From the UHGV virus genome UHGV-1377268: a DNA stretch of 60,976 bases; one strand, written 5' to 3'. The translations under genes were made by a program, and so were the position numbers. Positions 1-60,976 of the stretch are shown here, one piece after another. Origin of the DNA: a virus. The notes below the pieces were generated by a model, which was given only the letters and a program-made list of their open reading frames with translations, searched no databases and was not told the origin of the DNA. Positions within the stretch are counted from its first letter, which is position 1. The number at the start of each line of letters is the position of its first letter.

Positions 1-199
1 AGCGGCAGCACCTGTAGCAGCGCCTACACCAGCGGCAGCACCTGTAGCAGCGCCTGTGAAAGTGATGACTGAAAAAGCCGCTGGTGCGACTTACGAACAG
101 TTTATTGCACAAGGCTGGACTGACCAGGCAATGATCGACCAGGGTTACATGGTGATGACCACTCCCGCGCCGGGATTTCTCACAGGTAACGGCTACTGA
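1..199 (+). CDS. C-terminal part of gp2.5/DUF2815-like ssDNA-binding protein (continues from 60339..60976 across the record ends)
   Basis: Reading frame beginning at nt 2 is open to TGA 197-199 and joins the end-of-window ORF in frame (cc + a = CCA); encodes (AAPVAAPTP)n Pro/Ala linker then an aromatic C-terminus (..GNGY), like T7 gp2.5. Confidence 0.5.
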   Translation, partial: AAAPVAAPTPAAAPVAAPVKVMTEKAAGATYEQFIAQGWTDQAMIDQGYMVMTTPAPGFLTGNGY

Positions 200-278
200 T
201 AGTTACTGGAACTGGGACGACATACCGCTTTAAACAGACATGGGGCCATAGCGCCCCATTTACTTATCAGGATTTATT

Positions 279-2180
279 ATGAAATTTGATGATTACATTT
301 ACGATCAGGAAACGTATCCCAACTGTTTTCTTTTTGGTGCACGCCATATGGCAAGTGGTCATCGTTATATATTTGAAATTTCACAACGCCGCGATGATCG
401 TGTTCATCTATTTAACTTCTGTGATTATCTGCGTAATAATCACGGACGCGGTGTTGGCTTCAATAGTCTTGGTTTTGACTATCCTATTTTACATAGCATT
501 TTAAATAATATTCAGTATATTACCGTTTTGGATATTTATAATAAAGCTGATAAACTTATAAATGGCACTAAAGAAGAAAAGCGTGCTCAAATGGTCTGGC
601 AAAGCGAATGGTATTTCGCACAATTAGATTTATTTAAAATGCATCATTTTGATTTCAAAGGTAAGCAGAAGCCTAAAAATGATGATGAAGAAAAAATCGG
701 CGGTGTTAGTCTTAAATCGTTAGAGTTTGCGATGCGTATGGATTCTATTGAAGACTTACCATATCCGCCAGGCACATACTTAACCAATGAACAAATAGAT
801 GTTGTCCGCTCATACATGATGCATGACGTTGACGCAACATATGATTTCTATATCAAAAGCGCTGATGACCTTTCATTTCGTGAAGAAATCGGTGCTGAAT
901 ATCAAAGAGATTTTTCAAATACCAGCGACACTAACATAGGTAAAGAATTCTTCATTATTAAATTAGAAGAAGCTGGCATTCCTTGTTATGAGAAAATTTC
1001 AGGCCGTCGTCAGGTTCGTACAACACCAAGACCAGAGATTGTATTAAATAATCTTATTTTCCCTTATGTTCAGTTCGAACGTAAGGAGTTTAACGACGTT
1101 TTAACATTTATTCGCAGTAAAGTTATAAAAGAAACAAAGGGTGTATTTAAAAATCTTACAGCGGATATTGACGGTTTTAAGTTTTTCTTTGGTGTAGGTG
1201 GTATTCATGGTTCAGTAGAATCACGCCATTTACAGAGTAATGCGCAATATGTATTAATTGATGATGATGTGGAATCATATTATCCGAACCTTGCTATTAA
1301 AGGTAGAGTTTACCCGGAACATTTAAGCCCTGTATTCTGTGATGTTTATGACAATCTTTTCCATTACCGCAAACAGTTTAAAAAAGGAACTGGCAAAAAC
1401 AAAATGGTTAAACTGGGTCTGAATGGCACATATGGAAATAGTAACTCAAAATTTAGTCCGTTCTACGATCCTAATTTTACAATGACTATCACACTGAATG
1501 GTCAATTTTTACTTTGTATGTTAGCTGAACAGTTAGTAAAAATTCCCGGACTAATGCTTGTACAGGCTAATACAGACGGTATCACTTATTATGTGCCTCG
1601 GGTGTTTTTACCACAGGTTAACGCAATTCGTGAATGGTGGATGAATCTTACTAAACTTACCCTGGAACAAAACGAATACTCTGATATGTGGATACGTGAT
1701 GTTAACTCATATATAGCACGTTATGCGTCAACAGGAGAACTTAAACGTAAAGGCGCATATGCCTATGGTAAGGATTTGCGATGGGAACAGAATTTCAGCG
1801 GTCAGGTTATCGCAAAAGCTGCGGAAGCTGCACTGGTGTATGGGAAAAACATTAATGACTTTATAACATCACATGAAGACGTTCATGATTTTATGATGCT
1901 TGCCCGTGCTAACCGTAATGCTGAATTGTTTTTCGGTGAACGTAAAGTTCAAAATACAAGTCGTTATTATGTCAGCACCGATGGTGAACCGATCACAAAA
2001 TTTTTACCACCAACTGCAGCACAGCTCAAGAAAGACCCAAATGCTGGTAAACGTGCTGTTGCTATCTGCAAAGGGTGGACAGTAACAGAGTGTAACAATA
2101 TGCAGCGCTTCAACCGGGCAACGCTGAACTATGAGTTTTACATTAAAGAGGCTGAAAAGCTGGTTGCGCCGTTACGGTAA
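279..2180 (+). CDS. DNA polymerase, family A-like polymerase domain only (no exonuclease domains)
   Basis: 633 aa; motif-A-like LIDDDVESYYPN, motif-B-like KxxxNGTYGNSN, motif-C-like LVQANTDGI; sits in a DUF2800 / SSB / polymerase cluster. Confidence 0.7.
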   Translation: MKFDDYIYDQETYPNCFLFGARHMASGHRYIFEISQRRDDRVHLFNFCDYLRNNHGRGVGFNSLGFDYPILHSILNNIQYITVLDIYNKADKLINGTKEEKRAQMVWQSEWYFAQLDLFKMHHFDFKGKQKPKNDDEEKIGGVSLKSLEFAMRMDSIEDLPYPPGTYLTNEQIDVVRSYMMHDVDATYDFYIKSADDLSFREEIGAEYQRDFSNTSDTNIGKEFFIIKLEEAGIPCYEKISGRRQVRTTPRPEIVLNNLIFPYVQFERKEFNDVLTFIRSKVIKETKGVFKNLTADIDGFKFFFGVGGIHGSVESRHLQSNAQYVLIDDDVESYYPNLAIKGRVYPEHLSPVFCDVYDNLFHYRKQFKKGTGKNKMVKLGLNGTYGNSNSKFSPFYDPNFTMTITLNGQFLLCMLAEQLVKIPGLMLVQANTDGITYYVPRVFLPQVNAIREWWMNLTKLTLEQNEYSDMWIRDVNSYIARYASTGELKRKGAYAYGKDLRWEQNFSGQVIAKAAEAALVYGKNINDFITSHEDVHDFMMLARANRNAELFFGERKVQNTSRYYVSTDGEPITKFLPPTAAQLKKDPNAGKRAVAICKGWTVTECNNMQRFNRATLNYEFYIKEAEKLVAPLR

Positions 2181-2220
2181 ACCGTATAGAATTATTTAAA
2201 ACTTACTGAGGCGATAAACA

Positions 2221-2757
2221 ATGCATACTTCACATAAATTCCTTTCTGGTTCCACCATTGGCGTGTTTACGCCGGGTAAAGTTTACAACCGCGTTGACGG
2301 GTTCGTTCGTGACGGGAAATCCCGTGGTTTCTACATTGATGATCGTGGTGAATTCCGCCTGACCGATGACGCACTTTTTGAACCTGTAGAACAGATCGAA
2401 TTGCGTTTACCACGAATGCCGGTTTTCCCGCCGCGCCAGGAACGTTTGAAACTGGCTGCACGCTGGGGTGTTTCTGAAATCAGTATCAGTAACTGGTATA
2501 TGGTTGACGACCTCATGAAACCGTGGCGCATCACTGACGCAATTTTCGGCTCGCACGTTCTGACAGAACCGAACACCACTGTTTTTGCGCCGGGTGAACT
2601 GGCAGAACTGGCTAATACTCGCGGTTACCTGTTATCAGAACTGTCTGTTCGCTGGGGCTATCATCACGGGTGCGAAACCCTGCATTCAATCAGCACCAAC
2701 CCGCGCCGTGTGGCTATCATCTGGGATATGTTAGAAGGAATGAAACGTCATGACTGA
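2221..2757 (+). CDS. hypothetical protein
   Basis: 178 aa ORF with a GAGG RBS, co-directional and tightly packed behind the polymerase gene. Confidence 0.45.
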   Translation: MHTSHKFLSGSTIGVFTPGKVYNRVDGFVRDGKSRGFYIDDRGEFRLTDDALFEPVEQIELRLPRMPVFPPRQERLKLAARWGVSEISISNWYMVDDLMKPWRITDAIFGSHVLTEPNTTVFAPGELAELANTRGYLLSELSVRWGYHHGCETLHSISTNPRRVAIIWDMLEGMKRHD

Positions 2758-3061
2758 TTACAGTAAGTTGAGCGATAGAGAAATCGATCGTCTTGTCTTG
2801 AATACTATTTACGGTGTTCACGCTGACGATAAAGATATTCAGGGTTGTTGGTCACGAGGTGGTTTTAAATATACCAGTGACGCTTCTGACGCATGGCCGA
2901 TTATTACGGGGAATAAAATAGATATTAACTGGGGTGATGATGTGCACCCTGCACTTAAAGGTGCTGTGATTGCTTCAAGAGGAAAACTTAGTGCTACACA
3001 CGATAACCCACTTCGCGCAGCAATGATCGTATTCTTACAGATGCAGGAAAATAAACAATGA
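2750..3061 (+). CDS. hypothetical protein
   Basis: 103 aa ORF whose start overlaps the upstream stop (ATGA). Confidence 0.45.
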   Translation: MTDYSKLSDREIDRLVLNTIYGVHADDKDIQGCWSRGGFKYTSDASDAWPIITGNKIDINWGDDVHPALKGAVIASRGKLSATHDNPLRAAMIVFLQMQENKQ

Positions 3062-3408
3062 AACTCTGCTATATTGCCGGGCCTTACCGCGCTGAGTGTG
3101 CGCTTAAAACATCCCGTAACGTGTCCCGTGCTGAACAAATGGGTAAACGTCTGACGTTAGAGCGTCCTGAATGGTTCCCGGTAATCCCACACAAGAACAC
3201 CGAACTTTGGGACTTCGACGGCGGGTTACGTAATATCCAGCCTGAATACTATCTGTCAGGTACACTCGAAGTTATGCGCCGCTGTGATGCTGTTCTGGTG
3301 CTTCCTGATTATCGTCGTTCGTCTGGTACACTGGCAGAAATTGCAGAGGCTGAACGGCTGGGTATCCCCGTTTATTACAGCGTGGAGAGTGTGCCAGATG
3401 GTGATTAA
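3058..3408 (+). CDS. DUF4406 / nucleoside 2-deoxyribosyltransferase-like protein
   Basis: N-terminal MKLCYIAGPY.. and overall pattern fit the deoxyribosyltransferase-like fold family; start overlaps the upstream stop. Confidence 0.45.
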   Translation: MKLCYIAGPYRAECALKTSRNVSRAEQMGKRLTLERPEWFPVIPHKNTELWDFDGGLRNIQPEYYLSGTLEVMRRCDAVLVLPDYRRSSGTLAEIAEAERLGIPVYYSVESVPDGD

Positions 3409-4480
3409 CATGGAATGCCTGATCGGTATGCGTATGATGCTGGCTGATAATAGTATCGATGCAGTCGTGACGGATCCGCCTTATGGACTCAGTAAACAAC
3501 CTGATATGAACGAAGTTTTACGCCACTGGTTAAACGGTGACGATTATGTTCATACAGGCGGTGGTTTCATGGGTAAAACCTGGGATAGTTTTGTTCCGGG
3601 TCCGTCAGTCTGGAAAGAAGTTTTCCGCGTCCTGAAACCCGGTGGTCATCTGCTGGCGTTTTTCGGAACACGTACCTATGACCTGGGAACACTGGCGATC
3701 CGTTTAGCAGGATTTGAAATCCGCGATCAAATTGACTGGGTTTATGGTTCCGGTTTCCCTAAGTCACTGAATGTGAGTAAGGCCACGGACGATGAACAGT
3801 GGCAAGGATGGGGAACAGCTTTGAAACCTGCTCACGAGCCAATTTGCGTTGCACGTAAACCACTGGCAGGAACTGTTGCTGAAAACGTTCTGCAGTTCGG
3901 TACGGGCGGGATGAATATTGATGACTGTCGGGTTGGCGATGAAGTTCGTTTTAACCCGCCTGCTTTATTACCAGCAGGCGGTAATAGTCTAAATATGTCT
4001 GCTGTTGGTATGCCGGAAAATGTAGATGGTAATACTGTTAGTGGCCGCTGGCCCGCAAACTTCATTCATGATGGTTCAGATGAAGTAATAAACCTGTTGC
4101 CCGGTGGTTCTGAACGTTATTTCTATTGCGCTAAAGCGAGCAAGTCAGACCGTGATGAAGGTGTGATGTTGGCGATGGTAACGGGTGCGGAAATGACCGG
4201 GCGTGAACCTGATACTGACGGGTTAAACAGCCCGCGTGCGGGTGCTGGGCGTACATCTGGCGCACGTAATAACCATCCTACGGTGAAACCTACAGCACTG
4301 ATGCAATGGCTTGTGCGTCTTGTTACACCACCTGGTGGTAAAGTTCTGGATCCGTTCACGGGTAGCGGTTCAACTGGTAAAGCCTGTGCAATTGAAGGTT
4401 TTGATTTTATCGGTTTCGAAATGGATCCACATTATTGTGAAATAGCTAAACAGAGGATTGCTTATGTCCACAATCGTTGA
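3398..4480 (+). CDS. DNA methyltransferase, beta-class N6-adenine/N4-cytosine
   Basis: Catalytic motif IV VVTDPPYG near the N-terminus and AdoMet motif I DPFTGSGSTG near the C-terminus (beta permutation). Confidence 0.8.
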   Translation: MVINMECLIGMRMMLADNSIDAVVTDPPYGLSKQPDMNEVLRHWLNGDDYVHTGGGFMGKTWDSFVPGPSVWKEVFRVLKPGGHLLAFFGTRTYDLGTLAIRLAGFEIRDQIDWVYGSGFPKSLNVSKATDDEQWQGWGTALKPAHEPICVARKPLAGTVAENVLQFGTGGMNIDDCRVGDEVRFNPPALLPAGGNSLNMSAVGMPENVDGNTVSGRWPANFIHDGSDEVINLLPGGSERYFYCAKASKSDRDEGVMLAMVTGAEMTGREPDTDGLNSPRAGAGRTSGARNNHPTVKPTALMQWLVRLVTPPGGKVLDPFTGSGSTGKACAIEGFDFIGFEMDPHYCEIAKQRIAYVHNR

Positions 4481-4697
4481 GTTTAACCCTATGGACCCGG
4501 CGAAACGTCCCACGGGGCGCTTTGCACGGTTGCCACAAACGCGTGAACAGTTCTTGCCGCTTATCGCAATGCAGGGGATTAAAACGGATCCTAACGGTCT
4601 AATCGGAACATCCCTGTTTATGTATCGGACTGAATACCCTGTCCCGGCGTCATGGGTTGAAGTGAGCGTTGAAGAATTACTGAAGGCTGTCTACTAA
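4464..4697 (+). CDS. hypothetical small protein
   Basis: ATG overlaps the methyltransferase C-terminus; 77 aa. Confidence 0.35.
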   Translation: MSTIVEFNPMDPAKRPTGRFARLPQTREQFLPLIAMQGIKTDPNGLIGTSLFMYRTEYPVPASWVEVSVEELLKAVY

Positions 4698-4925
4698 TGC
4701 GTTGTGCGTATAAGCGCATTTAAAATAAATATCCAACCACAAATCATTCACATCAGTTGAATCAGTTCCCGTCAGACCGTTTAGCCGTGGAAGGTTTTCG
4801 GTCTGACACTTCTGAACCAGCGCGGCCTGATAAACGGCTTTCTGCTTCGGTAACTCGTTCGTTGTACAGGCGCTTATATTCAGGAGTAAGACACTCATTA
4901 CGAAAAACAGTGTTGGTTTTTTCAT
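4677..4925 (-). CDS. o-spanin (Rz1-like outer-membrane lipoprotein), nested in i-spanin gene
   Basis: MKKPTLFFVMSVLLLNISAC lipobox signal; embedded in another frame of the Rz-like gene. Confidence 0.55.
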   Translation of the reverse strand: MKKPTLFFVMSVLLLNISACTTNELPKQKAVYQAALVQKCQTENLPRLNGLTGTDSTDVNDLWLDIYFKCAYTHNALVDSLQ

Positions 4926-5160
4926 GACGAATTTCCACAATTTTAGTATTTTGTGACCAGTCAGCAAGACCACGTAAAACATTATCAGCCAACTGTTGCT
5001 GTGCTTTCAAACGTGACTGTTCCTGTTGCGCCTCGTTTAACTTTTCCTGTTTTTCTTCATTCACCCGCGCTTTATACCCCGCCTTGTAACAGGTGATACC
5101 ACCTGCGGCTAAAGCCAGTAAAAGCGCAATAATCGTGATGATAACGCTACGAATAGTCAT
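4762..5160 (-). CDS. i-spanin (Rz-like)
   Basis: N-terminal TMD followed by coiled-coil (EEKQEKLNEAQQEQSRLKAQQQ); last gene of the lysis cassette. Confidence 0.55.
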   Translation of the reverse strand: MTIRSVIITIIALLLALAAGGITCYKAGYKARVNEEKQEKLNEAQQEQSRLKAQQQLADNVLRGLADWSQNTKIVEIRHEKTNTVFRNECLTPEYKRLYNERVTEAESRLSGRAGSEVSDRKPSTAKRSDGN

Positions 5161-5399
5161 GGGTTTAACCCCGCATCAATTTTCTGTTCTTTTATATCCT
5201 TATCAACGGCGATCTTTTTAGCGCCTACATACTGACCGATACAGAAACCGAAGTATGTTAGCAAAACCGTATTATCTAATGTCTGGTCAACTGCCTGGTA
5301 GATGAGGATTCCGGTTACCACGAGGAAACCCAGCGCGGCCTGCGCCCGGCTTAACGAGATACCACCCGCTGCGTTACGAAACATGCTGAACATATCCAT
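5157..5399 (-). CDS. putative holin (two predicted TMDs)
   Basis: 80 aa with two hydrophobic helices; lies between the lysozyme and spanin genes; start overlaps the lysozyme stop. Confidence 0.4.
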   Translation of the reverse strand: MDMFSMFRNAAGGISLSRAQAALGFLVVTGILIYQAVDQTLDNTVLLTYFGFCIGQYVGAKKIAVDKDIKEQKIDAGLNP

Positions 5400-5866
5400 T
5401 AGATAAGCCCCTCATATGCTTTATACGTCCCGTCAATCATAACCTGTGCGTGACGTTTAGCACGGTTCGGTGTTTGTTTAGCCCAGGCACTGTTTAACAT
5501 GCCATTTGCAGCACCTTTGAAATCACCCGTGGAAATTAATTTTAAAGTGTTTTTAAAACCTGCCAGACCAGCAACACCCATCTGATAAGCCATACTCATG
5601 ATGATATCTGTACGGGCATCGTTGCACTGTTTTAAAGCATTGACAATATCAGGATAATTACTAATCTCTGATGTCTTTTGCTTAACGATAGACTGTTTCC
5701 ATACATCACCGACCTCACGGGGAACAGTAAATGTGTAGTTACTTAAAGCAGCCCCTTTAGGACCGATCAAAATACCACCCGCAACTGTCGGATAACCACG
5801 GGTATCAATGTAAGGTTTTTCCTTATACCCTTCTTCAAAGTTCAAAATAGGTATTAATTTGCTCAT
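5399..5866 (-). CDS. endolysin, T4-type lysozyme (GH24)
   Basis: MSKLIPILNFEEGYKEKPYIDTRGYPTVAGGI.. carries the E-x8-D-x5-T catalytic pattern of T4 lysozyme. Confidence 0.8.
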   Translation of the reverse strand: MSKLIPILNFEEGYKEKPYIDTRGYPTVAGGILIGPKGAALSNYTFTVPREVGDVWKQSIVKQKTSEISNYPDIVNALKQCNDARTDIIMSMAYQMGVAGLAGFKNTLKLISTGDFKGAANGMLNSAWAKQTPNRAKRHAQVMIDGTYKAYEGLI

Positions 5867-6186
5867 CTCGTTTCACCCTCTGTACGACGTTGATTTTTAA
5901 GACCTTCGATGACGACTTTTAGATCGTTGGTAGACTGGGTAAGCTCTTTGACGCTGGAAAGGATTTGAGTATTCTGAACAGCCTGATACTCTAATTTTAC
6001 ATCGTGTACATCAACACGGGATTCAATACGTTTTGCGAGGTTATAGGCATTGGTGGCGTTTACCTTTGCGTCAGCTACATCTTTAGCCGTTGCGTTAACC
6101 TGCTGCTGGAGTACGCCGAAACCTACCGCACCAGTTACAATAAATGTTATGATAGGCCAATATTTCAATACCGGATTATCGGACAT
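5863..6186 (-). CDS. membrane protein, holin/antiholin-like (single N-terminal TMD plus coiled coil)
   Basis: 107 aa; WPIITFIVTGAVGFGVL TMD; first gene of the lysis cassette. Confidence 0.3.
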   Translation of the reverse strand: MSDNPVLKYWPIITFIVTGAVGFGVLQQQVNATAKDVADAKVNATNAYNLAKRIESRVDVHDVKLEYQAVQNTQILSSVKELTQSTNDLKVVIEGLKNQRRTEGETR

Positions 6187-6214
6187 TGTTCCACACTCCC
6201 ACGAGGGTTAAAAG

Positions 6215-8113
6215 ATGGCTAACTGCAGTGATTATATCAGTGCTGACGACCTTAAAACAGGTAAACAAGCAGTCCAGCACATTGAACACGTTGCTAAAAG
6301 CAAAGATGCTAACGGTGCACATGCTTTAACTGTAACTGATACTATTCGTGGTGAGCAAGTAACGAACTTGACACTTGACGGTATGGAAACACGGTTTCAG
6401 ACTGCGCAAAATGAACGTGAAACAGAATTTGAAGCATCACAGGCAGACAAAGAAGCACGTTTTCAGCAATTTCTTTTAAGTTCTGGCTATCAGTTTTTAG
6501 GTGATTATGAAAATGGCCCATTCCAGTTCAGTGCCCGTAACCAGTACATTCGCTATAACAACCAGTATTACCGCCTGAATGCTGCTACTGACGTCGGGTT
6601 TACGACCACCGGAACCGATGCAACCAGCTTTGCGAGCGACGTCAGCCATTTCGTTTTGATGGATGGGGATACGCTGCGACAGGAGTTGGCATCAGGTGTG
6701 GTGGGGGCTGGCGATGCCATGTTAGCAGTAAAACAGCCATTCCCCGGATCGTTGCTGCGAACTCAGCATGATAAGAATGCTGAATTTGTCAGTATCACTG
6801 ATTTCTCCGGCGCATTATCGGGCCGGGAAAACGACAGCACTGCCGCATTTGTTGCAGCTTACGCAACTGGTTTACCAGTTTATGTGCCTTACGGGGATTG
6901 GTTCACATCCGACTATCGGTCAGAAAAATTGTTTGGACCTGGAGTCATTTATTCTGACGACAGTTATTTTACTGATTCCGGCGAACGCCCACAACACGGC
7001 GCTATTCAGACAGGAAAACCTATCAACGAGCACTCTGAAACATGGGGTAACAGAGAACGTGCTGTCGGACGTTCTTTAATTGTAAACAACCCCAATGGGC
7101 GTGTTCAGGTATCCGGATTTTCAAACCCATCCCAGTATGCTTCCTATATAAATTCCGACCATGTCGGATACTACATCGGTATGTATGGGCCTAAAAATCA
7201 AACGTTAACTACGGCTGCTTCGACGACGTATACTTCTGACTCGCTAACCGCGCCAGAAATCGTAGAATCAAACGATATCCGCTTGGGTATGTTCGTTAAA
7301 ACTAAGCATTCCACACCATACAAAGGAAAGATTATTGGTGTGGATTACGATTCCAATACAATCACCGTGGACGGATGGTATGCTCAAGGAAACACAGCAT
7401 CCGGACAGGTGCCTGATTCGGGAAAAGCGGCGCTAATTAATGCTGCTGATAAGATGTGGGGACAAAATACAGTTATTTTCCTGGAGCCTGACAGTACGGC
7501 AGTTACCGCTACAGGTTATGAACTGGGATTTCAACTAGACACTGCGCCGGGAAACCCCGTCTGGGGATATCATGCTGTCAACTACAGTGATACTTACTAT
7601 TTGAATCATGCGTTCAGGGCGACAGGGCGGTGGAATATTGCATTTTACGCAACATCGCAGGCCCTTGTAGGTCTACAACATGACGTCGGGGGAGGCAATC
7701 AAACGGCTGTTTTAGTCTCCGACTTGACTGATCAAAACTGGACTGGCTCTGCGGTAAACCTGAACACTAACTTCCGCAAAGCAACGTCGTATCTGGCACA
7801 GATTAGATCAGGGGGAGTAACGCATTTTAGTATTGACTCGCGCGGGGTCAGAAATGTGCAGCGTGAAAGCGTCGCGGTGGTTTCGTCTGGAACAACTATT
7901 ACCGGGTTATCGCCATCGATAATTCTGCTTAATAGCACAACGGACATGATTATTACCATTAGCGCCAGTAATGCGGTTGCAGGACAGTTATTCGAATTTC
8001 GTAATGTTGGTTCAGGAACTGTTACGATAAATACATCTACAACCCTAACAAATGGACAGTACGCTAAGTTCGTATTTGATGGGACTTCCTACATACTACT
8101 CATTAAGGTTTAA
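6215..8113 (+). CDS. tailspike / receptor-binding protein
   Basis: 632 aa with Thr/Ser/Gly/Asn-rich beta-helix-like composition; sits at the tail-gene boundary and converges on the J-like gene. Confidence 0.45.
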   Translation: MANCSDYISADDLKTGKQAVQHIEHVAKSKDANGAHALTVTDTIRGEQVTNLTLDGMETRFQTAQNERETEFEASQADKEARFQQFLLSSGYQFLGDYENGPFQFSARNQYIRYNNQYYRLNAATDVGFTTTGTDATSFASDVSHFVLMDGDTLRQELASGVVGAGDAMLAVKQPFPGSLLRTQHDKNAEFVSITDFSGALSGRENDSTAAFVAAYATGLPVYVPYGDWFTSDYRSEKLFGPGVIYSDDSYFTDSGERPQHGAIQTGKPINEHSETWGNRERAVGRSLIVNNPNGRVQVSGFSNPSQYASYINSDHVGYYIGMYGPKNQTLTTAASTTYTSDSLTAPEIVESNDIRLGMFVKTKHSTPYKGKIIGVDYDSNTITVDGWYAQGNTASGQVPDSGKAALINAADKMWGQNTVIFLEPDSTAVTATGYELGFQLDTAPGNPVWGYHAVNYSDTYYLNHAFRATGRWNIAFYATSQALVGLQHDVGGGNQTAVLVSDLTDQNWTGSAVNLNTNFRKATSYLAQIRSGGVTHFSIDSRGVRNVQRESVAVVSSGTTITGLSPSIILLNSTTDMIITISASNAVAGQLFEFRNVGSGTVTINTSTTLTNGQYAKFVFDGTSYILLIKV

Positions 8114-8117
8114 TTTT

Positions 8118-8297
8118 ATGCAAAATACTCAATATTTTATTGAAGGCAACCTGGTATCATGCACTGTATTTAATGACGCTGGCCTGGCGTTTTATGCAAC
8201 TGCTACAGTAGAAAATGATGACATGACTACGGCTATGTCTTCGGCTCTGACGCAGGCTGAAAAAGCCCGTGATGAATATGAAACTAAAGAGGATTAA
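8118..8297 (+). CDS. hypothetical small protein (cassette copy 1, part a)
   Basis: 59 aa; C-terminal motif MSSALTQAEKARDE is repeated in the 8771..8872 ORF. Confidence 0.3.
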   Translation: MQNTQYFIEGNLVSCTVFNDAGLAFYATATVENDDMTTAMSSALTQAEKARDEYETKED

Positions 8298-8299
8298 TC

Positions 8300-8743
8300 A
8301 TGAAGACTCACTTTATTGCGTTAACTGGGTCATTTAAAGACCTGCCTATACCTGAAGGGGCTAAACCTGGCGATGAGGTTAAATTTAAAATTGACTATGC
8401 AGATCAAGGTGAAAACAGCTTCATGACTTTTGATGTCTACTCAGTTTCCCTCGCAGGAGACGAGACGCCAAAGACTTCTACGGTAGAAACAGAATTACGG
8501 GAAATAATTACCGCCAAATTACGTGATGAAATGGGATGTAAGGCATATGGTTTCGCCGCAGATATCGCCGCAGATATTGCCATCCGCATTAGCCCGCATG
8601 AAGAAATCGGAAGTTTAGCCCAGCTTGGGCTTGCATCGCGGAAGTATATTGCCGCAGTCGACTTGATTGGCGACGCTGTGCGAGCGTCAGGCGCGGGCAG
8701 TGCAGGTGACAACATTTTTGATGTGGCTAAGAAGCTGATTTAA
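8300..8743 (+). CDS. hypothetical protein (MKTH.. paralog 1)
   Basis: 147 aa; begins MKTHF, as does the 8875..9087 ORF. Confidence 0.4.
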   Translation: MKTHFIALTGSFKDLPIPEGAKPGDEVKFKIDYADQGENSFMTFDVYSVSLAGDETPKTSTVETELREIITAKLRDEMGCKAYGFAADIAADIAIRISPHEEIGSLAQLGLASRKYIAAVDLIGDAVRASGAGSAGDNIFDVAKKLI

Positions 8744-8770
8744 CAGCTACATGTTGTTACTTCTTTAGCA

Positions 8771-8872
8771 ATGGCACTGATGTCAGCGCTTGAGCAGGTA
8801 GAGAAAACACGTGATGAAAATCACCTCAGTGAAGAGGCTGAAGATTTCCTGATGGGCCTCTATGGAGAGTAA
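8771..8872 (+). CDS. hypothetical small protein (cassette copy 2, part a)
   Basis: 33 aa, MALMSALEQVEKTRDE.. paralogous to the C-terminus of the 8118..8297 ORF. Confidence 0.25.
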   Translation: MALMSALEQVEKTRDENHLSEEAEDFLMGLYGE

Positions 8873-8874
8873 AA

Positions 8875-9087
8875 ATGAAAACGCATAACTTTTCAGTTAG
8901 TTTGGATATAGCGGTTCGCATGTTTGTTGAGCCGGATGGGAAATTAGTTATTGAAACTGATTATCTCGGCGATATTGAAATCAGAAAAGGCCCTATTTGT
9001 AGTGACTCAGAAGAAAGTCTCCGCATTACTGGGGGATGCAGTTTGCCCAGTGACGAGATGCTTCGCAGTTATAACATAAACTGCTAA
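8875..9087 (+). CDS. hypothetical protein (MKTH.. paralog 2)
   Basis: 70 aa ORF with an RBS; begins MKTHN. Confidence 0.35.
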   Translation: MKTHNFSVSLDIAVRMFVEPDGKLVIETDYLGDIEIRKGPICSDSEESLRITGGCSLPSDEMLRSYNINC

Positions 9088-9160
9088 CCGCGTAGGGCGA
9101 AGATATGGCGATGCCACCGTGGCTGGTCATGACAATATGCGGCGAGTTAGTTAAGGATTG

Positions 9161-9187
9161 ATTTAAGGGCCTTTCGGCCCTTTCTTC
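9161..9187. terminator. bidirectional rho-independent terminator between convergent operons
   Basis: agggcc-tttc-ggccct stem-loop flanked by an A-run on one side and TTCTT on the other. Confidence 0.6.
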
Positions 9188-9188
9188 A

Positions 9189-11732
9189 TCAAAACGGAAT
9201 ATCATCCTGGTAATAACGTGCATCGTAGTTGATGCACGTTAGACCTACTTGATAGTTATTGTCAGCGCCTGAAGGTTCCATAGTCTGTACCAGCATTGCC
9301 AGCTTGCTACGCTCATCGTCAGTTCTGATGATATAACTTGTCCGGTCCTGTAACCACCCGGTGTAAATCTCTCCCGTGGGCGCTGATTGCAATATAACGG
9401 TAAATTCATCATCACCGGGTGAAACTGGGATGTTTTCAAGCGTGCCTAAACGACCTGTCATCGTGATTGAATATGTATTACCTGTAACAAAATCAACAGG
9501 ATCACTTAACGTCAGTGTTAAACCATCAACATCAACTATCACACCTTCATGTTGTTTCATTCTGGTATTATCAATCATATCCACGCGCATTCCGGGAGTA
9601 GCCTGTAACCCGATACTAAGCGCGGTGCATTCGTGGGTAATACGCTGATAACGTAGTTTATTCATCTCACGATTAGCACGGATTGTAGCCAGATATTTTG
9701 ACTGGCAGGCAACTAAATCTATTTTATTCAGGTTAGTTTCTTCGCCGATCGTAACGTAAAGATATGATTTTTCATCGTGGTCAAAGTATTTAACCTGAAC
9801 ACCCGTGTATTCTTTAGGTGGTGCAAATGCACGGGTACGTTTATCAGTATCGGGCACTTTAAACGCGTGCCCAAATTGCATTGCAGATACTGATTGTGGT
9901 AACTCAGGCCAAAAGTAAAGCACGCTACCCACCTGATATGGGGTTACGTTGACCGTATTACAAATGGTTTGCAACGCTTCTTCATAGGTGGTCCCGTTAT
10001 CATCGAACGTATATCCAACCTGAATAGCACGAGGATCACCAAAATAATCAAGCAGTTGTTGCTGTACTGCATAAAGTGCATCAACATCGATTGTCGATAG
10101 GTCACGACGTCCGAAGTGTGGATCAAGATGCATCGACATAACAACATCCGCAAAATTACTACTTGGACTACCGTTATAAATTCTGGTAGCAAGCATATTT
10201 AATTTTCTTTCTTTTAGTTTTAAAGCTGCTGACGTTGCTTTAGTTACAGAATGAATGGTTGTGACATTACCATAACTGCGAGGTGAAATATCAGTGATAC
10301 CATACATATCGCGCCATTTAACAGTATCGATTGTTGAAATACTTTCATTTAATGTTGTATCTGTGATACGTTGCATCCTGATAAACGCTGCATCTGGATA
10401 AGGATTATCAAATAATAAAGACGCGCCTGTAGCACTTGTCGATCCCTTAACTACAAAGTCGAATGTATATTCAGGATCTGACGGATTATCATAATTAGAT
10501 ACGGTTACACGCAAAGTTACATCAAACGGGGTAATGTAATAGCGACGACGATAAATACCGTTTTGAGCGTAAGCATTCACCAGAATTTTCGGTGAATTAA
10601 TCATTAAGTACGGGCCGACACTATAAGGGCGGGTTGTATCCATACTCGGTTTATAAGTAATTTTAGTACCGCCAGATGAAGCACTTAATGAGTACAGACC
10701 ACCACCAACATCGTAAACAGTCGTATAAGGTGCCTGTCCAGTGGAAGAAAGAAAAGACCAGTTCGAATTTCCAGACACGTCTAGTAATACACCGTCATCA
10801 GATGTTCCAGTAACCTGATATGTACCACTTAAATCATGTAGATAATATAAACCTGTTGGTACACCACCCACTATTTGTTCTTCTAGTGAAATAAAACCTG
10901 ATATTACAAAATCATCACCAATCGCTACACGATCAGACCAGTTAATAGGGTTATCATCATCATTGCTGACGGCATCTATTTGACCAGTAGAATATATTAT
11001 ATAGGTTACATTCCCAGAACTAACATCGGCATAGTTCGGCGGGAATAGTTCAGCGCCATCAACTTCATTCGATTCTTTAGCGATAACCACGGGGAAGGAT
11101 GCGATATCGATAGCACCGTTGATAACCTTTGAAGGTGAACCATAACCGGGTGCAGTTCCCGGTTCATAGATTGAAATTTGAGAACCAGATACGTTAGTAA
11201 TAGGTGTTACACCATCACTGATTTCATCAGTAACGTAAGAACCAGCACCCAGACAAAGAAACTGACATTCAAACTCTGTACCGTCTTTAAAAATATTGTA
11301 GTTCATTAACAGATCCGGGTATGCTCTGACCATACCACGAATATCTGCAATTCGTTCGCCTGGTCGTGAATCATTAGAACGACCTTGTAGTGAGTTATTC
11401 GATGATTTTATTTTACTGTTTATAGTTGCGTTTGAAACGTTCCCTTGCGGTGTGAATATTTTTAAAATAGGGTTAAGGATAGCACCTATCACGCCAGTAA
11501 TAGCGCTTACAATGCCACCGCGTGGAAGTTCGTAAATATGATACGTTGCATCAGGATCGTTTAAAACTAATGGATTGTTCACCCATTCGTGAGTAATGTT
11601 TTCGTCATTTTTAAAAATCAGTAACCCACGCGGACGAACAGACCCAACAGGCCAGCGTTTCAGCAACCATTCACCAAAATCAACATTTTCAGCTTTTTCA
11701 ATCGGCACTGTGTGATAAACAACTTTAGACAT
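9189..11732 (-). CDS. tail tip / central fiber protein (lambda J-like host specificity protein)
   Basis: 847 aa; last gene of the tail operon after the M/L/K-like genes. Confidence 0.5.
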   Translation of the reverse strand: MSKVVYHTVPIEKAENVDFGEWLLKRWPVGSVRPRGLLIFKNDENITHEWVNNPLVLNDPDATYHIYELPRGGIVSAITGVIGAILNPILKIFTPQGNVSNATINSKIKSSNNSLQGRSNDSRPGERIADIRGMVRAYPDLLMNYNIFKDGTEFECQFLCLGAGSYVTDEISDGVTPITNVSGSQISIYEPGTAPGYGSPSKVINGAIDIASFPVVIAKESNEVDGAELFPPNYADVSSGNVTYIIYSTGQIDAVSNDDDNPINWSDRVAIGDDFVISGFISLEEQIVGGVPTGLYYLHDLSGTYQVTGTSDDGVLLDVSGNSNWSFLSSTGQAPYTTVYDVGGGLYSLSASSGGTKITYKPSMDTTRPYSVGPYLMINSPKILVNAYAQNGIYRRRYYITPFDVTLRVTVSNYDNPSDPEYTFDFVVKGSTSATGASLLFDNPYPDAAFIRMQRITDTTLNESISTIDTVKWRDMYGITDISPRSYGNVTTIHSVTKATSAALKLKERKLNMLATRIYNGSPSSNFADVVMSMHLDPHFGRRDLSTIDVDALYAVQQQLLDYFGDPRAIQVGYTFDDNGTTYEEALQTICNTVNVTPYQVGSVLYFWPELPQSVSAMQFGHAFKVPDTDKRTRAFAPPKEYTGVQVKYFDHDEKSYLYVTIGEETNLNKIDLVACQSKYLATIRANREMNKLRYQRITHECTALSIGLQATPGMRVDMIDNTRMKQHEGVIVDVDGLTLTLSDPVDFVTGNTYSITMTGRLGTLENIPVSPGDDEFTVILQSAPTGEIYTGWLQDRTSYIIRTDDERSKLAMLVQTMEPSGADNNYQVGLTCINYDARYYQDDIPF

Positions 11733-12084
11733 TTTTCATTCTCCAGAAAGTCACATCTTTATGAGAACATTTTATTATACTTAGAGGCGTTCTTATGGTT
11801 TGTCCTGGTGTATCACCGGGAGGCTGATAGCAATGGTGAACCATACCGTCATCCCAAACGCCAACGTGAAGCCCACCAGAACAACGATTTTTCATTAAAA
11901 CTAACGCGCCCTGTTCAGGCTTAACCAATGGTGTAAAACGCTTACGCATCCATCTGACGAACGATACACCCCATTCACTACTGTTGACACTTTGCAACTG
12001 ATGAGGATAATTATTTAACCTGTACCACTGACTGACTTCATGTGTACAGTTCCACTTATCAACATCATAACGATCGCCGATCAT
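11725..12084 (-). CDS. tail assembly protein, NlpC/P60-like (lambda K-like)
   Basis: Cys (NCTHEV) ... His (GLHVGVW) ... His (HHC) triad spacing typical of NlpC/P60. Confidence 0.45.
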   Translation of the reverse strand: MIGDRYDVDKWNCTHEVSQWYRLNNYPHQLQSVNSSEWGVSFVRWMRKRFTPLVKPEQGALVLMKNRCSGGLHVGVWDDGMVHHCYQPPGDTPGQTIRTPLSIIKCSHKDVTFWRMKNV

Positions 12085-12587
12085 GATGTATATGCCAGCA
12101 ATGAGGGGAAAAGTTCAAAGGTATACAGTTCACCTGTTCCTGAAAAGTTAGTGATAGGTGGTGTAGCTGTAAACGTGCACCCTTGCGGCTCAGTAGTGAT
12201 ATCACCCGATTCGAGCACATACGGACCATCCTGAATATCAGAAATAGATCCGTCCTCACGATACACGAAGGTTCGCAACTCCACCGATGGTTTTTCTTCA
12301 CTGTCAAGCGGTATCAGGTCCAGATAAACCCCGACAACCTCGTTCAGATCCTGAATAGTGAAACTATAATCCTGTGATAAGTCGTTTTGCTTGTTCGCTT
12401 TTTTAACAGACATAGGAATATATTCGTAATCATATTCCAGACCATCTTCATGTACTGCCGTAAAGCCGGGGTAAACACTGGTGATATAAAGTGGCTGCGG
12501 CCAGGAACTATGGTTAAGTTTTATGCCGTCAACCACTCCTTTGCCCGTCGTGGCAACTGTTAATAGTTCTTTCAGTTCGTCTTTCAT
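12081..12587 (-). CDS. minor tail protein (lambda L-like)
   Basis: 168 aa ORF in the synteny position of lambda L. Confidence 0.4.
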   Translation of the reverse strand: MKDELKELLTVATTGKGVVDGIKLNHSSWPQPLYITSVYPGFTAVHEDGLEYDYEYIPMSVKKANKQNDLSQDYSFTIQDLNEVVGVYLDLIPLDSEEKPSVELRTFVYREDGSISDIQDGPYVLESGDITTEPQGCTFTATPPITNFSGTGELYTFELFPSLLAYTS

Positions 12588-13087
12588 TCTGGTGTCCAGG
12601 CGTTATTCAGAGATAAACCTAAATCAATCAAATCGTTAATATAGCAAGATGAATGATCACCTTGGCATTTAGTGATAAGTAAGCGGGACGCCATCGCACA
12701 GCGATCAATAATCGGCACTGCCTGTAACTGCAGGTCAATACTTCCTTTCCAGCCTACTGTAACTGCTGCTGGTCGTGATACGATCTGTACTACGTGTTCC
12801 TGAATAAAATCGTTAACAAATAGTTCCATCACGAAGCGTTTCGTACCTTCTGCAATTTCAAGGTTGTAGAAATCGTCCCACCACTGAAGCATTGCTGGAC
12901 TATGCAACTGAACAGTACAGGAAACATCAGCCGGACCACCGAAAGCACTTCGCCCCAGCCGCGATAGTGTCCCGGCAATATCTGATTTAGTCGCACCCCA
13001 CGGAGGGTTATAATTATAATTATCACGGGCGGGGCGAACCATTTCACCCCCATATTCAAGCCGTGGTAAGTCGTCAGTATTTGCCAT
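12584..13087 (-). CDS. minor tail protein (lambda M-like)
   Basis: 167 aa ORF immediately downstream of the tape-measure gene. Confidence 0.4.
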   Translation of the reverse strand: MANTDDLPRLEYGGEMVRPARDNYNYNPPWGATKSDIAGTLSRLGRSAFGGPADVSCTVQLHSPAMLQWWDDFYNLEIAEGTKRFVMELFVNDFIQEHVVQIVSRPAAVTVGWKGSIDLQLQAVPIIDRCAMASRLLITKCQGDHSSCYINDLIDLGLSLNNAWTPE

Positions 13088-13089
13088 GA

Positions 13090-16011
13090 TTAAAGTTTCC
13101 TGTTCACATCGTAATTCGATCTGAATGATTTGTTAGTCTGGCTGTACGGGTTATTCCATTGTGCGGCAGACTGACGCGGGAATTCTTCACCGATGATCAG
13201 AACTACATCGTCACGGGTTAATCCTTGCTTGACCTGTACACGCTCGCCAGCGTAGTTATTAACTTGTACGTTAGTTCCTGACCTACCCTCAGAACCCGGT
13301 GTATAGGTGCCACGGTTCATTGATTCCAGTGTATCACGATAACGACTTGTTGCTTGTTTGGTACTGACGAATTCACCGTTACTTAAACGTGCGTTAATGC
13401 TGTCACTCTGCCCTGTACCCGGACCAGTGACTAAACCACCCGTTGCAAACCCGGTTGCAGCAACTGATGATAGACTACTTAAAATAGATGTACCCTGTGC
13501 TAAAGCACCCGCAATAAATGGGATGTTCTGAGGGAAACCAATCGCCATTGCTTTACTGACGTTTTGCCACAGAAGAACAGACGCCTGCGCAATGGCGAAT
13601 GCTTTACTTGCAGCAAACATCGTTTTATAGATACTTGACTGTTCACCTTGCGCATTCTTTAAAACATCAGCCAGACCACCAAAAAGATCGCCAGTTGCAC
13701 CCAGCAACATCGCATTATTAGCGGTCATTACATCATTACGCTGTTGTTCACCCGCCATCATGATCTGCGTTTTCAGATCCTGGTACTGCTGTTCGTTAAT
13801 CAGGTCCTGTTGACGTGCCTGTTCAGCAACAGTTAAACGCTGTGCTTCCTGCTGGTTAATCTGATCCATTTGTCCCTGAACCGGGTTAAGCGTGCTGGTA
13901 ACATCGCTTTGAACCTGGGACACCTGCGCAGCAAGCCGTTTAGCCTCCTGCTGGCGTTGCAGCGCTGCAACCTGTTCATCTACCGCTTTACGTTCAGCAT
14001 CGGTAGCATCTTTATTCAGACGTGATTGTGCTTCTGCCTGTTGTGACTGTAGCGTTAACTGTTGCTGTACCAGATACGATTTCTGATAGGCTGCTGTAAG
14101 CTGATCGACTGATGCACCCTGTGTGAGACTCAGCTGAACCTGTTCACGGGCCAACTGAACATCGTACTGACCTGCATTAACTTTATCGTTAAGTGTTTTT
14201 AAATACTTTTCATTTGCAGCCTGATTACGTTCCAGTTCTTTCTGTGCACGTTTTGCGGCTGCTGCAGCCTCTGACTGGGCTTTTTTATCGTCTTTAAGAC
14301 CTTGCTTATACTCTGCCTGCTGTTTCAGTAACGCAGCGTAAGAAACGATCTGGTCTTTGGTGGCTTTATTACCCAGTTTTTGAGCAGCGGCCAGTTCGTA
14401 GTTACCATCGGCAAGCGCTTTAGTATAGGTAAACTGTTCCTGCAGGTTTTTAATCTGTTTGGCTGCATCTGCATCAGGACGACCAGCAGCCGTGACACTT
14501 TTGTTCAGCGATGCTAACTGGCTTGCCTGTGACGCGAGATTTTCAGCAACACCTTTACCCAGTGGGGTAGCCTGTGTTACCTGTCGCTGTGCGTCTGCCT
14601 GCTGTTTTGTTAACTGAACATCTAATTTTTTAAGCTCAGTCAGCCGTTTTTGTGCATCAGCAGTGCTGTTAACAAATTTGGTATACCCACCGATAGATTG
14701 AGTGGTGTAACCATTCTGAATCTGTTTCTCAAGATCCGCGATCTCTTTCAGGTTCGATTCACGTTGACTGGTAACGGCATTCAGGTTATTTGTAGCCTGC
14801 GCCATTTTATCAATTTCACCAGCGGCTTTGACCAGGTCAGTAACCCCGGATACACCGCCTGCCAGTAAATCGAGGAATTTCGCCAGAAATTTAGACGCGC
14901 CAATCTGCTGATCCAATTCAGCGATAGCCACTGAAAGATTATTCTGCAACGCTGTAGCAGCCTGATCGACGGTACGCGGCATACGGTCAAACTGTGCGTT
15001 AATATCATCGGTGGCGTTATTTAACAGCAGTAATTTATCACGGGTAATTTCACCATCAGAACCTAGTTGTTTAAGTTCCCCGGTAGTAACACCCATTTGT
15101 TTTGCAAGAACCTGTAGAACAGTAGGTAACTGTTCAGATACAGATCTGAATTCATCACCCTGTAATCGACCAGACGCAAATGCCTGTGATAACTGATAAA
15201 TTGCGGCGGATGCTTCCTGTGAGGATGCGCCTGATACACGCGCCATTTTCTGCAGGTTATCGGTAAACTGCAGAATAACCTGATTACTGATCCCAGCATC
15301 TTTACCAGCAGCCGCAAAACGCTGAAAACTGTTGGCTACAGCATTGATATCTGTACCCGCACGGTTAGCCTGTTGTACCAGTTGCTGAAAAATCTGTGTT
15401 GCTTCAACAGACGTATTCGAATAAAGCTGTATACGACTTTGCAGTAATTCAACCTGGGATGCGGTATCAATAAACGCCTTACCCCATTCAGCGACAGTGC
15501 TTACGACCTGTAAGCCGATAAAGCCCTTAACACCCGTTGCGATAGTGTTAAATGCGGTATTAGTTTTCTGTGCTGACTGGTTTGTATTATTCTGCTGGTT
15601 ATCTAGTTTTTTAAGGCTATTTGTCAGATCGTCGATTGCTTTCTTTTCATCAGCGGTTGCTTGTTTAATTGTTTTAGCAAGATCTGCAAATTTCTGTTGG
15701 TTGTTGACCGTTTCACCAGCAGCACGCGCAGCAGCCCCCTGAGTGGCTAAAAGGCGCGATTGTTCCTGCGCAGCCTCACGGGTAGCACGCGCAACAGCAG
15801 CCGCTTTAGCAGCCTGTTGTACTTGTTGTTGGGCTAATTGCTGGGATGCTTTAGCGACCTGTTGATCGGCAGCAGATAACTGGTTAGCAGCCTGTGCAGC
15901 CGCAATAGTTGATTTTTCAGTTTGGTCTAACTGAGTATTAAGATTTTTTAGATCACGGTCAGCAGACCCGGTATCTAACTTTATATCTATAGGATATTGG
16001 GCCACGGTCAA
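13090..16011 (-). CDS. tail tape measure protein
   Basis: 973 aa, Ala/Gln-rich coiled-coil N-terminal two thirds, Gly-rich C-terminus; lies between the chaperone and minor tail genes. Confidence 0.8.
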   Translation of the reverse strand: MTVAQYPIDIKLDTGSADRDLKNLNTQLDQTEKSTIAAAQAANQLSAADQQVAKASQQLAQQQVQQAAKAAAVARATREAAQEQSRLLATQGAAARAAGETVNNQQKFADLAKTIKQATADEKKAIDDLTNSLKKLDNQQNNTNQSAQKTNTAFNTIATGVKGFIGLQVVSTVAEWGKAFIDTASQVELLQSRIQLYSNTSVEATQIFQQLVQQANRAGTDINAVANSFQRFAAAGKDAGISNQVILQFTDNLQKMARVSGASSQEASAAIYQLSQAFASGRLQGDEFRSVSEQLPTVLQVLAKQMGVTTGELKQLGSDGEITRDKLLLLNNATDDINAQFDRMPRTVDQAATALQNNLSVAIAELDQQIGASKFLAKFLDLLAGGVSGVTDLVKAAGEIDKMAQATNNLNAVTSQRESNLKEIADLEKQIQNGYTTQSIGGYTKFVNSTADAQKRLTELKKLDVQLTKQQADAQRQVTQATPLGKGVAENLASQASQLASLNKSVTAAGRPDADAAKQIKNLQEQFTYTKALADGNYELAAAQKLGNKATKDQIVSYAALLKQQAEYKQGLKDDKKAQSEAAAAAKRAQKELERNQAANEKYLKTLNDKVNAGQYDVQLAREQVQLSLTQGASVDQLTAAYQKSYLVQQQLTLQSQQAEAQSRLNKDATDAERKAVDEQVAALQRQQEAKRLAAQVSQVQSDVTSTLNPVQGQMDQINQQEAQRLTVAEQARQQDLINEQQYQDLKTQIMMAGEQQRNDVMTANNAMLLGATGDLFGGLADVLKNAQGEQSSIYKTMFAASKAFAIAQASVLLWQNVSKAMAIGFPQNIPFIAGALAQGTSILSSLSSVAATGFATGGLVTGPGTGQSDSINARLSNGEFVSTKQATSRYRDTLESMNRGTYTPGSEGRSGTNVQVNNYAGERVQVKQGLTRDDVVLIIGEEFPRQSAAQWNNPYSQTNKSFRSNYDVNRKL

Positions 16012-16061
16012 GCCTCCTGAAACGATGATACGAATAGTTTAACTCAACCGTGACCCCGTGA

Positions 16062-16345
16062 CTACTTTGACCCAACAGCGCGTAATTTAATCAGTAATGA
16101 CCACAGGAACTGAACATCAACGTTATAACACCGTGCGTAACGCTCACAGGTGCCCCATTCAGCAGTCATCAGGTCAAGGTAAGCATTCCAGTAAAATATC
16201 GCGTCAGGACGCAACACGGGACGATTCTGAACTACTGCCGGAATAGCCTTACCACGCGCCGCAGCCCCCTGTGCAACCCAGTCCAGATCATCACCGTCTG
16301 TTTTTCGGTTCCACTGGAGGAAGTCAATTAGTTTTTTGTGATCTG
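16062..16345 (-). CDS. tail assembly chaperone -1 frameshift extension (GT-like)
   Basis: Slippery heptamer A_AAA_AAC (rc of 16331-16337) lies just before the G stop; the -1 frame stays open for ~94 codons to TAG at 16062-16064. Confidence 0.55.
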
Positions 16346-16750
16346 TTTCTCCCAGTCGTCTTTAAACATCGCGGAGTTAATCGAGAACTGAACCACGCGG
16401 GCGTAAATAGACGGACCAAAACGATCATCGCTCATCAGTTCGATCGCTTCTTCCGGGCTGAACGGTTCAGGTGTGTCATCTTCTGACAATAATACCCAGT
16501 CCAGCATCAGGACATTAGCGACGAACTCGATCCCCTGCGGGAAATACTCCTGCTTCCAGAGACGTTCAAAAAAATCTTCAGGAAGCGCCGCGCGACCTTT
16601 CATGTAGTTCGCAACAGCAGCGTTATACGCCTGGTTAGCGGTGTTCAGGTTCAACACGATGATTTTGAAATTTTCGTTCAGAATCAGTTCAGCGGAGGCT
16701 TTCAAAACCAACGGTGAAAGTGCTTTTTTAAGATGATCAAACTTAGACAT
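16328..16750 (-). CDS. tail assembly chaperone (G-like), zero-frame product
   Basis: 140 aa acidic protein immediately upstream of the tape-measure gene; ends ..CAG AUC ACA AAA AAC UAA. Confidence 0.6.
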   Translation of the reverse strand: MSKFDHLKKALSPLVLKASAELILNENFKIIVLNLNTANQAYNAAVANYMKGRAALPEDFFERLWKQEYFPQGIEFVANVLMLDWVLLSEDDTPEPFSPEEAIELMSDDRFGPSIYARVVQFSINSAMFKDDWEKQITKN

Positions 16751-16817
16751 GATGTTTACCTGTTATGTTAGATGACACGTTGATAGTAATAGTTCTGTAC
16801 GAATTGCGCAAGGCATT

Positions 16818-16860
16818 TGAAATAATTCTTGACGAATTGCAGACAGGGAGGTATAGTTAT
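16818..16860 (+). promoter_or_regulatory. sigma70 promoter, family copy (aaataattcTTGACGaattgcagacagggaggTATAGT)
   Basis: -35 TTGACG 16829-34, 17-bp spacer, -10 TATAGT 16852-57, A/T-rich UP element. Confidence 0.6.
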
Positions 16861-16888
16861 CACAACAAAACGAACTGAGGGTAAGACG

Positions 16889-17050
16889 ATGAAAAAATCC
16901 ATTGTGAATATTGTTAAACAACACTTAGCGTTACAAGGTCGTAAAATGAAACTAACGGGTGAAAAGATGAACGGAAAACCTTGTTACTCTGTCACTGGTT
17001 GGTCAGGTCACTACACTATTGACGGTATAATCTGGCAGTTAGGTTTGTGA
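16889..17050 (+). CDS. hypothetical small protein (moron inside tail cluster)
   Basis: 53 aa, GAGGG RBS; own promoter upstream and a terminator downstream; opposite strand to the flanking tail genes. Confidence 0.4.
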   Translation: MKKSIVNIVKQHLALQGRKMKLTGEKMNGKPCYSVTGWSGHYTIDGIIWQLGL

Positions 17051-17051
17051 A

Positions 17052-17090
17052 ATAAAAAAAGCCCCGGTTAGTCCGGGGCAGTTCTTTTAC
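17052..17090. terminator. bidirectional rho-independent terminator
   Basis: A7-gccccgg-ttagt-ccggggc-agttctttt. Confidence 0.65.
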
Positions 17091-18544
17091 AGAGTTGGCA
17101 GATACGGGAACAGACTGAAGCCGATCATGAAGTCTAAACCAGCCTCTTCATGAGCAGTACCTGATACTGTCACTTTAACCTTCTCACCCGTCGCCAGGTT
17201 CTTAGAACCATCACCCAGCGTCATCGCAGGAATGTTAACCACAAATGCACCATCACCATTAACGCCAGCCAGTTCAAACGTAACGGTAGTGTTGTTACGG
17301 ATCGCCGCAAGCACCGCGCCATCAGTCATGACTGCTTCAGTATCAATGGTGACTTCCAGATTACCCAGGTTGGTAAACGTGGCACCCATGCGGCCCAGCG
17401 TGTTTTCACCCGATACGTTGTTGTTGATCGTGATGGTGGTATCTTTCAAATAGGTTGAAAGCCCACTTTCATCGATCCCGGTCAGGCGAACACGATTGAG
17501 GTTAGTAACCGTGTTATACGCTTCGTTTTCAATGAAATCGTAATAACCAGAACCCGGCAGCGGAGTATCAACAGGCTCTGACAAATCCTGTGCGACAAAC
17601 GTCAGATCCATTGTCATTTTTTCAGTCAATGGCGCGTTGATGGTCATCTGGTTAGCGCTAACACCACGAGCATATTCGTAAATTTCCGGTTCTGTGTTAT
17701 AACGCGCTTCCATCGTGTATTCAGTTTTCACGAAATCCGGTGAATCAACCGGAACGTTACGCACAAAACTGGATACGTAAATACTAACGGTTTTCCCTGT
17801 ACCGACTTCGGTTACAAACTCACTGCTTGCCAGAGTAAGCACGTGATCTGTTACCGAAACAACCCGCGCTAATTTACTGGTAACAGTCTGGGTGAAGCCA
17901 TCAATGTAGATGTACTGACCCGGAATCAACCCCAGCGTGGTAAAATCAAGCGTGGTTGACGTGATTTGACCGTTGGCATTTACTGCAATGTCACCTGCAG
18001 CAGCGACTGTACCGACCACGTACAAACGTGCAGTAGCTGGCGGGGATGCTTCAGCTACCAGACCAGTAACGTTAATATCGGTAGTGGTGCTGCCTGAACC
18101 AACCGTTTTCAGACCGTTATTTGCAGCCATCATAAATCCGGCAGCATAAACCAATGTTCCGGCGGGTAATGCGCTTGCAAGTGCGGCAACGGTATAGCTA
18201 TCGCTATCAACACTGATCACATCAATATCGATAGCCCCGGCACCCATCCAGCGGCTGTAAAGGAAGCCGTCACCCCAGTAACGGAATGTGTCCAGCGTGA
18301 TATCAGTCTGAAACCCTGGCGCAACTTCAATATTGGTTACAGTGCCTTTCCGCGCGGATCGGTCAGTGCTGATCGGGGTACGTTGAGTTTTGGTAATGTC
18401 AGCAGAATACGAACTGATTTCGTTCGGTTGCTGTACAGTCCAGGGTGTACTGCTGACAGGCTCGCAGACCTTAGCCACAGAGAGACGGGTTGCGTTAACG
18501 TCTGCAGCGCTGGCCTGATTACAGTTAAAAATTGACTCAGCCAT
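17087..18544 (-). CDS. major tail protein
   Basis: 485 aa; Thr/Val-rich beta composition with an Ig-like C-terminal region; positioned between the tail terminator-like gene and the chaperone. Confidence 0.5.
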   Translation of the reverse strand: MAESIFNCNQASAADVNATRLSVAKVCEPVSSTPWTVQQPNEISSYSADITKTQRTPISTDRSARKGTVTNIEVAPGFQTDITLDTFRYWGDGFLYSRWMGAGAIDIDVISVDSDSYTVAALASALPAGTLVYAAGFMMAANNGLKTVGSGSTTTDINVTGLVAEASPPATARLYVVGTVAAAGDIAVNANGQITSTTLDFTTLGLIPGQYIYIDGFTQTVTSKLARVVSVTDHVLTLASSEFVTEVGTGKTVSIYVSSFVRNVPVDSPDFVKTEYTMEARYNTEPEIYEYARGVSANQMTINAPLTEKMTMDLTFVAQDLSEPVDTPLPGSGYYDFIENEAYNTVTNLNRVRLTGIDESGLSTYLKDTTITINNNVSGENTLGRMGATFTNLGNLEVTIDTEAVMTDGAVLAAIRNNTTVTFELAGVNGDGAFVVNIPAMTLGDGSKNLATGEKVKVTVSGTAHEEAGLDFMIGFSLFPYLPTL

Positions 18545-18560
18545 TTTGGTTCCTCATTCG

Positions 18561-18983
18561 CTAATAGACTTCTTCGAATTCATAAGTGATAACCGTATTC
18601 GCGAGGAACCAGGCATTATCACGTCCCACATATCTTACATCAACACCTGTATAAAGTAACGGGCGATCCTGCCAGATACCTTCAAACAAACGCGCCAGTC
18701 GATCAGCAATATCAAGACTTAATGTGTCCATTCCATATTGTGCAGGAGTGCGCACCTGTAAAAAAACGTTCCCTGTACGTAAACGGCGACGACAAACACC
18801 CTCACCACCCAGTGTTGTAATTGCCCACGGGCCGGGGTTATGCGTTAAAATAAGTCCGGGTTTCTTTGTTGTATCATCGGGAAGGTTACCAGATGCGATC
18901 GTAAAACGATCCGGTGTTATCTCCACGGGGAGATTAGCCAGAACACGATCATAAACAACCCCGGATACGTCAGAGATTTTCAT
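18561..18983 (-). CDS. tail terminator / tail completion protein (gpU-like)
   Basis: 140 aa ORF immediately upstream of the major tail gene. Confidence 0.35.
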   Translation of the reverse strand: MKISDVSGVVYDRVLANLPVEITPDRFTIASGNLPDDTTKKPGLILTHNPGPWAITTLGGEGVCRRRLRTGNVFLQVRTPAQYGMDTLSLDIADRLARLFEGIWQDRPLLYTGVDVRYVGRDNAWFLANTVITYEFEEVY

Positions 18984-19408
18984 TGATTGAACCTCACCAT
19001 AATTCCGGCTGTTAAAATAGCACGATCTACAAACCCGGATGGTGTTTGTAAGCTGCTACCACTATTCAGAACACCGATATATGGAACGTTATTCGTTATG
19101 TGCAGCGACTGACCATTAACAACAATGCTGCTGATCGTTATTGTATCCTGTTCAATACGCGCTTTACTGGTTGCAACATCACCAGATGCTGTAGAAGGGC
19201 TGTTAGCTGGTTGACCTTGATCGAACCACCAGTTATTAGATGCCCATCCTGTATCAACTGGTGTACCTGTAGGTGGCTCACTGATTAAAATATTACGCAA
19301 CGTTAAAACATACCGGATAACCTCACGATTTGTGAAATCCTGTAAATCAGCTTTAATGTCTTTAAAGACACCAGTGATCCGGTTTATATCATTAACGTTA
19401 CGTGCCAT
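18980..19408 (-). CDS. tail completion / head-tail joining protein
   Basis: 142 aa ORF with overlapping start and stop in the head-tail joining block. Confidence 0.35.
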   Translation of the reverse strand: MARNVNDINRITGVFKDIKADLQDFTNREVIRYVLTLRNILISEPPTGTPVDTGWASNNWWFDQGQPANSPSTASGDVATSKARIEQDTITISSIVVNGQSLHITNNVPYIGVLNSGSSLQTPSGFVDRAILTAGIMVRFNQ

Positions 19409-19782
19409 TATGCAGCGCCTGTAGGATGAATAAATGCCATATCATCACCCAGCAAACGCGGATTTTGACGGTCTAACAGCCTGTATTCACGCCCACGGTT
19501 ATCAGTTACCACATCGCCACGTTCAGGCACAAAAGGCGGGTCAAAAGATTTTGTATCCATAATGACCATTGTCACGGTATTGCGCGTCATGGTTGACGGA
19601 TCCCATTTTTCCAGTGGGTAAACGTAACCACGGCAACTGTGAACCGTAGTTTCTGTCACACCTGGCAGCGTGGGGTTGCTGGGGTTTGGTGTGGTTACTG
19701 TACGTGATACAGTCAGATCTTCACCCACTTCTGCGAGTGCACGGGTTACACCTGCTAAAACGCGGTTACGTTGATCGGACAT
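19408..19782 (-). CDS. head-tail adaptor / head closure protein
   Basis: 124 aa ORF in the synteny position of a head closure protein. Confidence 0.35.
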   Translation of the reverse strand: MSDQRNRVLAGVTRALAEVGEDLTVSRTVTTPNPSNPTLPGVTETTVHSCRGYVYPLEKWDPSTMTRNTVTMVIMDTKSFDPPFVPERGDVVTDNRGREYRLLDRQNPRLLGDDMAFIHPTGAA

Positions 19783-19784
19783 TA

Positions 19785-20192
19785 CTATTCACCTTCATTG
19801 ATGCGCGTAGTGTTGTTCTCAAGCGTGATCGGTGGGTTATCAAACTGCCCACGCTGAATAGCAGGTGGTATACCCTGACCAGTTAATGTGATACCGCCGA
19901 CACCAAACCCTAAGCCAAATCCTGAACCACCCGGATCCGTCCCGGTATTCAAACGCAAAATAAAATCTTTTTTAAGCAAGTTCCAGGCTTTAGCGGCGTC
20001 ACTACCAGAAAGTGAAATAGGACCAACTTTAATATCAGTGTCGTTACTGACCAGTGAAGCCATGTAATCACAAAGTGCGATACAGATACTTAACGGGTTT
20101 GTATAGCCGTTATCGATATACCACTGAATTGTTTCATCACTGATATCAGGAACGTTAATTAAGTTGCGGATACCTTCAACTGTGATTGCCAT
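19785..20192 (-). CDS. head-tail connector protein (gp6-like)
   Basis: MAITVEGIRNLINVPDISDETIQWYIDNGYT.. resembles the HK97 gp6-like connector family. Confidence 0.45.
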   Translation of the reverse strand: MAITVEGIRNLINVPDISDETIQWYIDNGYTNPLSICIALCDYMASLVSNDTDIKVGPISLSGSDAAKAWNLLKKDFILRLNTGTDPGGSGFGLGFGVGGITLTGQGIPPAIQRGQFDNPPITLENNTTRINEGE

Positions 20193-20232
20193 GTGGTCAC
20201 CTGTACAGAATAGTTTTCATTATTTTAGCACG

Positions 20233-20258
20233 AAAAAAAGCCGTCTTAAACAGACGGC
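20233..20258 (-). terminator. rho-independent terminator (minus strand) between tRNA and head-tail genes
   Basis: Minus strand gccgtct-gttta-agacggc followed by U7. Confidence 0.6.
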
Positions 20259-20387
20259 GAATAATTGCATGGCTCTGGGTTAATTCTTTACGCAGTTCAG
20301 AACGTTTCACAACGTGCTTTACCCACGCTTTGCGGCTTGCCCGCCAGCAAGATAGCGATCACCTCCTGTTGGTGTGATTCGCGTATT

Positions 20388-20475
20388 TGGCGGATAGTAC
20401 AGGATTCGAACCTGTGAACCGTTTCCGGTTTATCGGTTAGCAACCGACCGCTTTCGGCCTCTCAGCCAACTATCC
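20388..20475 (-). tRNA. tRNA-Ser (anticodon GCU), type II with long variable arm, CCA encoded
   Basis: GGATAGT/ACTATCC acceptor stem, anticodon loop UUGCUAA, T-arm ACAGG-TTCGAAT-CCTGT, 3' GCCA. Confidence 0.8.
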
Positions 20476-20806
20476 ATATGTTGTGATGGTCGGTGCTGAT
20501 CTCCGACTTTACCTGTGTTAACCCGCTACCCGGCTGGAGGTTTAGACAACCTAACGTAATGTAGATTGCAGCGGCCCTCTAAACTAAACCACCCAGTGCG
20601 TCAGCCCGCACATTCATCACAACGGAAAGAGCACTGGCTAACCAGGCGCGCCGACTCTTCACGATTATCGACTCAATGCTCTTACCTGTTGTGTGCTGGT
20701 TACGTTTATCCAGCGTCACACACGGTGACCGATTAAAGGCTAAGGTTTTCAACAGCGTCTGCTATGCAGTTCTATCTAATCAGCGTCGCCTTGAACTAAC
20801 AATACG

Positions 20807-21145
20807 TTAAGAAATATTGTAAGTCAAACTTTTTTCTTCACACCATTTTTCAGCGTCATCTTTACGTAATTTCTTCTCGCTGATCAGCATCCCGCCCATG
20901 TAGACGTTGTACCAGCCAGAACCTTCGTTACGGATTTCAGCTACTGCGCCGGACTGTTCCGGTTGCTGTTCCGGTTCGGAACCGTCAGCCAGTTCAATCT
21001 GACGCATCTTAAACAGGGAACGCAGGATTCCGATCGGTGTGTCATCGTCGGGTAATAAATCGCCCGTACCAACATATTTACCGTTCCATTTCATAGGGCG
21101 TGTAAACCGATATGTAGCTGACGGATCGAATTCATTTTTTTTCAT
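20807..21145 (-). CDS. hypothetical protein
   Basis: 112 aa starting MKKNEF with a GTGAGG RBS; downstream of the capsid gene. Confidence 0.4.
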   Translation of the reverse strand: MKKNEFDPSATYRFTRPMKWNGKYVGTGDLLPDDDTPIGILRSLFKMRQIELADGSEPEQQPEQSGAVAEIRNEGSGWYNVYMGGMLISEKKLRKDDAEKWCEEKSLTYNIS

Positions 21146-21207
21146 GATAAACCTCACATAAGCAAAAGGGGCAGCGTTAGCCACCCCTTTGTGATTACGG
21201 CAGACTG

Positions 21208-22227
21208 TTAAACAGCGTCGTAGAACAGAATACCCATATCCGGCGCAACCATCTGGGTATCGATCGCAAACTCTGCTTCAACAAAGTTACCGCGACGACC
21301 TTCAACACCCGGATAGGTACGGATCGCCGGACCGTTATCAATGCCCAGACCGACAAACTCATTCCAGGCAAAGGTAACAGCTGCGATAGGCTTCATGTTG
21401 CCCACGGTCGGTTCAACATAGTTCAGCATCAGCACGCCTTCAGCTGCAAACTGCATATCGGTAAGCGGGTTACCGTCGGTATCTTCCAGACCGTCAGCAG
21501 CCATGTTAACCACGGACTGCATAATTTCGATCTCGTTGACTTCCAGCAGAGCGGCCAGCGCTTGTTGGGTCACAATACCCGGATTCTGGCTGGTAGACGC
21601 ACCGTTGATACGGTCGATAACAGACGGGTTACGGGTCAGAGCATCATAAACGTCCAGGGTCATCAGCGCCTTGTTCCAGCGGCGACCACCAGTTGCCAGC
21701 GAGAACGCTACGCGGCGAGACAGGATATCACCGATCGGGTCAGAGTTGGCATTAGACCATTTCAGGAACTGGTTACCAGTAGGACCAGATGCAACACCCT
21801 GATAGTCAGTTGCCCATTTACCCGGCACCAGGAACTTAGAAACGAAGTCGATCTCTTTGTTGATCAGCAGTGCATCGGTAACAACGCCTGTTGCTTCCAT
21901 ATCCAGCTGCTGACCATTTGCGACGTTTGCACGTTTTTTATCAGAGATAAAAATACGGATTGCGTCGTCATCGACGGTATAGCCTTCGCTTTTGGTTTTG
22001 TAGCCGATAGTGTTGGCAACACCATCTTCAGCGCGTTTCGAGTTAACCGGGCGACCGAAATAACCTTTCGGATAGGTAAGATACTTACCAGCCGCCAGGT
22101 TTACCGGAACAACCGGGAAGTAACGAGTACCGACGAACAGTGATGTATCCTGCCAGTACGCTACCGAAAAGTTAGACAGGAATAGATCCGGGTTGCTAAC
22201 GTCGCGGAAATTCTGTTTATAGCTCAT
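21208..22227 (-). CDS. major capsid protein (lambda gpE-like)
   Basis: 339 aa; N-terminal ..DPLFL..F-like region; preceded by a gpD-like decoration gene. Confidence 0.7.
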   Translation of the reverse strand: MSYKQNFRDVSNPDLFLSNFSVAYWQDTSLFVGTRYFPVVPVNLAAGKYLTYPKGYFGRPVNSKRAEDGVANTIGYKTKSEGYTVDDDAIRIFISDKKRANVANGQQLDMEATGVVTDALLINKEIDFVSKFLVPGKWATDYQGVASGPTGNQFLKWSNANSDPIGDILSRRVAFSLATGGRRWNKALMTLDVYDALTRNPSVIDRINGASTSQNPGIVTQQALAALLEVNEIEIMQSVVNMAADGLEDTDGNPLTDMQFAAEGVLMLNYVEPTVGNMKPIAAVTFAWNEFVGLGIDNGPAIRTYPGVEGRRGNFVEAEFAIDTQMVAPDMGILFYDAV

Positions 22228-22242
22228 CTGATTTGCTCCTGA

Positions 22243-22650
22243 TTATGCTTTAGCGTACGGCGCACGGACTAAAGCCGTAACAACCTGATCCGCAGCGGTG
22301 GCCTGGGTCTGCGAAATTGCCACGACCAGTTGACCCGTGGTTGCAGTCTGGAATTTACCAGCGGCAGTTACTGCGAGTTCAACACCGACACCGAAAGCCG
22401 CAGCCGCTTTAATCGGAACGAATTTTTCTTTTTCGTTGACCAGATCAAAGAACTGATTAGCCGCTACATCGTCCAGTGCTACGCCGTCGATACGACCGCC
22501 AGCAGCAGGAAGTTTGTATTTCGGTACGCATGCGTTGGTGTCGCCCAGACTGGTATCGAGCACCAGGCCAACACCAGCGGCGATCGCTACGCTGGCAACA
22601 GCACGGGTCGGGCGCTCATAGTTCCAGTAGATTTTGCTATTAGTAGCCAT
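22243..22650 (-). CDS. head decoration protein (gpD/DUF2190-like)
   Basis: 135 aa Ala/Gly/Val-rich protein immediately upstream of the capsid gene. Confidence 0.5.
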   Translation of the reverse strand: MATNSKIYWNYERPTRAVASVAIAAGVGLVLDTSLGDTNACVPKYKLPAAGGRIDGVALDDVAANQFFDLVNEKEKFVPIKAAAAFGVGVELAVTAAGKFQTATTGQLVVAISQTQATAADQVVTALVRAPYAKA

Positions 22651-23864
22651 TATTCATCACCTCGCATGGTTTCGATAACATCCTGGCCTTTTTTGGTAGC
22701 TGCGACGGCCTGCATGGCCTGTGCACGGGTTTTGCCTGGGTTGTTCTTCATGTATTCGCTGACCAGATCTTCAAACGCACTGGAACCTTTACCACCGGTT
22801 GGTGCTGCAGGCGTTTTACGTTCTTTCCACAGGGTATCAGCCTGTTTCAGTTTCTCAACCAGGAAAGTGCGATCGGCTTCCGGCAGTTTATCCAGCGCCA
22901 TGACCATCGCGGTTTTCTGGACAACTTCACCCGGAATATGTGCAAAGTCGGTATTAACGACTTCTTTAGCTTTCGCCAGCGCCGCTTCGGTTTGTGCTTT
23001 GCGGATCTGTTCGTCCTGAGTTTTCAGAACGTCGTACATCGCGCCAGCTACGGATTTTTTCACTTCCTGACCAGCTACGGTAGTGAAAGATTCGTCAGCT
23101 TGTTTCGCCATAACTACCAGAGCGTCACGGGCGGTTACGTCCATTTTACGGAACGCTTCCTGATCGGTTTCAGGCAGAGCGTCATGATACGCCTTGTGGG
23201 TATCGCTCATCTCAGCCAGAGCTTTGTATTTTTCCAGTTCGGACATTTCAATTTCCTCTGCCGTTTTTAAAACCTGGGGGATTTCTTGATCCGGGTGCAA
23301 TTCTTTCCACGCGGCCCGAACCTTACTTTTCACACCTGCTAAATCAGCTTCAGGGATTTCAACCTTATTACCGCGATACCCTGGACCTAATGCAGCCAGT
23401 GCAGCGCCGACAATACGTGAATCAGGTTTTCCGCCAGGTGTGGAGGTTAAACGAAGTTTCCAGGTTGAAGGTTTTTCCGGGTCCGGTACATATGCGTAAT
23501 CAGATGCCGGGAATACTTCACCATCTTCTGTTTTACCACCCTTCGCTTTATTAAGCGAAATACCAGCGGCCTGCTGCAGTGTTATAATATATTCATTTAC
23601 TGCGTCGCGCAATGCTGCTTGTTTATCAGTAACTGAATCATCTTTTGCAATATCCTCTGCTGACTCGCGAAGTGCTTCATTAAGCACCCATGAGTTAGAA
23701 AGGAACTGGTTCACCTGCTGTTCCAGCTGCTGTTCAGCAAGCGCCGCACTAAACGCAGATTTCAGCAAGGTTTCGCCGGGTGTTTCACCGTGGGATTTAA
23801 GCATAAGGGCGTTTGCGCCTTCATGCGCTGGTTTGGTCACACCGGACAGAAAGCCAATTTTCAT
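22650..23864 (-). CDS. scaffolding protein
   Basis: Long coiled-coil, Ala/Glu/Lys-rich ORF between the protease and decoration genes; start taken at MKIGFL. Confidence 0.45.
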   Translation of the reverse strand: MKIGFLSGVTKPAHEGANALMLKSHGETPGETLLKSAFSAALAEQQLEQQVNQFLSNSWVLNEALRESAEDIAKDDSVTDKQAALRDAVNEYIITLQQAAGISLNKAKGGKTEDGEVFPASDYAYVPDPEKPSTWKLRLTSTPGGKPDSRIVGAALAALGPGYRGNKVEIPEADLAGVKSKVRAAWKELHPDQEIPQVLKTAEEIEMSELEKYKALAEMSDTHKAYHDALPETDQEAFRKMDVTARDALVVMAKQADESFTTVAGQEVKKSVAGAMYDVLKTQDEQIRKAQTEAALAKAKEVVNTDFAHIPGEVVQKTAMVMALDKLPEADRTFLVEKLKQADTLWKERKTPAAPTGGKGSSAFEDLVSEYMKNNPGKTRAQAMQAVAATKKGQDVIETMRGDE

Positions 23865-23905
23865 TGACCGCGCCCGGCGTAAATGGTTAGTGCCATCAGT
23901 ACGCA

Positions 23906-24316
23906 TTATTCAACGTCCTCATAGTAAGCAGTTCCACCGATACTATACCCGGTATATTCGCCAGACTGAAATTTTTTCAGAATGTCATCGTCGGTGATCA
24001 GCGTACCAACAATAACGCCTGTTTGATCCAGTTTTTCAACCAGTCCAAAACTTGCGGCGATATCTTCGGTCATCGGAAAAGCGAACACCACTTTGCCCAC
24101 GGGTTGTTCGTTGTGCATATTATCCATGATCCGCTGATCGCCGTTCATGAAATCCAGCCATGCTTTTAACGTTACATCCTCAGGGAATTGTTCGTTGTCG
24201 GTGTCGGTGTAGATTTCTAACTGACCCGTTTCCTGATTACGTTTTTTACAAATCGAACCCCAGCCGAAAACCATCCGTAACTGTGGATCGACCTTGTTAA
24301 CTTTAACTTCAATCAT
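23906..24316 (-). CDS. prohead serine protease, XkdF-like
   Basis: MIEVKVNKVDPQLRMVFGWGS.. matches the XkdF-family N-terminal pattern; first gene of the head operon. Confidence 0.45.
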   Translation of the reverse strand: MIEVKVNKVDPQLRMVFGWGSICKKRNQETGQLEIYTDTDNEQFPEDVTLKAWLDFMNGDQRIMDNMHNEQPVGKVVFAFPMTEDIAASFGLVEKLDQTGVIVGTLITDDDILKKFQSGEYTGYSIGGTAYYEDVE

Positions 24317-24632
24317 TGGGTGTTTCCTCGCGAGTTAACCACGGGTGCATAGTATCATACATTTCATGCTGTTTTCCTTATCTTTTAGATCTTACCCTAC
24401 TAACCCTTACTTACCTTACTTTTATAATTCTTATATAAATCTATACTATCTATGATAAGTATGTAAAAGATAATAAAAACAGTAAGTTAGAAGATAAATT
24501 TGTTAAAAATAAGTATACGCAAACTATGCAATCTATGTTACGGCTTACCAGATCTGTATAACTGTTTCATACCATCTATGTCATCTATGACGCTGAGTTA
24601 CGGCTTACCAAACTGGTAAGATGAAAGAAGAT
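24317..24632. repeat. iteron-rich AT-rich intergenic region A (paralog of 44069..44533)
   Basis: Contains cttacc repeats, tttataattcttatataaatctatactatctat, and 2x gttacggcttacca(g/a); shares about 60 bp of near-identical motifs with region B. Confidence 0.6.
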
Positions 24633-24676
24633 TTAAAATAATTCTTGACGGATTGCAGACAGGAAGGTATAGTTAT
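24633..24676 (+). promoter_or_regulatory. sigma70 promoter, family copy
   Basis: -35 TTGACG 24645-50, 17-bp spacer, -10 TATAGT 24668-73. Confidence 0.6.
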
Positions 24677-24716
24677 AACACCCAATAACGGGTGGTTAAC
24701 TGAAAAGGTAAAGGCG

Positions 24717-25013
24717 ATGGAATATGACGATCGAAAAGACCTGCACGGGTGGTTCGGTTTATCTTATGCGGCATTTGTTGTTATGCCCCGTGTGGCTATG
24801 ATGCAGATGCCGAAAGAGTGGCAGGAAAAAATGGCCGAACTTCTCCACGAATACGACGAAACAATCAACACTGGTGCGTTTGGTGTTCATTCCTGTTTTG
24901 TCACGGTCAAAGATAAAAACAATAGATTTATGAGTATGCCGGAACAACTGGTTAACTACCGTCATCCTCACCCTGAAACTAAACGTATTCTTTTAAAGAA
25001 AGGTGGCTGGTAA
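24717..25013 (+). CDS. hypothetical protein
   Basis: 98 aa (MEYDDRK..) with an AAAGG RBS. Confidence 0.4.
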   Translation: MEYDDRKDLHGWFGLSYAAFVVMPRVAMMQMPKEWQEKMAELLHEYDETINTGAFGVHSCFVTVKDKNNRFMSMPEQLVNYRHPHPETKRILLKKGGW

Positions 25014-25288
25014 TGTGCGAATGCATGAAAAAACTTGGTGACGAACTTCAACAACGACTGATGGAAAAAGTGCCGCAGGGTGCAGAAGTCAGTACCAACA
25101 TATTTGACAAAGTGGGCTGGGATAACCAGTGTCTGGGGCTGTCATCCGGGAACATCTACGTCATGCTGAAATATCGCCTGGCGTATCGTGCGCCGAAGAA
25201 AAACGGCGAACTGGCGAAGAACTTCACGCGATTAGAAACTAACGTGAAAATGTCTTACTGCCCGTTCTGTGGTGAAAAGCAGGAGTAG
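25013..25288 (+). CDS. hypothetical protein, C-terminal CPFCG zinc-ribbon-like motif
   Basis: 91 aa; start overlaps the upstream stop. Confidence 0.4.
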   Translation: MCECMKKLGDELQQRLMEKVPQGAEVSTNIFDKVGWDNQCLGLSSGNIYVMLKYRLAYRAPKKNGELAKNFTRLETNVKMSYCPFCGEKQE

Positions 25289-25291
25289 GTT

Positions 25292-25531
25292 ATGTGTGAA
25301 CTTACATCAGTTTTTGAAGTTCGATCCGGTATGGATGGTGCACCAGGCCGTGGGGAACGTGAAGGCGGCATGTATAGCAGTTTTGAACTGGCTAAAGAAC
25401 ATGCTGAAAAAGTCATTGAACGTATTAATCAGTTCGACGATGTTTTGTGGAAATCAAATGATCGGGCTGAAGGTGAATATTACTGGGTGGAGATCAACGA
25501 ATACGATGTTATCTACCCGGGGCAGGAGTAA
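25292..25531 (+). CDS. hypothetical protein
   Basis: 79 aa acidic ORF with an AGGAG RBS. Confidence 0.4.
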   Translation: MCELTSVFEVRSGMDGAPGRGEREGGMYSSFELAKEHAEKVIERINQFDDVLWKSNDRAEGEYYWVEINEYDVIYPGQE

Positions 25532-25536
25532 TACCT

Positions 25537-25710
25537 ATGACCGATATCGAAAAACGAATTAAAGAACTGCGCAGGCGTCAGGTTTGCATTCGTGAGAGTA
25601 TCGAAATACTCAGAAAACAATGGCGCGACGATCAGGAAGAACTGGCAAAATTAGCACCGCAGGCCATTCGTTCTGGTATTAGTGTTAATCTTGAAATGTC
25701 AGAACCATGA
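25537..25710 (+). CDS. hypothetical small coiled-coil protein
   Basis: 57 aa with a GGAG RBS. Confidence 0.3.
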   Translation: MTDIEKRIKELRRRQVCIRESIEILRKQWRDDQEELAKLAPQAIRSGISVNLEMSEP

Positions 25711-25721
25711 GGTAAACGCTG

Positions 25722-25988
25722 ATGAAACGTTGTGACGTATGTAACGGCTATCAGGGTGAACCAACACCTGTGAAAGTCGGTGATAAAGTTGATTTTGTGA
25801 TCGAGAAACGAACAGGTAATAGTATTCGAATGACCGCCAGAACCGGAAAACTTATGCTGATTAAAGAGAATGGTTTCAGCGTGATTTACCGCGGGACTGT
25901 TTACCACGCTGATTCTGTTTCAAGCCCTGCTGATCCGTCTCCGATTAGTCTGGCTATGTTCGGGCGCTGTACCTGTTCAACCCAGTGA
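25722..25988 (+). CDS. hypothetical protein (CxxC N-terminus)
   Basis: 88 aa ORF beginning MKRCDVCNG. Confidence 0.35.
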   Translation: MKRCDVCNGYQGEPTPVKVGDKVDFVIEKRTGNSIRMTARTGKLMLIKENGFSVIYRGTVYHADSVSSPADPSPISLAMFGRCTCSTQ

Positions 25989-26001
25989 ACCGATATCTTG
26001 C

Positions 26002-26059
26002 TTGACTGCTTAACCTCCTGTTAGTAGTATTACGTTAAACAACAGGAGGTTTTTATTTT
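26002..26059 (+). promoter_or_regulatory. terminator hairpin sequestering the RBS of the downstream HEG, with an internal sigma70-like promoter
   Basis: Stem aacctcctgtt (26012-22) / aacaggaggtt (26041-51) with an 18-nt loop and a T-run; AGGAGG SD at 26045-50 lies inside the 3' arm; TTGACT 26002-07, 17-bp spacer, TAGTAT 26025-30 would start transcription inside the loop. Confidence 0.5.
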
Positions 26060-26981
26060 GACCAGAAGAAAGACAGAACAAGAAAGAACTTCTGAAATTT
26101 TAGAAGTTTGTAAAAATACAAACTATCGTTTTATTAAATTTGTAAATGGGTACAAAAATGCTTCCAGCAGAATAGTCATGTATTGTGAAAAACATGGTGA
26201 ATGGGAAACATCATGCGACCTAGTCATAAACGGTAAAAATTTCTGCAGGAAATGTCGCAATGAAAAATTAAATTCAATTAATAGTATTAACCAAAAAGAA
26301 TATGAAAAAAGAATTGCTGATGTTTGTAATTCACGAGGTTATACGTTTATAAAATGGATTGAAACTTACCATGGGGTTCGTACAAAAGCATTGATACAAT
26401 GCGCTAAACATGGACAATGGGTTTCTTCTGGTAACAACATCACAATAAATAAAAGTTTTTGTAAAAAGTGTTATTTTGACAGCAAAAAGACCCCGTTAAA
26501 TTTAAGAGAAAAAGAAATAAATGAAAAATGTCATTCGTTAGGTTATGACTTTTTAGGGTGGGTAGACAAATATACTAACCAATACAGTAAGATTAAAGTA
26601 AAATGTCAAAAACATGGTGAATTTGTAACAACACCTACATTGTTATTACATGCTGGTAGGCGTTGTGCAGGTTGTGCAGCAACAGGTTTCAAGATTAAAA
26701 ATAAAGCTAGTTTATATATTTTGAGATCTGTTAGTGGTGAATATTTGAAGATAGGTATCAGTAATCATGTCGAAAAACGAATAAAAATATTAAGAAAAAG
26801 AACTCCATTTGAATTCAATGTTATTGAAATATATCACTCTGATGGTGCAACCATTCGTTCGCTTGAAAAAGACTTTCATTCTCATTTTGAATCTGCCGGG
26901 TTGACAGGGTTTGATGGTTGTACAGAGTGGTTAAAATGGAATCCGAATATAACCACTCTGATACGTATGATTACGGGATAA
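26058..26981 (+). CDS. homing endonuclease-like protein, T5orf172 (GIY-YIG-like) domain with three N-terminal Zn-finger-like modules (HEG1); TTG start
   Basis: Three tandem Y.F..W...Y.......C.KHGEW........C..C modules, then GFKIKNKASLYILRS..YLKIGIS..VEKRIKILR.. T5orf172 signature. Confidence 0.6.
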   Translation: MTRRKTEQERTSEILEVCKNTNYRFIKFVNGYKNASSRIVMYCEKHGEWETSCDLVINGKNFCRKCRNEKLNSINSINQKEYEKRIADVCNSRGYTFIKWIETYHGVRTKALIQCAKHGQWVSSGNNITINKSFCKKCYFDSKKTPLNLREKEINEKCHSLGYDFLGWVDKYTNQYSKIKVKCQKHGEFVTTPTLLLHAGRRCAGCAATGFKIKNKASLYILRSVSGEYLKIGISNHVEKRIKILRKRTPFEFNVIEIYHSDGATIRSLEKDFHSHFESAGLTGFDGCTEWLKWNPNITTLIRMITG

Positions 26982-27924
26982 CGTTTATATCTTCTGGAAG
27001 AGAATAGGCGACCCGACACCTGCAGTTAATCGTATTCGATGCGCTTCCGTTAGGGTCACGAGGGAACATAAGCGGCCCTAACGGTGTTGAAAACGGTCTG
27101 TTCATTGGGATCCACCCGTTAGTTTCCCCGGCGCTAATATGTGCATCACGAGTGCGTGTATCATGACGATATAACCAGCGCTTTAACAGTTCGTTGCTGA
27201 TAGCCCCGGTGATCTGCCCTTCACGAATTGCCAGATCCTGACCAACAGATGTTGCACGTAATGACTCAGTACGTGCAATTGTCTCTGTGCGCTGTTTTAC
27301 ATAGCGTAGGCGGGTTTGTTCAACAATCTTATCGATCTGGCTTTCAGACAGTTTCCCGGCGCTTACAGCGTTTTTTGCGCTATCAGTCACGGTGGTTAAG
27401 CTGTTCACATAACCTGCTTCACCTTTTTCAAGCGCAGCACGCAACCGCTGAACGGTTTGTTCCTGACGACTGGTTAACCCGATACTGGAACGAAAATCAC
27501 GGGCAATCTGGCGCGGGTTGCGCCCGGTAATAACACCCTGGTTCACGGCAATCTGAACAGCCTTCACCGTTTCATCGCTTACTTCGCGGATCATCTGCCC
27601 AACATAGTTATTGATATACGCACCGACCCGTGGGTTAACAAGGCTGAAAACCACGGGGGCAGTAACAGCTGCTTTCGGCAGAATCTGAACGACCACGCGA
27701 CCTGATTCAGCTATCGCGTTTTCAATAACAGGTCGTAACTGTGCGCTTAACTCATCCGGGAGAGTGTCAAGAATGGGAAGTAACCCGCTAATACCCTGAG
27801 TTTCAATAATGTACTCAAGGTTCGCTAATGATTCGCTACGGCGCACGTTTTCCCACACGATGTTCAGTGCTTCACGGATCCGCAGGTCATATTTATCAGC
27901 AATGTCCGGGTATGGGTCTTTCAT
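26971..27924 (-). CDS. head morphogenesis protein (Mu F / SPP1 gp7-like)
   Basis: 317 aa; C-terminal ..TINCRCRVAYSLPED motif typical of Phage_Mu_F-like proteins. Confidence 0.6.
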   Translation of the reverse strand: MKDPYPDIADKYDLRIREALNIVWENVRRSESLANLEYIIETQGISGLLPILDTLPDELSAQLRPVIENAIAESGRVVVQILPKAAVTAPVVFSLVNPRVGAYINNYVGQMIREVSDETVKAVQIAVNQGVITGRNPRQIARDFRSSIGLTSRQEQTVQRLRAALEKGEAGYVNSLTTVTDSAKNAVSAGKLSESQIDKIVEQTRLRYVKQRTETIARTESLRATSVGQDLAIREGQITGAISNELLKRWLYRHDTRTRDAHISAGETNGWIPMNRPFSTPLGPLMFPRDPNGSASNTINCRCRVAYSLPEDINVIP

Positions 27925-27960
27925 AGAAAAGCCTCAGCGTGGTTACTGAGGCTTATTGTA

Positions 27961-28212
27961 TCACAGGTTAATCATACGTTGACCAACTTCACGATCGGTT
28001 GCGATCAGAAGGCGCTGGAGTTTGGCAACGTAACCAGATGGGAAAGGTTGAGAAAGAACAACATCAAGCATTTTAATCGTGTTCGGCATTGTCATTCGTT
28101 GCTTCAACGCCTGTGCACAACGTTTCAATGCTGTATTTGGTTTATCTTTATTCATCGCAATACACAACTGCAATGTTACAACTATATCGATAAACTCATG
28201 TACACCGATCAC
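27961..28212 (-). CDS. hypothetical protein
   Basis: 83 aa ORF in the minus-strand block between the AP2-domain and head morphogenesis genes. Confidence 0.35.
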   Translation of the reverse strand: MIGVHEFIDIVVTLQLCIAMNKDKPNTALKRCAQALKQRMTMPNTIKMLDVVLSQPFPSGYVAKLQRLLIATDREVGQRMINL

Positions 28213-28261
28213 TTTCGGATGATCTGCAGGATATAGCGGTTATCCTGCAGAACGTTCTAAA

Positions 28262-28414
28262 TTATGACTGAAATTCACGTTTAGTCACCCCTTGCAAACG
28301 GTTCTTCACTTCCCTGATCTGTTCTTCCAGGTGTTCTACTGCTGCTAATGCACGTTCATAATCCAGTTCCAGATCGCGAAGTAATTCAGAATCTGAGCGC
28401 TTTTGTCCGACCAT
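28262..28414 (-). CDS. hypothetical small coiled-coil protein
   Basis: 50 aa ORF below the ORF-track cutoff; a perfect 10-bp-stem hairpin lies immediately downstream (28222-28248). Confidence 0.25.
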   Translation of the reverse strand: MVGQKRSDSELLRDLELDYERALAAVEHLEEQIREVKNRLQGVTKREFQS

Positions 28415-28742
28415 ATTTATAAACCCTTAGTGACTGTAATTCTCTTGCGAGATTTAATAGATCTATGGTGTCTAATTTATATTCACCATTGTTTTTAATG
28501 ATCGTTGAAATTTTATAATTTTCAACTGGTTTATAATCCGGTTCACGATTCATTGGTGTTACACATGACCGTGGGATTTCATCAGGTTTAAAACCTTTTC
28601 TTAACCAGTATTTAAACAGTCGCACTGATACACTTGCACGCTCTGGAGTTTTAAAAACCCCAAGATGGCATTTCTTTTGATTTACATGAACGCCTGCTGA
28701 AAAACCAGTAGTGCTATAATATACACCCGGAAAACCTTTCAT
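28386..28742 (-). CDS. AP2-domain DNA-binding protein
   Basis: GVYYSTTG.. W.A.V..N.KK.HLGVFKTPE.A AP2/HNH-associated DNA-binding signature. Confidence 0.5.
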   Translation of the reverse strand: MKGFPGVYYSTTGFSAGVHVNQKKCHLGVFKTPERASVSVRLFKYWLRKGFKPDEIPRSCVTPMNREPDYKPVENYKISTIIKNNGEYKLDTIDLLNLARELQSLRVYKYGRTKALRF

Positions 28743-28930
28743 AACTGTTCCCCCAGGTCATGCGCCACACGCTCAATTAAACGGCATGTGGCTTTAGGTT
28801 TATCAAAATTATCAACCCACTGTTCCGTATATTGTAAGTCGTCAGTGAATACCGATTTATCACGGTCACAGTGAATGATAATCATGCTGTGTTTTACCAT
28901 AAGGTGAAACGCCTGCAACTCACTTATCAT
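28739..28930 (-). CDS. hypothetical protein
   Basis: 63 aa ORF with overlapping start and stop. Confidence 0.3.
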   Translation of the reverse strand: MISELQAFHLMVKHSMIIIHCDRDKSVFTDDLQYTEQWVDNFDKPKATCRLIERVAHDLGEQL

Positions 28931-29402
28931 TCAGATATTCCTCAGCGTGCAACGCAGCATAGGCGATCATATCTTCCAGACTGTCACGGTGTGGTGTTTC
29001 AGTATTTGAATAGAAACGAACTGCTTTTAACAGCACCATGAATAGCCAGCCTTCACCCGGTGTTAAATCGCGTTTGGTAATCGCATTAAACGCATTAACG
29101 ATTGCAGCCGCTGAACGTTCTTCACCTGACTTATCATACTGTTTACCACGTTCAGCCAGAAGTTGTGCGGCGCGGTTCAACAGTTCCGGTGCGGTTGATA
29201 GTTGTTCAATGGGACGATGTTCGACAGTTCGCCATAAAGCAGGATCAGACATTGAAAAATTAGTACCCGTTTCAATCTTCATCATGCGAGCCTGCGAACG
29301 AGGTAATTCCGACCAGTGATAATGATCACTAAGTTGATAACCTGTGCGTATAACAACACATTCAGCCCACTCAGGCGCTTTACTCCAGTCAACTTTACTC
29401 AT
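28920..29402 (-). CDS. hypothetical protein
   Basis: 160 aa from MSKVDWSK with a GAGGAA RBS; the longer ORF-track start would run through the plus-strand promoter. Confidence 0.4.
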   Translation of the reverse strand: MSKVDWSKAPEWAECVVIRTGYQLSDHYHWSELPRSQARMMKIETGTNFSMSDPALWRTVEHRPIEQLSTAPELLNRAAQLLAERGKQYDKSGEERSAAAIVNAFNAITKRDLTPGEGWLFMVLLKAVRFYSNTETPHRDSLEDMIAYAALHAEEYLNDK

Positions 29403-29422
29403 CGTTTGTTCCTCGTTGGTTA

Positions 29423-29465
29423 TAAATAATTCTTGACAGATTACACTACAGAACGCAGTATTGCA
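29423..29465 (+). promoter_or_regulatory. sigma70 promoter, family copy
   Basis: aaataattcTTGACAgattacac..; -35 at 29433-38, -10 cagtat at 29456-61. Confidence 0.5.
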
Positions 29466-29494
29466 AGTGTCGAAACACAACGAGGAACTAACCA

Positions 29495-29998
29495 ATGTCT
29501 AATCTTTACATTCAACGACTCACTAACCTGGCTGTGATCCCAACGCGTGAAACGGCTGATAGCGCCGGGATGGATGTTCGCGCGTGTCTGTGGTCTGAAA
29601 CAGTAACAATCTACCCGCCTGCAGGCGCTAAACTGGAACGAAAACCCATTGAGGGGATTATTGGTATCTATCCCGGTGAACGCGCACTGATCCCCACTGG
29701 TTTGAAAATGTCTGTCGATGCTGATCATTGTATCAAATTTTACCCTCGTTCCGGCCTTAGCCTGAAAAACGGTATGACGCTGATCAACTGCGTGGGCGTT
29801 GGTGATCGCGATTATCCCGGCGAATATTTCATTACTCTGGTCAACCATTCCCACAAAGTGTTCATGCTGGAACACGGCGAACGTTGCTGTCAACTTATGG
29901 TAGAACGCGTTGAACCGGTAGACGTGGTTGAAGTGGAACAGTTGCCCGGCGTGGAAAGTCAGCGTAAAGGCGGTTTCGGATCAACGGGGCGTAAATGA
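29495..29998 (+). CDS. dut: dUTP diphosphatase (dUTPase)
   Basis: Trimeric dUTPase motifs: ..AGMDVRA.., ..RSGLSLKNG.., C-terminal GGFGSTG. Confidence 0.75.
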   Translation: MSNLYIQRLTNLAVIPTRETADSAGMDVRACLWSETVTIYPPAGAKLERKPIEGIIGIYPGERALIPTGLKMSVDADHCIKFYPRSGLSLKNGMTLINCVGVGDRDYPGEYFITLVNHSHKVFMLEHGERCCQLMVERVEPVDVVEVEQLPGVESQRKGGFGSTGRK

Positions 29999-30324
29999 TG
30001 ACTAATCGTGAATTGCTGATCAATGCGGCCCGTGCTGGCGAAATCGCGGGTAAGTATTACATCGCGTATGGTGAACGTGACGTAAACGAAGGGATCGATA
30101 TCGGCGGTGGTCGCTTGTGGAACCCGCTTATCAATAACGCTGATGCTTTCAGTTTGATGGTGCGCCTGTATTTGGATCTGGATGTTAGAGACTATGGTAT
30201 TTTAGTTAATAGCCCAGATACTGGTGTTCGTTATAAACAACTTGTTGCCCGTGGTGAAGACCGTGAAAAAGCAACCCGTTTAGCGATCGTTAACTGTGCT
30301 GCAATTATTGGGGAAAACTTATGA
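29995..30324 (+). CDS. hypothetical protein
   Basis: 109 aa; start overlaps the dut stop. Confidence 0.4.
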   Translation: MMTNRELLINAARAGEIAGKYYIAYGERDVNEGIDIGGGRLWNPLINNADAFSLMVRLYLDLDVRDYGILVNSPDTGVRYKQLVARGEDREKATRLAIVNCAAIIGENL

Positions 30325-30959
30325 AACTTTTAGACATTTTAATTCAAGAAACAATAAATGGTCAATTCATTTGGCCTAAAGGTGCTGACGAAGTCCGGCA
30401 ATATCCGAAAGATTTTGCAGGTAGAACAGCATTTATAAAGAACGGCGGTGGTTTAGTAAAAGAAATGATACTCCCAATCGCAGATGATGCTTCATTGTTT
30501 AACAAAGTTAGTTTTTTAAAGTATGAACAGTCATTAACTATGGTTAAGTTAGGCATTCCAAGTATCGGGGCTTCCGTTCAATGGAATACCGGTAACGAAT
30601 GGATAACGGTTACTGTACTAGGCGTCAACGGTAACGAAGTGTGGGTTAAGCCTGAAGACGGTTCTGAATCGTTTGTGGTTAATGACGACGATTTCAAACC
30701 ACTGCCTGATGAACGTGATTTGGCGGTTCAACAAATGTTCTATGATTTACCAGAGAATATGCGACCTGGTAAAGATGTTCGTGAAGCAATTTACGATGCT
30801 GGTTATCGTAAAGTTAAACCGCTACCTGATGAGAATCAGACTATTAAACAAATCGCAGATATGATTGGTAAAGGTTCTACAGCACTAGAAGATGCTGATT
30901 ACATTTATCGTAGTATCATATCAGGATTAATTAACACGCCATGCAGGTGCGACTCATGA
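30321..30959 (+). CDS. hypothetical protein
   Basis: 212 aa ORF with an overlapping start. Confidence 0.4.
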   Translation: MKLLDILIQETINGQFIWPKGADEVRQYPKDFAGRTAFIKNGGGLVKEMILPIADDASLFNKVSFLKYEQSLTMVKLGIPSIGASVQWNTGNEWITVTVLGVNGNEVWVKPEDGSESFVVNDDDFKPLPDERDLAVQQMFYDLPENMRPGKDVREAIYDAGYRKVKPLPDENQTIKQIADMIGKGSTALEDADYIYRSIISGLINTPCRCDS

Positions 30960-31207
30960 CTATCATGAAAAACGGTGTTGGGGATGTGGTGGCGTTTCTC
31001 CCGAAAGTTATCATTACGGATCCGTCACTGGTTGACTATCCGCGAACCACGCCACAAGCTGACGCAAGTTATACTGACCTGTGCGACGATATAATCCGGG
31101 GTTGTGATATCGGTATAGAGAAGTTGCAAAAACTGCGTCAGGAGTACGAACAGCGGCGGGTTATGGCAGCAATGGGTGTTCCGCCAGTATTCGACGTTTC
31201 AAAATAA
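30941..31207 (+). CDS. hypothetical protein
   Basis: 88 aa ORF; its 3' end overlaps the next promoter copy. Confidence 0.35.
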   Translation: MQVRLMTIMKNGVGDVVAFLPKVIITDPSLVDYPRTTPQADASYTDLCDDIIRGCDIGIEKLQKLRQEYEQRRVMAAMGVPPVFDVSK

Positions 31208-31243
31208 TTCTTGACGGATTACACATGGACGTGTACTGTTAAA
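31201..31243 (+). promoter_or_regulatory. sigma70 promoter, family copy
   Basis: -35 TTGACG 31211-16, 17-bp spacer, -10 TACTGT 31234-39. Confidence 0.55.
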
Positions 31244-31269
31244 TCAATAACTGATTAAGGAGGTTTGAA

Positions 31270-31605
31270 ATGTTCGTAATACTGTGGATCCTGTTTAGCG
31301 CTCTGGTTGGTGCCTTCGCCAAACGTACCGGGCGTAACCCCGGAACCTGGTTCTTCATTGCGGTTTTAACCAGTCCCGGCATCGGTGCAATACTGTTGTT
31401 GATCGGCTGGTTACTGAATGGTTCAGTGAAAAAAGAAGTTGTGAGCAATCACAAAATGTTCGGCAGTTATGAAGCGGCTTATAATTACGTGACCGATAAT
31501 TACAACGTCGATATGTATTATCGGTCACAGGTTGCTTCTGAAATTTATCGACTGGCCCGCAACACGGACGATTGCGATCAAATCGTTGCAAATTATGTGG
31601 GGTAA
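31270..31605 (+). CDS. membrane protein (two TMDs)
   Basis: 111 aa with a TAAGGAGG RBS and N-terminal hydrophobic helices. Confidence 0.45.
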   Translation: MFVILWILFSALVGAFAKRTGRNPGTWFFIAVLTSPGIGAILLLIGWLLNGSVKKEVVSNHKMFGSYEAAYNYVTDNYNVDMYYRSQVASEIYRLARNTDDCDQIVANYVG

Positions 31606-31677
31606 TCATGACATACAACCAGAAAGTTTATTCACTGATAGCAATCATATTAATTCTGTTCTGGTCGTTGGTGTTTT

Positions 31678-31703
31678 GGGGTCTGTTATAGACCCCTTTT
31701 TTT
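31678..31703 (+). terminator. rho-independent terminator upstream of HEG2
   Basis: ggggtct-gttat-agacccc followed by T7. Confidence 0.6.
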
Positions 31704-31716
31704 AACGGATATAACG

Positions 31717-32550
31717 ATGAAAAAATCCATTATTGAGATAAATAATAGTTTACCTAACAAAAATATAAAATGTATTGGGTATTTATCATCGAACGAAAAG
31801 GCGTTGTTTATATGTGAAAAAGGGCATGTTTGGTTTAGTAAGTTTTCTAATGTGAAATTTTTAAAACGAGGTTGTCCGCATTGTTCTAAACGTGCAAAAT
31901 TGAACATTGAAACAATAAATAACCTCCTCCGCATGAGAGGTATAGAATGTATAAAATATGGTGGTAGCTCTTTGAAAATTAGCACTTTTAAATGCGTTTG
32001 TAATAACGAATGGAAAACTAATTTAAATTCAGTGAAAGATAGAATGACTGGTTGTCCTCGGTGTTCAGGTAAAGAAGTATTAACTATTGAAAAACTAAAC
32101 GATGAAATAAAACATAAGGGTATAGAATGTATAGAATTTAACAGAGGGGTGAAACAAAAGTCAAAATTTAAGTGTCAACATGGGCATACTTGGGAATCTT
32201 CATCTGATAACGTTAAAAATAATAACACGGGGTGTCCTGTTTGCGCTAAAACAGGTTATGACATTAATAAAAAAGGAACGTTATATTGCTTGGTTAGTCA
32301 AAACAAGAAGTATATAAAAATAGGTATAAGTAATAATCATAGAAAGCGAATTAAAATATTAAGAAACGCAACACCTTTTACGTTTGATGTATTAAGGTTG
32401 TTTTCATCTGATGGTTTAACCATAAGAAATTTAGAAAAGGAATTTCATAAAATCTTAAAATCTGCAAACTTAAAAGGTTTTGATGGTGCAACTGAATGGT
32501 TTGAAAACGAAATAAAAATACAAACTGTATTTAAAATGTTAGGGGTCTAA
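31717..32550 (+). CDS. homing endonuclease-like protein, T5orf172 domain with three Zn-finger-like modules (HEG2)
   Basis: Three C..H.W....C..C modules, then GTLYCLVSQNKKYIKIGISNNHRKRIKILR..; paralog of HEG1 and HEG3. Confidence 0.6.
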   Translation: MKKSIIEINNSLPNKNIKCIGYLSSNEKALFICEKGHVWFSKFSNVKFLKRGCPHCSKRAKLNIETINNLLRMRGIECIKYGGSSLKISTFKCVCNNEWKTNLNSVKDRMTGCPRCSGKEVLTIEKLNDEIKHKGIECIEFNRGVKQKSKFKCQHGHTWESSSDNVKNNNTGCPVCAKTGYDINKKGTLYCLVSQNKKYIKIGISNNHRKRIKILRNATPFTFDVLRLFSSDGLTIRNLEKEFHKILKSANLKGFDGATEWFENEIKIQTVFKMLGV

Positions 32551-32570
32551 TGAAAGACCCCTTTTTTTAT
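32541..32570 (+). terminator. rho-independent terminator downstream of HEG2 (same stem as the upstream one)
   Basis: aggggtct-aatgaa-agacccct followed by T7; the stop codon lies inside the stem. Confidence 0.65.
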
Positions 32571-33941
32571 TTAGTCGTCAATGGACGGCAAACCTTTACC
32601 AGATTCATCTATACCTGATGTTGGTAACCCTGCTTCCTTATACACAAATTTTTGAAGTTCTGGGTCCGGGAATACTGGTGCGCCAGCCTGTGCCAGACGT
32701 GTAAGCGCCGTGGTCAGTGTTTCAATACTGTCTTTACTGATTGAGCCAGCGCGTAACGTTGGTTTATATTCATCCGGGAACGCATTCAGTTTCCATAACT
32801 GCGGGATTAACTGACGGTTAATACATTCAACGTTGCTATCGATACGCGACTGCATCGCACGGATCCACAGTTCGGTGCGGCTTCCCAGGTTCGCCTGGTT
32901 CCCTGTGTTGCCACCTGTGCCGAAAAACATAAAATCAGCCAGTAGCGCACGGGCAATACTGGTATCGAGACGCTTGATCGTGCGGTCGATATCCACGGCG
33001 TTAGACTGTTCAGGCGTCAGGAATTCCAGTTTAACCTGTTGTTCACCGCCGTATGTCGTCACCCCTGTTTCGTTATCAAACCCGGTAATATACGGTTTTG
33101 AATAAATTACCAGACCAGACTGTTCATTACGCTTAATATTAGCCGCGATGTTTTCAAAGTCATCCATCATTGCCTGTGCTGCCTGGCGCTGTGGTTCAGG
33201 TAAGTTCTGATCGTTTGCGGCTTTTTTAATATCAGCATTAACGGTGATGACCGGGAAACCTGTTCCACGTTCTGCCAGAATCGCTTCGATTTCCAGATGA
33301 ACTTTTTTGTAATACCACGGGCGATACGCTGTGCGCAGCAGTGATAAGCCTTCCGGGTTACCTTTGTTCGGTGATGAAATCAGATGCAGCGATCGTGACC
33401 GGGGGATCAGTTTGCTGATATTGGTGGACGGCTGACGCTGATAAATACCCGTGACATAACCTGTCGGTTCTTCAATCTCCCAGCCGTCGAGCGTTTCAGC
33501 TGCAACCGGAACAAGACGGGCGATACCCACGGAACCATCGGGCAAATCTTTAACCCAGAGGTCATACCATCCCCAGCCGAAAACATCAGTGTCAGTCCAG
33601 GTCTGAACGAATGCTGACCAGGTGTCATCAGGTAACGCACCCTGTGGGTCACCCATCTGGTTTTCAATAGCATTCTGCAGCCATTGAGCGTATTTAACAG
33701 CTTGCGGATCTTCTTTATCAGACGGGTCAAAAATCCACTGTACTGAACGGTAAACGCTGTTCATGGCGAACAGTACACCACCGATCGTTTCGTCGTTCTC
33801 TGCCATCTGGCGAAGGATACGACGACCCTGTTTACCGTTGAGTTTAGGTAAAAAGTCATCATTAACCTGGTTGCCTGTGCGACTGTATCCGGCAACGGCT
33901 AGTTGTTCAAATTGGTCATCTGCCATCTTCACAGGCTCCAC
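32571..33941 (-). CDS. portal protein
   Basis: 456 aa; lies between the large terminase and head morphogenesis genes in the minus-strand series; composition is typical of portals. Confidence 0.55.
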   Translation of the reverse strand: MEPVKMADDQFEQLAVAGYSRTGNQVNDDFLPKLNGKQGRRILRQMAENDETIGGVLFAMNSVYRSVQWIFDPSDKEDPQAVKYAQWLQNAIENQMGDPQGALPDDTWSAFVQTWTDTDVFGWGWYDLWVKDLPDGSVGIARLVPVAAETLDGWEIEEPTGYVTGIYQRQPSTNISKLIPRSRSLHLISSPNKGNPEGLSLLRTAYRPWYYKKVHLEIEAILAERGTGFPVITVNADIKKAANDQNLPEPQRQAAQAMMDDFENIAANIKRNEQSGLVIYSKPYITGFDNETGVTTYGGEQQVKLEFLTPEQSNAVDIDRTIKRLDTSIARALLADFMFFGTGGNTGNQANLGSRTELWIRAMQSRIDSNVECINRQLIPQLWKLNAFPDEYKPTLRAGSISKDSIETLTTALTRLAQAGAPVFPDPELQKFVYKEAGLPTSGIDESGKGLPSIDD

Positions 33942-33993
33942 GGGTTTATTCTTAACGTATGTTATATCAGGCGGGTTAGTTTTGCACGGGGTT

Positions 33994-34036
33994 AAAATAA
34001 TTCTTGACGGATTGCAGATGTGCGGTTAGACTCTGG
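33994..34036 (+). promoter_or_regulatory. sigma70 promoter, family copy
   Basis: -35 TTGACG 34004-09, 17-bp spacer, -10 TAGACT 34027-32. Confidence 0.55.
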
Positions 34037-34064
34037 GTTAGTTAATGAACAGGAGTAACAGAGT

Positions 34065-34385
34065 ATGTTAATACCAGTACAACCAACATCACGCGGTAAA
34101 ATTACCGATGAGCTGAAAGCATTTTACCTTGCGAAAACTAAACGCGAACTTACCACTCGTGAATTACGTTTGTTACCGTTTTTACTTCATTGTGGACTCA
34201 ATAACGGTGCTGTTCCTTCTCGTAACGTTAATAGTGAAGAAATCATGATTCTTGAATCACTTGATGAATCAGGTTTTATTTTCTATTCCCGTAGTGCTGA
34301 AATAGTAGCTATCACTGAAGTATACTTTGAAATCATTTGCAAAATCATCAGACACTCTTATTTGACAATGGCGGTAGAAGTATGA
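34065..34385 (+). CDS. hypothetical protein
   Basis: 106 aa ORF with a GGAG RBS. Confidence 0.4.
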   Translation: MLIPVQPTSRGKITDELKAFYLAKTKRELTTRELRLLPFLLHCGLNNGAVPSRNVNSEEIMILESLDESGFIFYSRSAEIVAITEVYFEIICKIIRHSYLTMAVEV

Positions 34386-34570
34386 AAAAGAATCGTCAGG
34401 CACGATTGATGCTGGTTGATAAATATAATCCGTTTATCAGCGTGAACATCAGCAACCGTAAAACGATGTTCTTCGGGCGCACTACATATTGCCTCAACCG
34501 TAAACTTAATATCGGTCAAGCACGATGGGTGCGTTATCGTAAATGGGTTAAGTCATTGGAGGAAGTATAA
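34382..34570 (+). CDS. hypothetical small basic protein
   Basis: 62 aa ORF with an ATGA overlap. Confidence 0.35.
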   Translation: MKKNRQARLMLVDKYNPFISVNISNRKTMFFGRTTYCLNRKLNIGQARWVRYRKWVKSLEEV

Positions 34571-34572
34571 AC

Positions 34573-34884
34573 ATGAAACCGCTTGAAAACATCACCTCTG
34601 GTAATATCGTTTTTGGTCCTAAAAACCTTGCTAAATTTCTCCCGGCAATGGGTAGTATCCCAGAAGAGTTTTTCAAAGACTCTAACCCGTGGAACGGATG
34701 GATTAGCAAATGGTTTTATAAGGGTCTGGAAAATTACGCTGTTGCAGTAGAAGGTGTAAATTTCAAAGACGCCCACAAACATATCAAAGTGATTCTGGCT
34801 AGTTTCGAACCGAAACACGAGCACAAAATCGCTGGGTGTGCTTACCTGGCTTCACAATGGTTTGTACCGGAGACTGTAAAATGA
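34573..34884 (+). CDS. hypothetical protein
   Basis: 103 aa ORF with a GGAGG RBS. Confidence 0.4.
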   Translation: MKPLENITSGNIVFGPKNLAKFLPAMGSIPEEFFKDSNPWNGWISKWFYKGLENYAVAVEGVNFKDAHKHIKVILASFEPKHEHKIAGCAYLASQWFVPETVK

Positions 34885-35183
34885 CTTACGAACAGTACAA
34901 ACAACTTCTGACTGTCCAGGGTATGACGTGTATGGCTCGTTACATGGGTACAGGTGTTGAAACTGGTTGTTCGATGTTCAATACTGATAATGGTTTGAAA
35001 ATTGATATCAGTATTGAAGATAACCGTATCCTCGCACGGGGATACGTAACTGTTCGTGGTTTAATGGATCCAGTTTCAACTGGTCAGTTTAGTCAACCTT
35101 GGGCTAATAATGCTTTCAAAGTACAATGCGATCGTTTAGTTCGTTTAAAACAAATTATTGGTGATCATTTAATTGATAGGTGA
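34881..35183 (+). CDS. hypothetical protein
   Basis: 100 aa ORF with an ATGA overlap. Confidence 0.4.
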   Translation: MTYEQYKQLLTVQGMTCMARYMGTGVETGCSMFNTDNGLKIDISIEDNRILARGYVTVRGLMDPVSTGQFSQPWANNAFKVQCDRLVRLKQIIGDHLIDR

Positions 35184-35204
35184 ACAAATCAGAGAGGTTG
35201 AATA

Positions 35205-35423
35205 ATGAAGCATATTGAATGGCTTCAGTCAATGCACACTTTGCATGGTGCAGTTGAAATATTATACGTTGTTGACGGTTATCAAATTCAACGTACATAT
35301 GATGATGTAGAAATTGGCTCACCCATTAAGGCTGATACATTGGTTGATTGTATTGATATTGCTATTGAAAAAGGTTGGCAACCATTAACGAACCGTAATG
35401 TTAACGTTTATGTTGAGGAATGA
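35205..35423 (+). CDS. hypothetical protein
   Basis: 72 aa ORF with a GAGAGG RBS. Confidence 0.4.
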   Translation: MKHIEWLQSMHTLHGAVEILYVVDGYQIQRTYDDVEIGSPIKADTLVDCIDIAIEKGWQPLTNRNVNVYVEE

Positions 35424-35425
35424 TA

Positions 35426-35758
35426 ATGAACCATGTAAACGCTATTCGCTGCAACGATGAATATCAGTGCTCGCATTGCGGTAAATCGTGGGATATCCAC
35501 GAGGAAGCGCCGGACTGTAAAATGACGGAAATTGATTTACCAGAATTTAAAACGGTTGATTATTTCGGGTTAAATTTAATAATTCCATCATCTATTAAAT
35601 TTATCGGAACTAATGCCAGTGGTGAAGTTTACGGGTATTCCCACGAACCTGAAAGATATGATGAATTTTGGGATACTTACCGTTGCCCAAGCGTAATACC
35701 ACTGGCAACCGTCAACCTTCATGGTCTTGACTGGCGGGAGACGTTACGCAAATGCTGA
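35426..35758 (+). CDS. hypothetical protein (CxxC motifs)
   Basis: 110 aa ORF with a GAGGA RBS. Confidence 0.4.
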   Translation: MNHVNAIRCNDEYQCSHCGKSWDIHEEAPDCKMTEIDLPEFKTVDYFGLNLIIPSSIKFIGTNASGEVYGYSHEPERYDEFWDTYRCPSVIPLATVNLHGLDWRETLRKC

Positions 35759-35928
35759 TTGGATACGTGTTAGTTATCATCCTCAACAGTTCAACAATCG
35801 AACCTGTGAATGACAATATTCAAACGTGGGCTGAGTGTCAGGCAGCATTGAAAGTTGAACAGTTGTATCATCCTGAAAATAAATACGGCTGCGCTGACGT
35901 TTACCGCGACGAAAACGCCCCGGAGTAA
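35752..35928 (+). CDS. hypothetical small membrane protein
   Basis: 58 aa ORF overlapping the upstream stop; ends inside terminator hairpin 35917-35934. Confidence 0.25.
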   Translation: MLIGYVLVIILNSSTIEPVNDNIQTWAECQAALKVEQLYHPENKYGCADVYRDENAPE

Positions 35929-35934
35929 CGGGGC
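35917..35934. terminator. hairpin terminator between convergent units
   Basis: gccccg-gagtaa-cggggc, with a U-run on the minus strand. Confidence 0.4.
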
Positions 35935-35942
35935 TATTCAAT

Positions 35943-36647
35943 TTAAGGCGTCGGAACAAGCTGTTCAGCAATCAACAGCACCTGTGTAGCAGTAAACGCT
36001 GCACCGTTACTGACGATCGTCAACTCTGTACCGTTTGTTGCAATATTCCCATCCTGGTCGATACTCAGGAACGTTCTGAACGATACATTATCACTGGTCA
36101 CGCTGCTATCTCGTGAATAAATCAGTGTGTTACCTGTTGTACCGACAAAATTCAGGGTCATGCTGCGGTTTTCGGTTGACCCTGCCCACGAAGCAATAAG
36201 GTTAAGTTTAAAATTAACCGTCATGTTCTGGTTGAATACGTGCAGTTTGTTATCAGTGGTGTTGAAGAATGGCGCTAACGTACCACCGCTTGGGGTGAGT
36301 GCTTTCAGTGCGTTAATCAGGTCGATCGGCGATCCGGTTGGAATAACCAGTGAGATACCCGACTAGGTCACCTCTGACTTCTGGCGCATGTAAGATGCAC
36401 CCTGTAGACTATCCAGAAAATCCTGTTCACTTCCTGTGTTACCCTGCTGTAGCCAGATATCATAAGCGCTTGCCCCGCTGGTAATATCAATATCGCTGAC
36501 ATACTGGAAAAAACGTACCGGGTTATGGCTCTCACCCGGTAAAACTGTTGTTGTACCGTAAAGAAATTTACCATCACTCAATGCATCATTGATTTTGGTC
36601 AATAAATCGTCACTGGTTTCACTACTCAAGAGCGTTAGCGTGGTCAT
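35943..36647 (-). CDS. tail-fiber-motif protein: 94-aa ORF, in-frame UAG (36363-36365), then 46 open codons running into the 93-aa ORF (possible readthrough product)
   Basis: Both ORF-track ORFs (36363..36647 and 35943..36224) share one frame; only the TAG separates them; there is no SD before the downstream ATG; the N-part carries the fiber motif SAYDIWLQQGNTGSEQDFLDSLQG. Confidence 0.4.
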
Positions 36648-38410
36648 TAGAATATACTCCCATAATCTGGTGTTCCGACAGCGTTTACTGTACCTGTAAA
36701 CGCTTCTTCCTCGAATTCTACGCGCTTCGGTGAAGTAGCAATAACGGTTGCATCGAAAAAGTTAGGTGATTTAGAACCATTTGGTTTTTTATCAATAACG
36801 ATTTTCCCCGCACCATTAGTGCTATACGTTGGCTGACATAGTTCTGCCTCAAGACGCTGCGCGTTTTCCATTGTCGGATCAATCAGAATAATCTCATCAG
36901 GATCCTGTGGTTGACCTTCGACATACCATTTATAAATTCTCTGGCAACGCATACGCAGCGCCCATGATGCTTGTGCTTTATAGTTGCTGAAATAATCTTT
37001 GTTCGTTTTACGGTCTTTATCGCCCGGTATCGTTCCGCCGATAATATCACCGCCAGGGTTGACTACTTTTCCGTTCGGTAACCACGGACGAACGCGGAAC
37101 CGCAACGTATCCTTACGATCGTTAGCCGCTACTTTAACGCCAGCGCCCACGCCGTTCACTTCATACCAGTATTCATCAACACCGATCATGTTCGCAGCAT
37201 TCAGCATACCAGGTGCAGCCAGTTCTGCGCTGCGGTGGTCAAGTTGCAAATGAGTGATAAATACACCATGAGCAACAACCAGTGCGCTCGCATCTTCACC
37301 ACCGTCTGCGGCATCTTGCCCGGCAATGCGTTTACCTGTTGGTGCAAGCAGACCGTTTGCTTTACGCCACGCGATATCTTTGAACGCATCGAATGCGGCC
37401 CGCGCCCATTCAGCTTTAATGAGTACACCCTGAACGGCTGCAGCGTAATCGCGGTCAACTTCCTGTGCAAAAATATGCTGTAGACCTTTTTCAGCGAATG
37501 ACTGTTTTTCTCGTTTATACCATTCGTCATCTTTCGCCGGGTGATCGCGCCAGTCCAGAACCATGACGCGCAATTTACCACGGGGTATTTTCTTACCCGG
37601 TTCCCATTCAATACCTGCTTTACGGTTGCGATAAAAAACGTTACCGACACCATTAACAGAACTGATATCAATACGAACGTTGGTGTTAGCTGACAATGAC
37701 GCTTCGATCAGTTCAGGGCGATCAACGTGTGCAGCCTCATCGAGAAAATAAATTGACTTACGACCACCGCGCCCGATGTTATCCCCGGCCTCACCAGTAA
37801 TTGTTGCACCGTTTTCCGGGTTGATACATTTCATGAACGTCAGGTGATCTTTTTCACGATAACCAACCGGACGTAATTCAGGAGGCAGAGCGCGGATGAT
37901 CTGACGGATTTTTTCAAATATGCTGTCAGGATCCCCCAGTTTATCAACGAGCGTTTCTTTACGTGACCCCCAGCCAACTGACGAACCGGGACGATAGAGC
38001 CAGGCCCACACGGATAACCCGCAGGCAACCCACGTTGCGCCATAATCGCGGGATTTTTCCCACAATCCTTTTTCTTTATCTTCGAGCGCTTCATAAACGA
38101 ACTGAATCATATCGATCTGACGTTCAAACAGACAGAACGGCATGTTCGGCGGGAATTCCGTACCAACGTTACGCGGATCGTAGGTAAACGCCCAGTCGAG
38201 GATGAACGCCACCGGGTTAGTTTCGTAATACTTTTTCAGTACCGGAATGATTGCCCGATCGGTGCGCATACGGTTTATCAGGTTGATGCGGTCGATGTAA
38301 CACTGACGGTAATCAGGCCGTGGTTCGCCTTTGCGCCAGATCCGTTCATCTTCTGCGTAAGCGTCCCGCCAGCGCGGGTACTTGTGAATGTTACCAGCGA
38401 ATTTATTCAT
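36647..38410 (-). CDS. terL: terminase large subunit
   Basis: 587 aa with ATPase and nuclease-domain architecture; the downstream gene start overlaps its stop. Confidence 0.8.
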   Translation of the reverse strand: MNKFAGNIHKYPRWRDAYAEDERIWRKGEPRPDYRQCYIDRINLINRMRTDRAIIPVLKKYYETNPVAFILDWAFTYDPRNVGTEFPPNMPFCLFERQIDMIQFVYEALEDKEKGLWEKSRDYGATWVACGLSVWAWLYRPGSSVGWGSRKETLVDKLGDPDSIFEKIRQIIRALPPELRPVGYREKDHLTFMKCINPENGATITGEAGDNIGRGGRKSIYFLDEAAHVDRPELIEASLSANTNVRIDISSVNGVGNVFYRNRKAGIEWEPGKKIPRGKLRVMVLDWRDHPAKDDEWYKREKQSFAEKGLQHIFAQEVDRDYAAAVQGVLIKAEWARAAFDAFKDIAWRKANGLLAPTGKRIAGQDAADGGEDASALVVAHGVFITHLQLDHRSAELAAPGMLNAANMIGVDEYWYEVNGVGAGVKVAANDRKDTLRFRVRPWLPNGKVVNPGGDIIGGTIPGDKDRKTNKDYFSNYKAQASWALRMRCQRIYKWYVEGQPQDPDEIILIDPTMENAQRLEAELCQPTYSTNGAGKIVIDKKPNGSKSPNFFDATVIATSPKRVEFEEEAFTGTVNAVGTPDYGSIF

Positions 38411-38473
38411 TATGATGTTCCGTTTTCAACAGTTCTGTACAGTTTACCACGGGTTATCGTAGCTGGTATCGGT

Positions 38474-38517
38474 TAAAATAATTCTTGACGAATTGCAGAT
38501 ATGCGGCTATGCTTTGA
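38474..38517 (+). promoter_or_regulatory. sigma70 promoter, family copy
   Basis: -35 TTGACG 38485-90, 17-bp spacer, -10 TATGCT 38508-13. Confidence 0.55.
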
Positions 38518-38543
38518 GCATGAACTGAACAGGAGTAATTAAC

Positions 38544-38738
38544 ATGAGCGGATTACTCGGAAAAATAGTAGTAACCGTGATTGTTTGCGCACTTATTTAT
38601 TTGTTTATCACCCATGTTGTCATTCCACTGGTGTTACGTTCGAAAAGAGAATGGCATATGTACGTGATCGTTCTGGTTGGTGTATTTCTCCCGACTATCG
38701 TTTTGTATTACTTAGTAGCTAACGTGTGGGGGTTATGA
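38544..38738 (+). CDS. small membrane protein
   Basis: 64 aa with two TMDs. Confidence 0.4.
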   Translation: MSGLLGKIVVTVIVCALIYLFITHVVIPLVLRSKREWHMYVIVLVGVFLPTIVLYYLVANVWGL

Positions 38739-38929
38739 TGGCTAACACTGACGGAAAATTAGTGGTGATGGTTTCTATACCTGTAACGGAATATATCGAA
38801 CTGAAACACGCGCTTCAAACGGTCCTCAACACGTTTGGACGTACCGATGGTGTTTGTGTAACGACGCAGACAAAGCAGCACGTTCTGCATGAGATCCGCG
38901 AACTGCTGGAGCGGCTTGAACATGAATAG
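38726..38929 (+). CDS. hypothetical protein
   Basis: 67 aa ORF overlapping the upstream gene. Confidence 0.35.
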   Translation: MGVMMANTDGKLVVMVSIPVTEYIELKHALQTVLNTFGRTDGVCVTTQTKQHVLHEIRELLERLEHE

Positions 38930-39104
38930 CACACCCTGGCGTTTCCTCCTGACACCTGATGATATGGACACGATCACCGCGTACAGTGTTCAGCCGCGTT
39001 GTGCTCTGTTATCACAGTATGCGTCGTTGTTCATGATGCGCTCATGGCAGATCGTGCAAAACACGCTGAACAAAATTGAATACCAGTCAAAGAGAGGTTA
39101 CTGA
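38922..39104 (+). CDS. hypothetical protein
   Basis: 60 aa starting MNSTPW; ATG overlaps the upstream stop. Confidence 0.3.
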   Translation: MNSTPWRFLLTPDDMDTITAYSVQPRCALLSQYASLFMMRSWQIVQNTLNKIEYQSKRGY

Positions 39105-39278
39105 ATGTCTTACATCTCAGAATTAATTGACGAAATGGATGCCAGTATTTTCAATGGTGATGTATTACTGGATAAAGATGAACTGGAAAACTTCAAATAT
39201 CATTTAGAACGCTGGTCAAAACGTGTTCCGGTAATGGAAGAAATTATTAAGGAGTGTGAAAACGATGCCTGTAGTTAG
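39105..39278 (+). CDS. hypothetical small acidic protein
   Basis: 57 aa ORF with a GAGAGG RBS. Confidence 0.3.
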   Translation: MSYISELIDEMDASIFNGDVLLDKDELENFKYHLERWSKRVPVMEEIIKECENDACS

Positions 39279-39483
39279 CGGATATTCAATGGACCTTTAC
39301 TGTGATTGTCGAATGTGTAAGCAACCCAGAGGTTCATTTTGCACAACTAAAGTTACCGTATTCGCTGGTGAAAACTTTCGCGATTGTCTGAAACAAGCGA
39401 AGCACGCCGGATGGGTTTTCAAAGAACGTAATACGGTATGCTTCGCACCTGGTCACGGGGTAATTAAACATGAACTTTGTTAA
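39265..39483 (+). CDS. hypothetical Cys-rich protein
   Basis: 72 aa ORF with an AAGGAG RBS. Confidence 0.4.
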   Translation: MPVVSGYSMDLYCDCRMCKQPRGSFCTTKVTVFAGENFRDCLKQAKHAGWVFKERNTVCFAPGHGVIKHELC

Positions 39484-39625
39484 GCGTCTTTTTTGCAAAC
39501 ATCAGTGGTATCTGTTCAGAACCATTCACGGGGATGAACGCAACTACGCGACTGAAGAACACCGTTGTAAACTGTGCGGTAAACATCGCTATTCCGGCTG
39601 TAATTTTAAGGTACACAAACTATGA
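39470..39625 (+). CDS. hypothetical small Zn-ribbon-like protein
   Basis: 51 aa with CKH..C..C..C motifs; start and stop overlap neighbours. Confidence 0.25.
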   Translation: MNFVKRLFCKHQWYLFRTIHGDERNYATEEHRCKLCGKHRYSGCNFKVHKL

Positions 39626-40095
39626 AAGACAATCGTTACGAATTGGCTGAACGACACGGTATGTCGAAAGAATTTATTGACTGGTTTTTCGACAAGAAAA
39701 AGAATGATTGCGGAAACCTCTGGTTTATGACGATGGCTGTAATGTGGGAAGGCTGGAAAGCCAGCCGGGAACAGTTAGTAGTTGAGTTGCCGGAAGGTGC
39801 ACAAACTATGAACTATCGTGACCAGTTCGAGGAAAGTTATTCAAAGACCTATGGAACACCAAAACGTGTTCTTGAAAGTTTACGTTATAACGATACGTAT
39901 CACGTAACAGATGGTGATCGTGTTGATATAGCCTGGCGCATGTGGAAAGCCAGCCGGGAAGAACTGGTGATTAAGCTGATACCAGATATCAACCCTTTGA
40001 TGTTCAATAACGATGTTGTATTTGGTTATCAGAAAGCGAAAAACGAAGTGATCGAAGTACTCAAAACTGCTGGTATCACTGTTAAATCAGATTAA
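39622..40095 (+). CDS. hypothetical protein with an internal duplicated motif (MWEGWKASREQLVVEL / WRMWKASREELVIKL)
   Basis: 157 aa ORF with an ATGA overlap. Confidence 0.4.
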   Translation: MKDNRYELAERHGMSKEFIDWFFDKKKNDCGNLWFMTMAVMWEGWKASREQLVVELPEGAQTMNYRDQFEESYSKTYGTPKRVLESLRYNDTYHVTDGDRVDIAWRMWKASREELVIKLIPDINPLMFNNDVVFGYQKAKNEVIEVLKTAGITVKSD

Positions 40096-40153
40096 CCCCA
40101 TAGCCACCCCGGAAATCCGCACTACTCTGGGGGAAACACTGGAGGGTGCGGAA

Positions 40154-40360
40154 ATGTTCAGATTCGTTTTAAAACTTTTAGCAATAATGGTTGCATGGTT
40201 CGTCGTACAGTCTGCGTATGACTTACGTGTTCGCAGCCAATGCACCGATTATCAACGGATTACCCAGACTACTACCGTTTACAGCAACGGTATCTGTTAC
40301 GCGATAGACAGTACGGGACGGTTTAAAATAATTCTTGACGGATTACGAATTATCAAATAG
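40154..40360 (+). CDS. membrane protein (N-terminal TMD)
   Basis: 68 aa ORF with a GGAGGG RBS. Confidence 0.4.
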   Translation: MFRFVLKLLAIMVAWFVVQSAYDLRVRSQCTDYQRITQTTTVYSNGICYAIDSTGRFKIILDGLRIIK

Positions 40361-40367
40361 ACTTTTG
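40324..40367 (+). promoter_or_regulatory. sigma70 promoter, family copy
   Basis: -35 TTGACG 40335-40, 17-bp spacer, -10 TAGACT 40358-63. Confidence 0.55.
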
Positions 40368-40397
40368 GTTGTGTACAAACAACCCGGAGTCAACAGA

Positions 40398-40670
40398 ATG
40401 TCTATCTATCATGTTGGTCAACATGTGGAAATCACCAACCCACAACTAATCGACGTCCTCGCACGGCGCAAAACAAAACCTTTCGGCCAGATTGTCGCCA
40501 TCGACCCACAAGCTGAATACCCCGTAAAAGTTCGCATCACAGACGATACGGGGTTTCAAATCCCCTTCCTGTTCAACGGTGAACAGTGCGATTACACCTT
40601 TTCTTTCACCTGGTCCGGGCAGCACGATCACCGCAGCCTGTCGCCTGATTTCGCGGTGCTGAACGTATGA
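40398..40670 (+). CDS. hypothetical protein
   Basis: 90 aa from MSIYHVGQ with a GGAG RBS. Confidence 0.4.
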   Translation: MSIYHVGQHVEITNPQLIDVLARRKTKPFGQIVAIDPQAEYPVKVRITDDTGFQIPFLFNGEQCDYTFSFTWSGQHDHRSLSPDFAVLNV

Positions 40671-40834
40671 AAATTGCTCTGTTATCCCACTTCATCAGCC
40701 TGTTTAGTGCTGGTCAAAAACTGTGGATCGAACCACCGCAGGTTACCCAACAGTTACCAACCAAACAGCCGCACCGTAAAACTGGTGTTGCACAGTCCCG
40801 GCGCGATGCACGGAAAAGAAGGAACCGGAAATGA
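40667..40834 (+). CDS. hypothetical small basic protein
   Basis: 55 aa; ATGA overlaps at both ends, forming a translational-coupling chain. Confidence 0.25.
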   Translation: MKIALLSHFISLFSAGQKLWIEPPQVTQQLPTKQPHRKTGVAQSRRDARKRRNRK

Positions 40835-40977
40835 TGTGGTTAATTTCAAAACTACCATCATGGGTTATCGCTGTTTTACCGTGGGTAGTCGGTATTGGCG
40901 GTTTGCTATTCATCATTAGTTTGTTGATGGCTCTTACAGACCTGACAAATGAATTAGTAAGGCAATGGCTATCATGA
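40831..40977 (+). CDS. small membrane protein
   Basis: 48 aa (MMWLISKLPSWVIAVLPWVVGIGGLLFIISLL..) with ATGA coupling. Confidence 0.3.
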   Translation: MMWLISKLPSWVIAVLPWVVGIGGLLFIISLLMALTDLTNELVRQWLS

Positions 40978-41312
40978 AACGTTTCGATTGGTCGCCCACG
41001 GTTGAACTTGAACCGGGCGTAACTTACATCCCTGCAGCGGTTGATGATAACGGTCGTGAACGGATGATTAACTGCCGCTGCAGAACTGTACCAATTATTA
41101 AAGAGGATATTGAAGTGAAATTATCAGAAGCACTGGCACGCCAGCGTGAAATTAAGCGTCTGACAGATGAACTGAACGTAGCGATAAACGATGCTGTTAC
41201 TAACGGTATGTCTATTGAAGTTGACGTAATCGAATATCAAACATTATCAACTGCTGGTAGTACACCGAAAATCGAAACAACCATTAAAATTAACCCACAG
41301 GACATCGACTAA
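40974..41312 (+). CDS. hypothetical protein
   Basis: 112 aa from MKRFDW; ATG overlaps the upstream TGA. Confidence 0.4.
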   Translation: MKRFDWSPTVELEPGVTYIPAAVDDNGRERMINCRCRTVPIIKEDIEVKLSEALARQREIKRLTDELNVAINDAVTNGMSIEVDVIEYQTLSTAGSTPKIETTIKINPQDID

Positions 41313-41314
41313 TT

Positions 41315-41518
41315 ATGAAACTCTTTAAAATTCACCACATGAAGCAAGTAGGTGTAAAACATCATGTACCGTGGATAAGCGATGAATTATCGTTGTTAGA
41401 AATTGCACGATGCACTGATTATGTCGACTGGACACATGACCAATTTGATAAGATTTCAGAAATGAAAATCGGTGAAAAACTGAACTTTGATGGGGTCACG
41501 GTTGAACGTGATGCCTAA
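41315..41518 (+). CDS. hypothetical protein
   Basis: 67 aa ORF in the 40398-41518 overlap-coupled gene chain. Confidence 0.35.
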   Translation: MKLFKIHHMKQVGVKHHVPWISDELSLLEIARCTDYVDWTHDQFDKISEMKIGEKLNFDGVTVERDA

Positions 41519-41593
41519 CCAGATTGGTTTACTTTTCAGATAGTCAACCAAAACGATTGACTATCTGAATCACAACTTTAAACAGGAATAATT

Positions 41594-42508
41594 ATGAACT
41601 TCTTCAAAAACGCAATTATCTACCGTATCAGCAACCCTATGTCACTGATGGCACAACTGGCGACCATCGAACAACAGTTGCTACCGTTCCAGTTTACGCC
41701 GTGCGGCTCCCAGGATACGGCACGCACTGGATGGGTTCCGGCGACTGCTTTCAGCCAGACCCTGGCGCATCGATCGCACACTCAGTATCTGTTAACCGTG
41801 CAACGTCAGGAAAAGATCCTGCCTGGCCCGGTCATTAAACAGGAACTGAACGCGCGTATTGCGAAACTGGAAAGTGAACAGGGTCGTAAACTGAAGAAAA
41901 CAGAGAAAGACAGTCTGAAAGATGAAGTGTTGCATTCGTTATTACCACGGGCATTCACCAAAGACAGCCGCACGCAGTTGTGGATCGATGTTATGAGCGG
42001 TCTGATTGTTGTCGATGCGTCCAGCGCTCGCAAAGCTGAAGATGCACTGGCGCTGCTGCGTAAAAGTCTGGGTAGCCTCCCGGTTATCCCGCTGACCATT
42101 GAAAATCCTGTTGAACTGACGATGACTGAATGGGTACGGTCCGGCAACGCACCTTCAGGTTTCGCGATCGGTGACGCGGCGGAACTGAAAGCGATCCTGG
42201 CTGATGGTGGTATTGCCCGCGTTAAGAAGCAGGATCTGGTAAGCGATGAAATCGCAACGCACATCGAAGCCGGGAAACTGATTACTAAACTGGCGCTGGA
42301 CTGGCAACAGCGGGTTACGTTCACGCTGACTAATGACGCGATTTTAACGCGCCTGAAATTCTGCGACGAACTGATCGACCAGAACGATGATATCGATCGC
42401 GAAGATGTGTTAGCGCGGTTCGACGCTGATTTTACACTGATGACAGGTGAACTTTCAGCGCTGATCAAACAGCTTGTAACCGCTCTGGGTGGGGAGGCTC
42501 AACGATGA
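41594..42508 (+). CDS. rdgC: recombination-associated protein RdgC
   Basis: Collinear match to enterobacterial RdgC hallmarks ([75 protein letters not shown]). Confidence 0.8.
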
Positions 42509-42675
42509 CTACCTATGACGGCGTACCCGTGAAAATCATCAACCACAATGATCGTGGTGATGTGGAGCTGGAAGTAATCGAAAAGATGCCGTGGAATGCT
42601 TCTCCGAATATTGGTGACCGTTTCTGGATCCCTTGTAATGATAAATATTTAAAGGTGAATGATCATGGCGATTGA
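42505..42675 (+). CDS. hypothetical small protein
   Basis: 56 aa ORF with an ATGA overlap onto rdgC. Confidence 0.25.
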
Positions 42676-42786
42676 AAAACTAACTTTAACAATCAGAACA
42701 AAATGGTACACGGGTTTGTTTCTGGTGATCGGACGTGTGACAGGTATTTATTGGTTTATAAAACACAGCGTGAGGATTAGCACACG

Positions 42787-43119
42787 ATGAAAACAGAACA
42801 GGAACGCATTATTCAGTGGTTATGCTCTGGTGAAACAGGTCTGAGTTCTAAGACGATGGTTTGTATCCACACGGGTAATGAAATGGATCAGGGTTGGGGT
42901 TTCCGTCCACCGTCTGATGTTGCAGATTTTCGCCGCTGCTGGTTCTTAGTTGAATCTGTACCAGAAATCAGAAACAGTTTTCCGTTAATTGCAAAACGTT
43001 GCCCAGCGTTTAAAGGTGTGATTGAAAACTGGGACACAATCAGCGCGGCTTACGAACGTGAACGCGGTGCGGGTAACTGTCCTGAAACGTATCGGTTACT
43101 GAAAGAAAGTTTAAAATAA
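42787..43119 (+). CDS. hypothetical protein
   Basis: 110 aa ORF; its 3' end encodes the next promoter copy. Confidence 0.4.
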   Translation: MKTEQERIIQWLCSGETGLSSKTMVCIHTGNEMDQGWGFRPPSDVADFRRCWFLVESVPEIRNSFPLIAKRCPAFKGVIENWDTISAAYERERGAGNCPETYRLLKESLK

Positions 43120-43155
43120 TTCTTGACGGATTACACAGGGACGTGTATTATCTTC
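43112..43155 (+). promoter_or_regulatory. sigma70 promoter, family copy
   Basis: -35 TTGACG 43123-28, 17-bp spacer, -10 TATTAT 43146-51. Confidence 0.55.
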
Positions 43156-43187
43156 ACATAGACAACGAATTGTGAGGAACCGAAAAA

Positions 43188-43346
43188 ATGACTAATAATT
43201 TCGCTAAAGAATGTCGTGAAGAAGTTAAATATTATCGTGGGCGTGCAGCAGACGCTAAACGAAATGGCTTTAACATCGCTCGATTAACGTATGTGAAAGC
43301 CGCATTAATTAATCGTTTAAATGCCCGTAAATGGGAAAACTCATAA
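43188..43346 (+). CDS. hypothetical small protein
   Basis: 52 aa ORF with a GAGGAA RBS. Confidence 0.3.
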   Translation: MTNNFAKECREEVKYYRGRAADAKRNGFNIARLTYVKAALINRLNARKWENS

Positions 43347-43349
43347 AAC

Positions 43350-43369
43350 GCCCCGTAAGGGGCTTTCTT
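43350..43369 (+). terminator. rho-independent terminator
   Basis: gcccc-gtaa-ggggc followed by tttctt. Confidence 0.6.
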
Positions 43370-43432
43370 ACGCCACCATGTACCATAGCACTACCCGCCC
43401 TTAGATAGTCAAAACGCAAACGGTTGCAGGCG

Positions 43433-44068
43433 TTATTTCAACGCCTTCTGATACAACTGTGCAATATCTTCAATGCTGGCACCGTCTGGCACCGTCTGGA
43501 CCAGATTACCAACCGCCCCTGACAGTTCCACACGCTCAACGCTGTTCCCGGTGATTTTATCCAGGTTCTCCGATGCTTTCGCCCGCGTCTTGGGATCGAA
43601 CAGTTCACGCGTTTCCAGCGTGTACCCGCCCAACAGATAACGTTTGTAACGCACCACGTATTGCTGCAGGTGGTTCGGGATATCGTCAGTGCTGTTCACC
43701 CACAGGTGTTTGCATTCGTCATCGTCAGTGCCGGGGATCACTACACGTTTGCAAAACGGCTCCAGTAATTCTTCAGCGGTACTTGCCGCACGCTTCCACC
43801 ATTCGACACGAGACGATAACGATTCACCGACAGATTCCAGTGCATGACTTCCCATTGCGTCGAGGTAGTTCAACACCTTCGTATTCGACAGCAGACGGTG
43901 TGCGGTCACTTGTGCCGCGTTTAAATCTTTATGGCCGGGGTAAGCCTCTAAAACGCACTGTGCATTACTCAGACCGTTATTTGCGCGATCTAGCCACAGA
44001 TTAGCGAATCTGAGTTGGTCTGTTGTTAATTCCAGACTGGCACGTTTCGCACGATCTGAAATTTTCAT
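43433..44068 (-). CDS. terS: terminase small subunit
   Basis: N-terminal HTH-like region LTTDQLRFANLWLDRANNGLSNAQCVLEAY.. fits the small-terminase pattern; separated from terL by a plus-strand island. Confidence 0.55.
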   Translation of the reverse strand: MKISDRAKRASLELTTDQLRFANLWLDRANNGLSNAQCVLEAYPGHKDLNAAQVTAHRLLSNTKVLNYLDAMGSHALESVGESLSSRVEWWKRAASTAEELLEPFCKRVVIPGTDDDECKHLWVNSTDDIPNHLQQYVVRYKRYLLGGYTLETRELFDPKTRAKASENLDKITGNSVERVELSGAVGNLVQTVPDGASIEDIAQLYQKALK

Positions 44069-44533
44069 AAGCTAGTTTCCTCTTACCATTTTGGTTAATT
44101 TTGCACAATTTATCACGGATTGTCTACAACATACTTTAAGTCGTTGATAACATTGAAAATCATAGATAGTATGGTATTTTCCTATAACTTTTTAATCCCT
44201 CCTAGTTTACCTTGTTTCAGCTTACCAGTTTAACTAGCCTAACTATACCTACTTTATAATTTCTTATATATCTATACTATCTATACTATCTATACTATAA
44301 AAAGATAAATAACTAATATATAAGGATTTTTAGTTTCAGCTTACCAGATGTGCTTGGATAGTTTACATAGAACTTTAGCAATCTATGTTTCAGCTTACCA
44401 GTTGTAACAAGGTTTCTCTTTCATCCTACCAGATATAACAAGGCCAACTTTGATCCTGTTGCATATAAGAGTTGTACTTGTTTCATATAAGGCGTAAACT
44501 TGACCTAATCACATCTGGTAAGGTGTAACAACA
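44069..44533. repeat. iteron-rich AT-rich intergenic region B (paralog of region A)
   Basis: (ctatactat)x3-4 direct repeats, 3x gtttcagcttaccag plus tcatcctaccag, and tttataatttcttatata shared with region A. Confidence 0.6.
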
Positions 44534-45469
44534 ATGAATTTATTCGATAAGTTTGCTCGTCACTTTAGTTCAGCAGACAACGCTGTAAATTATCTGAACA
44601 TGATGGGTTGCAACGTAAACAAGGGTCGTTTTACGGAATGGATGACAGGAAAACGGCTACCACGGGCAGAAACGTTAAATCTAATCCTCAGTACGGTAAC
44701 GGGCGGGGAACTGGATCTGAACCCCGTGGTCATCACCACACAACCGCCAGCGCAGCTGCATGTACTGAACAAAAGCGTCAGCGTTGATACCCTGCGTGCG
44801 GCGTTGCCTCATCGTCGGTTCAGCAATAATTATTTTCAGCAGTTGCGGATGGTGGATAAGGAAGTTGAACAGGTGATCTACGGCTATGACGTCTGGGAAC
44901 GGTTCAGGGATCAGTGTGGCGGGACATTTAAGGCGGTTGACGTGCTGCGTAACGCCGGACTGAATCGCCGGGTCACTGAATCATGGGTACTGAACCGGAT
45001 CGACAGCGGCTGGTATCCTGACGTTCTGAACTATATGGACGGCGTGATACGCGACGGTTTACCACAGGCAGAACCAGACGCAACACCACGGGTAATGAGT
45101 CAAAAGGATGTAGTGATCCGCTATGGCTTCGACGTCTGGAAACGGTTTGAAACGCTGTGCGGCAACTTCAATAACGCGCTGTACACTCTGCGCCGGAACA
45201 CCACCGGATACAACATTACGGAAAACTGGTTACACAATCATATCGGGCGGGAATGGCCTTCTGATGTGCTTGATGTAATGGTGACGCTGACAGAGCGTTA
45301 TGAAGGGACAGGCACGCTGTTTAACGCAATGACCACACAGGCTACGGTAACGCCGGAGATCCGCGAATACGTTCGACCGTTCGCCATGATGATGAACCCC
45401 CAGTGTGATTTTAACGCGTTCCCGGATGATGTGATTATGCAGTTTTACACGGATATGCAGCGGGGTTGA
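44534..45469 (+). CDS. hypothetical protein with ~60-aa internal tandem repeat
   Basis: YGYDVWERFRDQCGGTF..NRIDSGWYPDVLNYMD repeated as YGFDVWKRFETLCGNF..NHIGREWPSDVLDVM. Confidence 0.45.
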   Translation: MNLFDKFARHFSSADNAVNYLNMMGCNVNKGRFTEWMTGKRLPRAETLNLILSTVTGGELDLNPVVITTQPPAQLHVLNKSVSVDTLRAALPHRRFSNNYFQQLRMVDKEVEQVIYGYDVWERFRDQCGGTFKAVDVLRNAGLNRRVTESWVLNRIDSGWYPDVLNYMDGVIRDGLPQAEPDATPRVMSQKDVVIRYGFDVWKRFETLCGNFNNALYTLRRNTTGYNITENWLHNHIGREWPSDVLDVMVTLTERYEGTGTLFNAMTTQATVTPEIREYVRPFAMMMNPQCDFNAFPDDVIMQFYTDMQRG

Positions 45470-45485
45470 GCGCCCCGCCAGCAGT

Positions 45486-45803
45486 TCAGAAGGGATGACA
45501 GTTTGTTGCAGATAAGGTGATCAGCGTTTCTTTCGCGGTGTAGTTGCCGTTGTCTTTTACGAACATCCGTTTACCGTCTTTCGACTTGCCAAACCCGTAG
45601 CGGTTGAGTTTCAGGCTCCAGCTTGTCAGATCGCTGGTCATCACCACGAACCGATCCACATCATCAACCACAGTTGCACCACCAGGCCGCATAATGCTGT
45701 CCGTTGAGTTCAGCCGGGTGATTGTCAGGTCACAGCGTTTTAACTCCGCACCATTCACCGCAGCAGCGAGCGCAAGAGTCGTCAGTAATATCAGTCGTTT
45801 CAT
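45486..45803 (-). CDS. secreted/periplasmic protein (signal peptide)
   Basis: MKRLILLTTLALAAAVNGAEL.. signal-peptide-like N-terminus. Confidence 0.4.
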   Translation of the reverse strand: MKRLILLTTLALAAAVNGAELKRCDLTITRLNSTDSIMRPGGATVVDDVDRFVVMTSDLTSWSLKLNRYGFGKSKDGKRMFVKDNGNYTAKETLITLSATNCHPF

Positions 45804-46030
45804 GGTCTGCTCACCTCAACTGATAATGTAAGAGTCTCCCCGGTAACGAGTTGGCAACTGTAACTGTTACCCGTCTGATAGCAGTGTTCAGCAACGGCTT
45901 TGATCGCCATATCAGTAACGTCCTGCTTCCCGGCTAACCAGCGCCCGGACTGACCACCATTACTGGTTTCCATCGTACCGTAAAAGATACGACCTGACAG
46001 ACCAGACGCAGCCATATTTTTAATTTTCAT
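45800..46030 (-). CDS. hypothetical protein
   Basis: 76 aa ORF with an ATGA overlap downstream. Confidence 0.3.
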   Translation of the reverse strand: MKIKNMAASGLSGRIFYGTMETSNGGQSGRWLAGKQDVTDMAIKAVAEHCYQTGNSYSCQLVTGETLTLSVEVSRP

Positions 46031-46424
46031 CACGGATGCCCTCTGGTGGTATAAAGTTAATAGTCTGGTCACCTTCTTTAACCAGTCGGATCATCATTGC
46101 CAGATTATCGATGAGTTCATTTTCAAGTTTTGACCAATCACCGCGCCCTTCAGCATAATGAACAACTTCTTTAACCACTTCACCATGTTCTTCTGCAAGT
46201 TTTGCAAGAACATAATTAGGTTGCGGAAATTTCAACATTGCTTTTTCAGCACGGATGCGCGCAGCAAGTACCAGTCCGGCAAAATAATCTTCAGGATCTG
46301 GATCAACAATGGCATATAAAGAACGAACTTCATAACCATCGGTTTTTGCTCGTTCAATCATATCTTCACGAAGATCTAACCATGTACCACACTGGCTTTT
46401 GAACTGATATGCGTCTGCTTTCAT
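46020..46424 (-). CDS. MazG-like nucleotide pyrophosphohydrolase
   Basis: EEHGEVVKEVV..E.....ELIDNLAMMIRL matches the MazG EExGE ... ExxD helix pattern. Confidence 0.4.
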   Translation of the reverse strand: MKADAYQFKSQCGTWLDLREDMIERAKTDGYEVRSLYAIVDPDPEDYFAGLVLAARIRAEKAMLKFPQPNYVLAKLAEEHGEVVKEVVHYAEGRGDWSKLENELIDNLAMMIRLVKEGDQTINFIPPEGIRDEN

Positions 46425-46594
46425 CACAGATGTTCCTTAATATATTTAGCCAGTTTTTCACCCTTGTTCAGTTTCTGAATCAAAAGTGTATCAGCCAGCG
46501 CACAGGGTGGATTAACAACAATCCAGTTATTTTCAACAGTCAGTTTGTGACCTGCTGCCCGTAAACGTTTCACCAGTTTTTCGATCTCGTTCAT
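46424..46594 (-). CDS. hypothetical small protein
   Basis: 56 aa ORF with TGATG and ATGA overlaps. Confidence 0.25.
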   Translation of the reverse strand: MNEIEKLVKRLRAAGHKLTVENNWIVVNPPCALADTLLIQKLNKGEKLAKYIKEHL

Positions 46595-46842
46595 TTGTTT
46601 TTCCTTATCTCACTAACGGTTTTAGCCAGTAGATCGGCACATTCAGCGTAAGCTGTTACCACACGCCCACCACGTTCGGTTGACAGTTGCAGGAACAGAC
46701 CAGCCAGTTTATCAAGTGATTCGAGTTGTTGATCCACCCGTGATAATTTACGTACTAGGTATTCAGCGTTTGACTCATTAACTTTCATATCACCGGGTAC
46801 GCATTTACCACGAAGAAAACCTTCCATTTCAAATACGGTCAT
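46591..46842 (-). CDS. hypothetical protein
   Basis: 83 aa ORF in the overlap-coupled minus-strand chain 46424-48420. Confidence 0.4.
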   Translation of the reverse strand: MTVFEMEGFLRGKCVPGDMKVNESNAEYLVRKLSRVDQQLESLDKLAGLFLQLSTERGGRVVTAYAECADLLAKTVSEIRKNK

Positions 46843-47063
46843 AGTTTCACCCAGCCTTTAGACGAACTGATATTTGCAATCAGACCTTTTTTACGCAACG
46901 CTTGTAAACGGCGGTCAAGTACGCGAAAACCTTCATTTTTATGAACAGATAGTTCTTCGCTTTCTTTAAGAACATCGCCTGTAAAAAAGTCCCAGAATGG
47001 TTTCGGTTTTGAACCCAGCTGATTTAAAATCAACTGGTCGAGTTTTTCATATTTGTTAGTCAT
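46839..47063 (-). CDS. hypothetical protein
   Basis: 74 aa ORF in the same overlap-coupled chain. Confidence 0.4.
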   Translation of the reverse strand: MTNKYEKLDQLILNQLGSKPKPFWDFFTGDVLKESEELSVHKNEGFRVLDRRLQALRKKGLIANISSSKGWVKL

Positions 47064-47269
47064 GCGAACACCTTTTTAACAAATTGATAAAGTGGTACTA
47101 CGATTAAAACAATAATATACACAGGCCATAAAATCGCAATTAAAAACCAACATAATAATTTTAACTTCAAACCCGGATCTACATGGGGTTGAGGATTTAC
47201 TTTAGATTCGATAAAATCCAGCACTGCCTGCATTAAACCGATTATTAGATATACAAGTAAACCACTCAT
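47060..47269 (-). CDS. small membrane protein
   Basis: 69 aa with two TMDs and an AAGGAG RBS. Confidence 0.4.
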   Translation of the reverse strand: MSGLLVYLIIGLMQAVLDFIESKVNPQPHVDPGLKLKLLCWFLIAILWPVYIIVLIVVPLYQFVKKVFA

Positions 47270-47433
47270 TTCTTACTCCTTAGAAATTTAAAGCCCCATT
47301 TACCAATGCGTAATTCTTTTACATGCCCGCTACGTACTGAAAACGGTGTATATGAAGAACGATCGTTTGCGCAAAACCCATAACCAAAAATTCGCAACCA
47401 AAAACATTCTTTTGAGAAATACCACTGGATCAT
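47266..47433 (-). CDS. hypothetical small protein
   Basis: 55 aa ORF with ATGA coupling at both ends. Confidence 0.2.
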   Translation of the reverse strand: MIQWYFSKECFWLRIFGYGFCANDRSSYTPFSVRSGHVKELRIGKWGFKFLRSKK

Positions 47434-47588
47434 TTCTTACCACCCTTAATAAATTTGTTAACCCACTTGTTTTCATTAACGCTGGGAAAACTATTGCGAC
47501 CTTTGCAGGCTTTTTCTTCATCTGCTGTAAGCCGTATAAATTTAGACTTACACTGGATCGTACCGTAGTTGGGGTTATTTTCTGACAT
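47430..47588 (-). CDS. hypothetical small protein
   Basis: 52 aa ORF with a GGGAGG RBS. Confidence 0.25.
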   Translation of the reverse strand: MSENNPNYGTIQCKSKFIRLTADEEKACKGRNSFPSVNENKWVNKFIKGGKK

Positions 47589-47633
47589 GGTTAGCCTCCC
47601 GTGTGGCTTTGCGTTCTGCTGGGTATTTAGGCA

Positions 47634-47804
47634 TCAGTCCTCCCTCACAATAAGTTTGTAAGCAAGGGTCGCAACGATCTTTGGCCACGCCACAATGAAG
47701 AGCAGCAAGCACAGTATGTTATTCTTAATGCCAGTTGTTTCATCGGCTCTTGTTATTTGCGCCAAAATCCACAAAACAAGACCGATGGAGAAATACCATT
47801 CCAT
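47634..47804 (-). CDS. small membrane protein
   Basis: 56 aa with a GGAG RBS; TAATG overlap with the upstream gene. Confidence 0.25.
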   Translation of the reverse strand: MEWYFSIGLVLWILAQITRADETTGIKNNILCLLLFIVAWPKIVATLAYKLIVRED

Positions 47805-48298
47805 TACTTCAACTCCTCCTGCGGTGCGGCTGCGAGCATGGCGGCGCGTAGGGCGCGAACTACGGCTGAATCTCTATTTATCGGAACCAACTGTTCCTGG
47901 TACTCGTCAAGAATTGTGAGAAAGTCAGCCGCAGCCTCTTTAAGCTCGCCAGGCACTACCGTCGCTGGCTGTGTGACGATTATCCCATCAGGTTGCGCAT
48001 TTTCATATTTTATCCGCTCTTGTATCTCATCCAGTTCGTCTTCAGTGAGACCAGCAATGACCACCGCCGGTTTGCTGTCCATTGCAATACGGTTTTCCAG
48101 ATGTTCAATATATTCTTTCAGAACATCCGCCCGGTGTTTACCCCACGGCGTCAGGACATCAAAACGCTTATCAGTTTGCACCCACGCTGTTTTATCATGC
48201 CACTCATAAAATGCCAGCGCCATGCGGGCCAGTGCAGCAGCCTCGCCACACTGAACGTGATCGGTTTCAATGATGTTCAGCAGTTCTTCTCTGGTCAT
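47804..48298 (-). CDS. hypothetical protein
   Basis: 164 aa acidic ORF in the early-gene block upstream of the ParB-like gene. Confidence 0.45.
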   Translation of the reverse strand: MTREELLNIIETDHVQCGEAAALARMALAFYEWHDKTAWVQTDKRFDVLTPWGKHRADVLKEYIEHLENRIAMDSKPAVVIAGLTEDELDEIQERIKYENAQPDGIIVTQPATVVPGELKEAAADFLTILDEYQEQLVPINRDSAVVRALRAAMLAAAPQEELK

Positions 48299-48420
48299 AA
48301 CACCGCCCTCAACAGAAGTATCAGCCCGCCAAATAAAAACGCGCCGATAATTGTTTTAAAAAATGAACGGCGTTCTTCCGCCGTTCTGAACCGTGACGCT
48401 TCTATTAATAGTTTATTCAT
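48295..48420 (-). CDS. small membrane protein
   Basis: 41 aa ORF with overlapping starts and stops. Confidence 0.2.
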   Translation of the reverse strand: MNKLLIEASRFRTAEERRSFFKTIIGAFLFGGLILLLRAVL

Positions 48421-49171
48421 GATCTTTCAGCGCCTTCAGTGCTTCATACTGTTCAGCGGTCAGTTCAACCAGGACTTTACCGCCTTCCTGCCGCGTGACC
48501 GACCATTCACCACGGATGGCTTCAACAACTGAACGAATCAGTTTTGCCGGAGGGCGTTTAACGGTAGCAACGTCCGGGTTTTTAAACAGGTTAATCGCGG
48601 CTGATGCACTGATCGACCCTTCCTGAATCCGGCGTTTGAGTTCCAGCGGCATTTCAAGGATAGTCAGCAACTGGTAAACGTGCTGTACGGTTTTACCGAC
48701 CTCGTGGGCGATTTCTTCAACGGTCATACCGTAGGATTTAAAGCGACCGTAATGAACCGCACGTTCGACGGCTGACCACTGGCGACCATTGTTAGCGTTA
48801 AAGTTGGTTTTAGCCTGCGCCAGTTCGTCACCAGACGCTTCAACGACTTCAACACGCTGGAATGGTACACCCTCAGCGATCAGTTTACGCAGCGCCCGTA
48901 AGCGGTGCTCACCATCGCGCACATACGGCACACCGTCGATAACTTTAACGGCGATTGGCGGGACGAAATCACCGTTGCGATACGCTTTAACGAACTGTTC
49001 GATATGCGCCAGAGTATCCGGCTGTTCCCAGTAGTTTTCTGTGAACATACCACGCGGGTTAAAGCCCGGCTCGATCTGGATAATGCGCGGGTCGATCATG
49101 AAGGAGTTAGCGCGTTTTACGTTTTCTTTGTCTGCTTCTGACAGCTTGCGCAGTGAATGGATGTTGGACAT
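48413..49171 (-). CDS. ParB-like nuclease domain protein
   Basis: ParB/Srx-fold N-terminal domain pattern (..IAVKVIDGVPYVRDGEHRLRAL..). Confidence 0.55.
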   Translation of the reverse strand: MSNIHSLRKLSEADKENVKRANSFMIDPRIIQIEPGFNPRGMFTENYWEQPDTLAHIEQFVKAYRNGDFVPPIAVKVIDGVPYVRDGEHRLRALRKLIAEGVPFQRVEVVEASGDELAQAKTNFNANNGRQWSAVERAVHYGRFKSYGMTVEEIAHEVGKTVQHVYQLLTILEMPLELKRRIQEGSISASAAINLFKNPDVATVKRPPAKLIRSVVEAIRGEWSVTRQEGGKVLVELTAEQYEALKALKDHE

Positions 49172-49174
49172 TGG

Positions 49175-49201
49175 TTTTCAGCCTCATGTGTAGTAACTGA
49201 G
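49175..49201 (-). promoter_or_regulatory. 5'-UTR hairpin between promoter and ParB-like gene
   Basis: cagcctca-N11-tgaggctg, an 8-bp stem. Confidence 0.3.
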
Positions 49202-49247
49202 GCTGATTATGGTGGAGGGTTTGCAATGTGTCAAGAATTATTTTGAA
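49202..49247 (-). promoter_or_regulatory. sigma70 promoter, family copy (minus strand)
   Basis: Minus strand aaaataattcTTGACAcattgcaaaccctccacCATAAT; -35 at 49229-34, -10 at 49206-11. Confidence 0.55.
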
Positions 49248-49674
49248 CTATGAGAGGGTAGATCTCGAACCAGAATACCACGGGGCGTTCAACTACCTGA
49301 ACCAGTCCGAAGCGTTCAGCAGTGCGGAAATTGACACTGTATGACCTGGCGCGGCTAACTTGCTCACCGATCTGTTTACGGAATTGTTCAAGGGTGAACG
49401 TCGTTTTGAACAGGTTACAAGGTGCACAAGCTGGGAATAAGTTTTCAAGCGTATCGTTTTGTTCCCGGTAGTGTTTTCCGGTTGTTTTAAGTTTCCATAA
49501 ACCTTTTTTAGCGGCTTTCATATCCTGTTTAAGAACACGGTAAACAGCCTCAACATGATCAGCGTGCCAGCCTTTTTCTGGCAACAACTGACCACAGTAA
49601 GCACAATACCCGCCAAACTTCATGCGCAGTTCCTGACGCTGTTTTTTAGACAGTTTCACGAGTAAGGCACCCAC
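49231..49674 (-). CDS. HNH endonuclease
   Basis: CAYCGQ..H.DH....N....CAPCN HNH motif. Confidence 0.65.
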   Translation of the reverse strand: MGALLVKLSKKQRQELRMKFGGYCAYCGQLLPEKGWHADHVEAVYRVLKQDMKAAKKGLWKLKTTGKHYREQNDTLENLFPACAPCNLFKTTFTLEQFRKQIGEQVSRARSYSVNFRTAERFGLVQVVERPVVFWFEIYPLIVQNNS

Positions 49675-50051
49675 ACAGTTAAACCAGCTTTCAACATGCG
49701 ACGATGCATATCAGCCGTTCCGCGCCCACCAGGAAACACAACACCGTATGTCGGACGTGGTTCATTATCCAGCATAGACTGATTGCGCTGATGACCAGCT
49801 ACGGCATTATAAGGCCCGTGTTTACCCTGCTTAATAACCGCGCCCGGCACGTCAAGGTTACCCCAGTCAGCCGGACAACGGCGCACAGGGATTGCATGCA
49901 GTTGCGCCCACTCACGGCAAATGGTATCAACACCAGACGCTTCACCTTCGATAAGTTCAGTAATCGGGTGTTGTGCGTGCAATGCTGATAACGCACCAAA
50001 GATAGCGGCCTGATCATGATAATCACGACCACCAGTGACCACGACTATCAT
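49656..50051 (-). CDS. DUF2493 / SLOG (DprA-LOG-like Rossmann) family protein
   Basis: VVVTGGRDY...I.GEASGVDTICREWA....VVFPGGRGT pattern. Confidence 0.45.
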   Translation of the reverse strand: MIVVVTGGRDYHDQAAIFGALSALHAQHPITELIEGEASGVDTICREWAQLHAIPVRRCPADWGNLDVPGAVIKQGKHGPYNAVAGHQRNQSMLDNEPRPTYGVVFPGGRGTADMHRRMLKAGLTVWVPYS

Positions 50052-50060
50052 AGTTTTTCC

Positions 50061-50294
50061 TCACTCATAAGAAGGCACCCCATGTTTTTCGTAAGCAGTA
50101 TCAATCGCGGCTTCCAGTGTTGTCCCGCATTCATACCATGCACGTTTACAACTGACCCAGTAAAGCCCCGTGTGGGGATCCTGGGCAAGACTGATTATCT
50201 GATCGCTACCAGACTGGTAATACCCCATCAGCGACCGTAGTTTTTCAAGATGGCTCATGATGGTTAGCCTTGAATACCGCACGAGCAAAACCAC
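50061..50294 (-). CDS. hypothetical protein
   Basis: 77 aa ORF between the DUF2493 and C5-methyltransferase-like genes. Confidence 0.35.
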   Translation of the reverse strand: MVLLVRYSRLTIMSHLEKLRSLMGYYQSGSDQIISLAQDPHTGLYWVSCKRAWYECGTTLEAAIDTAYEKHGVPSYE

Positions 50295-50934
50295 GCGGAG
50301 TTAATGACCGTAATTGTTTAGTCGTTTCAGACTTACCACCGAGATACTTCCAGCCCCAGAAGAAACCAATATTGATTGGTCCCGGACATTTTTCAGGCAT
50401 TTTAAAACCATTGCCGAACCACAAACATGTTTTCTTCGTATACCCATCAAACATCGGCATTTTTGGGTGGTATGGCCGGTCGTCAATATTCATATGACCG
50501 CCATATTCCCACGGATGAAAATAAGCATTGGGTTTACCCATCATATCAGGACAGGATAACGCACCAACCGGGTTTTCAATCATCCACGGTACGTTATAAC
50601 GTTCACCCAGTTCACGGATCAGTTTTGCCAGCGTCAACGCGTATTGTAGCGACCCCTGCGATCGTTCATGTTGCGACCCACTTTGTGCAAACAGCGTGCA
50701 ATCAGGAAAACCAAAAATAATAGAGGGTAAAGGAGTTCCCAATATTTCACGTTTAATTGCAAAATCTGGGTCAATCCACTGATCAACATAATGCAGATTA
50801 GGGTGAGACATTTTAATTTTATATTCACCGTGATTACCCTTATCCGCATTAAAGCAGTAAACCAGATAACCAGCCTCAGCCCACGGTAAACCCATAATCC
50901 CGGAACCATCAAAGAGCGACCAGACGACTTTCAT
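50245..50934 (-). CDS. DNA (cytosine-5)-methyltransferase-like protein, compact, with divergent motif IV (FPDC instead of PPCQ)
   Basis: Motif I LFDGSGIMGLPWAEAG, motif IV IIFGFPDCTLFAQSG, motifs V-VI RSQGSLQYALTLAKLIRELG..PWMIENPVG, motif IX-like RSLTPRGFARAV; only 229 aa. Confidence 0.5.
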   Translation of the reverse strand: MKVVWSLFDGSGIMGLPWAEAGYLVYCFNADKGNHGEYKIKMSHPNLHYVDQWIDPDFAIKREILGTPLPSIIFGFPDCTLFAQSGSQHERSQGSLQYALTLAKLIRELGERYNVPWMIENPVGALSCPDMMGKPNAYFHPWEYGGHMNIDDRPYHPKMPMFDGYTKKTCLWFGNGFKMPEKCPGPINIGFFWGWKYLGGKSETTKQLRSLTPRGFARAVFKANHHEPS

Positions 50935-51173
50935 ACACCAGTCTCCATTACACTAGTTATCACCTTAACCTGTGCGATACACATTTTACGCACATCAAAC
51001 CCCTGTTCGCGAAGTGCCTGCAGTGCGATACCTGCTTTATATGTCGAACTGAAAACAGTCGCATAGTTGATATTAACCCATTCCAGACGATCATTAATTT
51101 GTGCATAATGTTCACCTTTACGGATCACCGCTCCTAATTCAGTCATTTTGAGCACCCCACATGCACGCGGCAA
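50931..51173 (-). CDS. hypothetical protein
   Basis: 80 aa ORF in the early-gene block downstream of the Zn-ribbon-like genes. Confidence 0.35.
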   Translation of the reverse strand: MPRACGVLKMTELGAVIRKGEHYAQINDRLEWVNINYATVFSSTYKAGIALQALREQGFDVRKMCIAQVKVITSVMETGV

Positions 51174-51396
51174 TACTGGCTAACGCTGCAACAACACCTG
51201 TTAACGCCAGTACCCACTGTTCACTGATAAACGCCAGATTTGAAGAAACCAGTGCCACGGAAATCAGGAAAATAATTGTAATAACGATACGTTCAAGCAT
51301 GGCTTTTCTTCCAGTTCCAGGCGCGGCGTGCAGCCGCTGATGTTGTTTGATAAGTATAACCACAGGTTTCACAGCGGCAGGTAAAAGCGTTTCCAT
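51139..51396 (-). CDS. small membrane protein (start uncertain)
   Basis: Two TMDs; overlaps the neighbouring ORF. Confidence 0.25.
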   Translation of the reverse strand: METLLPAAVKPVVILIKQHQRLHAAPGTGRKAMLERIVITIIFLISVALVSSNLAFISEQWVLALTGVVAALASIAACMWGAQND

Positions 51397-51487
51397 TCTT
51401 ACCTGTTACTTTGACAAGACCGTTATAACCGTATTGTTCATAACACTTGCTGCAGTGTAACGAACGAGTTCGACGATGACCGCCCAT
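51293..51487 (-). CDS. Zn-ribbon protein
   Basis: CSKC...C.C.TC Cys motifs. Confidence 0.3.
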   Translation of the reverse strand: MGGHRRTRSLHCSKCYEQYGYNGLVKVTGKNGNAFTCRCETCGYTYQTTSAAARRAWNWKKSHA

Positions 51488-51700
51488 TTAATTCACCTTA
51501 GCCCAAACTAATTTATTTAACGATGTTCTAAACATCCGAACGTTAATATTGAAATCATGACCTATGTGATAAACACCTTCGTATTTCCTACGATTGATAG
51601 CAATTAGCGTATATGGCCACAGGAATTTAGAACGATAGAAATAAAATCGCGTACCATTTGCACAATCTGATAATTTCATTAACCGATAACGCGGTTTCAT
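51488..51700 (-). CDS. hypothetical protein
   Basis: 70 aa ORF between the two Cys-rich small genes. Confidence 0.3.
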   Translation of the reverse strand: MKPRYRLMKLSDCANGTRFYFYRSKFLWPYTLIAINRRKYEGVYHIGHDFNINVRMFRTSLNKLVWAKVN

Positions 51701-51924
51701 AATTTAACCTCGTGGTGATTGCAAAAGTCCTGAACTAATGGGCATTCGCGCGGATGTTCAATACCCTTTATAACCTGACAACCAGAATCCGTAAGCAGAT
51801 TACACGCCGGGCAATAACGGTTAGGTTCGACTAACCATAACCCCTGACAACGCCCACCGCTAAAACGGTGTGGAAAGTCATAAGCGCTACAACGGCATGT
51901 ATATTGTTTACGGCGACGTTTCAT
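51697..51924 (-). CDS. Cys-rich small protein
   Basis: 75 aa with multiple CxxC motifs; ATG lies at about the predicted TSS of the upstream promoter copy. Confidence 0.4.
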   Translation of the reverse strand: MKRRRKQYTCRCSAYDFPHRFSGGRCQGLWLVEPNRYCPACNLLTDSGCQVIKGIEHPRECPLVQDFCNHHEVKL

Positions 51925-52867
51925 GATTCAAGTTTAAACCTATGTTGTGCAATCCGTCAAGAATTATTTTAATGTAATCTAAAATTTCTGGTGAGTAGTG
52001 AAACCATTCTGTTGCACCATCAAAACCTGTTAAACCAGCGTTTAAGTGTTTGAATTTCTTATGAATATTTTGCTCTAAATCATAAGACTGCTGACCAGTA
52101 CCCACATTGATTTGAAAAATTTTATGTAGCTTGAAAGGCGTGTTGCGTTTAAGCTGTTGTATTCTTCGGTGAGTGTTATTTGTAACGCCTATTTTAATCA
52201 ATTGAGGATGGTTTTTATCATCTGCTACGATGTATACGAAACCTGGCAAAGAACGATCCAAACCAGCAACAGCGCATGATGAACATCCATAACCGTTCAA
52301 ATGTCCATTTGGTCTTTGCCAAAACTCACCGTGTTCAGGGCAGATAATGCAAACCTTCTTATGTGCATTCGTATAAATAACTTTATGATAATCATACTTA
52401 CAACCATGTACTAATACTGCATTTTTAACAAATTGTTCTTTATCACCAGATTGTGCAATTGATATACGCTGTTTTTTACATTCCGGGCATCCATGACCAT
52501 TGAAATGATGATGTGGTTTTTGTTTAAAAAAACCATGTTTTGTGCATTTTATATCGACGGGAACTGTAGCGCCGTTGTAAACAACAAAGGAATAATCATA
52601 CTTAGACCCGTGTACAGCATAAGACCTTTTTATAAAATCTGAAATTGTAAACTTACCTTTTTCAGAAATGATGATTTTACCACATTCCGGACAACCCCTT
52701 TTATTGTACAAATGGTTATTGGGAGTTTGCCAAAAATCACCATGTATAGGACACGTTATACAAACTTTTGTATTTGTGTTTACATAAACGACAGAATCAT
52801 AACTATATTTTCCGTCATGTATAGTTAATGCTCGTTTTACAAATTGGTCAGTTGTTAATCTACACAT
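51908..52867 (-). CDS. homing endonuclease-like protein, T5orf172 domain with three Zn-finger-like modules (HEG3)
   Basis: Three Y.Y..V.Y......C..HG.F........GC.EC modules, then GFVYIVADDKNHPQLIKIGVTNNTHRRIQQLKR..; AAGGAA RBS. Confidence 0.6.
   Translation of the reverse strand: MCRLTTDQFVKRALTIHDGKYSYDSVVYVNTNTKVCITCPIHGDFWQTPNNHLYNKRGCPECGKIIISEKGKFTISDFIKRSYAVHGSKYDYSFVVYNGATVPVDIKCTKHGFFKQKPHHHFNGHGCPECKKQRISIAQSGDKEQFVKNAVLVHGCKYDYHKVIYTNAHKKVCIICPEHGEFWQRPNGHLNGYGCSSCAVAGLDRSLPGFVYIVADDKNHPQLIKIGVTNNTHRRIQQLKRNTPFKLHKIFQINVGTGQQSYDLEQNIHKKFKHLNAGLTGFDGATEWFHYSPEILDYIKIILDGLHNIGLNLNHETSP
51925..51975 (-). promoter_or_regulatory. sigma70 promoter, family copy (minus strand), embedded in the HEG3 3' coding region
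   Basis: Minus strand aaaataattcTTGACGgattgcacaac..; -35 at 51955-60; the sequence encodes KIILDGLHN of HEG3. Confidence 0.5.
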
Positions 52868-52898
52868 TTCGTTCCTTATCACTTCCTTGTGAGTTAAA

Positions 52899-55253
52899 TT
52901 AATTATTACTAGCCGGTTGGAAAGGTAAAACATTATTTGGCTGATGTAATTCTTTTAACTTTACTCCTCTAAACCCGTTAGCTCTTTCACCGTTAACTGA
53001 CACCACATCTTTAACCACTCGCCCACGAAGCATTGATTTAAACGCACGACTGAATGCGGTTTTAGTCATTGTAACACCACCTTCTGACATTTTCCACATT
53101 TTATAGTATTGATATAGTTGCTCCGTGTGGGTTACGCTATCAGGTAACAGCTCGCAGCAGTCGCGAACGAAAGCCATCAACGGTGCCTGCTGATCCATAA
53201 TTTCCTGACGCTCAATAATACTTGCTGTTGGTTCAGTGAAGCGGTTATTTTTACGCAACCGTTCAAGACCTTCGATAGCCCAGTTGCAGATCCCCGGTAA
53301 TTCTTTCATTAACCGTGATTTCAGCGTGATATCTTCTCGACCCAGAAACGAGATATTAAAGGGCAGGATCAGCAAGCGGTTTGCCATTGCGCCGGAATCA
53401 TCAGCAAAGGCCGGGATATTATTCGCGGCAAGTGTCATACGACCCGGTAAACGACCATTCCACGCACCTTTATATTTACGGTTAACAGGTATCGCATCAG
53501 CCCCGGTTATCGATTTAAAACGGTCGAGAATCCTGTTACGGTCAGGCCCGGAAACACTGTGAGCATCACCAATAAATAACACAGATTTATCAAGCACGGT
53601 TTCCAGAACAGCATCACTTGCCAGCCCTTCAAGCGTAATCCCGGCATAGGCTTCATCACCTACCAGCGCCTGAATAATCTGGCCGATAGTACCCTTCCCA
53701 GAACGAGGCGCACCGATTAGTAACATCGCTTTCTGATAGTCATAGGAGTTAACCAGCATATACCCCAGCCATTCCTGCAGCAGTGCAATACGTTCCTGAT
53801 CGCCTTCCAGCGTCGTATTCAGAAAATCCTGAAAAACGGGTGCCTGTGCGAAAGGGTCATAACTGTATGGTAAAATACTGGTGGTGAAGAAATCAGGGTT
53901 ATGCGGTTCACATTTTCTGGTGTGAACGTCAAGTATCCCGTTTTGACACACAATATAGTGTGAAACATCAACGCCCGGCCAGGTGCCTAACTCACGATCT
54001 GCACGGGTGAATAAATAGCTTAAAACCTTATAGGTGCCATTAATAACGTCAGCTTTTGGTTCGCTTGCCAGCATTGCCATAGATAACTGATGTTTTAATT
54101 CATCTTCTGTCACACGTTCCCAGACGCGACCGTTAAAGCGGTACGGTTGCTGCTGTACAAAAACCAGCGTGTTATTTGGATAATAGTTATTAACGAAAGT
54201 GGATGCGTTAACCGTATGGTTAGCCCCATAAGCACCTTCACCGGGTCTGATCGACATATACGCCGGAACACTACCCGTTACCGCAACTGTAGGCGCTGGC
54301 GTAACAGCGTTAATCAGTTCTGGGGTCAGCGCAGGTTGCGCACGATAAACAGTATCGCAACGTTCAACCGCTCCTAATATGGTGGTTTCGCGGTAATCCT
54401 GGCGATCAGTCCACTTACCACGAACAAGCGCTGATTTATTAAATAACCGCTCCATGCGTTCACAGTTTTTACCTGTCCAGAAAGCAAGGTGTGAACACAG
54501 GGCAGCATCTGCGGCTGACGCGTTGTAGTCTTTCCCTTGATCGCTTGCATAGCTGACAGACAGTTTTTCGACATTTGCCGTCCACAGATCCGCAAACGAT
54601 GCCTTATTGCCAAAAACTGAAGCCGCACTGGATGACTTCAACGCCATTGCGATCAGTTCTTCGTCATCGTCAGGCCCGGACCATTCATCACAGGGTGCGC
54701 TGGTCCAGTGTGCGGAACGATCAGAACGAATTCGACCATACCGGGCGATCGAGTCGTGAACACCCTGTGTATAGTCAACGTCAACTTCACCATTCCCGGT
54801 TAATGTCATGGCAACAAAGCGATCGCGCCAGTACATTTCAAGCCCGGTTTTCTGATCGTTAAGGCTGTTGAACCCTTCCGGTAAACTGCTATACGCACAG
54901 ATGATATGTAAACCTGTTCCTGACTGGCTTACTTCCGTATAAGCGCCGGGGAAACGGTTTACAAATTCGTGCGCCAGTGGTGACCACGTAGCAGTAGCCT
55001 GATCTACCAGACAGTTATCGACGTCAATGAAAAAATAGGGATCGTTTTCAGTGAACACGAAACCGACACCCGACATACCATACATTTGCGCCATACCCAG
55101 CGCAGTATGATAGTCAGACCAGTCAGCAGGGTTTGTTGTACTGGCCTTATACCCGTGGATTGGGCTGTAAGGTACTTTGGTAGGTTTTGGGCGACCTTCA
55201 ACGTGTTCCAGCCTCCAGCAGACCCATTGTTTACGGTTCAGCAATCCTTTCAT
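52899..55253 (-). CDS. bifunctional primase-polymerase (PrimPol) / D5-like SF3 helicase
   Basis: N-terminal PrimPol-like region, C-terminal Walker A GAPRSGKGT and D5_N-like region; 784 aa. Confidence 0.7.
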   Translation of the reverse strand: MKGLLNRKQWVCWRLEHVEGRPKPTKVPYSPIHGYKASTTNPADWSDYHTALGMAQMYGMSGVGFVFTENDPYFFIDVDNCLVDQATATWSPLAHEFVNRFPGAYTEVSQSGTGLHIICAYSSLPEGFNSLNDQKTGLEMYWRDRFVAMTLTGNGEVDVDYTQGVHDSIARYGRIRSDRSAHWTSAPCDEWSGPDDDEELIAMALKSSSAASVFGNKASFADLWTANVEKLSVSYASDQGKDYNASAADAALCSHLAFWTGKNCERMERLFNKSALVRGKWTDRQDYRETTILGAVERCDTVYRAQPALTPELINAVTPAPTVAVTGSVPAYMSIRPGEGAYGANHTVNASTFVNNYYPNNTLVFVQQQPYRFNGRVWERVTEDELKHQLSMAMLASEPKADVINGTYKVLSYLFTRADRELGTWPGVDVSHYIVCQNGILDVHTRKCEPHNPDFFTTSILPYSYDPFAQAPVFQDFLNTTLEGDQERIALLQEWLGYMLVNSYDYQKAMLLIGAPRSGKGTIGQIIQALVGDEAYAGITLEGLASDAVLETVLDKSVLFIGDAHSVSGPDRNRILDRFKSITGADAIPVNRKYKGAWNGRLPGRMTLAANNIPAFADDSGAMANRLLILPFNISFLGREDITLKSRLMKELPGICNWAIEGLERLRKNNRFTEPTASIIERQEIMDQQAPLMAFVRDCCELLPDSVTHTEQLYQYYKMWKMSEGGVTMTKTAFSRAFKSMLRGRVVKDVVSVNGERANGFRGVKLKELHQPNNVLPFQPASNN

Positions 55254-55256
55254 GAT

Positions 55257-55442
55257 CTACGCTCCGAACTGACGTTCAGCAGCCATGAGTTTTACCAGGT
55301 TGATCGCTGAATGACCTGTGAGAAGATTACGTTTAATGTGGATCTCACTTACGTTCATACGTTTAGCAACGTTTTCAATCCCGTGAGTATCGATCAGTTT
55401 TTGCAGACGGTTTACGCGTTCGTTATTCATTCTTTCATCCAT
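55257..55442 (-). CDS. small HTH DNA-binding protein
   Basis: Helix-turn-helix-like NVAKRMNVSEIHIKRNL. Confidence 0.4.
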   Translation of the reverse strand: MDERMNNERVNRLQKLIDTHGIENVAKRMNVSEIHIKRNLLTGHSAINLVKLMAAERQFGA

Positions 55443-55918
55443 TGTTCAAACTGTGAGGGATGGGTGATGAAACGAAATTCACCACCTGCGTTAACTACAA
55501 CTGTACCAAAAGTGGCCTGCGCCTGGGCGCGTTTATCACCGGGGGTCATGTGCCAGTTCGGCTCTTTCATTTCAGCCGCGATAAACATACCAATTTTACG
55601 ACCAACATCAGCAGGGGTGATAATCAACGTTTTGATCCCGATATAATCACTGGATTTCATAACATCGTTGATTTTTTTGCTGGTATTACCCAGACCGTAA
55701 CGCACCCACTGGCCTTTTTCGTTTTGTAAAGCGCCGTTATTGTTTCGCCAGAGGCGTTGACCAGCACGGGCCGCGATCAGTTCGCATTCTTTAGACGTTG
55801 CTGATTCACTTTTACCATCTTCATGCGGTTTTCCGTCCGGCTGAAAAAGGCCGTATAACTCATACAGCGCCATCTGGCTGATACCGTGACGTTTCGCCCA
55901 CTCTTCAAGAGGTGTCAT
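55427..55918 (-). CDS. VRR-NUC domain nuclease
   Basis: ..DYIGIKTLIITPADVGRKIGMFIAAEMKE.. carries the PD-(D/E)XK VRR-NUC signature. Confidence 0.6.
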   Translation of the reverse strand: MTPLEEWAKRHGISQMALYELYGLFQPDGKPHEDGKSESATSKECELIAARAGQRLWRNNNGALQNEKGQWVRYGLGNTSKKINDVMKSSDYIGIKTLIITPADVGRKIGMFIAAEMKEPNWHMTPGDKRAQAQATFGTVVVNAGGEFRFITHPSQFEQWMKE

Positions 55919-56421
55919 AAGTGTTTAGTCCCGCTGGTGAGATATTTGATCTGATGAAGGCAATCATCCAGCGCGTTATGAAAAACGCCATCACGGGTAA
56001 ACAGTTTAGTATTGATACCCAGCAAATCCACCGCCGTGCGAACATCACGAACGTTCCAGAATTTCCACGGGCAGCGGATACCTACTGCATCAAATCATGC
56101 TTCTAAAATGGTGATATCAAATACAGACCCGTTACCCCAGGGAAGCGCATCAGAACGAATGAATTTTGCAAAACGTTGTGCTACTTCACGTGGGTCATCA
56201 GTCCCGCCAAACGCGTCAGTACGCGCCTGTTCAGACTGCTGCGACCACCAACGCATTGTATCAGCATCAGCATTACCGTATGACAACGCGCTAAAACCCA
56301 TTGATGCGTAAAACTGTTCACCGATATTACCTTTGCGATTGAAATATACAGCACCAATGGAAAGCACCGCACAACCGGGTTTCGTGCCACATGTTTCAAT
56401 ATCAATCATCAAATCACGCAT
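55915..56421 (-). CDS. DnaQ-like DEDDh 3'-5' exonuclease interrupted by an in-frame UGA (56095-56097)
   Basis: Exo I MIDIETCG and Exo II GNGSVFDITIL lie before the stop; Exo III FHNALDDCLHQIKY lies in the same frame after it; the C-part has no start codon and ends in an ATGA overlap with the VRR-NUC gene. Confidence 0.6.
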
Positions 56422-56437
56422 GTGTTTACCTTATATT

Positions 56438-56470
56438 TAAAATAATTCTAAACAGATTACCATTAAATCA
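56438..56470 (+). promoter_or_regulatory. degenerate relic of the promoter family (aaaataattcTAAACagattaccat), wrong orientation
   Basis: Matches the UP element and downstream box but lacks the TTGAC -35. Confidence 0.3.
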
Positions 56471-58127
56471 TAGTTCCTGCAACCCGTGCTGACAACTCGT
56501 TTGCTTCCCGCGTGTGTAATGCCTGCGCCGTAAGTACATCAACGCCGAAAACCTGATAAAACATACGATAAGCATCATCAGGTGATACGCCTTTATCACG
56601 CTGTAACCCAGCCCATGTGGTTATCATGGAACGTAGTTTACGCTGTGCATCGTTCATAGCCTGAATATTTTTCATCGCGCTGTAAGCTGCAACAGCAGGT
56701 GCGCCAGCGTTTAACATCTGGTCTTTAACTGCTGCCGGGTCACGGTCGATAATAACCACTGCGCGGCGCAGTTCTTCGAGTTCTTCAGCGGTCAGTTCAC
56801 GTAAATTACCCTCAACGCGATCCGGTCCTGAACGTAGCGCTTTTTCCGGTACATGACCGCAGTAAGGGCAAGCAGCAAGCCCTGCAGGATAAGGTTTCAG
56901 ACACGGTTCAATACCCTTTACTGCATCCCCTTTGTTTGTACAGGTGGTATTACTGGATCCGCCGCTGGATGATTTACGATCGCGGTCGTCTAACGACCAG
57001 TTGTAATGTTGATCGGGTAACGGAAAACCACGGGCAATAAAACGACGGACGTTACCCACTTTATCAATAATGAGTGCTTTTTTACCGGGGATATAGCGTA
57101 ACGGGCGTCCCATTTGTTGGATAAACAGTGAATAGGATTCAGTGGGTCTATCCATCACGGCGCATTCCATTGCCGGACAGTCATAACCCTCGCCGAACAG
57201 ATCCGCGTTGCACATAATCAGGGTTTTGCGTTTTTCGAAACGGTCCAGAATATCGGCGCGTTCCTGATCGGTATTACGCGAACTGATTGCCTCAGCAGGA
57301 ATACCCGCGTCCCTGAATTCCTGTGCCAGTGTTATAGCCGCGTCAACATCAACGGTGAAAACCACCGTCAGCATACCGTCGGCGTACATTTTCCAGGTAT
57401 TTACTGTATCACCAACGATGGTTGAATCTTCCATTGCCTTTTTCAACGCAGATGGCTTGTAATCCCCCGTAGTGCTGGAAATCATATCCGCTGTCAGGTC
57501 AATATCTGTTTCAGCCATAATCAGGCGATAATCGGCCAGGTGCTGCTGGTTGATTAATTCACGCATTGCCGGACCAATCACCATTGCATCAGCATAGCCA
57601 GACGCATGACGTCCAAGCCCTTTACCATCGGCACGGATCGGTGATGCAGTTACACCTAATCCTAAAGATTTTGGGAAAAGTTCACGACAGGTTCCCCACA
57701 TGGTGCCGCGTACCAGATGATGGGCTTCATCACAAAAAACACGGGTTACGCTATCATGCCATCGTTCGTATTTTTTTGTTCGCAGCGTGGGCGCACTGGC
57801 AATAACGATATCTGCGCCGGGTGCATAGGTACTGTAACCCAGCTTTTTCATCTGCTGCCCCGTGGCAAACTTAATAGCGTCTTTTTGCGCAATAAAACGG
57901 AGTGGTAATCCCTGTGCGGCAATCGCCATCGCTATCTGACTGACCAGTTCCTTACGGTGCGCCTGGATAACTTTGATCCCGTCAACTTTCACCAGTTCAG
58001 CCATCGTTCGCGTTTTACCGCTCCCGGTAGGCATGACCAGGATCACATCTTTCTTACCAGCGTCCCACTGCGCATTCACGCCGTTAACGGCGTCCTGCTG
58101 GTAGTAACGTAATGGTTGTTGACTCAC
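56463..58127 (-). CDS. SF2 DEAD/DEAH-box helicase
   Basis: Walker A MPTGSGKT, DEAH motif (CDEAHH), helicase C region; C-terminal CPYCGH Zn motif. Confidence 0.7.
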   Translation of the reverse strand: MSQQPLRYYQQDAVNGVNAQWDAGKKDVILVMPTGSGKTRTMAELVKVDGIKVIQAHRKELVSQIAMAIAAQGLPLRFIAQKDAIKFATGQQMKKLGYSTYAPGADIVIASAPTLRTKKYERWHDSVTRVFCDEAHHLVRGTMWGTCRELFPKSLGLGVTASPIRADGKGLGRHASGYADAMVIGPAMRELINQQHLADYRLIMAETDIDLTADMISSTTGDYKPSALKKAMEDSTIVGDTVNTWKMYADGMLTVVFTVDVDAAITLAQEFRDAGIPAEAISSRNTDQERADILDRFEKRKTLIMCNADLFGEGYDCPAMECAVMDRPTESYSLFIQQMGRPLRYIPGKKALIIDKVGNVRRFIARGFPLPDQHYNWSLDDRDRKSSSGGSSNTTCTNKGDAVKGIEPCLKPYPAGLAACPYCGHVPEKALRSGPDRVEGNLRELTAEELEELRRAVVIIDRDPAAVKDQMLNAGAPAVAAYSAMKNIQAMNDAQRKLRSMITTWAGLQRDKGVSPDDAYRMFYQVFGVDVLTAQALHTREANELSARVAGTMI

Positions 58128-58306
58128 GCGCGGTTCTCCTTAACGTATGCATCACGCGCAGCTTTCTGTGCCTGTCCGTTTCGTTTAAACTCACGACCCC
58201 GGAAAATATACTTACCCGTTACACGGTCGAAAAATACGTTGTGACGAATGAAACTGTACAGGTCGTTGTTCATCGTTTTATCTCCGTTTTGAATGTGAAA
58301 TTATCA

Positions 58307-58350
58307 TAAAATAATTCTTGACACATTGCAACCTGACTCGTAACCTTAGC
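58307..58350 (+). promoter_or_regulatory. sigma70 promoter, family copy
   Basis: -35 TTGACA 58318-23, 17-bp spacer, -10 TAACCT 58341-46. Confidence 0.5.
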
Positions 58351-58386
58351 CACGTAGCAACCAATCAACCACATAAGGAACCAACT

Positions 58387-59181
58387 ATGTTTGAAGTTAA
58401 ATTGCATATCACTGCTCCAGAACTGGAAACTGCAATCAACAATCTGGCGAATGCTATCGCGACTGGTGCCGCACCGCTTATGACTGTTGCCGCTGATGGC
58501 ATCGTTAAAGAAGCGGTGACTGCCGGACAGCACCCTAACTTACCGATCGTTACACCAGTCCCGCCAGCTACCGGGTCTGATAACGATGATGACGGCGAAA
58601 CCAGTACCAACGAATTCGACGCATGGGGTCTGCGCCACGATCCGCGTATCCACACTGACAGCAAATCCATCAACAAAGGCGATGGTCTGTGGCGTCAGCG
58701 TAAAAAGCTGGATGAAGTTTTCCTGGATAAAGTAAAACGCGAACTGATCGCTGAAGCCGCTGCAGCCGGACGCTATACCGGACCTGCTGAACTTGCGCCG
58801 GGCTATGTTGCACCAGTCGATTCGACTCCTGCAGTACCCGTTGCGCCTGCCAACACTGTTCCGGCAGCGCCAGTGAACACTGCCCCGACTGCCCCGGTAG
58901 CACCTGTTGCGCCTGCCGCTGACCCAGCGAAAGTCTATAACAGCCAGGTATTGCAGTCTGCACTGATGCAGATGTTCGGTCAGATTACTGGTGAGCGTGC
59001 CGCGCCGATCAGCCAGCGTATTCTGGCGCTGTACAACACGCAGAACATCATGGCGCTGTCAGACCCTGCACAACTGAAATCTGCTATCGACCTGATCGAG
59101 CGTATCAACCAGACGCCAGCAGAGGCTGAAAACATTCTGGGTCAGGCTGAAGTCAGCAAAAACATGGGTGGTACATTCTGA
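58387..59181 (+). CDS. hypothetical protein with Pro/Ala-rich linker
   Basis: 264 aa from MFEVKLH with an AAGGAA RBS; central PAVPVAPANTVPAAPV.. linker. Confidence 0.45.
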   Translation: MFEVKLHITAPELETAINNLANAIATGAAPLMTVAADGIVKEAVTAGQHPNLPIVTPVPPATGSDNDDDGETSTNEFDAWGLRHDPRIHTDSKSINKGDGLWRQRKKLDEVFLDKVKRELIAEAAAAGRYTGPAELAPGYVAPVDSTPAVPVAPANTVPAAPVNTAPTAPVAPVAPAADPAKVYNSQVLQSALMQMFGQITGERAAPISQRILALYNTQNIMALSDPAQLKSAIDLIERINQTPAEAENILGQAEVSKNMGGTF

Positions 59182-60326
59182 TGACACGCAACGCTACCTT
59201 TAGTGCCAGTGGTTCTAAACGTTGGTTATCTTGTCCGGGTAGCGTTCAACTGTCACAGCGGATCGATTTCGATGAACCTTTAAGCACGAGTAAACAGGAA
59301 GGTAAAGCTGCTCACTGGGTGCTTGAGCAAAAAATTAAAGGTAAACCACCGTTGATGCCTTGTGTTGCACCAAATGGTATTACAGTAACTGATGATATGC
59401 ATGAACATGCTGATGAATTCATTGCTGATGTTCTGTCAGTTGGTGCAAAAATCGATCCGCTGTTTTCAGAAGTTCGCATTCATATTGACTGGCTTTTGCC
59501 GGGGCAATACGGCATCTGTGATTATCGCTGGTATGATTTTTTAACCGATATCCTTTACGTTTGGGATTACAAGTATGGTCATCAGGCAGTGGAAGCTGAA
59601 GATAATACACAGGGTGTGTATTACGCACTTGACCAACGTTGTATCAGTTCGGTTAAACAAGTGGTATTTACAGTTGTTCAACCGCGTGCATGGCATCCGA
59701 ACGGAACGATTAGACGCTGGCAGTTTTCACGCAGTGTATTGATGGACTGGGCAGATCGCTTTAAGAAAGGTTTTACTGATGCTCACAAGATCGATGCGCC
59801 TTTAGTTGTCGGCGATCATTGTCACTATTGCCCGGCCCGTGGTTTATGCCCGGCCCTTTACGAGAGGATCATTGAATTGGCTACGGTTCTTGATGCACCA
59901 CCATCATTGACACCTGAAGAGGTAGGGCAGCGTTTACAGCTGCTGGAGGAACTTTATTCACGGGCGAGCGATGCTAAAACAGCGTTGCACATTCAGGGTT
60001 TACATTTCGTTCGGCAAGGTAAACCACTACCCGGTTTTAAACTGGCCCCAAAACAAACGAAACGTCAGTTAACCGACGAAGGGAAACTGATTGGTGCTGC
60101 GCCTATGTTTGGCGTTATGCCTGATACGCTTTATGAACGTAAACTGAAGCCTCTGGCTACTCTGGAAAAAACATTACCGAAAGCGCTGGTTGACATGTGC
60201 ACAACGAAACCTGATGGTCAGTTTACGTTAGTGCCTGATACCGATGCTCGAACTGGTTTTAGCACAATGGCTGAATCCGTTTTCAATACTCCCGTGACGA
60301 TGCCCGCTGGCGCACGTCCATTATAA
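59181..60326 (+). CDS. Cas4/RecB-like PD-(D/E)XK exonuclease (DUF2800-like)
   Basis: N-terminal nuclease motifs and C-terminal Cys cluster CHYCPARGLCPA. Confidence 0.6.
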   Translation: MTRNATFSASGSKRWLSCPGSVQLSQRIDFDEPLSTSKQEGKAAHWVLEQKIKGKPPLMPCVAPNGITVTDDMHEHADEFIADVLSVGAKIDPLFSEVRIHIDWLLPGQYGICDYRWYDFLTDILYVWDYKYGHQAVEAEDNTQGVYYALDQRCISSVKQVVFTVVQPRAWHPNGTIRRWQFSRSVLMDWADRFKKGFTDAHKIDAPLVVGDHCHYCPARGLCPALYERIIELATVLDAPPSLTPEEVGQRLQLLEELYSRASDAKTALHIQGLHFVRQGKPLPGFKLAPKQTKRQLTDEGKLIGAAPMFGVMPDTLYERKLKPLATLEKTLPKALVDMCTTKPDGQFTLVPDTDARTGFSTMAESVFNTPVTMPAGARPL

Positions 60327-60338
60327 AAGGTAAGTAAC

Positions 60339-60976
60339 ATGGCTAAAGTAGTTGAAAAATTCGTCACTCCGGTTGGTCGTCTGGTTGGTGGTTCGTTCTT
60401 CGATATGAACACGAAAGATAACAACGGACGCGATCTGGATCCTAAAAAATACAACTGGTGGGTTGGTCTGGCATTTCCCAAAACTGCCGCGAACTGGTGG
60501 GAAGAACAGGGTGAATTGGGCGCAGTATTCCAGGCAATCCTGAAAGCTGCCAGTTCGCACTATGTTGCTGGGGAAACGCAACAAGCCACTTTCGCGTGGA
60601 AAATCACGAACGGTGACGACCCGAAACACGCAACTAAAACGGGTTATCCCGGTCACTGGATTATCGGTTTTTCTCGCAACGTGGCGATCGATGCTTGTCC
60701 GTTGTATAACGCACAGTTCCAGCCCGTGATCGATAAAAACCAGGCTAAAAAAGGCTACTACTACCGGATCAGCGGATCGACGTCTGCGAATGAAGCAACG
60801 GGTAATCAGGCGGGTGTTTACATCAATATGGAAATGGCGCAACTGCTGTACGCAGGTGAAGAAATCATTTCTGGCCCGGCTCCTGCGTCTGTGTTTGGTG
60901 CTGTACCAGCAATGCCAGCAGGTGCTACTGCGATCGGCGCAGCGCCTGTAGCAGCGCCTGTTGCAGCGCCTACACC
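60339..60976 (+). CDS. gp2.5/DUF2815-like ssDNA-binding protein, N-terminal part (continues at 1..199)
   Basis: AAGG RBS; open to the window end; in frame with 1..199. Confidence 0.5.
   Translation, partial: MAKVVEKFVTPVGRLVGGSFFDMNTKDNNGRDLDPKKYNWWVGLAFPKTAANWWEEQGELGAVFQAILKAASSHYVAGETQQATFAWKITNGDDPKHATKTGYPGHWIIGFSRNVAIDACPLYNAQFQPVIDKNQAKKGYYYRISGSTSANEATGNQAGVYINMEMAQLLYAGEEIISGPAPASVFGAVPAMPAGATAIGAAPVAAPVAAPT

Follow-up and report, generated by a model that had tools for sequence, protein, structure and literature searches.

A family of eleven near-identical promoter-like blocks, probably read by host sigma-70 polymerase, ahead of the non-virion genes of a Klebsiella 9NA-like phage

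The stretch of DNA analysed here (the window, 60,976 nucleotides) is the genome of a 9NA-like phage of Klebsiella, a virulent siphophage of roughly 60 kb. A prediction made from its letters alone (the original prediction) had placed about 12 near-identical strong promoters in it, which raises the questions of what these repeated blocks are, what reads them, and what has kept them alike. We consider it probable that they are host sigma-70 promoters for the non-virion genes of the phage, equipped with an UP-like element and an additional ATTRCA box. As such, the block family is a real and well-behaved case of a known kind of element, and not a new kind.

The 14-mer AAATAATTCTTGAC has 11 exact matches in the window, none with one mismatch and two with two mismatches; with up to two mismatches allowed, chance would give 0.79 matches, and a total of 13 was not attained in any of 100 shuffles. 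Both two-mismatch matches were located, one within the DNA polymerase gene (2184-2197, minus strand) and the other in a degenerate copy (56440-56453, plus strand). The predicted dozen is made up of 11 exact copies and this degenerate one, and the -35 hexamers lie on both strands where they had been placed (Table 1). A generic sigma-70 scan was passed by 8 of the 11 copies and ranked family members at the top (10-11 of 12 consensus matches); promoter-like sites overall were not enriched. The motif search was extended to related phages, and 9-13 copies were found in every 9NA-like genome, from phages with Klebsiella, Salmonella and E. coli as hosts.

Table 1. Copies of the block and terminators in the window.
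Feature	Position	Strand	-35 hexamer (start or span)	Elements	Genes and surroundings
Copy 1	16816..16857	+	16829	TTTGAAATAATTC-TTGACG-AATTGCA; 17 bp spacer; -10 TATAGT; 10/12 consensus matches	heads one-gene unit 16889-17050 (53 aa), between tail chaperone and major tail genes
Copy 2	24632..24673	+	24645	-10 TATAGT	heads island about 24831 to 26981, with GIY-YIG homing endonuclease gene 26058-26981
Copy 3	29420..29461	+	29433	TTGACA; -10 CAGTAT	heads dUTPase island 29495-31207; 19 nt from divergent gene 28920-29402
Copy 4	31198..31239	+	31211	-10 TACTGT	inside same plus-strand run as copy 3; heads 31270-31605
Copy 5	33991..34032	+	34004	-10 TAGACT	heads island 34065-35928; back to back with promoter of portal gene
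Copy 6	38472..38513	+	38485	-10 TATGCT	heads 38544-40360; back to back with promoter of large terminase gene
Copy 7	40322..40363	+	40335	-10 TAGACT	heads 40398-43119, including RdgC; lies within final codons of gene 40154-40360, which ends ...KIILDGLRIIK
Copy 8	43110..43151	+	43123	-10 TATTAT; 10/12 consensus matches	heads 43188-43346, last unit before small terminase gene
Copy 9	49206..49247	-	49229-49234	TTGACA; -10 CATAAT; 11/12 consensus matches	heads ParB-like gene 48413-49171 and about 13 small genes down to 45486; stop codon of HNH gene falls inside its TTGA
Copy 10	51931..51973	-	51955-51960	18 bp spacer; TAAACT	heads 51924 downwards; C-terminal tail of GIY-YIG gene 51908-52933 reads through it
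Copy 11	58305..58346	+	58318	TTGACA; -10 TAACCT	heads exonuclease/SSB/DNA polymerase operon, which wraps past window end to about 4697
Degenerate copy	56436..56461	+		core TTTAAAATAATTCTAAACAGATTACCA; both flanking boxes kept, -35 ruined (TAAACA)	41-nt gap between helicase and exonuclease genes
Bidirectional GC hairpin terminator	17061..17079			GCCCCGG...CCGGGGC	closes copy 1 unit
Terminator	31678..31696	+			after gene 31270-31605
Terminator	32541..32562	+		near-duplicate of 31678-31696, across inserted endonuclease gene	ends island before portal gene
Bidirectional GC hairpin terminator	35917..35934				closes copy 5 island
GC hairpin	43350..43363			GCCCCGTAAGGGGC	closes run of copies 6, 7 and 8

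The conserved unit is a 26-bp block, TTTAAAATAATTC-TTGACR-N-ATTRCA (-48 to -23), followed by a TAnnnT -10 hexamer 17-18 bp from the -35, a leader of 25-40 nt, a Shine-Dalgarno sequence and an ATG; in the window, each copy points in the direction of the gene run that it precedes and stands about 60 nt ahead of the Shine-Dalgarno sequence and ATG of that run. Across 55 unique copies from five genomes, positions -48 to -23 are nearly invariant, TTGAC is invariant, and the sixth position of the -35 hexamer is G or A in all 55, while -22 and -21 are not conserved. At a spacing of 17 bp, T-12 is present in 36, A-11 in 43 and T-7 in 42 of these copies, and the remainder fit at 18 bp; poor -10 hexamers (CAGTAT, TAACCT, TACTGT) occur among the window copies. 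TTT at -48 to -46 and AAAA at -45 to -42 match the proximal alpha-CTD subsite by sequence, and the distal subsite is not conserved across the 55 copies. The architecture originally proposed for all members, an A-tract, TTGAC(G/A) and a 17-bp spacer to a TAnnnT -10, describes eight of the 11 window copies but not those at 29433 (CAGTAT at 17 bp), 49234 (CATAAT at 17 bp) and 51960 (TAAACT at 18 bp). Additional identity downstream of the -35 is present as proposed, but it consists of N-ATTRCA (-29 to -23) rather than 9-10 bp. On direct reading, TTTAAA and AATT are the only symmetric stretches in the 26-bp block, which is otherwise free of dyads and direct repeats, and the leaders behind the copies show no more tendency to fold than shuffled sequences.

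Five islands of small genes, which run antisense to the virion genes and are closed by GC-hairpin terminators, are headed by eight of the copies; the other three stand before replication and accessory operons. The notion that each copy heads a plus-strand island among minus-strand virion genes thus describes eight of the 11, and fails for 58318 and for 49234 and 51960, the latter two heading accessory operons on the minus strand. Because the antisense islands cut the virion genes into segments, every island has to have a promoter and a terminator to itself, the latter often bidirectional; the terminators lie at island ends, and none abuts the promoter of a co-oriented copy. In Pfam and PHROGs searches, almost all island genes were of unknown function. 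The helicase-primase operon is without a family copy, and the virion segments carry extended -10 elements (TGnTAnnnT) without a -35, conserved in five of five genomes. Two unusual placements noted earlier are real: the 3' end of the third homing endonuclease gene runs through a promoter copy and is translated as KIILDGLHN, and the dead, reversed copy between two replication genes is antisense to both and is conserved in phages BU9, 9NA and, more weakly, Sergei. In the copy 1 unit (16816-17079), a 53-aa gene set between two tail genes has a promoter in front and a bidirectional terminator behind, as in the morons that lambdoid phages carry among their late genes; here, in contrast, the phage is virulent and lacks a prophage state in which a moron could be expressed, and its units comprise several genes, run against the late genes and have one promoter in common.

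Orthologous copies in 9NA-like genomes are 91% identical over the block compared with 44-54% over the flanks, positions -29 and -25 drift freely (40% identity), and the G/A state at -30, which differs among paralogues, is kept per site in 30 of 30 orthologous pairs; these observations indicate that each copy is under purifying selection and not subject to gene conversion. About 24 of the 26 positions are held by selection, in agreement with the proposal that the core is longer than sigma-70 requires. Promoter positions are fully syntenic, and the points at which two genomes cease to be homologous cluster 24-65 nt beyond the -35 (P = 0.0005 for 9NA, 0.0025 for AVIO78A and 0 for Sergei, 2000 randomisations); therefore, the genes behind the promoters have been exchanged while the promoters stayed in place. 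The idea of mobile promoter-plus-moron units has to be amended accordingly, in that the downstream gene content moves and the promoters are stably inherited site by site.

Cognate families extend to more distant phages, i.e. to a lineage with 68% large terminase identity and to Proteus phage PM-CJR (TTTAAAATATGGC-TTGACA-N-ATTACA). Positions -39 to -36 are lineage-specific (ATTC versus TGGC), whereas ATTRCA persists as far as the Proteus relatives and is present in one whose large terminase is only 60% identical, again as expected for a core that exceeds sigma-70 needs. In the Mulvp2-like lineage, the boxes AAAATAATTg-N6-gtRTGTA recur with or without a -35. Temperate Klebsiella phages carry one identical 26-bp core, alone, before HicB/HicA or DUF4760 morons, and over the 5 kb compared these prophages have nothing else in common with 9NA-like phages; the same core would drive morons in prophages too. 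The bare 26-bp core has passed into a lineage of temperate Klebsiella phages at least once, and the stand-alone core fits a function with host factors only. The block is not a host motif: a search of 185,579 species genomes returned three matches, which is about chance (estimate roughly 0.3).

Anatomy, position and deep conservation thus back the promoter-family reading, and we infer that the copies are recognised by sigma-70 and alpha-CTD, act early and are strong. Host sigma-70 polymerase would transcribe the early takeover islands and genes of nucleotide metabolism, recombination and part of replication. The UP-like TTTAAAATAATTC (-48 to -36) would fit the proximal alpha-CTD subsite next to a near-consensus -35 (TTGACR), with the ATTRCA box (-28 to -23) as a candidate site for some reader, a modest TAnnnT -10 at 17-18 bp, and a short, unstructured leader with a Shine-Dalgarno sequence. 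The early promoters of T4, T5 and T7 (A1-A3) and rrnB P1 with its UP element use the host sigma-70 holoenzyme and carry an A-tract at about -45 to -41 and a consensus-like -35, traits that the 9NA-like copies appear to share; however, these reference promoters resemble one another without being identical over 26 bp, and a conserved ATTRCA at -28 to -23 is not known from any of them. The early promoters are likely to depend on -35 and UP elements and the late ones to be independent of a -35, and a factor that blocks sigma region 4, like AsiA of T4, could switch the programme without an operator. The likeness to T4, with -35/UP-reliant early promoters set against TGnTAnnnT late ones, is an analogy only, as neither an AsiA nor a MotA homologue was detected in the phage ORFs. 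No transcript 5' ends or timing data for any 9NA-like phage were found in the accessible literature.

The block holds about 43 bits of conserved information, and because this far exceeds the known demand of sigma-70 plus alpha-CTD, something besides these two probably reads it. One candidate is a specific protein, phage early, virion-delivered or host, that binds the boxes AAAATAATTC and ATTRCA of a composite promoter and activates or shuts off all units together. This corresponds to the shared operator of the original prediction and is a possibility we consider only tentatively. It would account for the information content, the purifying selection on each copy and the persistence of ATTRCA as far as Proteus phages despite lineage differences at -39 to -36, and the boxes without a -35, in Mulvp2-like phages and in the degenerate copy (56436), hint at an independent function of the boxes. 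Against a dedicated factor stand the lack of symmetry in the block and its identical retention in prophages otherwise unrelated over the 5 kb compared. Likewise, no sigma or AsiA-type protein was found by Pfam (64 non-structural ORFs and, separately, 14 other ORFs) or by PHROGs (ten of these ORFs), and the only recognisable DNA-binding fold in these searches was the helix-turn-helix of the ParB-like protein. A more far-reaching version, in which the boxes bind an unrecognised factor with or against sigma-70 region 4, so that together with the -35-less extended -10 late promoters they form the complete early-to-late switch, and the prophage block couples morons to the invader, is in our view rather improbable.

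We regard it as unlikely that recombination, through gene conversion or cassette shuffling, rather than selection per base, is the main reason why the copies are identical. The clustered breakpoints, the leader behind one copy in BU9 that duplicates the leader of another, and the transfer of the bare core to a prophage lineage would suit it, but conversion would homogenise the copies, whereas -30 groups by position and keeps its state in all 30 pairs while -29 and -25 are saturated, and the positions are fully syntenic. A close parallel is offered by the PeSL (promoter-early stem-loop) cassettes of T4-like phages (Arbiol et al. 2010, PMC2839356; Comeau et al. 2014, PMC4122927). Both families comprise many near-identical early promoters of sigma-70 type with an AT-rich upstream part, which precede small ORFan genes in plastic regions among core genes, with breakpoints of insertion or replacement at the motif. 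They differ in that the stem-loop is not part of the 9NA-like cassette, whose terminators stand at the far end of the islands, in that the 9NA-like copies are syntenic and inherited by site instead of shuffled, and in the longer block with its ATTRCA box and the roughly 60-kb siphophage as carrier.

It is very unlikely that the TAAAAT in the upstream box is the -10 of a second, overlapping promoter for a phage-modified polymerase, giving two modes of transcription. Such a polymerase uses the late promoters of T4 (TATAAATA), and Mulvp2-like phages present AAAATAATT at a fixed short distance before the Shine-Dalgarno sequence and ATG, without a -35. However, exact TAAAATAATT almost never occurs without TTGAC in 9NA-like phages, the 55 copies lack a TG at -49/-48 and are not conserved from -69 to -63, and no gp55- or gp33-like protein was found in the phage ORFs. 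Least probable is a non-transcriptional repeat, e.g. centromere-like sites for the ParB-like protein: its gene is the first behind copy 49234 and about 11 dispersed sites exist, but the block is asymmetric, always oriented with the downstream genes and always followed by a properly spaced -10 and a leader, and the prophage copies have no ParB-like gene nearby, because the surrounding 5-kb region shares nothing else with the phage. The global operators of KorB (ParB family) in plasmid RK2 likewise amount to about a dozen identical promoter sites in one replicon, but they are palindromic and the block is not.

With the copies read as probable host sigma-70 promoters, a first explicit transcription map is obtained for the 9NA-like phages (Nonanavirus, Sashavirus and Klebsiella relatives), some of which serve in therapy and form part of the BASEL collection. 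It comprises about 11 identical predicted early promoters, the island terminators and predicted extended -10 late promoters; it explains how antisense islands can interrupt the virion gene cluster and marks the sites of accessory-gene swapping. The 26-bp block is a candidate strong promoter and a single-target handle, as one CRISPR spacer or binding protein would reach about 11 sites, and the ATTRCA box is a cheap and concrete mutational target for what reads the DNA just downstream of the -35. If the more far-reaching version were true, it would provide an early-to-late switch in a phage group without a recognisable transcription regulator, and in a lysogen a toxin-antitoxin gene or an exclusion gene could be coupled to the transcriptional programme of a 9NA-like phage as it invades, so that the prophage toxin would be set free once the shared promoter is shut off.

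The window corresponds approximately to the whole, circularly permuted genome (60,976 bp) of a 9NA-like siphophage infecting Klebsiella. Klebsiella phage Kpn BU9 matches it at approx. 95% identity across 71% of a 15-kb test segment, and 9NA, SP069, Sergei, Solent, PJ16 and others at approx. 80–84% in the core genes. The copy coordinates of the original prediction were all right when checked against the window sequence; the copies, named by -35 position, are 16829, 24645, 29433, 31211, 34004, 38485, 40335, 43123 and 58318 (plus strand), and 49234 and 51960 (minus strand). The predicted degenerate relic, reversed between replication genes, was also found (56436–56461, plus strand; TTTAAAATAATTC-TAAACA-GATTACCA), in the 41 nt that separate two minus-strand genes, those for the helicase and the exonuclease. 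Window searches gave 9 matches to TTGACGGATTGCAGA at up to three mismatches (1.96 expected), and for the anchor AAATAATTCTTGAC 11 exact matches, none at one mismatch and two at two mismatches (0.79 expected by chance at up to two mismatches). The observation is confirmed overall, and its interpretation is supported in part.

The anatomy of the promoter was derived from 57 copies (55 unique) in five complete genomes (window, BU9, 9NA, AVIO78A and Sergei). The unique copies share a near-invariant block, T-48 TTAAAATAATTC TTGAC R N ATT R CA-23; the search pattern did not cover -48 to -45 or -30 to -23, hence the conservation of these positions is not an effect of ascertainment (A-28, 53/55; T-27, T-26 and C-24, each 55/55; A-23, 50/55). 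The sole signal further downstream is the -10 element (T-12, 36/55; A-11, 43/55; T-7, 42/55), and copies not fitting this register match with an 18-bp spacer. The leader, of 25–40 nt, bears a Shine-Dalgarno sequence and the ATG; folded from the predicted start, it is no more structured than shuffled sequence, and hairpins that visual inspection had suggested at the 5' end, behind some of the -10 elements, were unsupported once that start was used. A generic sigma-70 scan of the whole genome gave no excess of promoter-like sites; family copies ranked at its top (49234, 11/12; 16829, 24645 and 43123, 10/12).

Genes were mapped by a simple gene call on the window and from the annotation of relatives. 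Each copy had been predicted to head a plus-strand island; this holds for eight copies, in five islands among minus-strand virion genes, and fails for the other three: copy 58318 stands in front of the exonuclease/SSB/DNA polymerase operon, which runs on round to the window start, and copies 49234 and 51960 head minus-strand accessory operons, the first gene after 49234 encoding a ParB-like HTH protein. Islands are closed by GC-clamp hairpins, several of them bidirectional. Almost all island genes are unassigned in function; a dUTPase, a dCTP-deaminase-like protein, RdgC, methylases, NinX and a MazG-like protein were recognisable.

Three paralogous GIY-YIG (T5orf172/MUG113) homing endonuclease genes, whose products carry zinc-finger or CapR domains (26058–26981, 31717–32550 and 51908–52933), are not found in BU9, and account for further homology gaps. 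Two near-duplicate terminators (31678–31696 and 32541–32562) flank the second gene; a single BU9 terminator aligns to both. The third gene runs across copy 51960, and the claim that its residues KIILDGLHN are encoded through the promoter is borne out; these residues come after the catalytic domain has ended, which makes the tail incidental. The best -10 of this copy (TAAACT) lies approx. 7 nt before the ATG of the next gene (51924–51960, minus strand), and the equivalent position in BU9 has a normal leader; the endonuclease insertion may have produced a leaderless mRNA here.

The maintenance of the copies was evaluated with 30 orthologous pairs (window against 9NA, AVIO78A and Sergei). Because the block is 91% identical in these pairs and its flanks 44–54%, because positions -29 and -25 are saturated (40% identity only), and because the G/A state at -30, which differs between paralogues, is the same in 30/30 pairs, purifying selection has held each copy since the divergence of these phages. 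Gene conversion or ongoing homogenisation as the cause of copy identity is rejected on the -30 state and the saturated -29 and -25.

Promoter-plus-moron units had been proposed to be mobile. The window and its relatives are fully syntenic in gene order and in the placement of the promoters, and homology ends tend to fall past the -10 and before the first start codon, 24–65 nt downstream of where the -35 begins; the median is 51–63 nt, compared to 300–430 nt for random positions (randomisation P in 2000 trials: 9NA, 0.0005; AVIO78A, 0.0025; Sergei, 0; BU9, 0.09). The promoters thus stay in place as boundary markers, and the cassettes behind them have been exchanged. Leader sub-families occur behind the promoters; a comparison of BU9 21680 and 30071 with window 16829 and 24645 revealed that one copy's leader is duplicated at another in BU9 (tatcacaacgaaacgaactgagggtaagacgATG), and shows that exchange occasionally runs on past the promoter to take in the leader. 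Ahead of the exonuclease/SSB/polymerase operon, the relatives from E. coli and Salmonella have a tandem pair of copies spaced 63 bp apart; a further copy, co-oriented with virion genes, immediately follows their large terminase gene. The window has neither.

A search of related phages, as had been suggested, located a 33-nt consensus at 9–13 places in every 9NA-like record (Klebsiella, Salmonella, Escherichia). A strict 23-nt pattern gave three matches in 185,579 bacterial species, each represented by one genome (chance estimate roughly 0.3); with so few matches, about the chance number, the block is not a host motif. One of the three is a 32-nt CRISPR spacer of Yersinia pekkanenii (TTAAAATAATTCTTGACGTATTGCACTGATGT; locus L132, NZ_CQAZ01000023.1, 1145–1176) in a 27-repeat type I-F-like array, and equals the promoter block; the remaining 25 spacers do not match the phages compared here. 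In IMG/VR, a 14-mer scan returned chiefly single chance matches; the 23-nt degenerate pattern was informative instead, and contigs with multiple copies were 9NA-like. The family is undescribed in the 9NA genome announcement and in the AVIO78A, BU9, Sergei and BASEL papers, a comparison that excludes the group's main comparative paper (Zeng et al. 2019, PMC6819911); the AVIO78A record annotates generic TTGACA-N15-18-TATAAT matches only, and a full-text literature search for the motif yielded nothing relevant.

Single-copy IMG/VR contigs represent a temperate Klebsiella phage lineage (e.g., ST512-KPC3phi13.3), in which the identical 26 bp lie between an antirepressor-type gene and a tail fibre gene, followed by interchangeable morons (a DUF4760 membrane protein, or one of two diverged forms of a DUF1902(HicB-like)/HicA toxin-antitoxin pair). 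In the 5 kb compared, these phages share no sequence with the 9NA-like phages besides this core.

Further out, Proteus phage PM-CJR, whose large terminase is 60% identical, has the same alternating architecture and a cognate family, TTTAAAATATGGC-TTGACA-N-ATTACA, which retains the A-tract, -35 and ATTRCA box and differs at -39 to -36. A metagenomic lineage (large terminase 68% identical) has wTAATAATTC-TTGACG-TGTTGCA, and Mulvp2-like phages (approx. 49% identical) have AAAATAATTg-N6-gtRTGTA, where N6 is TTGACR in some copies, with a proper -10, and many others have no -35. This bipartite motif occurs approx. 15–20 times per genome in Enterobacter phage Mulvp2 (L184) and two further comparison genomes (L205, L206); some copies without TTGACR bear a Shine-Dalgarno sequence straight before an ATG. 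In Vibrio relatives the 9NA-like family is absent, and GTGATATACT, an extended -10, precedes each virion gene segment; it is a conserved putative late promoter family of these distant relatives.

Prompted by the Vibrio relatives, regions upstream of virion and lysis segments were aligned across the five genomes, and a conserved TGnTAnnnT without a -35 was found ahead of these segments; most of the window's elements are kept in 5/5 genomes, and they are probably late promoters. At head morphogenesis (27925–27963, minus strand) the promoter TGATACAAT is directly followed by a hairpin and T-run (GCCTCAG-N8-CTGAGGCTTTT) and then the ATG; transcripts from that promoter would include no more than part of this terminator-like hairpin. 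After the major capsid gene, intergenic TTTGACTTACAATATTTCTTAACGTATTGTTAGTTCAAGGC (approx. 20790–20840, minus strand), with the inverted repeat ACTTACAATA/TATTGTTAGT, is kept in 5/5 genomes. The candidate late-gene motif ACCCGTGG (11 in the window, 1.6 expected) was rejected, as most copies lie in coding sequence on both strands; three lie immediately ahead of the genes for the large terminase and the portal and of gene 24316, and the rest are coding.

Coordinates of islands, terminators, promoter elements and related copies
Feature	Position	Strand	Remarks
Island 1	chaperone / major tail genes	+	gene call
Island 2	head genes / head-morphogenesis gene	+	gene call
Island 3	gene 29402 / portal gene	+	gene call
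Island 4	portal / large terminase genes	+	gene call
Island 5	large / small terminase genes	+	gene call
Terminator hairpins, several bidirectional	17061–17079, 35917–35934, 43350–43363		scan
Further terminators	31678–31696, 32541–32562		scan
Holin	6231–6239	-	extended -10, TGATATAAT
Head-tail segment	20222–20230	-	extended -10
Head segment	24349–24357	-	extended -10
Gene 24316			upstream element TGATAYYAT; five-genome alignment
Head morphogenesis	27955–27963	-	extended -10, TGATAYAAT
Portal	33961–33969	-	extended -10, TGATATAAC
Large terminase	38441–38449	-	extended -10, TGGTAAACT
Small terminase segment	44107–44115	-	extended -10
Tandem copies	AVIO78A 44861 + 44924; Sergei 45529 + 45592
Extra copy after large terminase	9NA 5841; Sergei 8108
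GTGATATACT	3665, 5112, 15120, 17124, 19480, 19967, 23762		Vibrio phage 1.012.O (L185)
Prophage core + moron	2501–3027		ST512-KPC3phi13.3 (L129); also loci L134, L137 and related IMG/VR loci

The copies are most simply explained as early promoters for host sigma-70. Elements of this kind are known, and the family would be repeated because the genome architecture needs one promoter per island. The closest described analogue is the T4-type PeSLs (PMC2839356), whose defining stem-loop has no counterpart in the 9NA-like family. The sigma-70 account does not cover the ATTRCA box or how much information is conserved. That a dedicated factor would read the boxes around the -35 is plausible, though less likely than not; the fact that the block stands alone in prophages speaks for host factors being enough for its activity. 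Pfam searches of 64 non-structural ORFs of the window and of 14 others scanned separately, and PHROGs searches of ten of these, gave no regulator (no AsiA, sigma or HTH regulator, the ParB-like protein having the one recognisable DNA-binding fold), and by eye the block has no convincing match to the Fis, IHF, RcsAB or mar-box consensus. With host sigma-70 early promoters, the early units would rely on the -35 and UP element, and the late units would be -35-independent. A layout of -35-dependent early and -35-independent late promoters is the one that AsiA of phage T4 acts on, and by this analogy we infer that an AsiA-type logic may operate in the 9NA-like phages.

Follow-up and report, generated by a model that had tools for sequence, protein, structure and literature searches.

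A mobile homing endonuclease gene of a siphophage with its Shine-Dalgarno sequence in a hairpin and a putative promoter interleaved with that hairpin

What sets the expression of a homing endonuclease gene that has come to lie behind genes which are not its own? To our knowledge, work on the regulation of homing endonucleases has been confined almost entirely to T-even phages. Endonucleases of the T5orf172/CapR type are abundant in many other phages, among them therapeutic phages of Klebsiella, E. coli and Salmonella, and we know of no regulatory information described for them. The question is posed here by HEG1, a gene of this type in the virus genome UHGV-1377268, that of a Klebsiella phage, the 60,976 nucleotides of which were analysed as a whole and are referred to as the window. 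The reading towards which the evidence leans is that HEG1 arrived by homing within a 994-bp cassette, whose first 58 nt would be a travelling sigma70-type promoter interleaved with an anti-SD/SD (Shine-Dalgarno) hairpin and a U-run, so that the cassette itself sets a low expression. The gene and a repeat at its 3' end are the following.

26058..26981, + strand: HEG1 coding sequence, 307 aa, TTG start (open reading frame, Pfam domains, homologue alignment)
26923..26960, no strand assigned: another perfect inverted repeat of 11 bp with a 16-nt loop, within the HEG1 3' end (block common to paralogous HEGs)

The sequence identifies HEG1 as a free-standing homing endonuclease, of predicted nuclease activity, in which three CapR modules are combined with a T5orf172/GIY-YIG-type domain. 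The three zinc modules (CapR, E = 2e-22 over three matched stretches) are followed by a MUG113/T5orf172 nuclease-type domain at residues ~219-297 (MUG113, 5e-10; T5orf172, 4.7e-5), which is the combination of a nuclease-type with a sequence-reading DNA-binding domain that characterizes free-standing T5orf172/CapR homing endonucleases. In the homologue alignment, neither the cysteines of the three zinc modules nor the GIY-YIG-like core residues vary, and a comparison of the window with PDP46 indicates purifying selection (dN/dS 0.115, dS 0.98). The 307-codon open reading frame is opened by TTG at 26058-26060 and ends with the stop at 26981. An in-frame TAG at 26025-27 leaves this TTG as the sole usable start before the first ATG, which is codon 41 (26178) and lies within the first zinc module. 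As the homologues, in addition, align from residue 1, the original prediction that HEG1 needs the TTG as its start codon is borne out.

With respect to its location, the open reading frame forms one 994-bp mobile cassette together with the promoter, hairpin and SD, inserted at the 3' end of a head morphogenesis gene on the opposite strand.

25722..25988, + strand: last gene of the upstream operon, 88 aa, with its stop 23 nt before the hairpin 5' arm (ORF, relatives)
25977..25999, - strand: remnant of the head gene's original 3' end (..DIGSLG-stop) left of the cassette, including the left ATATCTT (relatives comparison)
26000..26993, + strand: mobile HEG1 cassette, net insertion 994 bp (relatives comparison, repeats, GC)
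26971..26993, - strand: replacement 3' end of the head gene brought by the cassette (..EDINVIP-stop), overlapping the HEG1 stop and including the right ATATCTT (relatives comparison)
26971..27924, - strand: head morphogenesis gene (Phage_Mu_F family), target of the HEG (ORF, Pfam, relatives)
26994..27016, - strand: recoded stretch of the head gene in which VAYSLPE replaces VQYSLPE, along with numerous synonymous substitutions (PDP46 type, not Carvaje type)
Target sequence in the HEG-less Carvaje: GGTACAGTACAGTTTGCCGGAAGATATCGGTTCACTGGGTTGA

The ATATCTT copies at 25993-25999 and 26987-26993 are 994 bp apart; the junction is ambiguous within this 7-bp repeat, and the span given above assigns the right copy to the cassette. 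The GC content is ~30% in the cassette versus ~45% in the flanks. HEG1 is present in the window and in KP13-27 and missing in Carvaje, VLCpiS10a and phi_KPN_H2, the flanks being 95-100% identical, and such presence or absence at the same site in near-identical genomes is the pattern of a free-standing homing endonuclease. The whole element is absent from Sasha as well, which makes four HEG-less relatives, in which the flanking genes either overlap convergently (by 12 nt for the 88-aa gene and the head gene of Carvaje, VLCpiS10a and phi_KPN_H2) or have a different spacer between them. In KP13-27, PDP46, one contig each from IMG/VR and a metagenome, and Logan contigs, the cassette occupies this site with identical borders, and the gene upstream of the cassette in PDP46 and L024 is unrelated to that in the window.

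Insertion took place five codons ahead of the Mu-F head morphogenesis gene's stop, and the gene has received the new tail NVIP-stop. At the Mu-F 3' end, the target is near-identical in Sasha and Carvaje, the genes being ~80% identical overall, and all HEG-carrying alleles have the recoded 22-nt tract in the flank; a conserved target in an important gene combined with an altered flank is a further mark of a homing endonuclease. As the recoded tract matches PDP46 and not Carvaje, its sequence is read as that of a co-conversion tract or an immunised target half-site. The annotation of the locus is corrected accordingly in three respects: HEG1 begins at TTG, the borders of the cassette are redrawn, and the head morphogenesis gene has a chimeric 3' end.

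Ahead of HEG1, the original prediction had described an 11-bp stem with an 18-nt loop and a T-run, AGGAGG in the 3' arm and the TTG in the T-run, as well as TTGACT and TAGTAT around a 17-bp spacer. On checking the sequence, all of these features are present with correct coordinates.

26002..26007, + strand: putative -35 hexamer TTGACT, beginning 2 nt into the cassette (TTGAC invariant, three lineages)
26012..26022, + strand: hairpin 5' arm (anti-SD) AACCTCCTGTT, within the promoter spacer (11/11 invariant, three lineages)
26023-26040, + strand: hairpin loop, 18 nt (sequence)
26025..26030, + strand: putative -10 hexamer TAGTAT, in the loop (TAATAT in the other two lineages)
26036..26039, + strand: predicted transcription start in the loop, 6-9 nt past the -10 hexamer (from sequence)
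26041..26051, + strand: hairpin 3' arm AACAGGAGGTT, containing the SD AGGAGG at 26044-26049 (sequence, folding)
26050..26059, + strand: T-run TTTTTATTTT, possible terminator U-tract and SD-to-start spacer (sequence)

The stem is perfect over its 11 bp, with the 5' arm as the exact complement of the 3' arm, and the SD is of consensus sequence, 8 nt from the HEG1 start codon. The window contains 8 perfect inverted repeats with arms of 11 bp or longer and loops no longer than 25 nt, against an expectation of 0.37 from Markov-shuffled sequence. A search of Rfam gave no family match at the leader locus.

RNAfold assigns the hairpin -15.2 kcal/mol. In long leaders, folded for two lineages, the SD is predicted to be unpaired with a probability of at most 0.001, and 10-11 kcal/mol (window) or 16 kcal/mol (PDP46) would be needed to open it; with a start at 26036-26039, the predicted cost falls to 2.2 kcal/mol, giving a predicted difference in opening energy between long and short leader of 8-14 kcal/mol. 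Folding, which had been suggested as a check, thus predicts the expected SD closed in long leaders and open in the short one. In silico, upstream-started transcripts have the SD locked in a stable local stem, as in the T4 I-TevI type. A crude RBS-opening energy (14.4 kcal/mol) ranks HEG1 6 out of 92 genes, ~2 sd above the mean, and this measure alone therefore fails to single out HEG1.

The short leader depends on a promoter within the hairpin. The hexamers TTGACT and TAGTAT, 17 bp apart, would direct initiation to about 26037, 4 nt ahead of the 3' arm, and a transcript from this putative promoter would begin without the anti-SD arm. They match the consensus at 9 of 12 positions, and 7 such sites are found in a 4.5-kb scan versus 12.2 in shuffles; the pattern TTGAC-N18-TAnnAT has 2 matches versus 0.78 expected. 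As the match alone is within chance, it is conservation that argues for the internal promoter. For the predicted start in the loop, placement and three-lineage conservation speak in favour, the match alone does not. The phage's own promoters have the same core (TTGAC, 17 bp, TAnnnT) and -10 hexamers no better than TAGTAT. The GGATTGCA extension common to them is absent from the HEG1 internal promoter, and the repeated promoter motif of the phage differs from the motif of the leader. A member of the repeated family lies upstream.

24645..24673, + strand: probable promoter of the small-gene operon upstream, TTGACGGATTGCA...TATAGT (one of a promoter family that recurs across the phage)

The type of promoter bears on whether the leader serves temporal gating as in T4, with an internal promoter that fires late only, following upstream shut-off or through a phage factor. 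The architecture is identical to that of I-TevI, and a promoter unlike the conserved family of the phage could belong to another temporal class. The internal and the upstream operon promoter are, however, both sigma70-like in their core, and a later class for the internal one is not supported. A T4-late TATAAATA-type motif is not present in the HEG1 leader upon sequence inspection and promoter scan, and no late-promoter motif is known or detectable for the phage group, for which the literature search found neither a transcriptome nor timing data. As the internal promoter is sigma70-like and not late-type, the early-off/late-on logic of T4 does not follow; temporal gating is considered improbable, and insulation is the better supported purpose of the HEG1 leader.

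Conservation provides a criterion independent of the promoter match. Three leader variants were found in GenBank phages, IMG/VR, JGI metagenomes and a 5.8-billion-protein collection, and these three independent cassette lineages have diverged to a dS of ~1. They have kept TTGAC, the 17-bp spacing, TAnTAT, the whole 5' arm (11/11) and the TTG start, while 7 of 18 loop sites are variable. In the 17-nt promoter spacer, variation is found at 5 of 6 sites outside the arm and at none of the 11 sites within it (Fisher p = 0.001), and we know of no reason for such conservation in a promoter spacer, whereas an anti-SD arm has one. By sequence comparison, the HEG1 leader is more conserved than neutral sites. 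That hairpin, promoter-like match and start codon coincide by chance would be in line with how common promoter-like matches are, but is extremely improbable, as the expectation for a perfect 11-bp inverted repeat is 0.37 per window and the whole arrangement is kept across lineages at dS ~1.

When IMG/VR was scanned for the pattern with one arm left free, nothing was returned beyond the contig known before and chance matches, most of them SD-plus-ATG on the opposite strand. An SD hidden in a hairpin with an embedded promoter is absent both in homologues of 30-46% identity (L006, L007, L010-13, L017, L020) and in the paralogues HEG2 and HEG3 of the window.

Among the three lineages, compensatory changes or covariation in the stem were not observed (10 of 12 pairs never vary), and the only arm change, AGGAGG to AGGAGA in L024, breaks one pair; selection on the RNA can therefore not be separated from selection on the arms as DNA. 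The inverted repeat might hence act as an operator around the -10 hexamer for a repressor, which could be the endonuclease itself: arms conserved without covariation agree just as well with a protein-binding site. CapR, which is related to the DNA-binding modules of HEG1, binds a promoter -35 region (PMC8096241), and I-TevI is described to repress itself at its own late promoter (PMC2988022). HEG1 and I-TevI are alike in that a sequence element overlaps the endonuclease gene's own promoter. The I-TevI operator and homing site have 15 of 20 nt in common, but local alignment of the HEG1 leader with the 80-bp target scores 12 versus a shuffle mean of 12.8 (fraction at least as high 0.79, p = 0.79), and an autorepressor operator of the I-TevI type was rejected. 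The consensus SD arm with its exact complement is, moreover, most simply a design at the RNA level, and dimer symmetry is not obvious in a protein with three tandem modules. A DNA operator is accordingly regarded as quite improbable.

Whether the hairpin also terminates transcription is borderline. A U-tract, UUUUUAUUUU, directly follows the -15.2 kcal/mol stem, as in an intrinsic terminator, and hairpin and U-run together are the fifth best terminator-like element in the 61 kb on both strands. The d-type score is nevertheless -2.3 versus 28-54 for the four canonical terminators of the phage, a standard terminator scan did not report the hairpin, and its 18-nt loop and 5 GC pairs out of 11 depart from a short loop (about 3-8 nt) and GC-rich stem. 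It is the long loop, atypical for an intrinsic terminator, that makes termination only borderline. The intrinsic terminator of the original prediction thus holds for stem and T-run and fails on loop length, GC content and standard scan. As a terminator for the minus strand the hairpin was rejected, no T-run following it on that strand. Its proposed role as terminator of the upstream small-gene operon has to be abandoned: the hairpin lies wholly inside the inserted cassette and is absent in the HEG-less Carvaje, VLCpiS10a and phi_KPN_H2, which shows that it is not the terminator of the resident operon, but came with the HEG cassette.

In a rival proposal, hairpin and U-run are only a cassette-borne terminator or insulator and the hexamers no working promoter, the endonuclease being made from rare readthrough transcripts with a breathing hairpin and the SD being placed in the 3' arm for silencing and to save space. 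The promoter match is at chance level and outside the promoter family of the phage, the paralogue HEG2 is located directly behind a canonical terminator with no visible promoter, and seven free-standing HEGs of T4 are promoter-less cassettes (PMC2988022). On the other hand, three lineages retain TTGAC, TAnTAT and exactly 17 bp between them while adjacent positions change, and an SD buried at 10-16 kcal/mol behind a possible terminator would leave almost no route of expression to a protein under strong purifying selection (dN/dS 0.115). This proposal is judged unlikely, although it retains some plausibility.

Under the favoured reading of a travelling promoter within the anti-SD/SD hairpin, we infer promoter activity, transcription start, termination efficiency and translational repression from the sequence as follows. 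Polymerase arriving from the strong upstream operon would copy both hairpin arms, and some of the upstream transcripts probably end at the U-run, which is located at the HEG1 start codon. On readthrough transcripts, the 11-bp stem would bury AGGAGG and keep ribosomes off. The cassette promoter would start in the loop near 26037, giving an RNA with the 3' arm alone, on which the SD would be free and the weak TTG could be used. The outcome would be a low endonuclease output set by the cassette, independent of surrounding transcription.

A wider reading, held tentatively as possible, regards the HEG1 cassette as a portable, self-contained module adapted at both ends, with a 5' double lock against incoming transcription of any kind, in which the promoter is nested in the anti-SD/terminator hairpin and expression is left to this weak promoter alone, and a 3' patch that rebuilds the end of the head gene, as a convergent non-T4 solution. 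If true, the cassette would behave identically behind unrelated genes in Klebsiella and E. coli phages, and a homing endonuclease would live inside a coding region without intron or intein. Integrating prophages bring a replacement tRNA 3' end, which the opposite-strand 3' patch, supplying the last codons and stop of the essential head gene, resembles.

Among known systems, hairpins that sequester the RBS and are combined with an internal promoter are documented for I-TevI, I-TevII, I-TevIII, segB, Aeh1 mobE and the T4 genes e, soc and 49 (PMC2988022). HEG1 has in common with the T4 type a consensus SD ~8 nt from the start, which is buried on upstream-started transcripts, a promoter, putative in HEG1, in or next to the structure that yields a shorter RNA unable to fold, and a homing endonuclease as the regulated gene. 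It differs in the sigma70-like promoter, in contrast to the late or middle promoters of T4, so that temporal gating is not implied; in the U-run following the hairpin, which may also terminate; and in the family, T5orf172/CapR in a siphophage versus the GIY-YIG/HNH seg, mob and Tev families in T-even phages. The logic of I-TevI and segA had been invoked for HEG1; the comparison with I-TevI is sound for the architecture and not for late timing, and segA is absent from the cases documented in PMC2988022. As the leader sequences of HEG1 and T4 are unrelated, the resemblance is convergent. Hiding the RBS and starting inside the hairpin is a trick already known from T4, of which HEG1 is probably a further, non-T4 case.

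The promoter-early stem-loop (PeSL) cassettes of the T4-like phages RB49/phi1 are a second relative in design (PMC2839356, PMC4122927). PeSLs resemble the HEG1 leader in joining a sigma70-like promoter to a stem-loop that stops or attenuates incoming transcription, in the possible position of the stem-loop between -35 and -10 or over -10, and in moving with a small mobile gene, which is isolated transcriptionally. SD sequestration is unreported in the descriptions consulted, which put the stem-loop in or beside the promoter, whereas the 3' arm of HEG1 is the SD, downstream of the predicted start. PeSLs are GGGG/CCCC-rich repeated motifs that mediate recombination, while the HEG1 leader is single-copy and moved by homing, its arm sequence being found nowhere else in the window and thus not beside many small genes, as would be expected of a PeSL-type motif.

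The closest family is that of the T5orf172 homing endonucleases with CapR/DUF723 zinc modules (Barth et al. 2023, PMC10448857; Netter et al. 2021, PMC8096241). The family is like HEG1 in its repeated CapR modules with a C-terminal T5orf172 domain, in a location next to or within essential structural genes with several paralogues per genome, and in mosaic recombination between paralogues; the words 'promoter' and 'terminator' do not occur in the searched text of the two papers in connection with these genes. The HEG1 leader would add a regulatory layer to this family. If confirmed, it would be a convergent example which makes RBS hiding with a start inside the hairpin a general solution for selfish nucleases, and would indicate that a control element can itself belong to a mobile cassette. 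The 58-nt leader is offered to synthetic biology as a candidate compact, insulated promoter-RBS part.

Within 25500-27300, every element that the original prediction had assigned to the leader of the homing endonuclease gene HEG1 is present:

26002-07 (+): putative -35 hexamer TTGACT
26012-22 (+): 5' arm of the hairpin, AACCTCCTGTT, part of a perfect 11-bp inverted repeat
26025-30 (+): putative -10 hexamer TAGTAT, 17-bp spacer after TTGACT
26041-51 (+): 3' arm, AACAGGAGGTT, pairing with the 5' arm across an 18-nt loop
26044-49 (+): Shine-Dalgarno (SD) sequence AGGAGG, within the 3' arm
26050-59 (+): T-run TTTTTATTTT, directly after the SD
26058-26981 (+): HEG1 ORF, 307 codons, TTG start

The TTG proposed as start codon is real, as an in-frame TAG (26025-27) blocks upstream extension, the earliest in-frame ATG is codon 41 (26178), inside the protein and two residues ahead of the first zinc cysteine, and the alignments of six homologues begin at residue 1. 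With a folding energy of -15.2 kcal/mol, the hairpin is not a chance feature, since the whole window holds 8 perfect hairpins with stems of 11 bp or more, versus 0.37 expected; coincidence as the origin of the leader features is hardly credible. Six other perfect inverted repeats of 11-13 bp lie at 9214-9241, 28223-28251, 31489-31528, 34977-35018, 35571-35603 and 41535-41569.

Pfam hits in HEG1 are CapR (three modules, E = 2e-22) and, at residues 219-297, a MUG113/T5orf172 domain. The T5orf172 homing endonucleases known from ICP1 and numerous other phages are built in this way (PMC10448857, PMC8096241). Relatives occur in 691 phage records (tblastn), often annotated as endonuclease and often beside structural genes, and the window holds two paralogues:

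31717-32550 (+): HEG2
about 51908-52870, or to 52933 (-): HEG3

Comparison of the window with PDP46 (dN/dS = 0.115, dS = 0.98) shows purifying selection on the HEG1 protein, with synonymous sites close to saturation. The 3' end of HEG1 holds a second perfect 11-bp inverted repeat with a 16-nt loop (26923-26960), within a block of about 140 nt (about 26840-26975) nearly identical in DNA to L010 and L017, paralogues at another site that are otherwise 45% identical to HEG1, a sign that endonuclease genes have exchanged sequence by gene conversion.

The control region belongs to a mobile cassette. The window is a Klebsiella siphophage about 96% identical to the phages KP13-27 and Carvaje; the HEG1 ORF is absent from Carvaje, VLCpiS10a and phi_KPN_H2, where the Mu-F head morphogenesis gene converges on an 88-aa gene with an overlap of 12 nt and neither an intergenic region nor a hairpin is found at the HEG1 site. 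The hairpin had been taken for the terminator of the upstream small-gene operon, a role that is ruled out as the structure is missing from these relatives and lies inside the inserted cassette. Junction alignments give a net insertion of 994 bp, with GC content falling from about 45% in the flanks to about 30% in the insert and the -35 hexamer beginning 2 nt inside the left border, bounded by a direct repeat:

25993-99: ATATCTT, 7 bp, first copy
26987-93: ATATCTT, second copy

In the HEG-less Carvaje and Sasha the head protein ends in ...VQYSLPEDIGSLG-stop, while in all HEG-carrying genomes (window, PDP46, L024) it ends in ...VAYS(L/M)P(E/Q)DINVIP-stop and orphaned DIGSLG-stop codons persist left of the cassette (25977-99). 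This relic and the exchanged tail show that HEG1 inserted five codons ahead of the head gene stop, and the cassette provides the new tail NVIP-stop on the opposite strand, overlapping the HEG1 stop codon. In the head gene, the adjoining 22-nt tract (26994-27016) is synonymously recoded and matches Carvaje at 56% and PDP46 at 76% identity; past it, identity to Carvaje returns to 96-100%. Homing with co-conversion should leave such a tract, as would immunisation of the target. Sasha and Carvaje have nearly identical target sequences, although their genes are overall only about 80% identical. In several metagenomic and IMG/VR contigs all but the final 80-90 nt or so of HEG1 is deleted, and these are decayed copies, in the decay phase of a homing cycle. 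Remnant-only contigs at this site are L014 and L015 (about 1500-1590), L021, L022 and L023, with the NVIP-stop tail also present; the remnants still retain the 26923-26960 repeat.

The leader was compared in the only three independent versions found, whose lineages share 81-83% coding DNA identity:

Window type: window, KP13-27 and seven metagenome contigs
PDP46 type: Escherichia coli phage PDP46, L009, L016 and L025
Third version: L024, from a Logan assembly

TTGAC, the 17-bp spacing, TAnTAT, the TTG start and the 5' arm (11/11) are invariant, as are 10 of the 11 positions of the 3' arm, while variation is seen at 7 of 18 loop positions and immediately behind the -35 hexamer. Promoter spacers are normally not constrained in sequence; here, five of the six non-arm sites of the 17-nt spacer vary versus none of the 11 arm sites (Fisher p = 0.001), which points to the arm's role as SD partner. 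That the inverted repeat acts on DNA, as an operator bound by a repressor or by the endonuclease, is very improbable, since leader and homing site are not alike and the two arms are precisely SD and anti-SD. L024 breaks one stem pair (AGGAGG to AGGAGA), PDP46 and L024 have one additional inner G-C pair, and 10 of 12 pairs never vary; no covariation was detected across the three lineages, so the evidence is conservation, not compensatory change. The gene upstream of the cassette in PDP46 and L024 is unrelated to that in the window, yet the cassette border is the same; the leader thus functions, or is at least retained, in more than one setting.

RNA folding agrees with the proposed burial of the SD. 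In transcripts entering from upstream (131-221 nt) the hairpin belongs to the minimum-energy fold, no SD base is unpaired with a probability above 0.001 and opening the SD costs 10.2-11.1 kcal/mol in the window (16.1 kcal/mol in PDP46), versus 2.2 kcal/mol in predicted short transcripts starting at 26036-26039. The 5' arm is separated by 23 nt from the upstream stop codon (25986-88), and at this distance a terminating ribosome should not melt the stem. In a crude genome-wide comparison HEG1 ranks sixth of 92 genes in RBS opening energy, high but not unique. The function inferred for the leader, favoured with moderate confidence, is that the cassette carries its own double lock against transcription from outside: incoming transcripts would be partially terminated at the start codon and their SD buried, the internal sigma70-type promoter would yield the sole translatable mRNA, and the TTG start would further damp translation.

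As to termination, a standard scan restricted to loops of 3-8 nt did not report the hairpin. When all hairpins with a T-run behind them were ranked on both strands by a d'Aubenton-Carafa-type score, whose formula is uncalibrated for current energy parameters, four canonical terminators scored 28-54 and the HEG1 hairpin came fifth (-2.3), above background; it is a plausible and probably partial terminator, the long loop being its weakness. HEG2 is flanked by two of the four canonical terminators, with the same stem, GGGGTC...GACCCC then T7, occurring twice:

31678-31703: first terminator stem
32541-32569: second terminator stem

KP13-27, without HEG2, has a single terminator at the corresponding site. 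The HEG2 cassette is thus inserted into the T-tract of that terminator, carrying a replacement copy at its 3' end that overlaps the HEG2 stop, which places two paralogous endonuclease genes directly behind terminator-type structures.

The promoter match of HEG1 (9/12; 7 such sites found versus 12.2 expected) is not significant alone, and a stricter core pattern has 2 matches versus 0.78 expected. A hairpin acting only as terminator or insulator, with a promoter that does not work, is accordingly a possible, if unlikely, alternative. The phage's own promoter family (TTGACGGATTGCA, 17-bp spacer, TAnnnT) has about 11 copies:

16829, 24645, 29433, 31211, 34004, 38485, 40335, 43123, 58318 (+)
49222-49234, 51948-51960 (-)

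The operon upstream of HEG1 should be transcribed from the copy at 24645-73, and a phage factor might bind the 8-nt extension that follows the -35. The HEG1 hexamers have the family core (TTGAC, 17 bp, TAnnnT), and TAGTAT is at least as good as the -10 hexamers of the resident promoters, but the GGATTGCA extension is missing, so that the site is a credible host-type promoter rather than a family member. As this promoter carries no late mark, the early-off/late-on logic of T4 is not established for HEG1 and true temporal gating is improbable; the leader anatomy supports insulation, with expression apparently set by the cassette and not the neighbourhood. A perfect family motif (51931-51960, -) lies within the last 50 nt of HEG3, and transcription is predicted to begin at or beside the ATG of the following gene (51924); this suggests that a promoter is embedded here and that its mRNA may be leaderless. 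A single tRNA gene, tRNA-Ser (GCU), lies at 20388-20475 (-), on which ARAGORN and Rfam agree.

Overall, the observation behind the original prediction is confirmed and its interpretation partly supported. New here, judged by sequence comparison, are the conservation of the leader across three lineages, its control region being part of a mobile cassette and the rewriting of the head gene 3' end. The architecture itself is documented for T4 I-TevI, I-TevII, I-TevIII and segB, Aeh1 mobE and T4 genes e, soc and 49 (PMC2988022), so the claimed likeness holds for I-TevI; segA, which the original prediction also named, is not among the documented cases. PeSL cassettes of RB49/phi1 likewise combine sigma70 promoters with stem-loop terminators, whereby small mobile genes are transcriptionally isolated (PMC2839356); in the PeSL descriptions considered here, the stem-loop lies within or beside the promoter and SD sequestration is not reported, whereas the HEG1 hairpin contains the SD. 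The HEG1 leader joins the two features in another endonuclease family and another type of phage, and its sequence is unrelated; it is best filed as a convergent addition to the known T4-type hairpin/promoter arrangement.

Follow-up and report, generated by a model that had tools for sequence, protein, structure and literature searches.

A lineage-specific amber codon interrupts the gene for an Sf6-type knob protein in a wild Klebsiella siphophage and most likely abolishes its function

Introduction

Knob domains of the Sf6 type form the C-termini of proteins in unrelated phages (PMC3741392). Leavitt et al. (PMC3741392) described homologs outside the P22-like phages that possess short N-terminal extensions and whose function in these phages has not been established, and in the P22 needle the distal tip domain is dispensable in the laboratory (PMC3741392). 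Members of the knob family are recognized as homotrimers with L-glutamate bound at the subunit interfaces. In the homolog considered here, as in all known knob homologs (PMC3741392), the knob domain is situated at the C-terminus. The protein resembles the knobs of Sf6 gp9 and HS1 in that its C-terminal ~150 residues are ~50% identical to them and adopt the same predicted TNF-like jelly roll (TM 0.83). In contrast to the P22 gp26 and Sf6 gp9 needles, however, its N-terminus is modeled as a small alpha/beta domain followed by a short helical motif, with no long coiled coil. Moreover, unlike Sf6 gp9 and HS1, it comes from a siphovirus-type Klebsiella phage, in which its gene follows terL and lies far from the tail genes.

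In the genome analyzed here, this gene is interrupted by an in-frame stop codon, an arrangement that invites comparison with several well-described systems. In classical amber mutants, such as P22 26-amH204 and those of T4 and lambda, a single-base change to UAG likewise disrupts an otherwise intact gene, with a phenotype that varies according to whether the host carries a suppressor; the present allele differs in having arisen in a wild human-gut population, without laboratory mutagenesis or suppressor selection. The coat gene of phage Q-beta, whose readthrough product is A1, shares with our locus an in-frame stop and a long open extension that lacks its own start. In Q-beta, however, the stop is conserved, a complete coat domain precedes it and an extension domain follows it, and the phage requires both products, whereas the stop described here occurs in a single clone and interrupts a domain. 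In-frame stops in phage genes from gut metagenomes are also seen in recoded phages, some of which read TAG as Gln or TGA as Trp. In contrast to these phages, the present genome has only two in-frame stops in ~100 genes, uses TAG and TGA as ordinary terminators and lacks a suppressor tRNA, and its relatives have sense codons at both stop sites.

Results

Two annotated open reading frames correspond to one gene

The window, that is, the whole 60,976-nucleotide stretch under analysis (UHGV-1377268), represents the ~61-kb genome of a siphovirus-type Klebsiella phage. A sequence-only reading had drawn attention to an ORF (36363..36647) that carries a widespread tail-fiber motif and ends at a TAG (36363-36365), to a frame that stays open for 46 codons beyond this stop and runs into a second ORF (35943..36224) whose ATG lacks a Shine-Dalgarno sequence, and to the resulting continuous frame of 234 codons. 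This description proved correct throughout. The first ORF (94 aa, minus strand) carries SAYDIWLQQGNTGSEQDFLDSLQG, and the frame beyond the stop continues to a TAA at 35943-35945, with no further stop or frameshift, to give a conceptual product of 94 + 1 + 139 = 234 residues; the uninterrupted ORF of related phages encodes 234-238 aa. The first 46 codons after the TAG are devoid of in-frame ATG, GTG or TTG codons, so that the ATG at 36222-36224 is the first possible start; it is preceded by GTATTCAACCAGAAC, in which no Shine-Dalgarno match was detected.

Table 1. Features of the knob-fiber locus and its surroundings, in window coordinates.
Feature	Position	Strand	Remarks
Whole knob-fiber gene	35943..36647	-	234 codons plus TAA; interrupted at codon 95
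Amber codon TAG (codon 95)	36363..36365	-	from TGG (Trp), by a G-to-A transition at window position 36364
94-codon ORF upstream of the stop	36366..36647	-	sole part expected to be translated; 94-aa N-terminal fragment
In-frame stretch after the stop, 139 codons	35946..36362	-	most of the Sf6-type TNF-like knob; intact
ATG of the called second ORF	36222..36224	-	internal Met142 in mid-knob, without Shine-Dalgarno sequence; M142 present in intact proteins
G+C-rich hairpin, 6 bp, all G-C	35917..35934	.	terminator-like; 8 bases past the TAA of the gene
Large terminase gene (terL)	36647..38410	-	its TAA overlaps the knob-gene ATG (TAATG at 36647)

At the DNA level, the locus is 93-96.5% identical to the corresponding regions of the Klebsiella phages vB_KpnS-Carvaje, VLCpiS10a and Kpn BU9. 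In all three isolates, a single 705-bp CDS is annotated at this site (Carvaje gp015, VLCpiS10a S10a_00054 and Kpn BU9 CDS0036), which bears the name 'tail needle knob' in two of them, Carvaje and Kpn BU9, but is listed as a 'hypothetical protein' in VLCpiS10a. An alignment of the window with these isolates comprises 711 columns without gaps, with a mean column identity of 97%. The TAG of the window aligns with TGG in 12 of 12 relative loci, including those of Carvaje, VLCpiS10a and Kpn BU9, three IMG/VR contigs and five Logan metagenome contigs. Similarly, in an alignment of 78 relatives that extends down to 51% identity, the column of codon 95 contains Trp in 77/77 proteins, and a protein search of public data retrieved ~75 distinct full-length variants of 231-238 aa. 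In the knobs of Sf6 and HS1, the residue aligned to Trp95 is Tyr. The open continuation after the stop is not a product of chance, since its translation is 96-97% identical to the C-terminal part of the intact gene of the relatives. Judged from these alignments, the two ORFs are one gene interrupted by an amber codon, because every relative has a fused ORF with TGG at the position of the TAG, and the change from TGG to TAG is a single G-to-A transition private to the lineage of the window.

This comparison with related phages, which the sequence-only reading had proposed as a check, also bears on the notion of two genuine separate genes, one for the 94-aa protein and another for a 93-aa protein initiated at the ATG at 36224. 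Metagenome gene callers annotate the locus in this way. However, all relatives show one ORF rather than two genes with a ribosome-binding site for the second, no Shine-Dalgarno sequence precedes the ATG at 36224, and Met142 lies in the middle of the knob, so that a 93-aa protein begun there would contain little more than the second half of the fold. We therefore consider the probability of two separate genes to be negligible. Reinitiation close to the stop was likewise rejected, given the lack of in-frame ATG, GTG or TTG codons before Met142. A gene on the opposite strand was also considered, but the plus-strand ORFs at 36127-36366 and 36350-36484 are antisense frames, and this possibility was dismissed because the matching antisense ORF of Carvaje carries stops in VLCpiS10a, Kpn BU9 and the window.

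A GGGAG sequence is located 9 nt upstream of the knob-gene ATG. The knob gene is co-transcribed with terL and probably also translationally coupled to it. The hairpin downstream of the gene has T-rich tails on both strands, with convergent genes beyond, and this terminator-like element closes the terL-knob transcription unit opposite these convergent genes.

The stop cuts through the first long strand of a TNF-like knob

In the intact ortholog, residues 86-229 match the Pfam family PF16532 (Phage_tail_NK) with an E-value of 2.9e-50 (170.7 bits, compared to a cutoff of 27), and the 139 codons after the stop are by themselves sufficient for a match (E 3.9e-44, 150.8 bits) that covers profile positions 43-175 of 175. 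Residues 81-229 are ~50% identical to the crystallized knobs of Sf6 gp9 (3RWN) and HS1 (4K6B), with E-values of ~1e-47. Consistent with these similarities, an AlphaFold2 (AF2) model of the ortholog as a monomer, which has a mean pLDDT of 70.5 and higher values in the knob, returned 3RWN and 4K6B as its top matches in Foldseek (E ~1e-17, TM 0.83-0.84 normalized to the target, 53% identity), whereas its more distant fold matches were TNF/C1q-like trimers, including PRD1 P5.

In the N-terminal part of the protein (residues 1-85), no Pfam match exceeded the curated cutoff, and the sole hit was a weak one to DUF1737 (E 0.14). In the model, approximately residues 1-51 form a small beta-alpha-beta-beta unit, followed by two short helices (residues ~57-84) that represent a motif common to many tail-fiber PHROGs. 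The widespread tail-fiber motif noted from the sequence is borne out by this comparison, with residues 48-88 matching tail-fiber and tail-protein PHROGs at E-values from 1e-6 to 1e-2. Neither a portal-plug domain of the P22 gp26 type nor a long coiled-coil shaft was found in the model of the ortholog, and the protein is thus not a tail needle, despite the name given to it in two of the isolates. Instead, the 234-aa protein, encoded as it is by a siphovirus-type genome with a tape-measure gene, belongs to the knob homologs 'outside the P22-like phages' that have short N-terminal extensions.

Residue 95 falls midway along the first long strand of the knob, which comprises residues 86-102 in the model. 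The 94-aa fragment thus consists of the N-terminal domain, the two-helix motif and the first 9 residues of knob strand 1.

Neither programmed readthrough nor code reassignment accounts for the stop

Three explanations had been put forward from the sequence alone: programmed readthrough to yield an extended fiber, an amber mutation maintained on a supE/supF host, and a pseudogene. The last of these, a pseudogene or loss-of-function allele, is favored by our analysis, whereas programmed readthrough found no support, and the picture of a supE/supF laboratory host does not fit a sequence derived from human gut metagenomes.

Programmed readthrough of the type that gives rise to Q-beta A1 would generate mostly the 94-aa protein and a minority of a 234-aa extended fiber. 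What the locus has in common with such systems is the bare anatomy of an in-frame stop followed by a long open frame without its own start. However, the stop is limited to one clone and shows no conservation at codon 95 in either the 12 aligned loci or the 77 proteins, all of which specify Trp. Moreover, it cuts a beta-strand inside a single domain rather than marking a boundary between a core and an extension. There is also no sign of a stimulatory element, as folding predictions for the 110 nt that follow the UAG did not surpass those for shuffled sequences (z = +0.35) and no Rfam match was obtained after the stop. These 110 nt differ at a single position from VLCpiS10a, which has TGG, and since the flanking sequence is essentially the same in the relatives with TGG, nothing has evolved around the stop. 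Programmed readthrough is therefore extremely improbable. Translational bypass of the kind described for T4 gene 60, with a hop between ACC94 and the in-frame ACC104, can be drawn on paper, but no structure is present and the flanks are essentially identical in the TGG relatives.

Reassignment of the genetic code was rejected on the basis of stop usage, a tRNA scan and a scan for other interrupted genes. Of the 42 other genes called in a 20-kb stretch, 3 are terminated by TAG, as are 6 of 71 long open stretches in the whole genome. The genome contains no suppressor tRNA gene, its only tRNA being tRNA-Ser(GCT), and when the ORFs of the relatives were scanned against the window, in-frame stops were detected in only two real genes, one of them a TAG and the other a TGA.

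Two further observations emerged from these scans. The tRNA-Ser(GCT) gene is located at 20388-20475 (minus strand) of the window, and a tRNA-Ser gene is also annotated in Carvaje and VLCpiS10a. In addition, an ORF of 164-167 aa that is antisense to the region of a ParB-like gene (window 48101-48601, plus strand) is open in Carvaje, VLCpiS10a and Kpn BU9 but interrupted by a stop in the window; this frame probably arose by chance.

The amber allele recurs in several assemblies of one clone

Over 20.3 kb, the window is 100% identical to scaffold_88 (61,211 bp) of the assembly from BioSample SAMN02334148, and it is 99.97-100% identical to contigs of other assemblies from BioProject PRJNA217052 (Fiji gut metagenomes). 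The TAG allele recurs in SAMN02334148 scaffold_88, SRR2249417, ERZ2663925 and ERZ2664017, and all contigs that were read with this allele represent the same clone. Searches of sources listed as ENA, JGI/IMG and Logan retrieved the exact 94-aa product on 29 contigs in 43 index blocks and the 93-aa product on 32 contigs in 46. The recurrence of the TAG in several assemblies of the clone makes a chance read error unlikely. These assemblies differ at occasional single bases elsewhere and are thus not copies of one consensus; they could be non-independent, all stemming from the samples of one person.

If the true sequence were TGG, the A would have to be a sequencing or assembly error that was propagated through re-assemblies of the same reads. 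Several observations are compatible with such an artifact: judging by contig names, coverage in some assemblies is only ~5x, all TAG-bearing contigs come from a single project (PRJNA217052) and may share reads, and no full-length allele with the lineage markers D109, A152 and I176 is on record. However, the same base was called in contigs from different runs and assemblers that also show occasional single-base differences from one another, the site lies outside any homopolymer, and a second nonsense codon is reproduced across the assemblies of the clone in the same way. An artifact is thus very unlikely.

The mutation appears recent and the gene is otherwise conserved

The knob gene of the window carries 9 private substitutions, one of which is upstream of the stop and synonymous, whereas 8 are at or after the stop and comprise the nonsense change, 3 missense changes and 4 synonymous changes; some intact relatives likewise carry 2-3 private changes of their own. 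The missense changes are N109D, G152A and T176I, with the G152 column being invariant in 78 relatives. The clustering of private changes after the stop is suggestive of relaxed constraint, but it is statistically not significant. Similarly, the downstream ratio of private missense to synonymous changes (3:4) is, in what is an underpowered test, no different from that of the lineage genome-wide (224:426), so that there is no positive signature of decay. Since the 139 codons after the stop contain no second lesion, the mutation appears to be recent. In nearly all relatives, the knob gene is intact and evolving under purifying selection, which argues that it is not freely dispensable.

A second nonsense codon and the possibility of suppression

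The sequence-only reading had counted the amber codon as the second in-frame stop of the genome, and another one indeed exists, although it may differ from the stop that was meant. In the gene for an Rv2179c-like 3'-5' exonuclease (window 55918-56421, minus strand), a TGA at 56095-56097 occupies codon 109, where VLCpiS10a has TGG. The orthologs of Carvaje and Kpn BU9 are uninterrupted, and tblastn comparisons with the one and the other place the stop of the window at an identical alignment position. Truncation deprives the protein of its C-terminal third, including the ...FHNALDD... segment, and the resulting 108-aa product recurs in at least 6 assemblies of the same clone. Because both stops correspond to G-to-A changes at TGG codons, hypermutation or deaminase editing was considered, but it was rejected, since among 694 window-private substitutions identified in 42.7 kb of a four-way alignment, 39% are GC-to-AT changes, as compared to 38-41% in the three relatives.

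Two nonsense codons in ~100 genes are more than expected for a fit wild phage, and they would be compatible with a host in which readthrough is elevated or a suppressor is present. In nature, a Klebsiella host with an amber suppressor tRNA or leaky termination could provide enough full-length knob to render the allele conditional rather than null, and the UGA in the exonuclease gene could likewise be read by tRNA-Trp. In favor of this possibility, every assembly of the clone retains both nonsense codons, each of which replaces a Trp codon, and the 139 codons after the amber are intact, with a ratio of nonsynonymous to synonymous changes that does not exceed the average of the genome. In enterobacteria, UGA is the stop most prone to leakage and is read in error as Trp; in the exonuclease, this would reinstate the wild-type residue. 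In addition, amber suppressors have been reported in natural coliforms. However, no suppressor tRNA gene is present in the phage itself, and a recent mutation would in any case be expected to leave the downstream frame intact, the gene having only 9 private substitutions. Moreover, the base after the UAG is U, and stops followed by U are among the better-terminating tetranucleotides in E. coli. Finally, the common amber suppressors insert Gln, Tyr, Ser, Leu or Lys, whereas the site is Trp in 77/77 relatives and Tyr in Sf6. On balance, suppression in nature is unlikely, albeit the strongest of the alternatives, and such probability as we grant it is owed largely to the second nonsense codon.

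Disruption of the knob gene is not confined to the window. A 37.5-kb Logan contig (ERR13985744, here L013; positions 2792-3495) lacks one base of a T6 run near codon 46, so that the gene is split into calls of 77 aa and 164 aa. This lesion could be a real frameshift or a homopolymer error. With L013 carrying an independent frameshift, disruption of the gene appears to recur occasionally, whereas intact copies are far commoner. A search with the 94-aa fragment, which returned few candidates and provides no measure of frequency, identified no truncated alleles other than the cluster of the window and the L013 fragment. A comparable situation is seen for an RdgC-family gene, which encodes 304 aa in the window (within ~41594-42508), VLCpiS10a and Kpn BU9, but only 110 aa in Carvaje (gp008, L001 1-174); in a metagenome contig (L016 173-1088), it is broken up into 171 + 94 aa. 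Since this gene is also shortened or split, it seems that accessory genes in this phage group are disrupted now and then.

Discussion

The amber codon described here is very probably an ordinary, recent and lineage-specific nonsense mutation of the knob-fiber gene, most likely one that causes loss of function. The locus corresponds to a single gene for a 234-residue virion-fiber-like protein composed of an N-terminal domain, a helical motif and a C-terminal knob, in which a G-to-A transition in one clonal lineage of a Carvaje-like Klebsiella siphophage turned the TGG codon of Trp95 into TAG. Translation would then end after 94 residues, and the knob would not be made. As the 94-aa stub would lack the domain that forms the trimer in this fold class, the protein is predicted to be lost or non-functional. 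Polarity on other genes is not expected, since the knob gene is the last in its unit. The phage may tolerate the loss, at least in the short term, because the protein would be accessory rather than essential.

A clone without an intact knob gene should be at a disadvantage. It is conceivable, albeit distinctly unlikely, that the clone thrives on a wild Klebsiella host with high readthrough, caused by a natural suppressor tRNA or weakened release factors, such that both interrupted genes are dialed down, or that loss of the knob was positively selected. If it was selected, for instance through escape from a host defense or a change of receptor, the locus would act in nature as an on/off switch for an accessory receptor-binding protein. 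A weak pointer in the same direction is the independent frameshift in the T6 run of L013.

While the nonsense mutation that we favor is of a well-known kind, its value lies in the correct annotation of the locus and in the hint that loss of a conserved knob protein is possible. The appropriate annotation is one interrupted gene, namely a pseudogene or an amber allele of the ortholog of Carvaje gp015, rather than two hypothetical proteins or a recoding site. The locus also represents a small natural experiment, in which a clone of a wild gut phage persists although its copy of an otherwise conserved knob-fiber gene is broken, suggesting that the protein is accessory. If the clone or a revertant could be obtained, a comparison of the two would reveal the role of Sf6-type knobs outside the P22-like phages (PMC3741392).

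The genomic surroundings of the locus show some additional peculiarities. Two genes with domains of the T5orf172/MUG113 type (homing-endonuclease-like) are found at ~31717-32550 and ~26058-26981, both on the plus strand, beside the portal and head-morphogenesis genes. The former coincides with an ~840-bp gap in the alignments to Carvaje and VLCpiS10a, across which no homologous sequence was aligned, which suggests that it is a mobile insertion. Moreover, the virion genes of the window (terS, terL and the knob gene, portal, head morphogenesis, scaffold/major head and tail) are non-contiguous, with the individual blocks separated by small opposite-strand ORFs of unassigned function, an arrangement that is common to the whole group (relatives L019-L024).

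What the first reader, a model, noticed from the sequence alone, without database searches (positions are those of the whole stretch)
55915..56421. Proofreading-type DnaQ exonuclease split by an in-frame UGA
The 108-aa ORF 56095..56421 contains DEDD motifs Exo I (DIET) and Exo II (GNGSVFDITIL) and stops at TGA 56095-56097. Fifty-eight more codons follow in the same frame with no start codon and no SD. They encode the essential Exo III motif (FHNALDDCLHQIKY, H-x4-D) and end in an ATGA overlap with the VRR-NUC gene. The polymerase at 279..2180 has no exonuclease domain of its own, so this enzyme is plausibly its trans-acting proofreader. Either it is a fresh nonsense mutation or sequencing error, or UGA is read through (E. 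coli tolerates appreciable UGA leak), giving a tunable level of proofreading.
Basis: seen in the sequence. Interest (0 to 1): 0.75.

Follow-up and report, generated by a model that had tools for sequence, protein, structure and literature searches.

The report
Nonsense-mutated accessory exonuclease in gut phage
A phage from human gut metagenomes carries a genuine point mutation that turns a tryptophan codon into a stop in a non-essential DNA/RNA-trimming enzyme; this is an ordinary broken or leaky gene, not a designed read-through switch for polymerase proofreading.

Summary
Window 55915-56421 (- strand) is a 168-codon exonuclease gene interrupted at codon 109 by TGA (56095-56097). All 16 homologs examined have TGG (Trp) there, so it is a single G>A transition.

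It is not a sequencing error. The exact 108-aa truncated product is on record on 23 contigs, and the ten fetched, from ten separate assemblies, are 99.96-100% identical to the window, so this is one clonal strain.

- The protein is a DexA/Rv2179c-like DEDDh exonuclease (PF16473, 161 bits), not a DnaQ proofreader.
- The polymerase at 279-2180 is a family-B enzyme with its own invariant DEDDy exonuclease motifs.
- Nothing supports programmed read-through. The stop is not conserved, the TGA-T context favours termination, there is no conserved downstream structure and no suppressor tRNA, and TGA ends 30 of 59 conserved genes.

Best reading: a tolerated loss-of-function (at most leaky) allele of an accessory gene. 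Two other accessory genes in the same genome are also broken. Any background read-through by Trp-tRNA would restore the wild-type protein at roughly a percent or less. Low interest.

The parts
55915..56421 (-). Whole exonuclease gene (168 codons plus terminal TGA). It is the ortholog of Salmonella phage 9NA gp71 'exonuclease' and belongs to the PF16473 Rv2179c/DexA-like DEDDh 3'-5' exonuclease family.
   Evidence: sequence and translation; eight GenBank relatives annotate an uninterrupted 507-nt CDS. PF16473 at E=3.3e-47, 160.9 bits, for the TGG-repaired protein; phrog_255 exonuclease. T4 DexA (8KEL/8KEN) is the nearest solved structure.
56095..56421 (-). The 108-aa product actually encoded. 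It retains Exo I (D7, E9) and Exo II (D102) but lacks Exo III. It also carries the lineage-private changes D28N and V53A.
   Evidence: ORF; the fragment covers only positions 2-116 of the 177-position PF16473 model; private substitutions; this exact 108-aa sequence is on 23 contigs in public assemblies.
56095..56097 (-). Premature opal codon TGA at codon 109. The ancestral codon is TGG (Trp109). The change is a G>A transition at 56095 on the coding strand (C>T on the + strand). The next base is T.
   Evidence: 8 of 8 relatives have TGG; 16 of 16 homologous loci have TGG and none TGA. W109 is invariant in 15 relatives.
55915..56094 (-). C-terminal 59 codons (110-168) plus stop, now untranslated except by read-through. 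They hold catalytic H148 (55978-55980) and D153 (55963-55965). The stretch is still intact, with no frameshift or further stop.
   Evidence: translation. H148 and D153 align with the H-x4-D of T4 DexA; dN/dS is about 0.06-0.08 for codons 110-168 among intact relatives; only one private, synonymous change downstream (A112).
55427..55918 (-). Downstream 163-aa nuclease gene whose ATG overlaps the exonuclease's natural stop (ATGA). It may be affected by loss of translational coupling.
   Evidence: ORF; phrog_93 endonuclease, E=3e-19; no Pfam family, so VRR-NUC is not confirmed; the same 4-nt overlap is annotated in all relatives.
279..2180 (+). Family-B DNA polymerase (633 aa) with its own N-terminal DEDDy 3'-5' exonuclease domain.
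   Evidence: phrog_1252 DNA polymerase, E=7e-195. D9, E11, N62, D67, Y179 and D183 are among only 39 invariant columns in 45 representatives at 33% mean column identity; 12 of 45 members match PF10108 DNA_pol_B_exo2 (best E=5.4e-6); all 62 PDB hits are family-B polymerases (best E=5.4e-7), with weak N-terminal matches to archaeal PolB and to RB69 gp43 residues 192-330.

Best explanation
This is a genuine, recently arisen nonsense allele (Trp109 TGG>TGA) of an accessory DexA/Rv2179c-like DEDDh 3'-5' exonuclease. It is fixed in one clonal 9NA-like, probably Klebsiella-infecting, phage strain recovered repeatedly from human gut metagenomes.

Ribosomes terminate at codon 109 and release a 108-aa fragment. 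The fragment lacks the general-base His148 and the metal ligand Asp153, so it should be catalytically dead. The phage tolerates this because the enzyme is dispensable under its growth conditions, as T4 DexA is, and because the polymerase proofreads with its own domain.

Background near-cognate decoding of UGA by Trp-tRNA would, by coincidence, rebuild the exact wild-type protein. The amount would be of the order of a percent or less. That makes the allele at most a leaky hypomorph, not a programmed recoding device.

Shown: the mutation, its reality in DNA, the family assignment, the missing catalytic residues, and the polymerase's own exonuclease motifs. Inferred: loss of activity, dispensability, and the read-through level.
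For: Mutation and polarity: the window has TGA where 16 of 16 homologs have TGG.

Real DNA: the exact 108-aa product is on 23 contigs, listed in 26 blocks of the collection. The ten fetched loci are 99.96-100% identical to the window, and at least one is from PRJNA217052 (FijiCOMP). The repaired 168-aa sequence is absent from about 15 billion proteins.

Family: PF16473 at 160.9 bits against PF00929 at 30.2 bits. The nearest structure is T4 DexA, which scavenges host DNA, aids intron homing and is needed only in optA hosts.

Loss of the catalytic part: the fragment covers model positions 2-116 of 177, and H148/D153 lie downstream.

Relaxed constraint on this branch: the private changes are D28N (D is invariant in 15 relatives), V53A and W109*, against 2 synonymous changes. 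Intact relatives show dN/dS of about 0.06. My hand binomial estimate that 3 or more of 5 changes alter the protein under that constraint is about 0.03.

Genome context: two further accessory genes are also broken, while no gene shared with VLCpiS10a is frameshifted.

Against recoding: TGA is the normal stop of 30 of 59 conserved genes. The only tRNA is Ser-GCU. The base after the stop is T, which raises termination efficiency in E. coli (PMC11126739). The K-12 leak of about 2% at 37 C partly reflects K-12's weak RF2 (PMC10570021; PMC5373646). The downstream hairpin is not conserved in TGG relatives.
Against: The gene is otherwise universally retained and strongly constrained in the family, so complete loss might be expected to cost fitness.

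The 59 downstream codons are still perfectly intact, with only one synonymous private change. That is equally what a functional read-through product would look like, although the branch is too short to discriminate.

UGA>Trp read-through would give authentic enzyme, and small amounts of a nuclease may be enough.

No expression or activity data exist. The host and its RF2 allele are unknown. How many distinct people or samples the ten assemblies represent is not established.
Confidence: 0.8

Rival explanations
1. Adaptive inactivation. Losing the exonuclease (and the other two broken accessory genes) was selected, for example because the protein is sensed or exploited by a host defence system or is costly in this host. 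On this view the null allele swept with the clone.
For: The allele is fixed in a strain seen in many assemblies. Three accessory genes are knocked out in one genome. The DexA paper (PMC12153337) reports that bacteria use DexA-like exonucleases in defence, which places this family in phage-host conflict.
Against: There is no direct evidence of selection, and hitch-hiking of neutral or mildly deleterious nulls in a clonal bloom explains the same data. Only one lineage shows the allele, with no recurrence among 16 homologs. The 444 private substitutions show an ordinary spectrum.
Confidence: 0.1
2. Functional leaky stop. UGA is read through by Trp-tRNA often enough to supply a deliberately low, condition-dependent dose of full-length exonuclease, and the allele is maintained for that reason.
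For: UGA is the leakiest stop in E. coli K-12, about 2-4% in a reporter, and is replaced almost always by Trp, which here restores the wild type. The downstream codons are intact. The window has a stronger local hairpin after the stop (z=-2.7).
Against: The stop is not conserved in any of 16 homologs. T after the stop favours termination. The K-12 leak is partly a K-12 RF2 defect. The hairpin is absent in TGG relatives (z from -1.4 to +1.0), and its 3' arm sequence is also present in TGG-bearing VLCpiS10a and phi_KPN_H2. There is no suppressor tRNA. D28N at an invariant site suggests decay rather than maintenance.
Confidence: 0.06
3. Sequencing or assembly error. The true genome has TGG.
For: It is a single-base difference from all relatives, and several of the supporting contigs have only 2.5-3.8x coverage.
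Against: The same base is called in ten separate assemblies from three repositories with different assemblers, including two contigs of about 61 kb. No gene shared with VLCpiS10a has a frameshift. The repaired protein is not on record anywhere.
Confidence: 0.03
4. Alternative decoding or a split enzyme. Either TGA is decoded as Trp or selenocysteine in this system, or the C-terminal piece is made separately from the in-frame GTG at codon 131 and reassembles with the N-terminal fragment.
For: An in-frame GTG exists at 56029-56031, and a hairpin is predicted downstream of the TGA.
Against: TGA terminates 30 of 59 conserved genes, including this one. The hairpin is not conserved, and by my own judgement from recalled SECIS features it is not SECIS-like. 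No Shine-Dalgarno precedes the GTG (read directly). A 38-aa peptide would have to complement a fold cut through its core, which is unprecedented for this family to my knowledge.
Confidence: 0.01

Closest known systems
Salmonella phage 9NA gp71 'exonuclease' (YP_009101241.1) and its orthologs in Klebsiella phages Kpn BU9, VLCpiS10a, KP13-27 and Carvaje, and in Sashavirus
   Same: Same gene in the same position (helicase, exonuclease, nuclease, small ORF, primase), the same 507-nt length, and the same ATGA overlap with the next gene. Nucleotide identity is 74-98%.
   Different: All of them are uninterrupted with TGG at codon 109. The window has TGA plus the private D28N and V53A changes.
Bacteriophage T4 DexA (PDB 8KEL/8KEN)
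   Same: It is the nearest solved structure by sequence (E=7.5e-7, whole sequence). The N-terminal DxE region aligns, and a weaker second stretch aligns the H-x4-D. It is a stand-alone phage DEDDh 3'-5' exonuclease that is dispensable except in special hosts, and it is separate from the polymerase's proofreading domain (PMC12153337).
   Different: DexA is 227 aa and only distantly similar. Its 5hmC discrimination and its dimer-tetramer switch are not known to apply here. The substrate (DNA or RNA) of the 9NA-type enzyme is untested.
Mycobacterium tuberculosis Rv2179c, which gives its name to Pfam PF16473 (3'-5' exoribonuclease)
   Same: The repaired protein matches the family model nearly end to end (residues 3-162 against model positions 2-174 of 177; 160.9 bits).
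   Different: Rv2179c is a cellular protein. That it is an RNA exonuclease rests on the Pfam description and my own recollection of the 2014 report. The window's copy is truncated after model position 116.
E. coli DnaQ (epsilon) and other trans-acting proofreading subunits
   Same: Same DEDDh superfamily and motif logic. There is a weak PF00929 match (30.2 bits).
   Different: The match is far weaker than to PF16473. The cognate polymerase here is a family-B enzyme with its own DEDDy domain, so no trans proofreader is needed. No association with the polymerase is indicated.
Programmed UGA read-through in phage Qbeta (coat to A1 protein) and classical leaky opal mutants
   Same: UGA would be decoded by Trp-tRNA in an enterobacterial host (the Qbeta example is from my own knowledge).
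   Different: In Qbeta the stop and the extension are conserved and required. Here the stop is unique to one clone, and the context (TGA-T) is the termination-favouring one.

Membership tests
PF16473 Rv2179c/DexA-like DEDDh 3'-5' exonuclease | Significant full-length match to the family model, above the curated cut-off | tested here: met
the 108-aa fragment alone still scores 102.6 bits.
PF16473 Rv2179c/DexA-like DEDDh 3'-5' exonuclease | All five DEDDh catalytic residues (D, E, D, H, D) encoded in order | tested here: met
   D7, E9, D102, H148 and D153 are present in the conceptual 168-aa reading. H148 and D153 align with the H-x4-D of T4 DexA. All are invariant in 15 relatives.
PF16473 Rv2179c/DexA-like DEDDh 3'-5' exonuclease | A single uninterrupted ORF that delivers all catalytic residues in one polypeptide, i.e. 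a functional member | tested here: not met
   TGA at codon 109 separates D7/E9/D102 from H148/D153. It is therefore a disrupted member (pseudogene or hypomorph) of the family.
PF16473 Rv2179c/DexA-like DEDDh 3'-5' exonuclease | 3'-5' exonuclease activity on RNA or DNA | not testable with these tools
   Needs purified full-length and truncated proteins.
DnaQ-type trans-acting proofreading exonuclease | Best family match is the DnaQ/RNase T-type exonuclease model | tested here: not met
   PF00929 scores only 30.2 bits against 160.9 bits for PF16473; phrog_192 'DNA polymerase exonuclease subunit' scores only 24 bits over residues 6-38.
DnaQ-type trans-acting proofreading exonuclease | The partner replicative polymerase lacks an intrinsic 3'-5' exonuclease | tested here: not met
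   the polymerase has invariant D9-x-E11, N62-x3-F-D67 and Y179-x3-D183; 12 of 45 family members match PF10108 DNA_pol_B_exo2; the profile hits only family-B polymerases, with weak N-terminal matches including RB69 gp43 residues 192-330.
DnaQ-type trans-acting proofreading exonuclease | Physical or functional association with the polymerase | not testable with these tools
   The gene lies about 5.4 kb from the polymerase across the ends of the window, on the opposite strand, next to the helicase and primase genes. This is not informative.
Programmed stop-codon read-through | The stop codon is conserved among homologs at the recoding site | tested here: not met
   16 of 16 homologous loci have TGG. 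Within the 90% cluster, the 14 other listed members are all 168 aa.
Programmed stop-codon read-through | Leaky stop context or a conserved stimulatory element | tested here: not met
   The context is TGA-T, and T after the stop raises termination efficiency (PMC11126739). The hairpin has z=-2.7 in the window but -1.4 to +1.0 in TGG relatives.
Programmed stop-codon read-through | Purifying selection on the extension after the stop arose | tested here: inconclusive
   There is only one private change (synonymous) in codons 110-168. The sibling contigs show no variation inside the gene. The branch is too short to tell.
Programmed stop-codon read-through | Detectable read-through protein | not testable with these tools
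   Needs a western blot or mass spectrometry of infected cells.
Family-B DNA polymerase with DEDDy exonuclease (for ORF 279-2180) | PolB palm motifs together with Exo I/II/III residues conserved across the family | tested here: met
   invariant D328/D330, Y335-P336, K378/N382/G386 and N431-T-D-G434, plus D9, E11, N62, D67, Y179 and D183; best PDB hit is an archaeal PolB at E=5.4e-7. The structure model was too poor to add anything (pLDDT 53).

The most novel reading that the evidence does not exclude
The opal codon is kept as a self-correcting leaky stop. Because UGA is misread as Trp, the ancestral residue, the phage would make a small, physiology-dependent dose (more in the cold or in starvation) of authentic exonuclease while avoiding the cost or defence-triggering of full expression. 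That would be a naturally evolved hypomorph by read-through in a dsDNA phage.
Probability: 0.06. Interest if true: 0.55.

Novelty: already known. Interest (0 to 1): 0.15.

Why it matters
It matters little. The result documents a natural null, or very leaky, allele of a conserved but evidently dispensable phage exonuclease, circulating in a clonal gut phage alongside two other broken accessory genes.

It has some practical value:
- It flags that this 9NA-type 'exonuclease' is not required for propagation in nature.
- It corrects the idea that these phages' polymerase lacks proofreading.
- It is a reminder that gene callers will annotate the 108-aa stub as a protein.

If the minority read-through reading were true, it would be a rare natural example of dose-setting by an opal codon in a dsDNA phage.

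Tried and rejected
1. **Exact 17-mer scans.** I scanned the viral, metagenome and genome collections with GAAGCATGRTTTRATGC. BLAST filtering rescued 8 extra true homologs, all TGG.

2. **AlphaFold model of the polymerase**. Mean pLDDT was 53 and the N-terminal domain was below 50, so I discarded it and ran no fold search.

3. **Pfam scan of close polymerase homologs**. It was uninformative. Only the deeper 45-member set resolved the family.

4. **Suppressor tRNA.** The only tRNA is Ser-GCU. Rejected.

5. **TGA reassignment.** TGA ends 30 of 59 conserved genes. Rejected.

6. **Read-through or SECIS-type hairpin.** It is predicted in the window only, not in TGG relatives. Rejected as a signal.

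7. **Mutagen or deaminase hypermutation**, which would explain two Trp>stop G>A changes. The genome-wide private spectrum is ordinary: 78% transitions, C>T 87, G>A 108, A>G 85, T>C 65. Rejected.

8. **Promoter and terminator scan around the gene**. Nothing rose above the shuffled expectation.

9. **Naive all-ORF comparison for broken genes**. It was dominated by shadow ORFs. Only three lesions survived inspection.

Full report
**What is there**

On the - strand of the window, an ATG at 56421 opens a reading frame that stops at TGA 56095-56097 after 108 codons. The same frame continues without a further stop for 58 sense codons (the codon after the TGA is 110) to TGA 55915-55917, which overlaps the ATG of the next gene as ATGA. 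The conceptual 168-aa product carries D7/E9 (DIET), D102 (GNGSVFD) and H148-x4-D153 (FHNALDD). The downstream stretch does contain in-frame GTG (codon 131) and TTG (codon 133) codons, though nothing resembling a Shine-Dalgarno precedes them. The Exo III numbering also shifts by one residue.

**What the genome is**

The window is a 9NA-like siphovirus genome. Its closest GenBank relatives are Klebsiella phages Kpn BU9, VLCpiS10a, phi_KPN_H2 and KP13-27, followed by Salmonella phage 9NA and the Sashavirus group. In all eight relatives I fetched, the homologous locus is annotated as one uninterrupted 507-nt gene, usually called 'exonuclease'. It lies between the helicase gene and a nuclease, small-ORF, primase block, with the same 4-nt overlap to the next gene.

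**The lesion**

The nucleotide alignment shows TGG (Trp) in all eight relatives where the window has TGA. After BLAST-filtering the loci pulled in by pattern scans, eight more homologous loci from IMG/VR and metagenomes (one of them the 9NA genome itself) also have TGG, so the count is 16 of 16. The change is a single G>A transition on the coding strand at window 56095.

**Is it a sequencing error? No.**

- The exact 108-aa truncated protein is present in the 15-billion-protein collection on 23 contigs, listed in 26 blocks.
- The sources are JGI metagenome 3300045988 (a 61,133-bp contig), ENA ERZ28566617 (BRIT16-1_SAMN02334148, 61,211 bp), ERZ963794 (SRR2248264, PRJNA217052) and seven ERZ266xxxx assemblies.
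- PRJNA217052 is the Fiji Community Microbiome Project.
- The ten fetched loci are 99.96-100% identical to the window over 2-6 kb, and their three single mismatches lie outside the gene.
- The 'repaired' 168-aa sequence (N28, A53, W109) does not exist anywhere in that collection.

This is therefore one clonal strain in which the TGA is fixed, recovered by several pipelines. I could not establish how many distinct people these assemblies represent.

**What the protein is**

The TGG-repaired protein matches Pfam PF16473 (Rv2179c-like 3'-5' exoribonuclease) nearly end to end at 160.9 bits. The RNase_T/DnaQ-type model PF00929 scores 30.2 bits. PHROG 255 'exonuclease' is the best phage family. The nearest solved structure by sequence is T4 DexA (8KEL/8KEN), and the H-x4-D residues align.

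According to PMC12153337, DexA scavenges host DNA and assists intron homing. It is required only in optA hosts, and it acts alongside, not as, the proofreading domain of T4 polymerase. The gene therefore belongs to the DEDDh superfamily but is not a DnaQ-type proofreader.

**The polymerase premise**

The 633-aa ORF at 279-2180 is a DNA polymerase (PHROG 1252, E=7e-195). Its sequence shows D9-Q-E11, N62-x3-F-D67 and Y179-x3-D183, followed by DxxSxYP, Kx3NGxYG and NTDG. The six exonuclease residues are invariant in 13 homologs at 58-65% identity.

More tellingly, they are among only 39 invariant columns in 45 representatives at 33% mean column identity. Twelve of those 45 match Pfam DNA_pol_B_exo2 (best E=5.4e-6). 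The 45-member profile hits 62 PDB sequences, all family-B polymerases (best E=5.4e-7). Two N-terminal matches are weaker. The profile's GfNnlgfDYp segment aligns locally, below threshold, with archaeal PolB 'YNGDNFDFAYL', and profile positions 38-174 match RB69 gp43 residues 192-330 at E=0.0015. From my own knowledge these are the PolB Exo II motif and the gp43 exonuclease domain.

An AlphaFold model was too poor to use (pLDDT 53). On sequence evidence the polymerase proofreads for itself, which removes the rationale for a trans-acting proofreader.

**Is the stop programmed? Every test argues no.**

- The stop is unique to this clone.
- TGA is the ordinary terminator of 30 of 59 conserved genes in this genome, including this gene's own natural end.
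- The only tRNA is Ser-GCU.
- The base after the stop is T, which increases termination efficiency in E. coli (PMC11126739).
- The often-quoted UGA leak of about 2% at 37 C and 4% at 25 C is a K-12 reporter value (PMC10570021). K-12 carries a reduced-function RF2 (PMC5373646).
- A hairpin is predicted just downstream in the window (z=-2.7). The same segment from four TGG-bearing relatives gives z from -1.4 to +1.0, and the window's 3'-arm sequence is shared with TGG-bearing VLCpiS10a and phi_KPN_H2. It did not evolve with the stop.

**Signs of decay and tolerance**

Among intact relatives both halves of the gene are under strong purifying selection, with dN/dS of about 0.06 for codons 1-108 and 0.06-0.08 for codons 110-168. 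On the window's private branch there are five changes:
- D28N, at a position invariant in all 15 relatives
- V53A
- W109*
- two synonymous changes

By a rough hand binomial, three or more protein-altering changes out of five has a probability of about 0.03 under the family's constraint. This is suggestive of relaxed selection but rests on tiny numbers. The downstream 59 codons carry only one private, synonymous change, so they cannot yet distinguish 'recent pseudogene' from 'still used'.

**The rest of the genome**

Comparing every annotated VLCpiS10a protein, and then all relatives' ORFs, with the window found no frameshifts in shared genes but two more disrupted accessory genes.
- An Sf6-type tail-needle-knob protein (PF16532) is cut by TGG>TAG at codon 95. 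Its 94-aa stub is on 29 public contigs, and the gene is absent from KP13-27.
- A 105-aa gene of unknown function is broken by a 15-bp inversion between two CTGCAG palindromes. The same gene carries a 47-bp deletion in VLCpiS10a.

The lineage's 444 private substitutions (1.3% of 34.4 kb) have an ordinary spectrum, so there is no mutagen or deaminase signature.

**Mechanism proposed**

Translation terminates at codon 109. The 108-aa fragment covers only model positions 2-116 of 177 and lacks His148 and Asp153. From what is established for DEDDh enzymes it should be inactive (inference). The phage survives because the enzyme is accessory, by analogy with DexA, and because proofreading is intrinsic to its PolB.

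Rare near-cognate decoding by Trp-tRNA would regenerate the exact wild-type enzyme, since UGA is replaced almost always by Trp. Given TGA-T and a presumably normal RF2 in a non-K-12 host, I expect this to be about a percent or less (inference). Early termination 174 nt upstream of the ATGA junction may also reduce translational coupling into the downstream nuclease gene (inference, untested).

**Verdict**

The proofreading and tunable-read-through story is not supported. Interest is low.

Noticed in passing
window 35943-36647 (- strand); stop at 36363-36365: A second Trp>stop lesion. The 234-aa gene just downstream of the large terminase is an Sf6-type tail-needle-knob protein (PF16532 at E=1.3e-49; phrog_1030). 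It has TGG>TAG at codon 95, which removes almost the whole knob domain. The 94-aa stub is on 29 public contigs. The intact gene exists in VLCpiS10a and Kpn BU9 but is absent from KP13-27.
   Followed up: yes
window about 27961-28278 (- strand); TAA at 28240-28242: A 15-bp segment flanked by two CTGCAG palindromes is inverted relative to KP13-27, Kpn BU9 and VLCpiS10a (window GATAACCGCTATATC, relatives AATATAGCGGTTATC). The inversion creates an in-frame TAA in a 105-aa gene of unknown function (phrog_6022). VLCpiS10a has a 47-bp deletion in the same gene.
   Followed up: partly
window 279-2180 (+ strand): The polymerase is a mosaic replacement. It is only 57.6% identical to VLCpiS10a's polymerase, while the flanking genes are 95-99% identical. 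The best non-self database relatives are 61-63% identical. Pfam does not recognise this small (about 620-630 aa) PolB family above threshold.
   Followed up: partly
window 3284-4480 (+ strand): The DNA methyltransferase homolog is shorter than in VLCpiS10a (398 aa against 506). It has a conserved N-terminus (95% identity) and a divergent C-terminal part (65% identity), which suggests a swapped domain.
   Followed up: no
loci L036 and L032 (IMG/VR UViGs from JGI metagenome 3300045988): The JGI metagenome that holds the TGA strain (contig Ga0495776_073660) also holds two related phages with an intact TGG exonuclease gene, 97.8% and 74.6% identical in that gene. Intact and broken versions therefore co-occur in one dataset.
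   Followed up: no
window 20388-20475 (- strand): This is the single tRNA gene, tRNA-Ser (GCU). It is also annotated in VLCpiS10a.
   Followed up: no
window 56467-56495 (- strand): A sigma-70-like site (TTGTCA, 17-nt spacer, TATGAT; 10 of 12 matches) lies inside the 3' end of the helicase gene, just upstream of the exonuclease start. The number of such sites in the region is not above the shuffled expectation.
   Followed up: no
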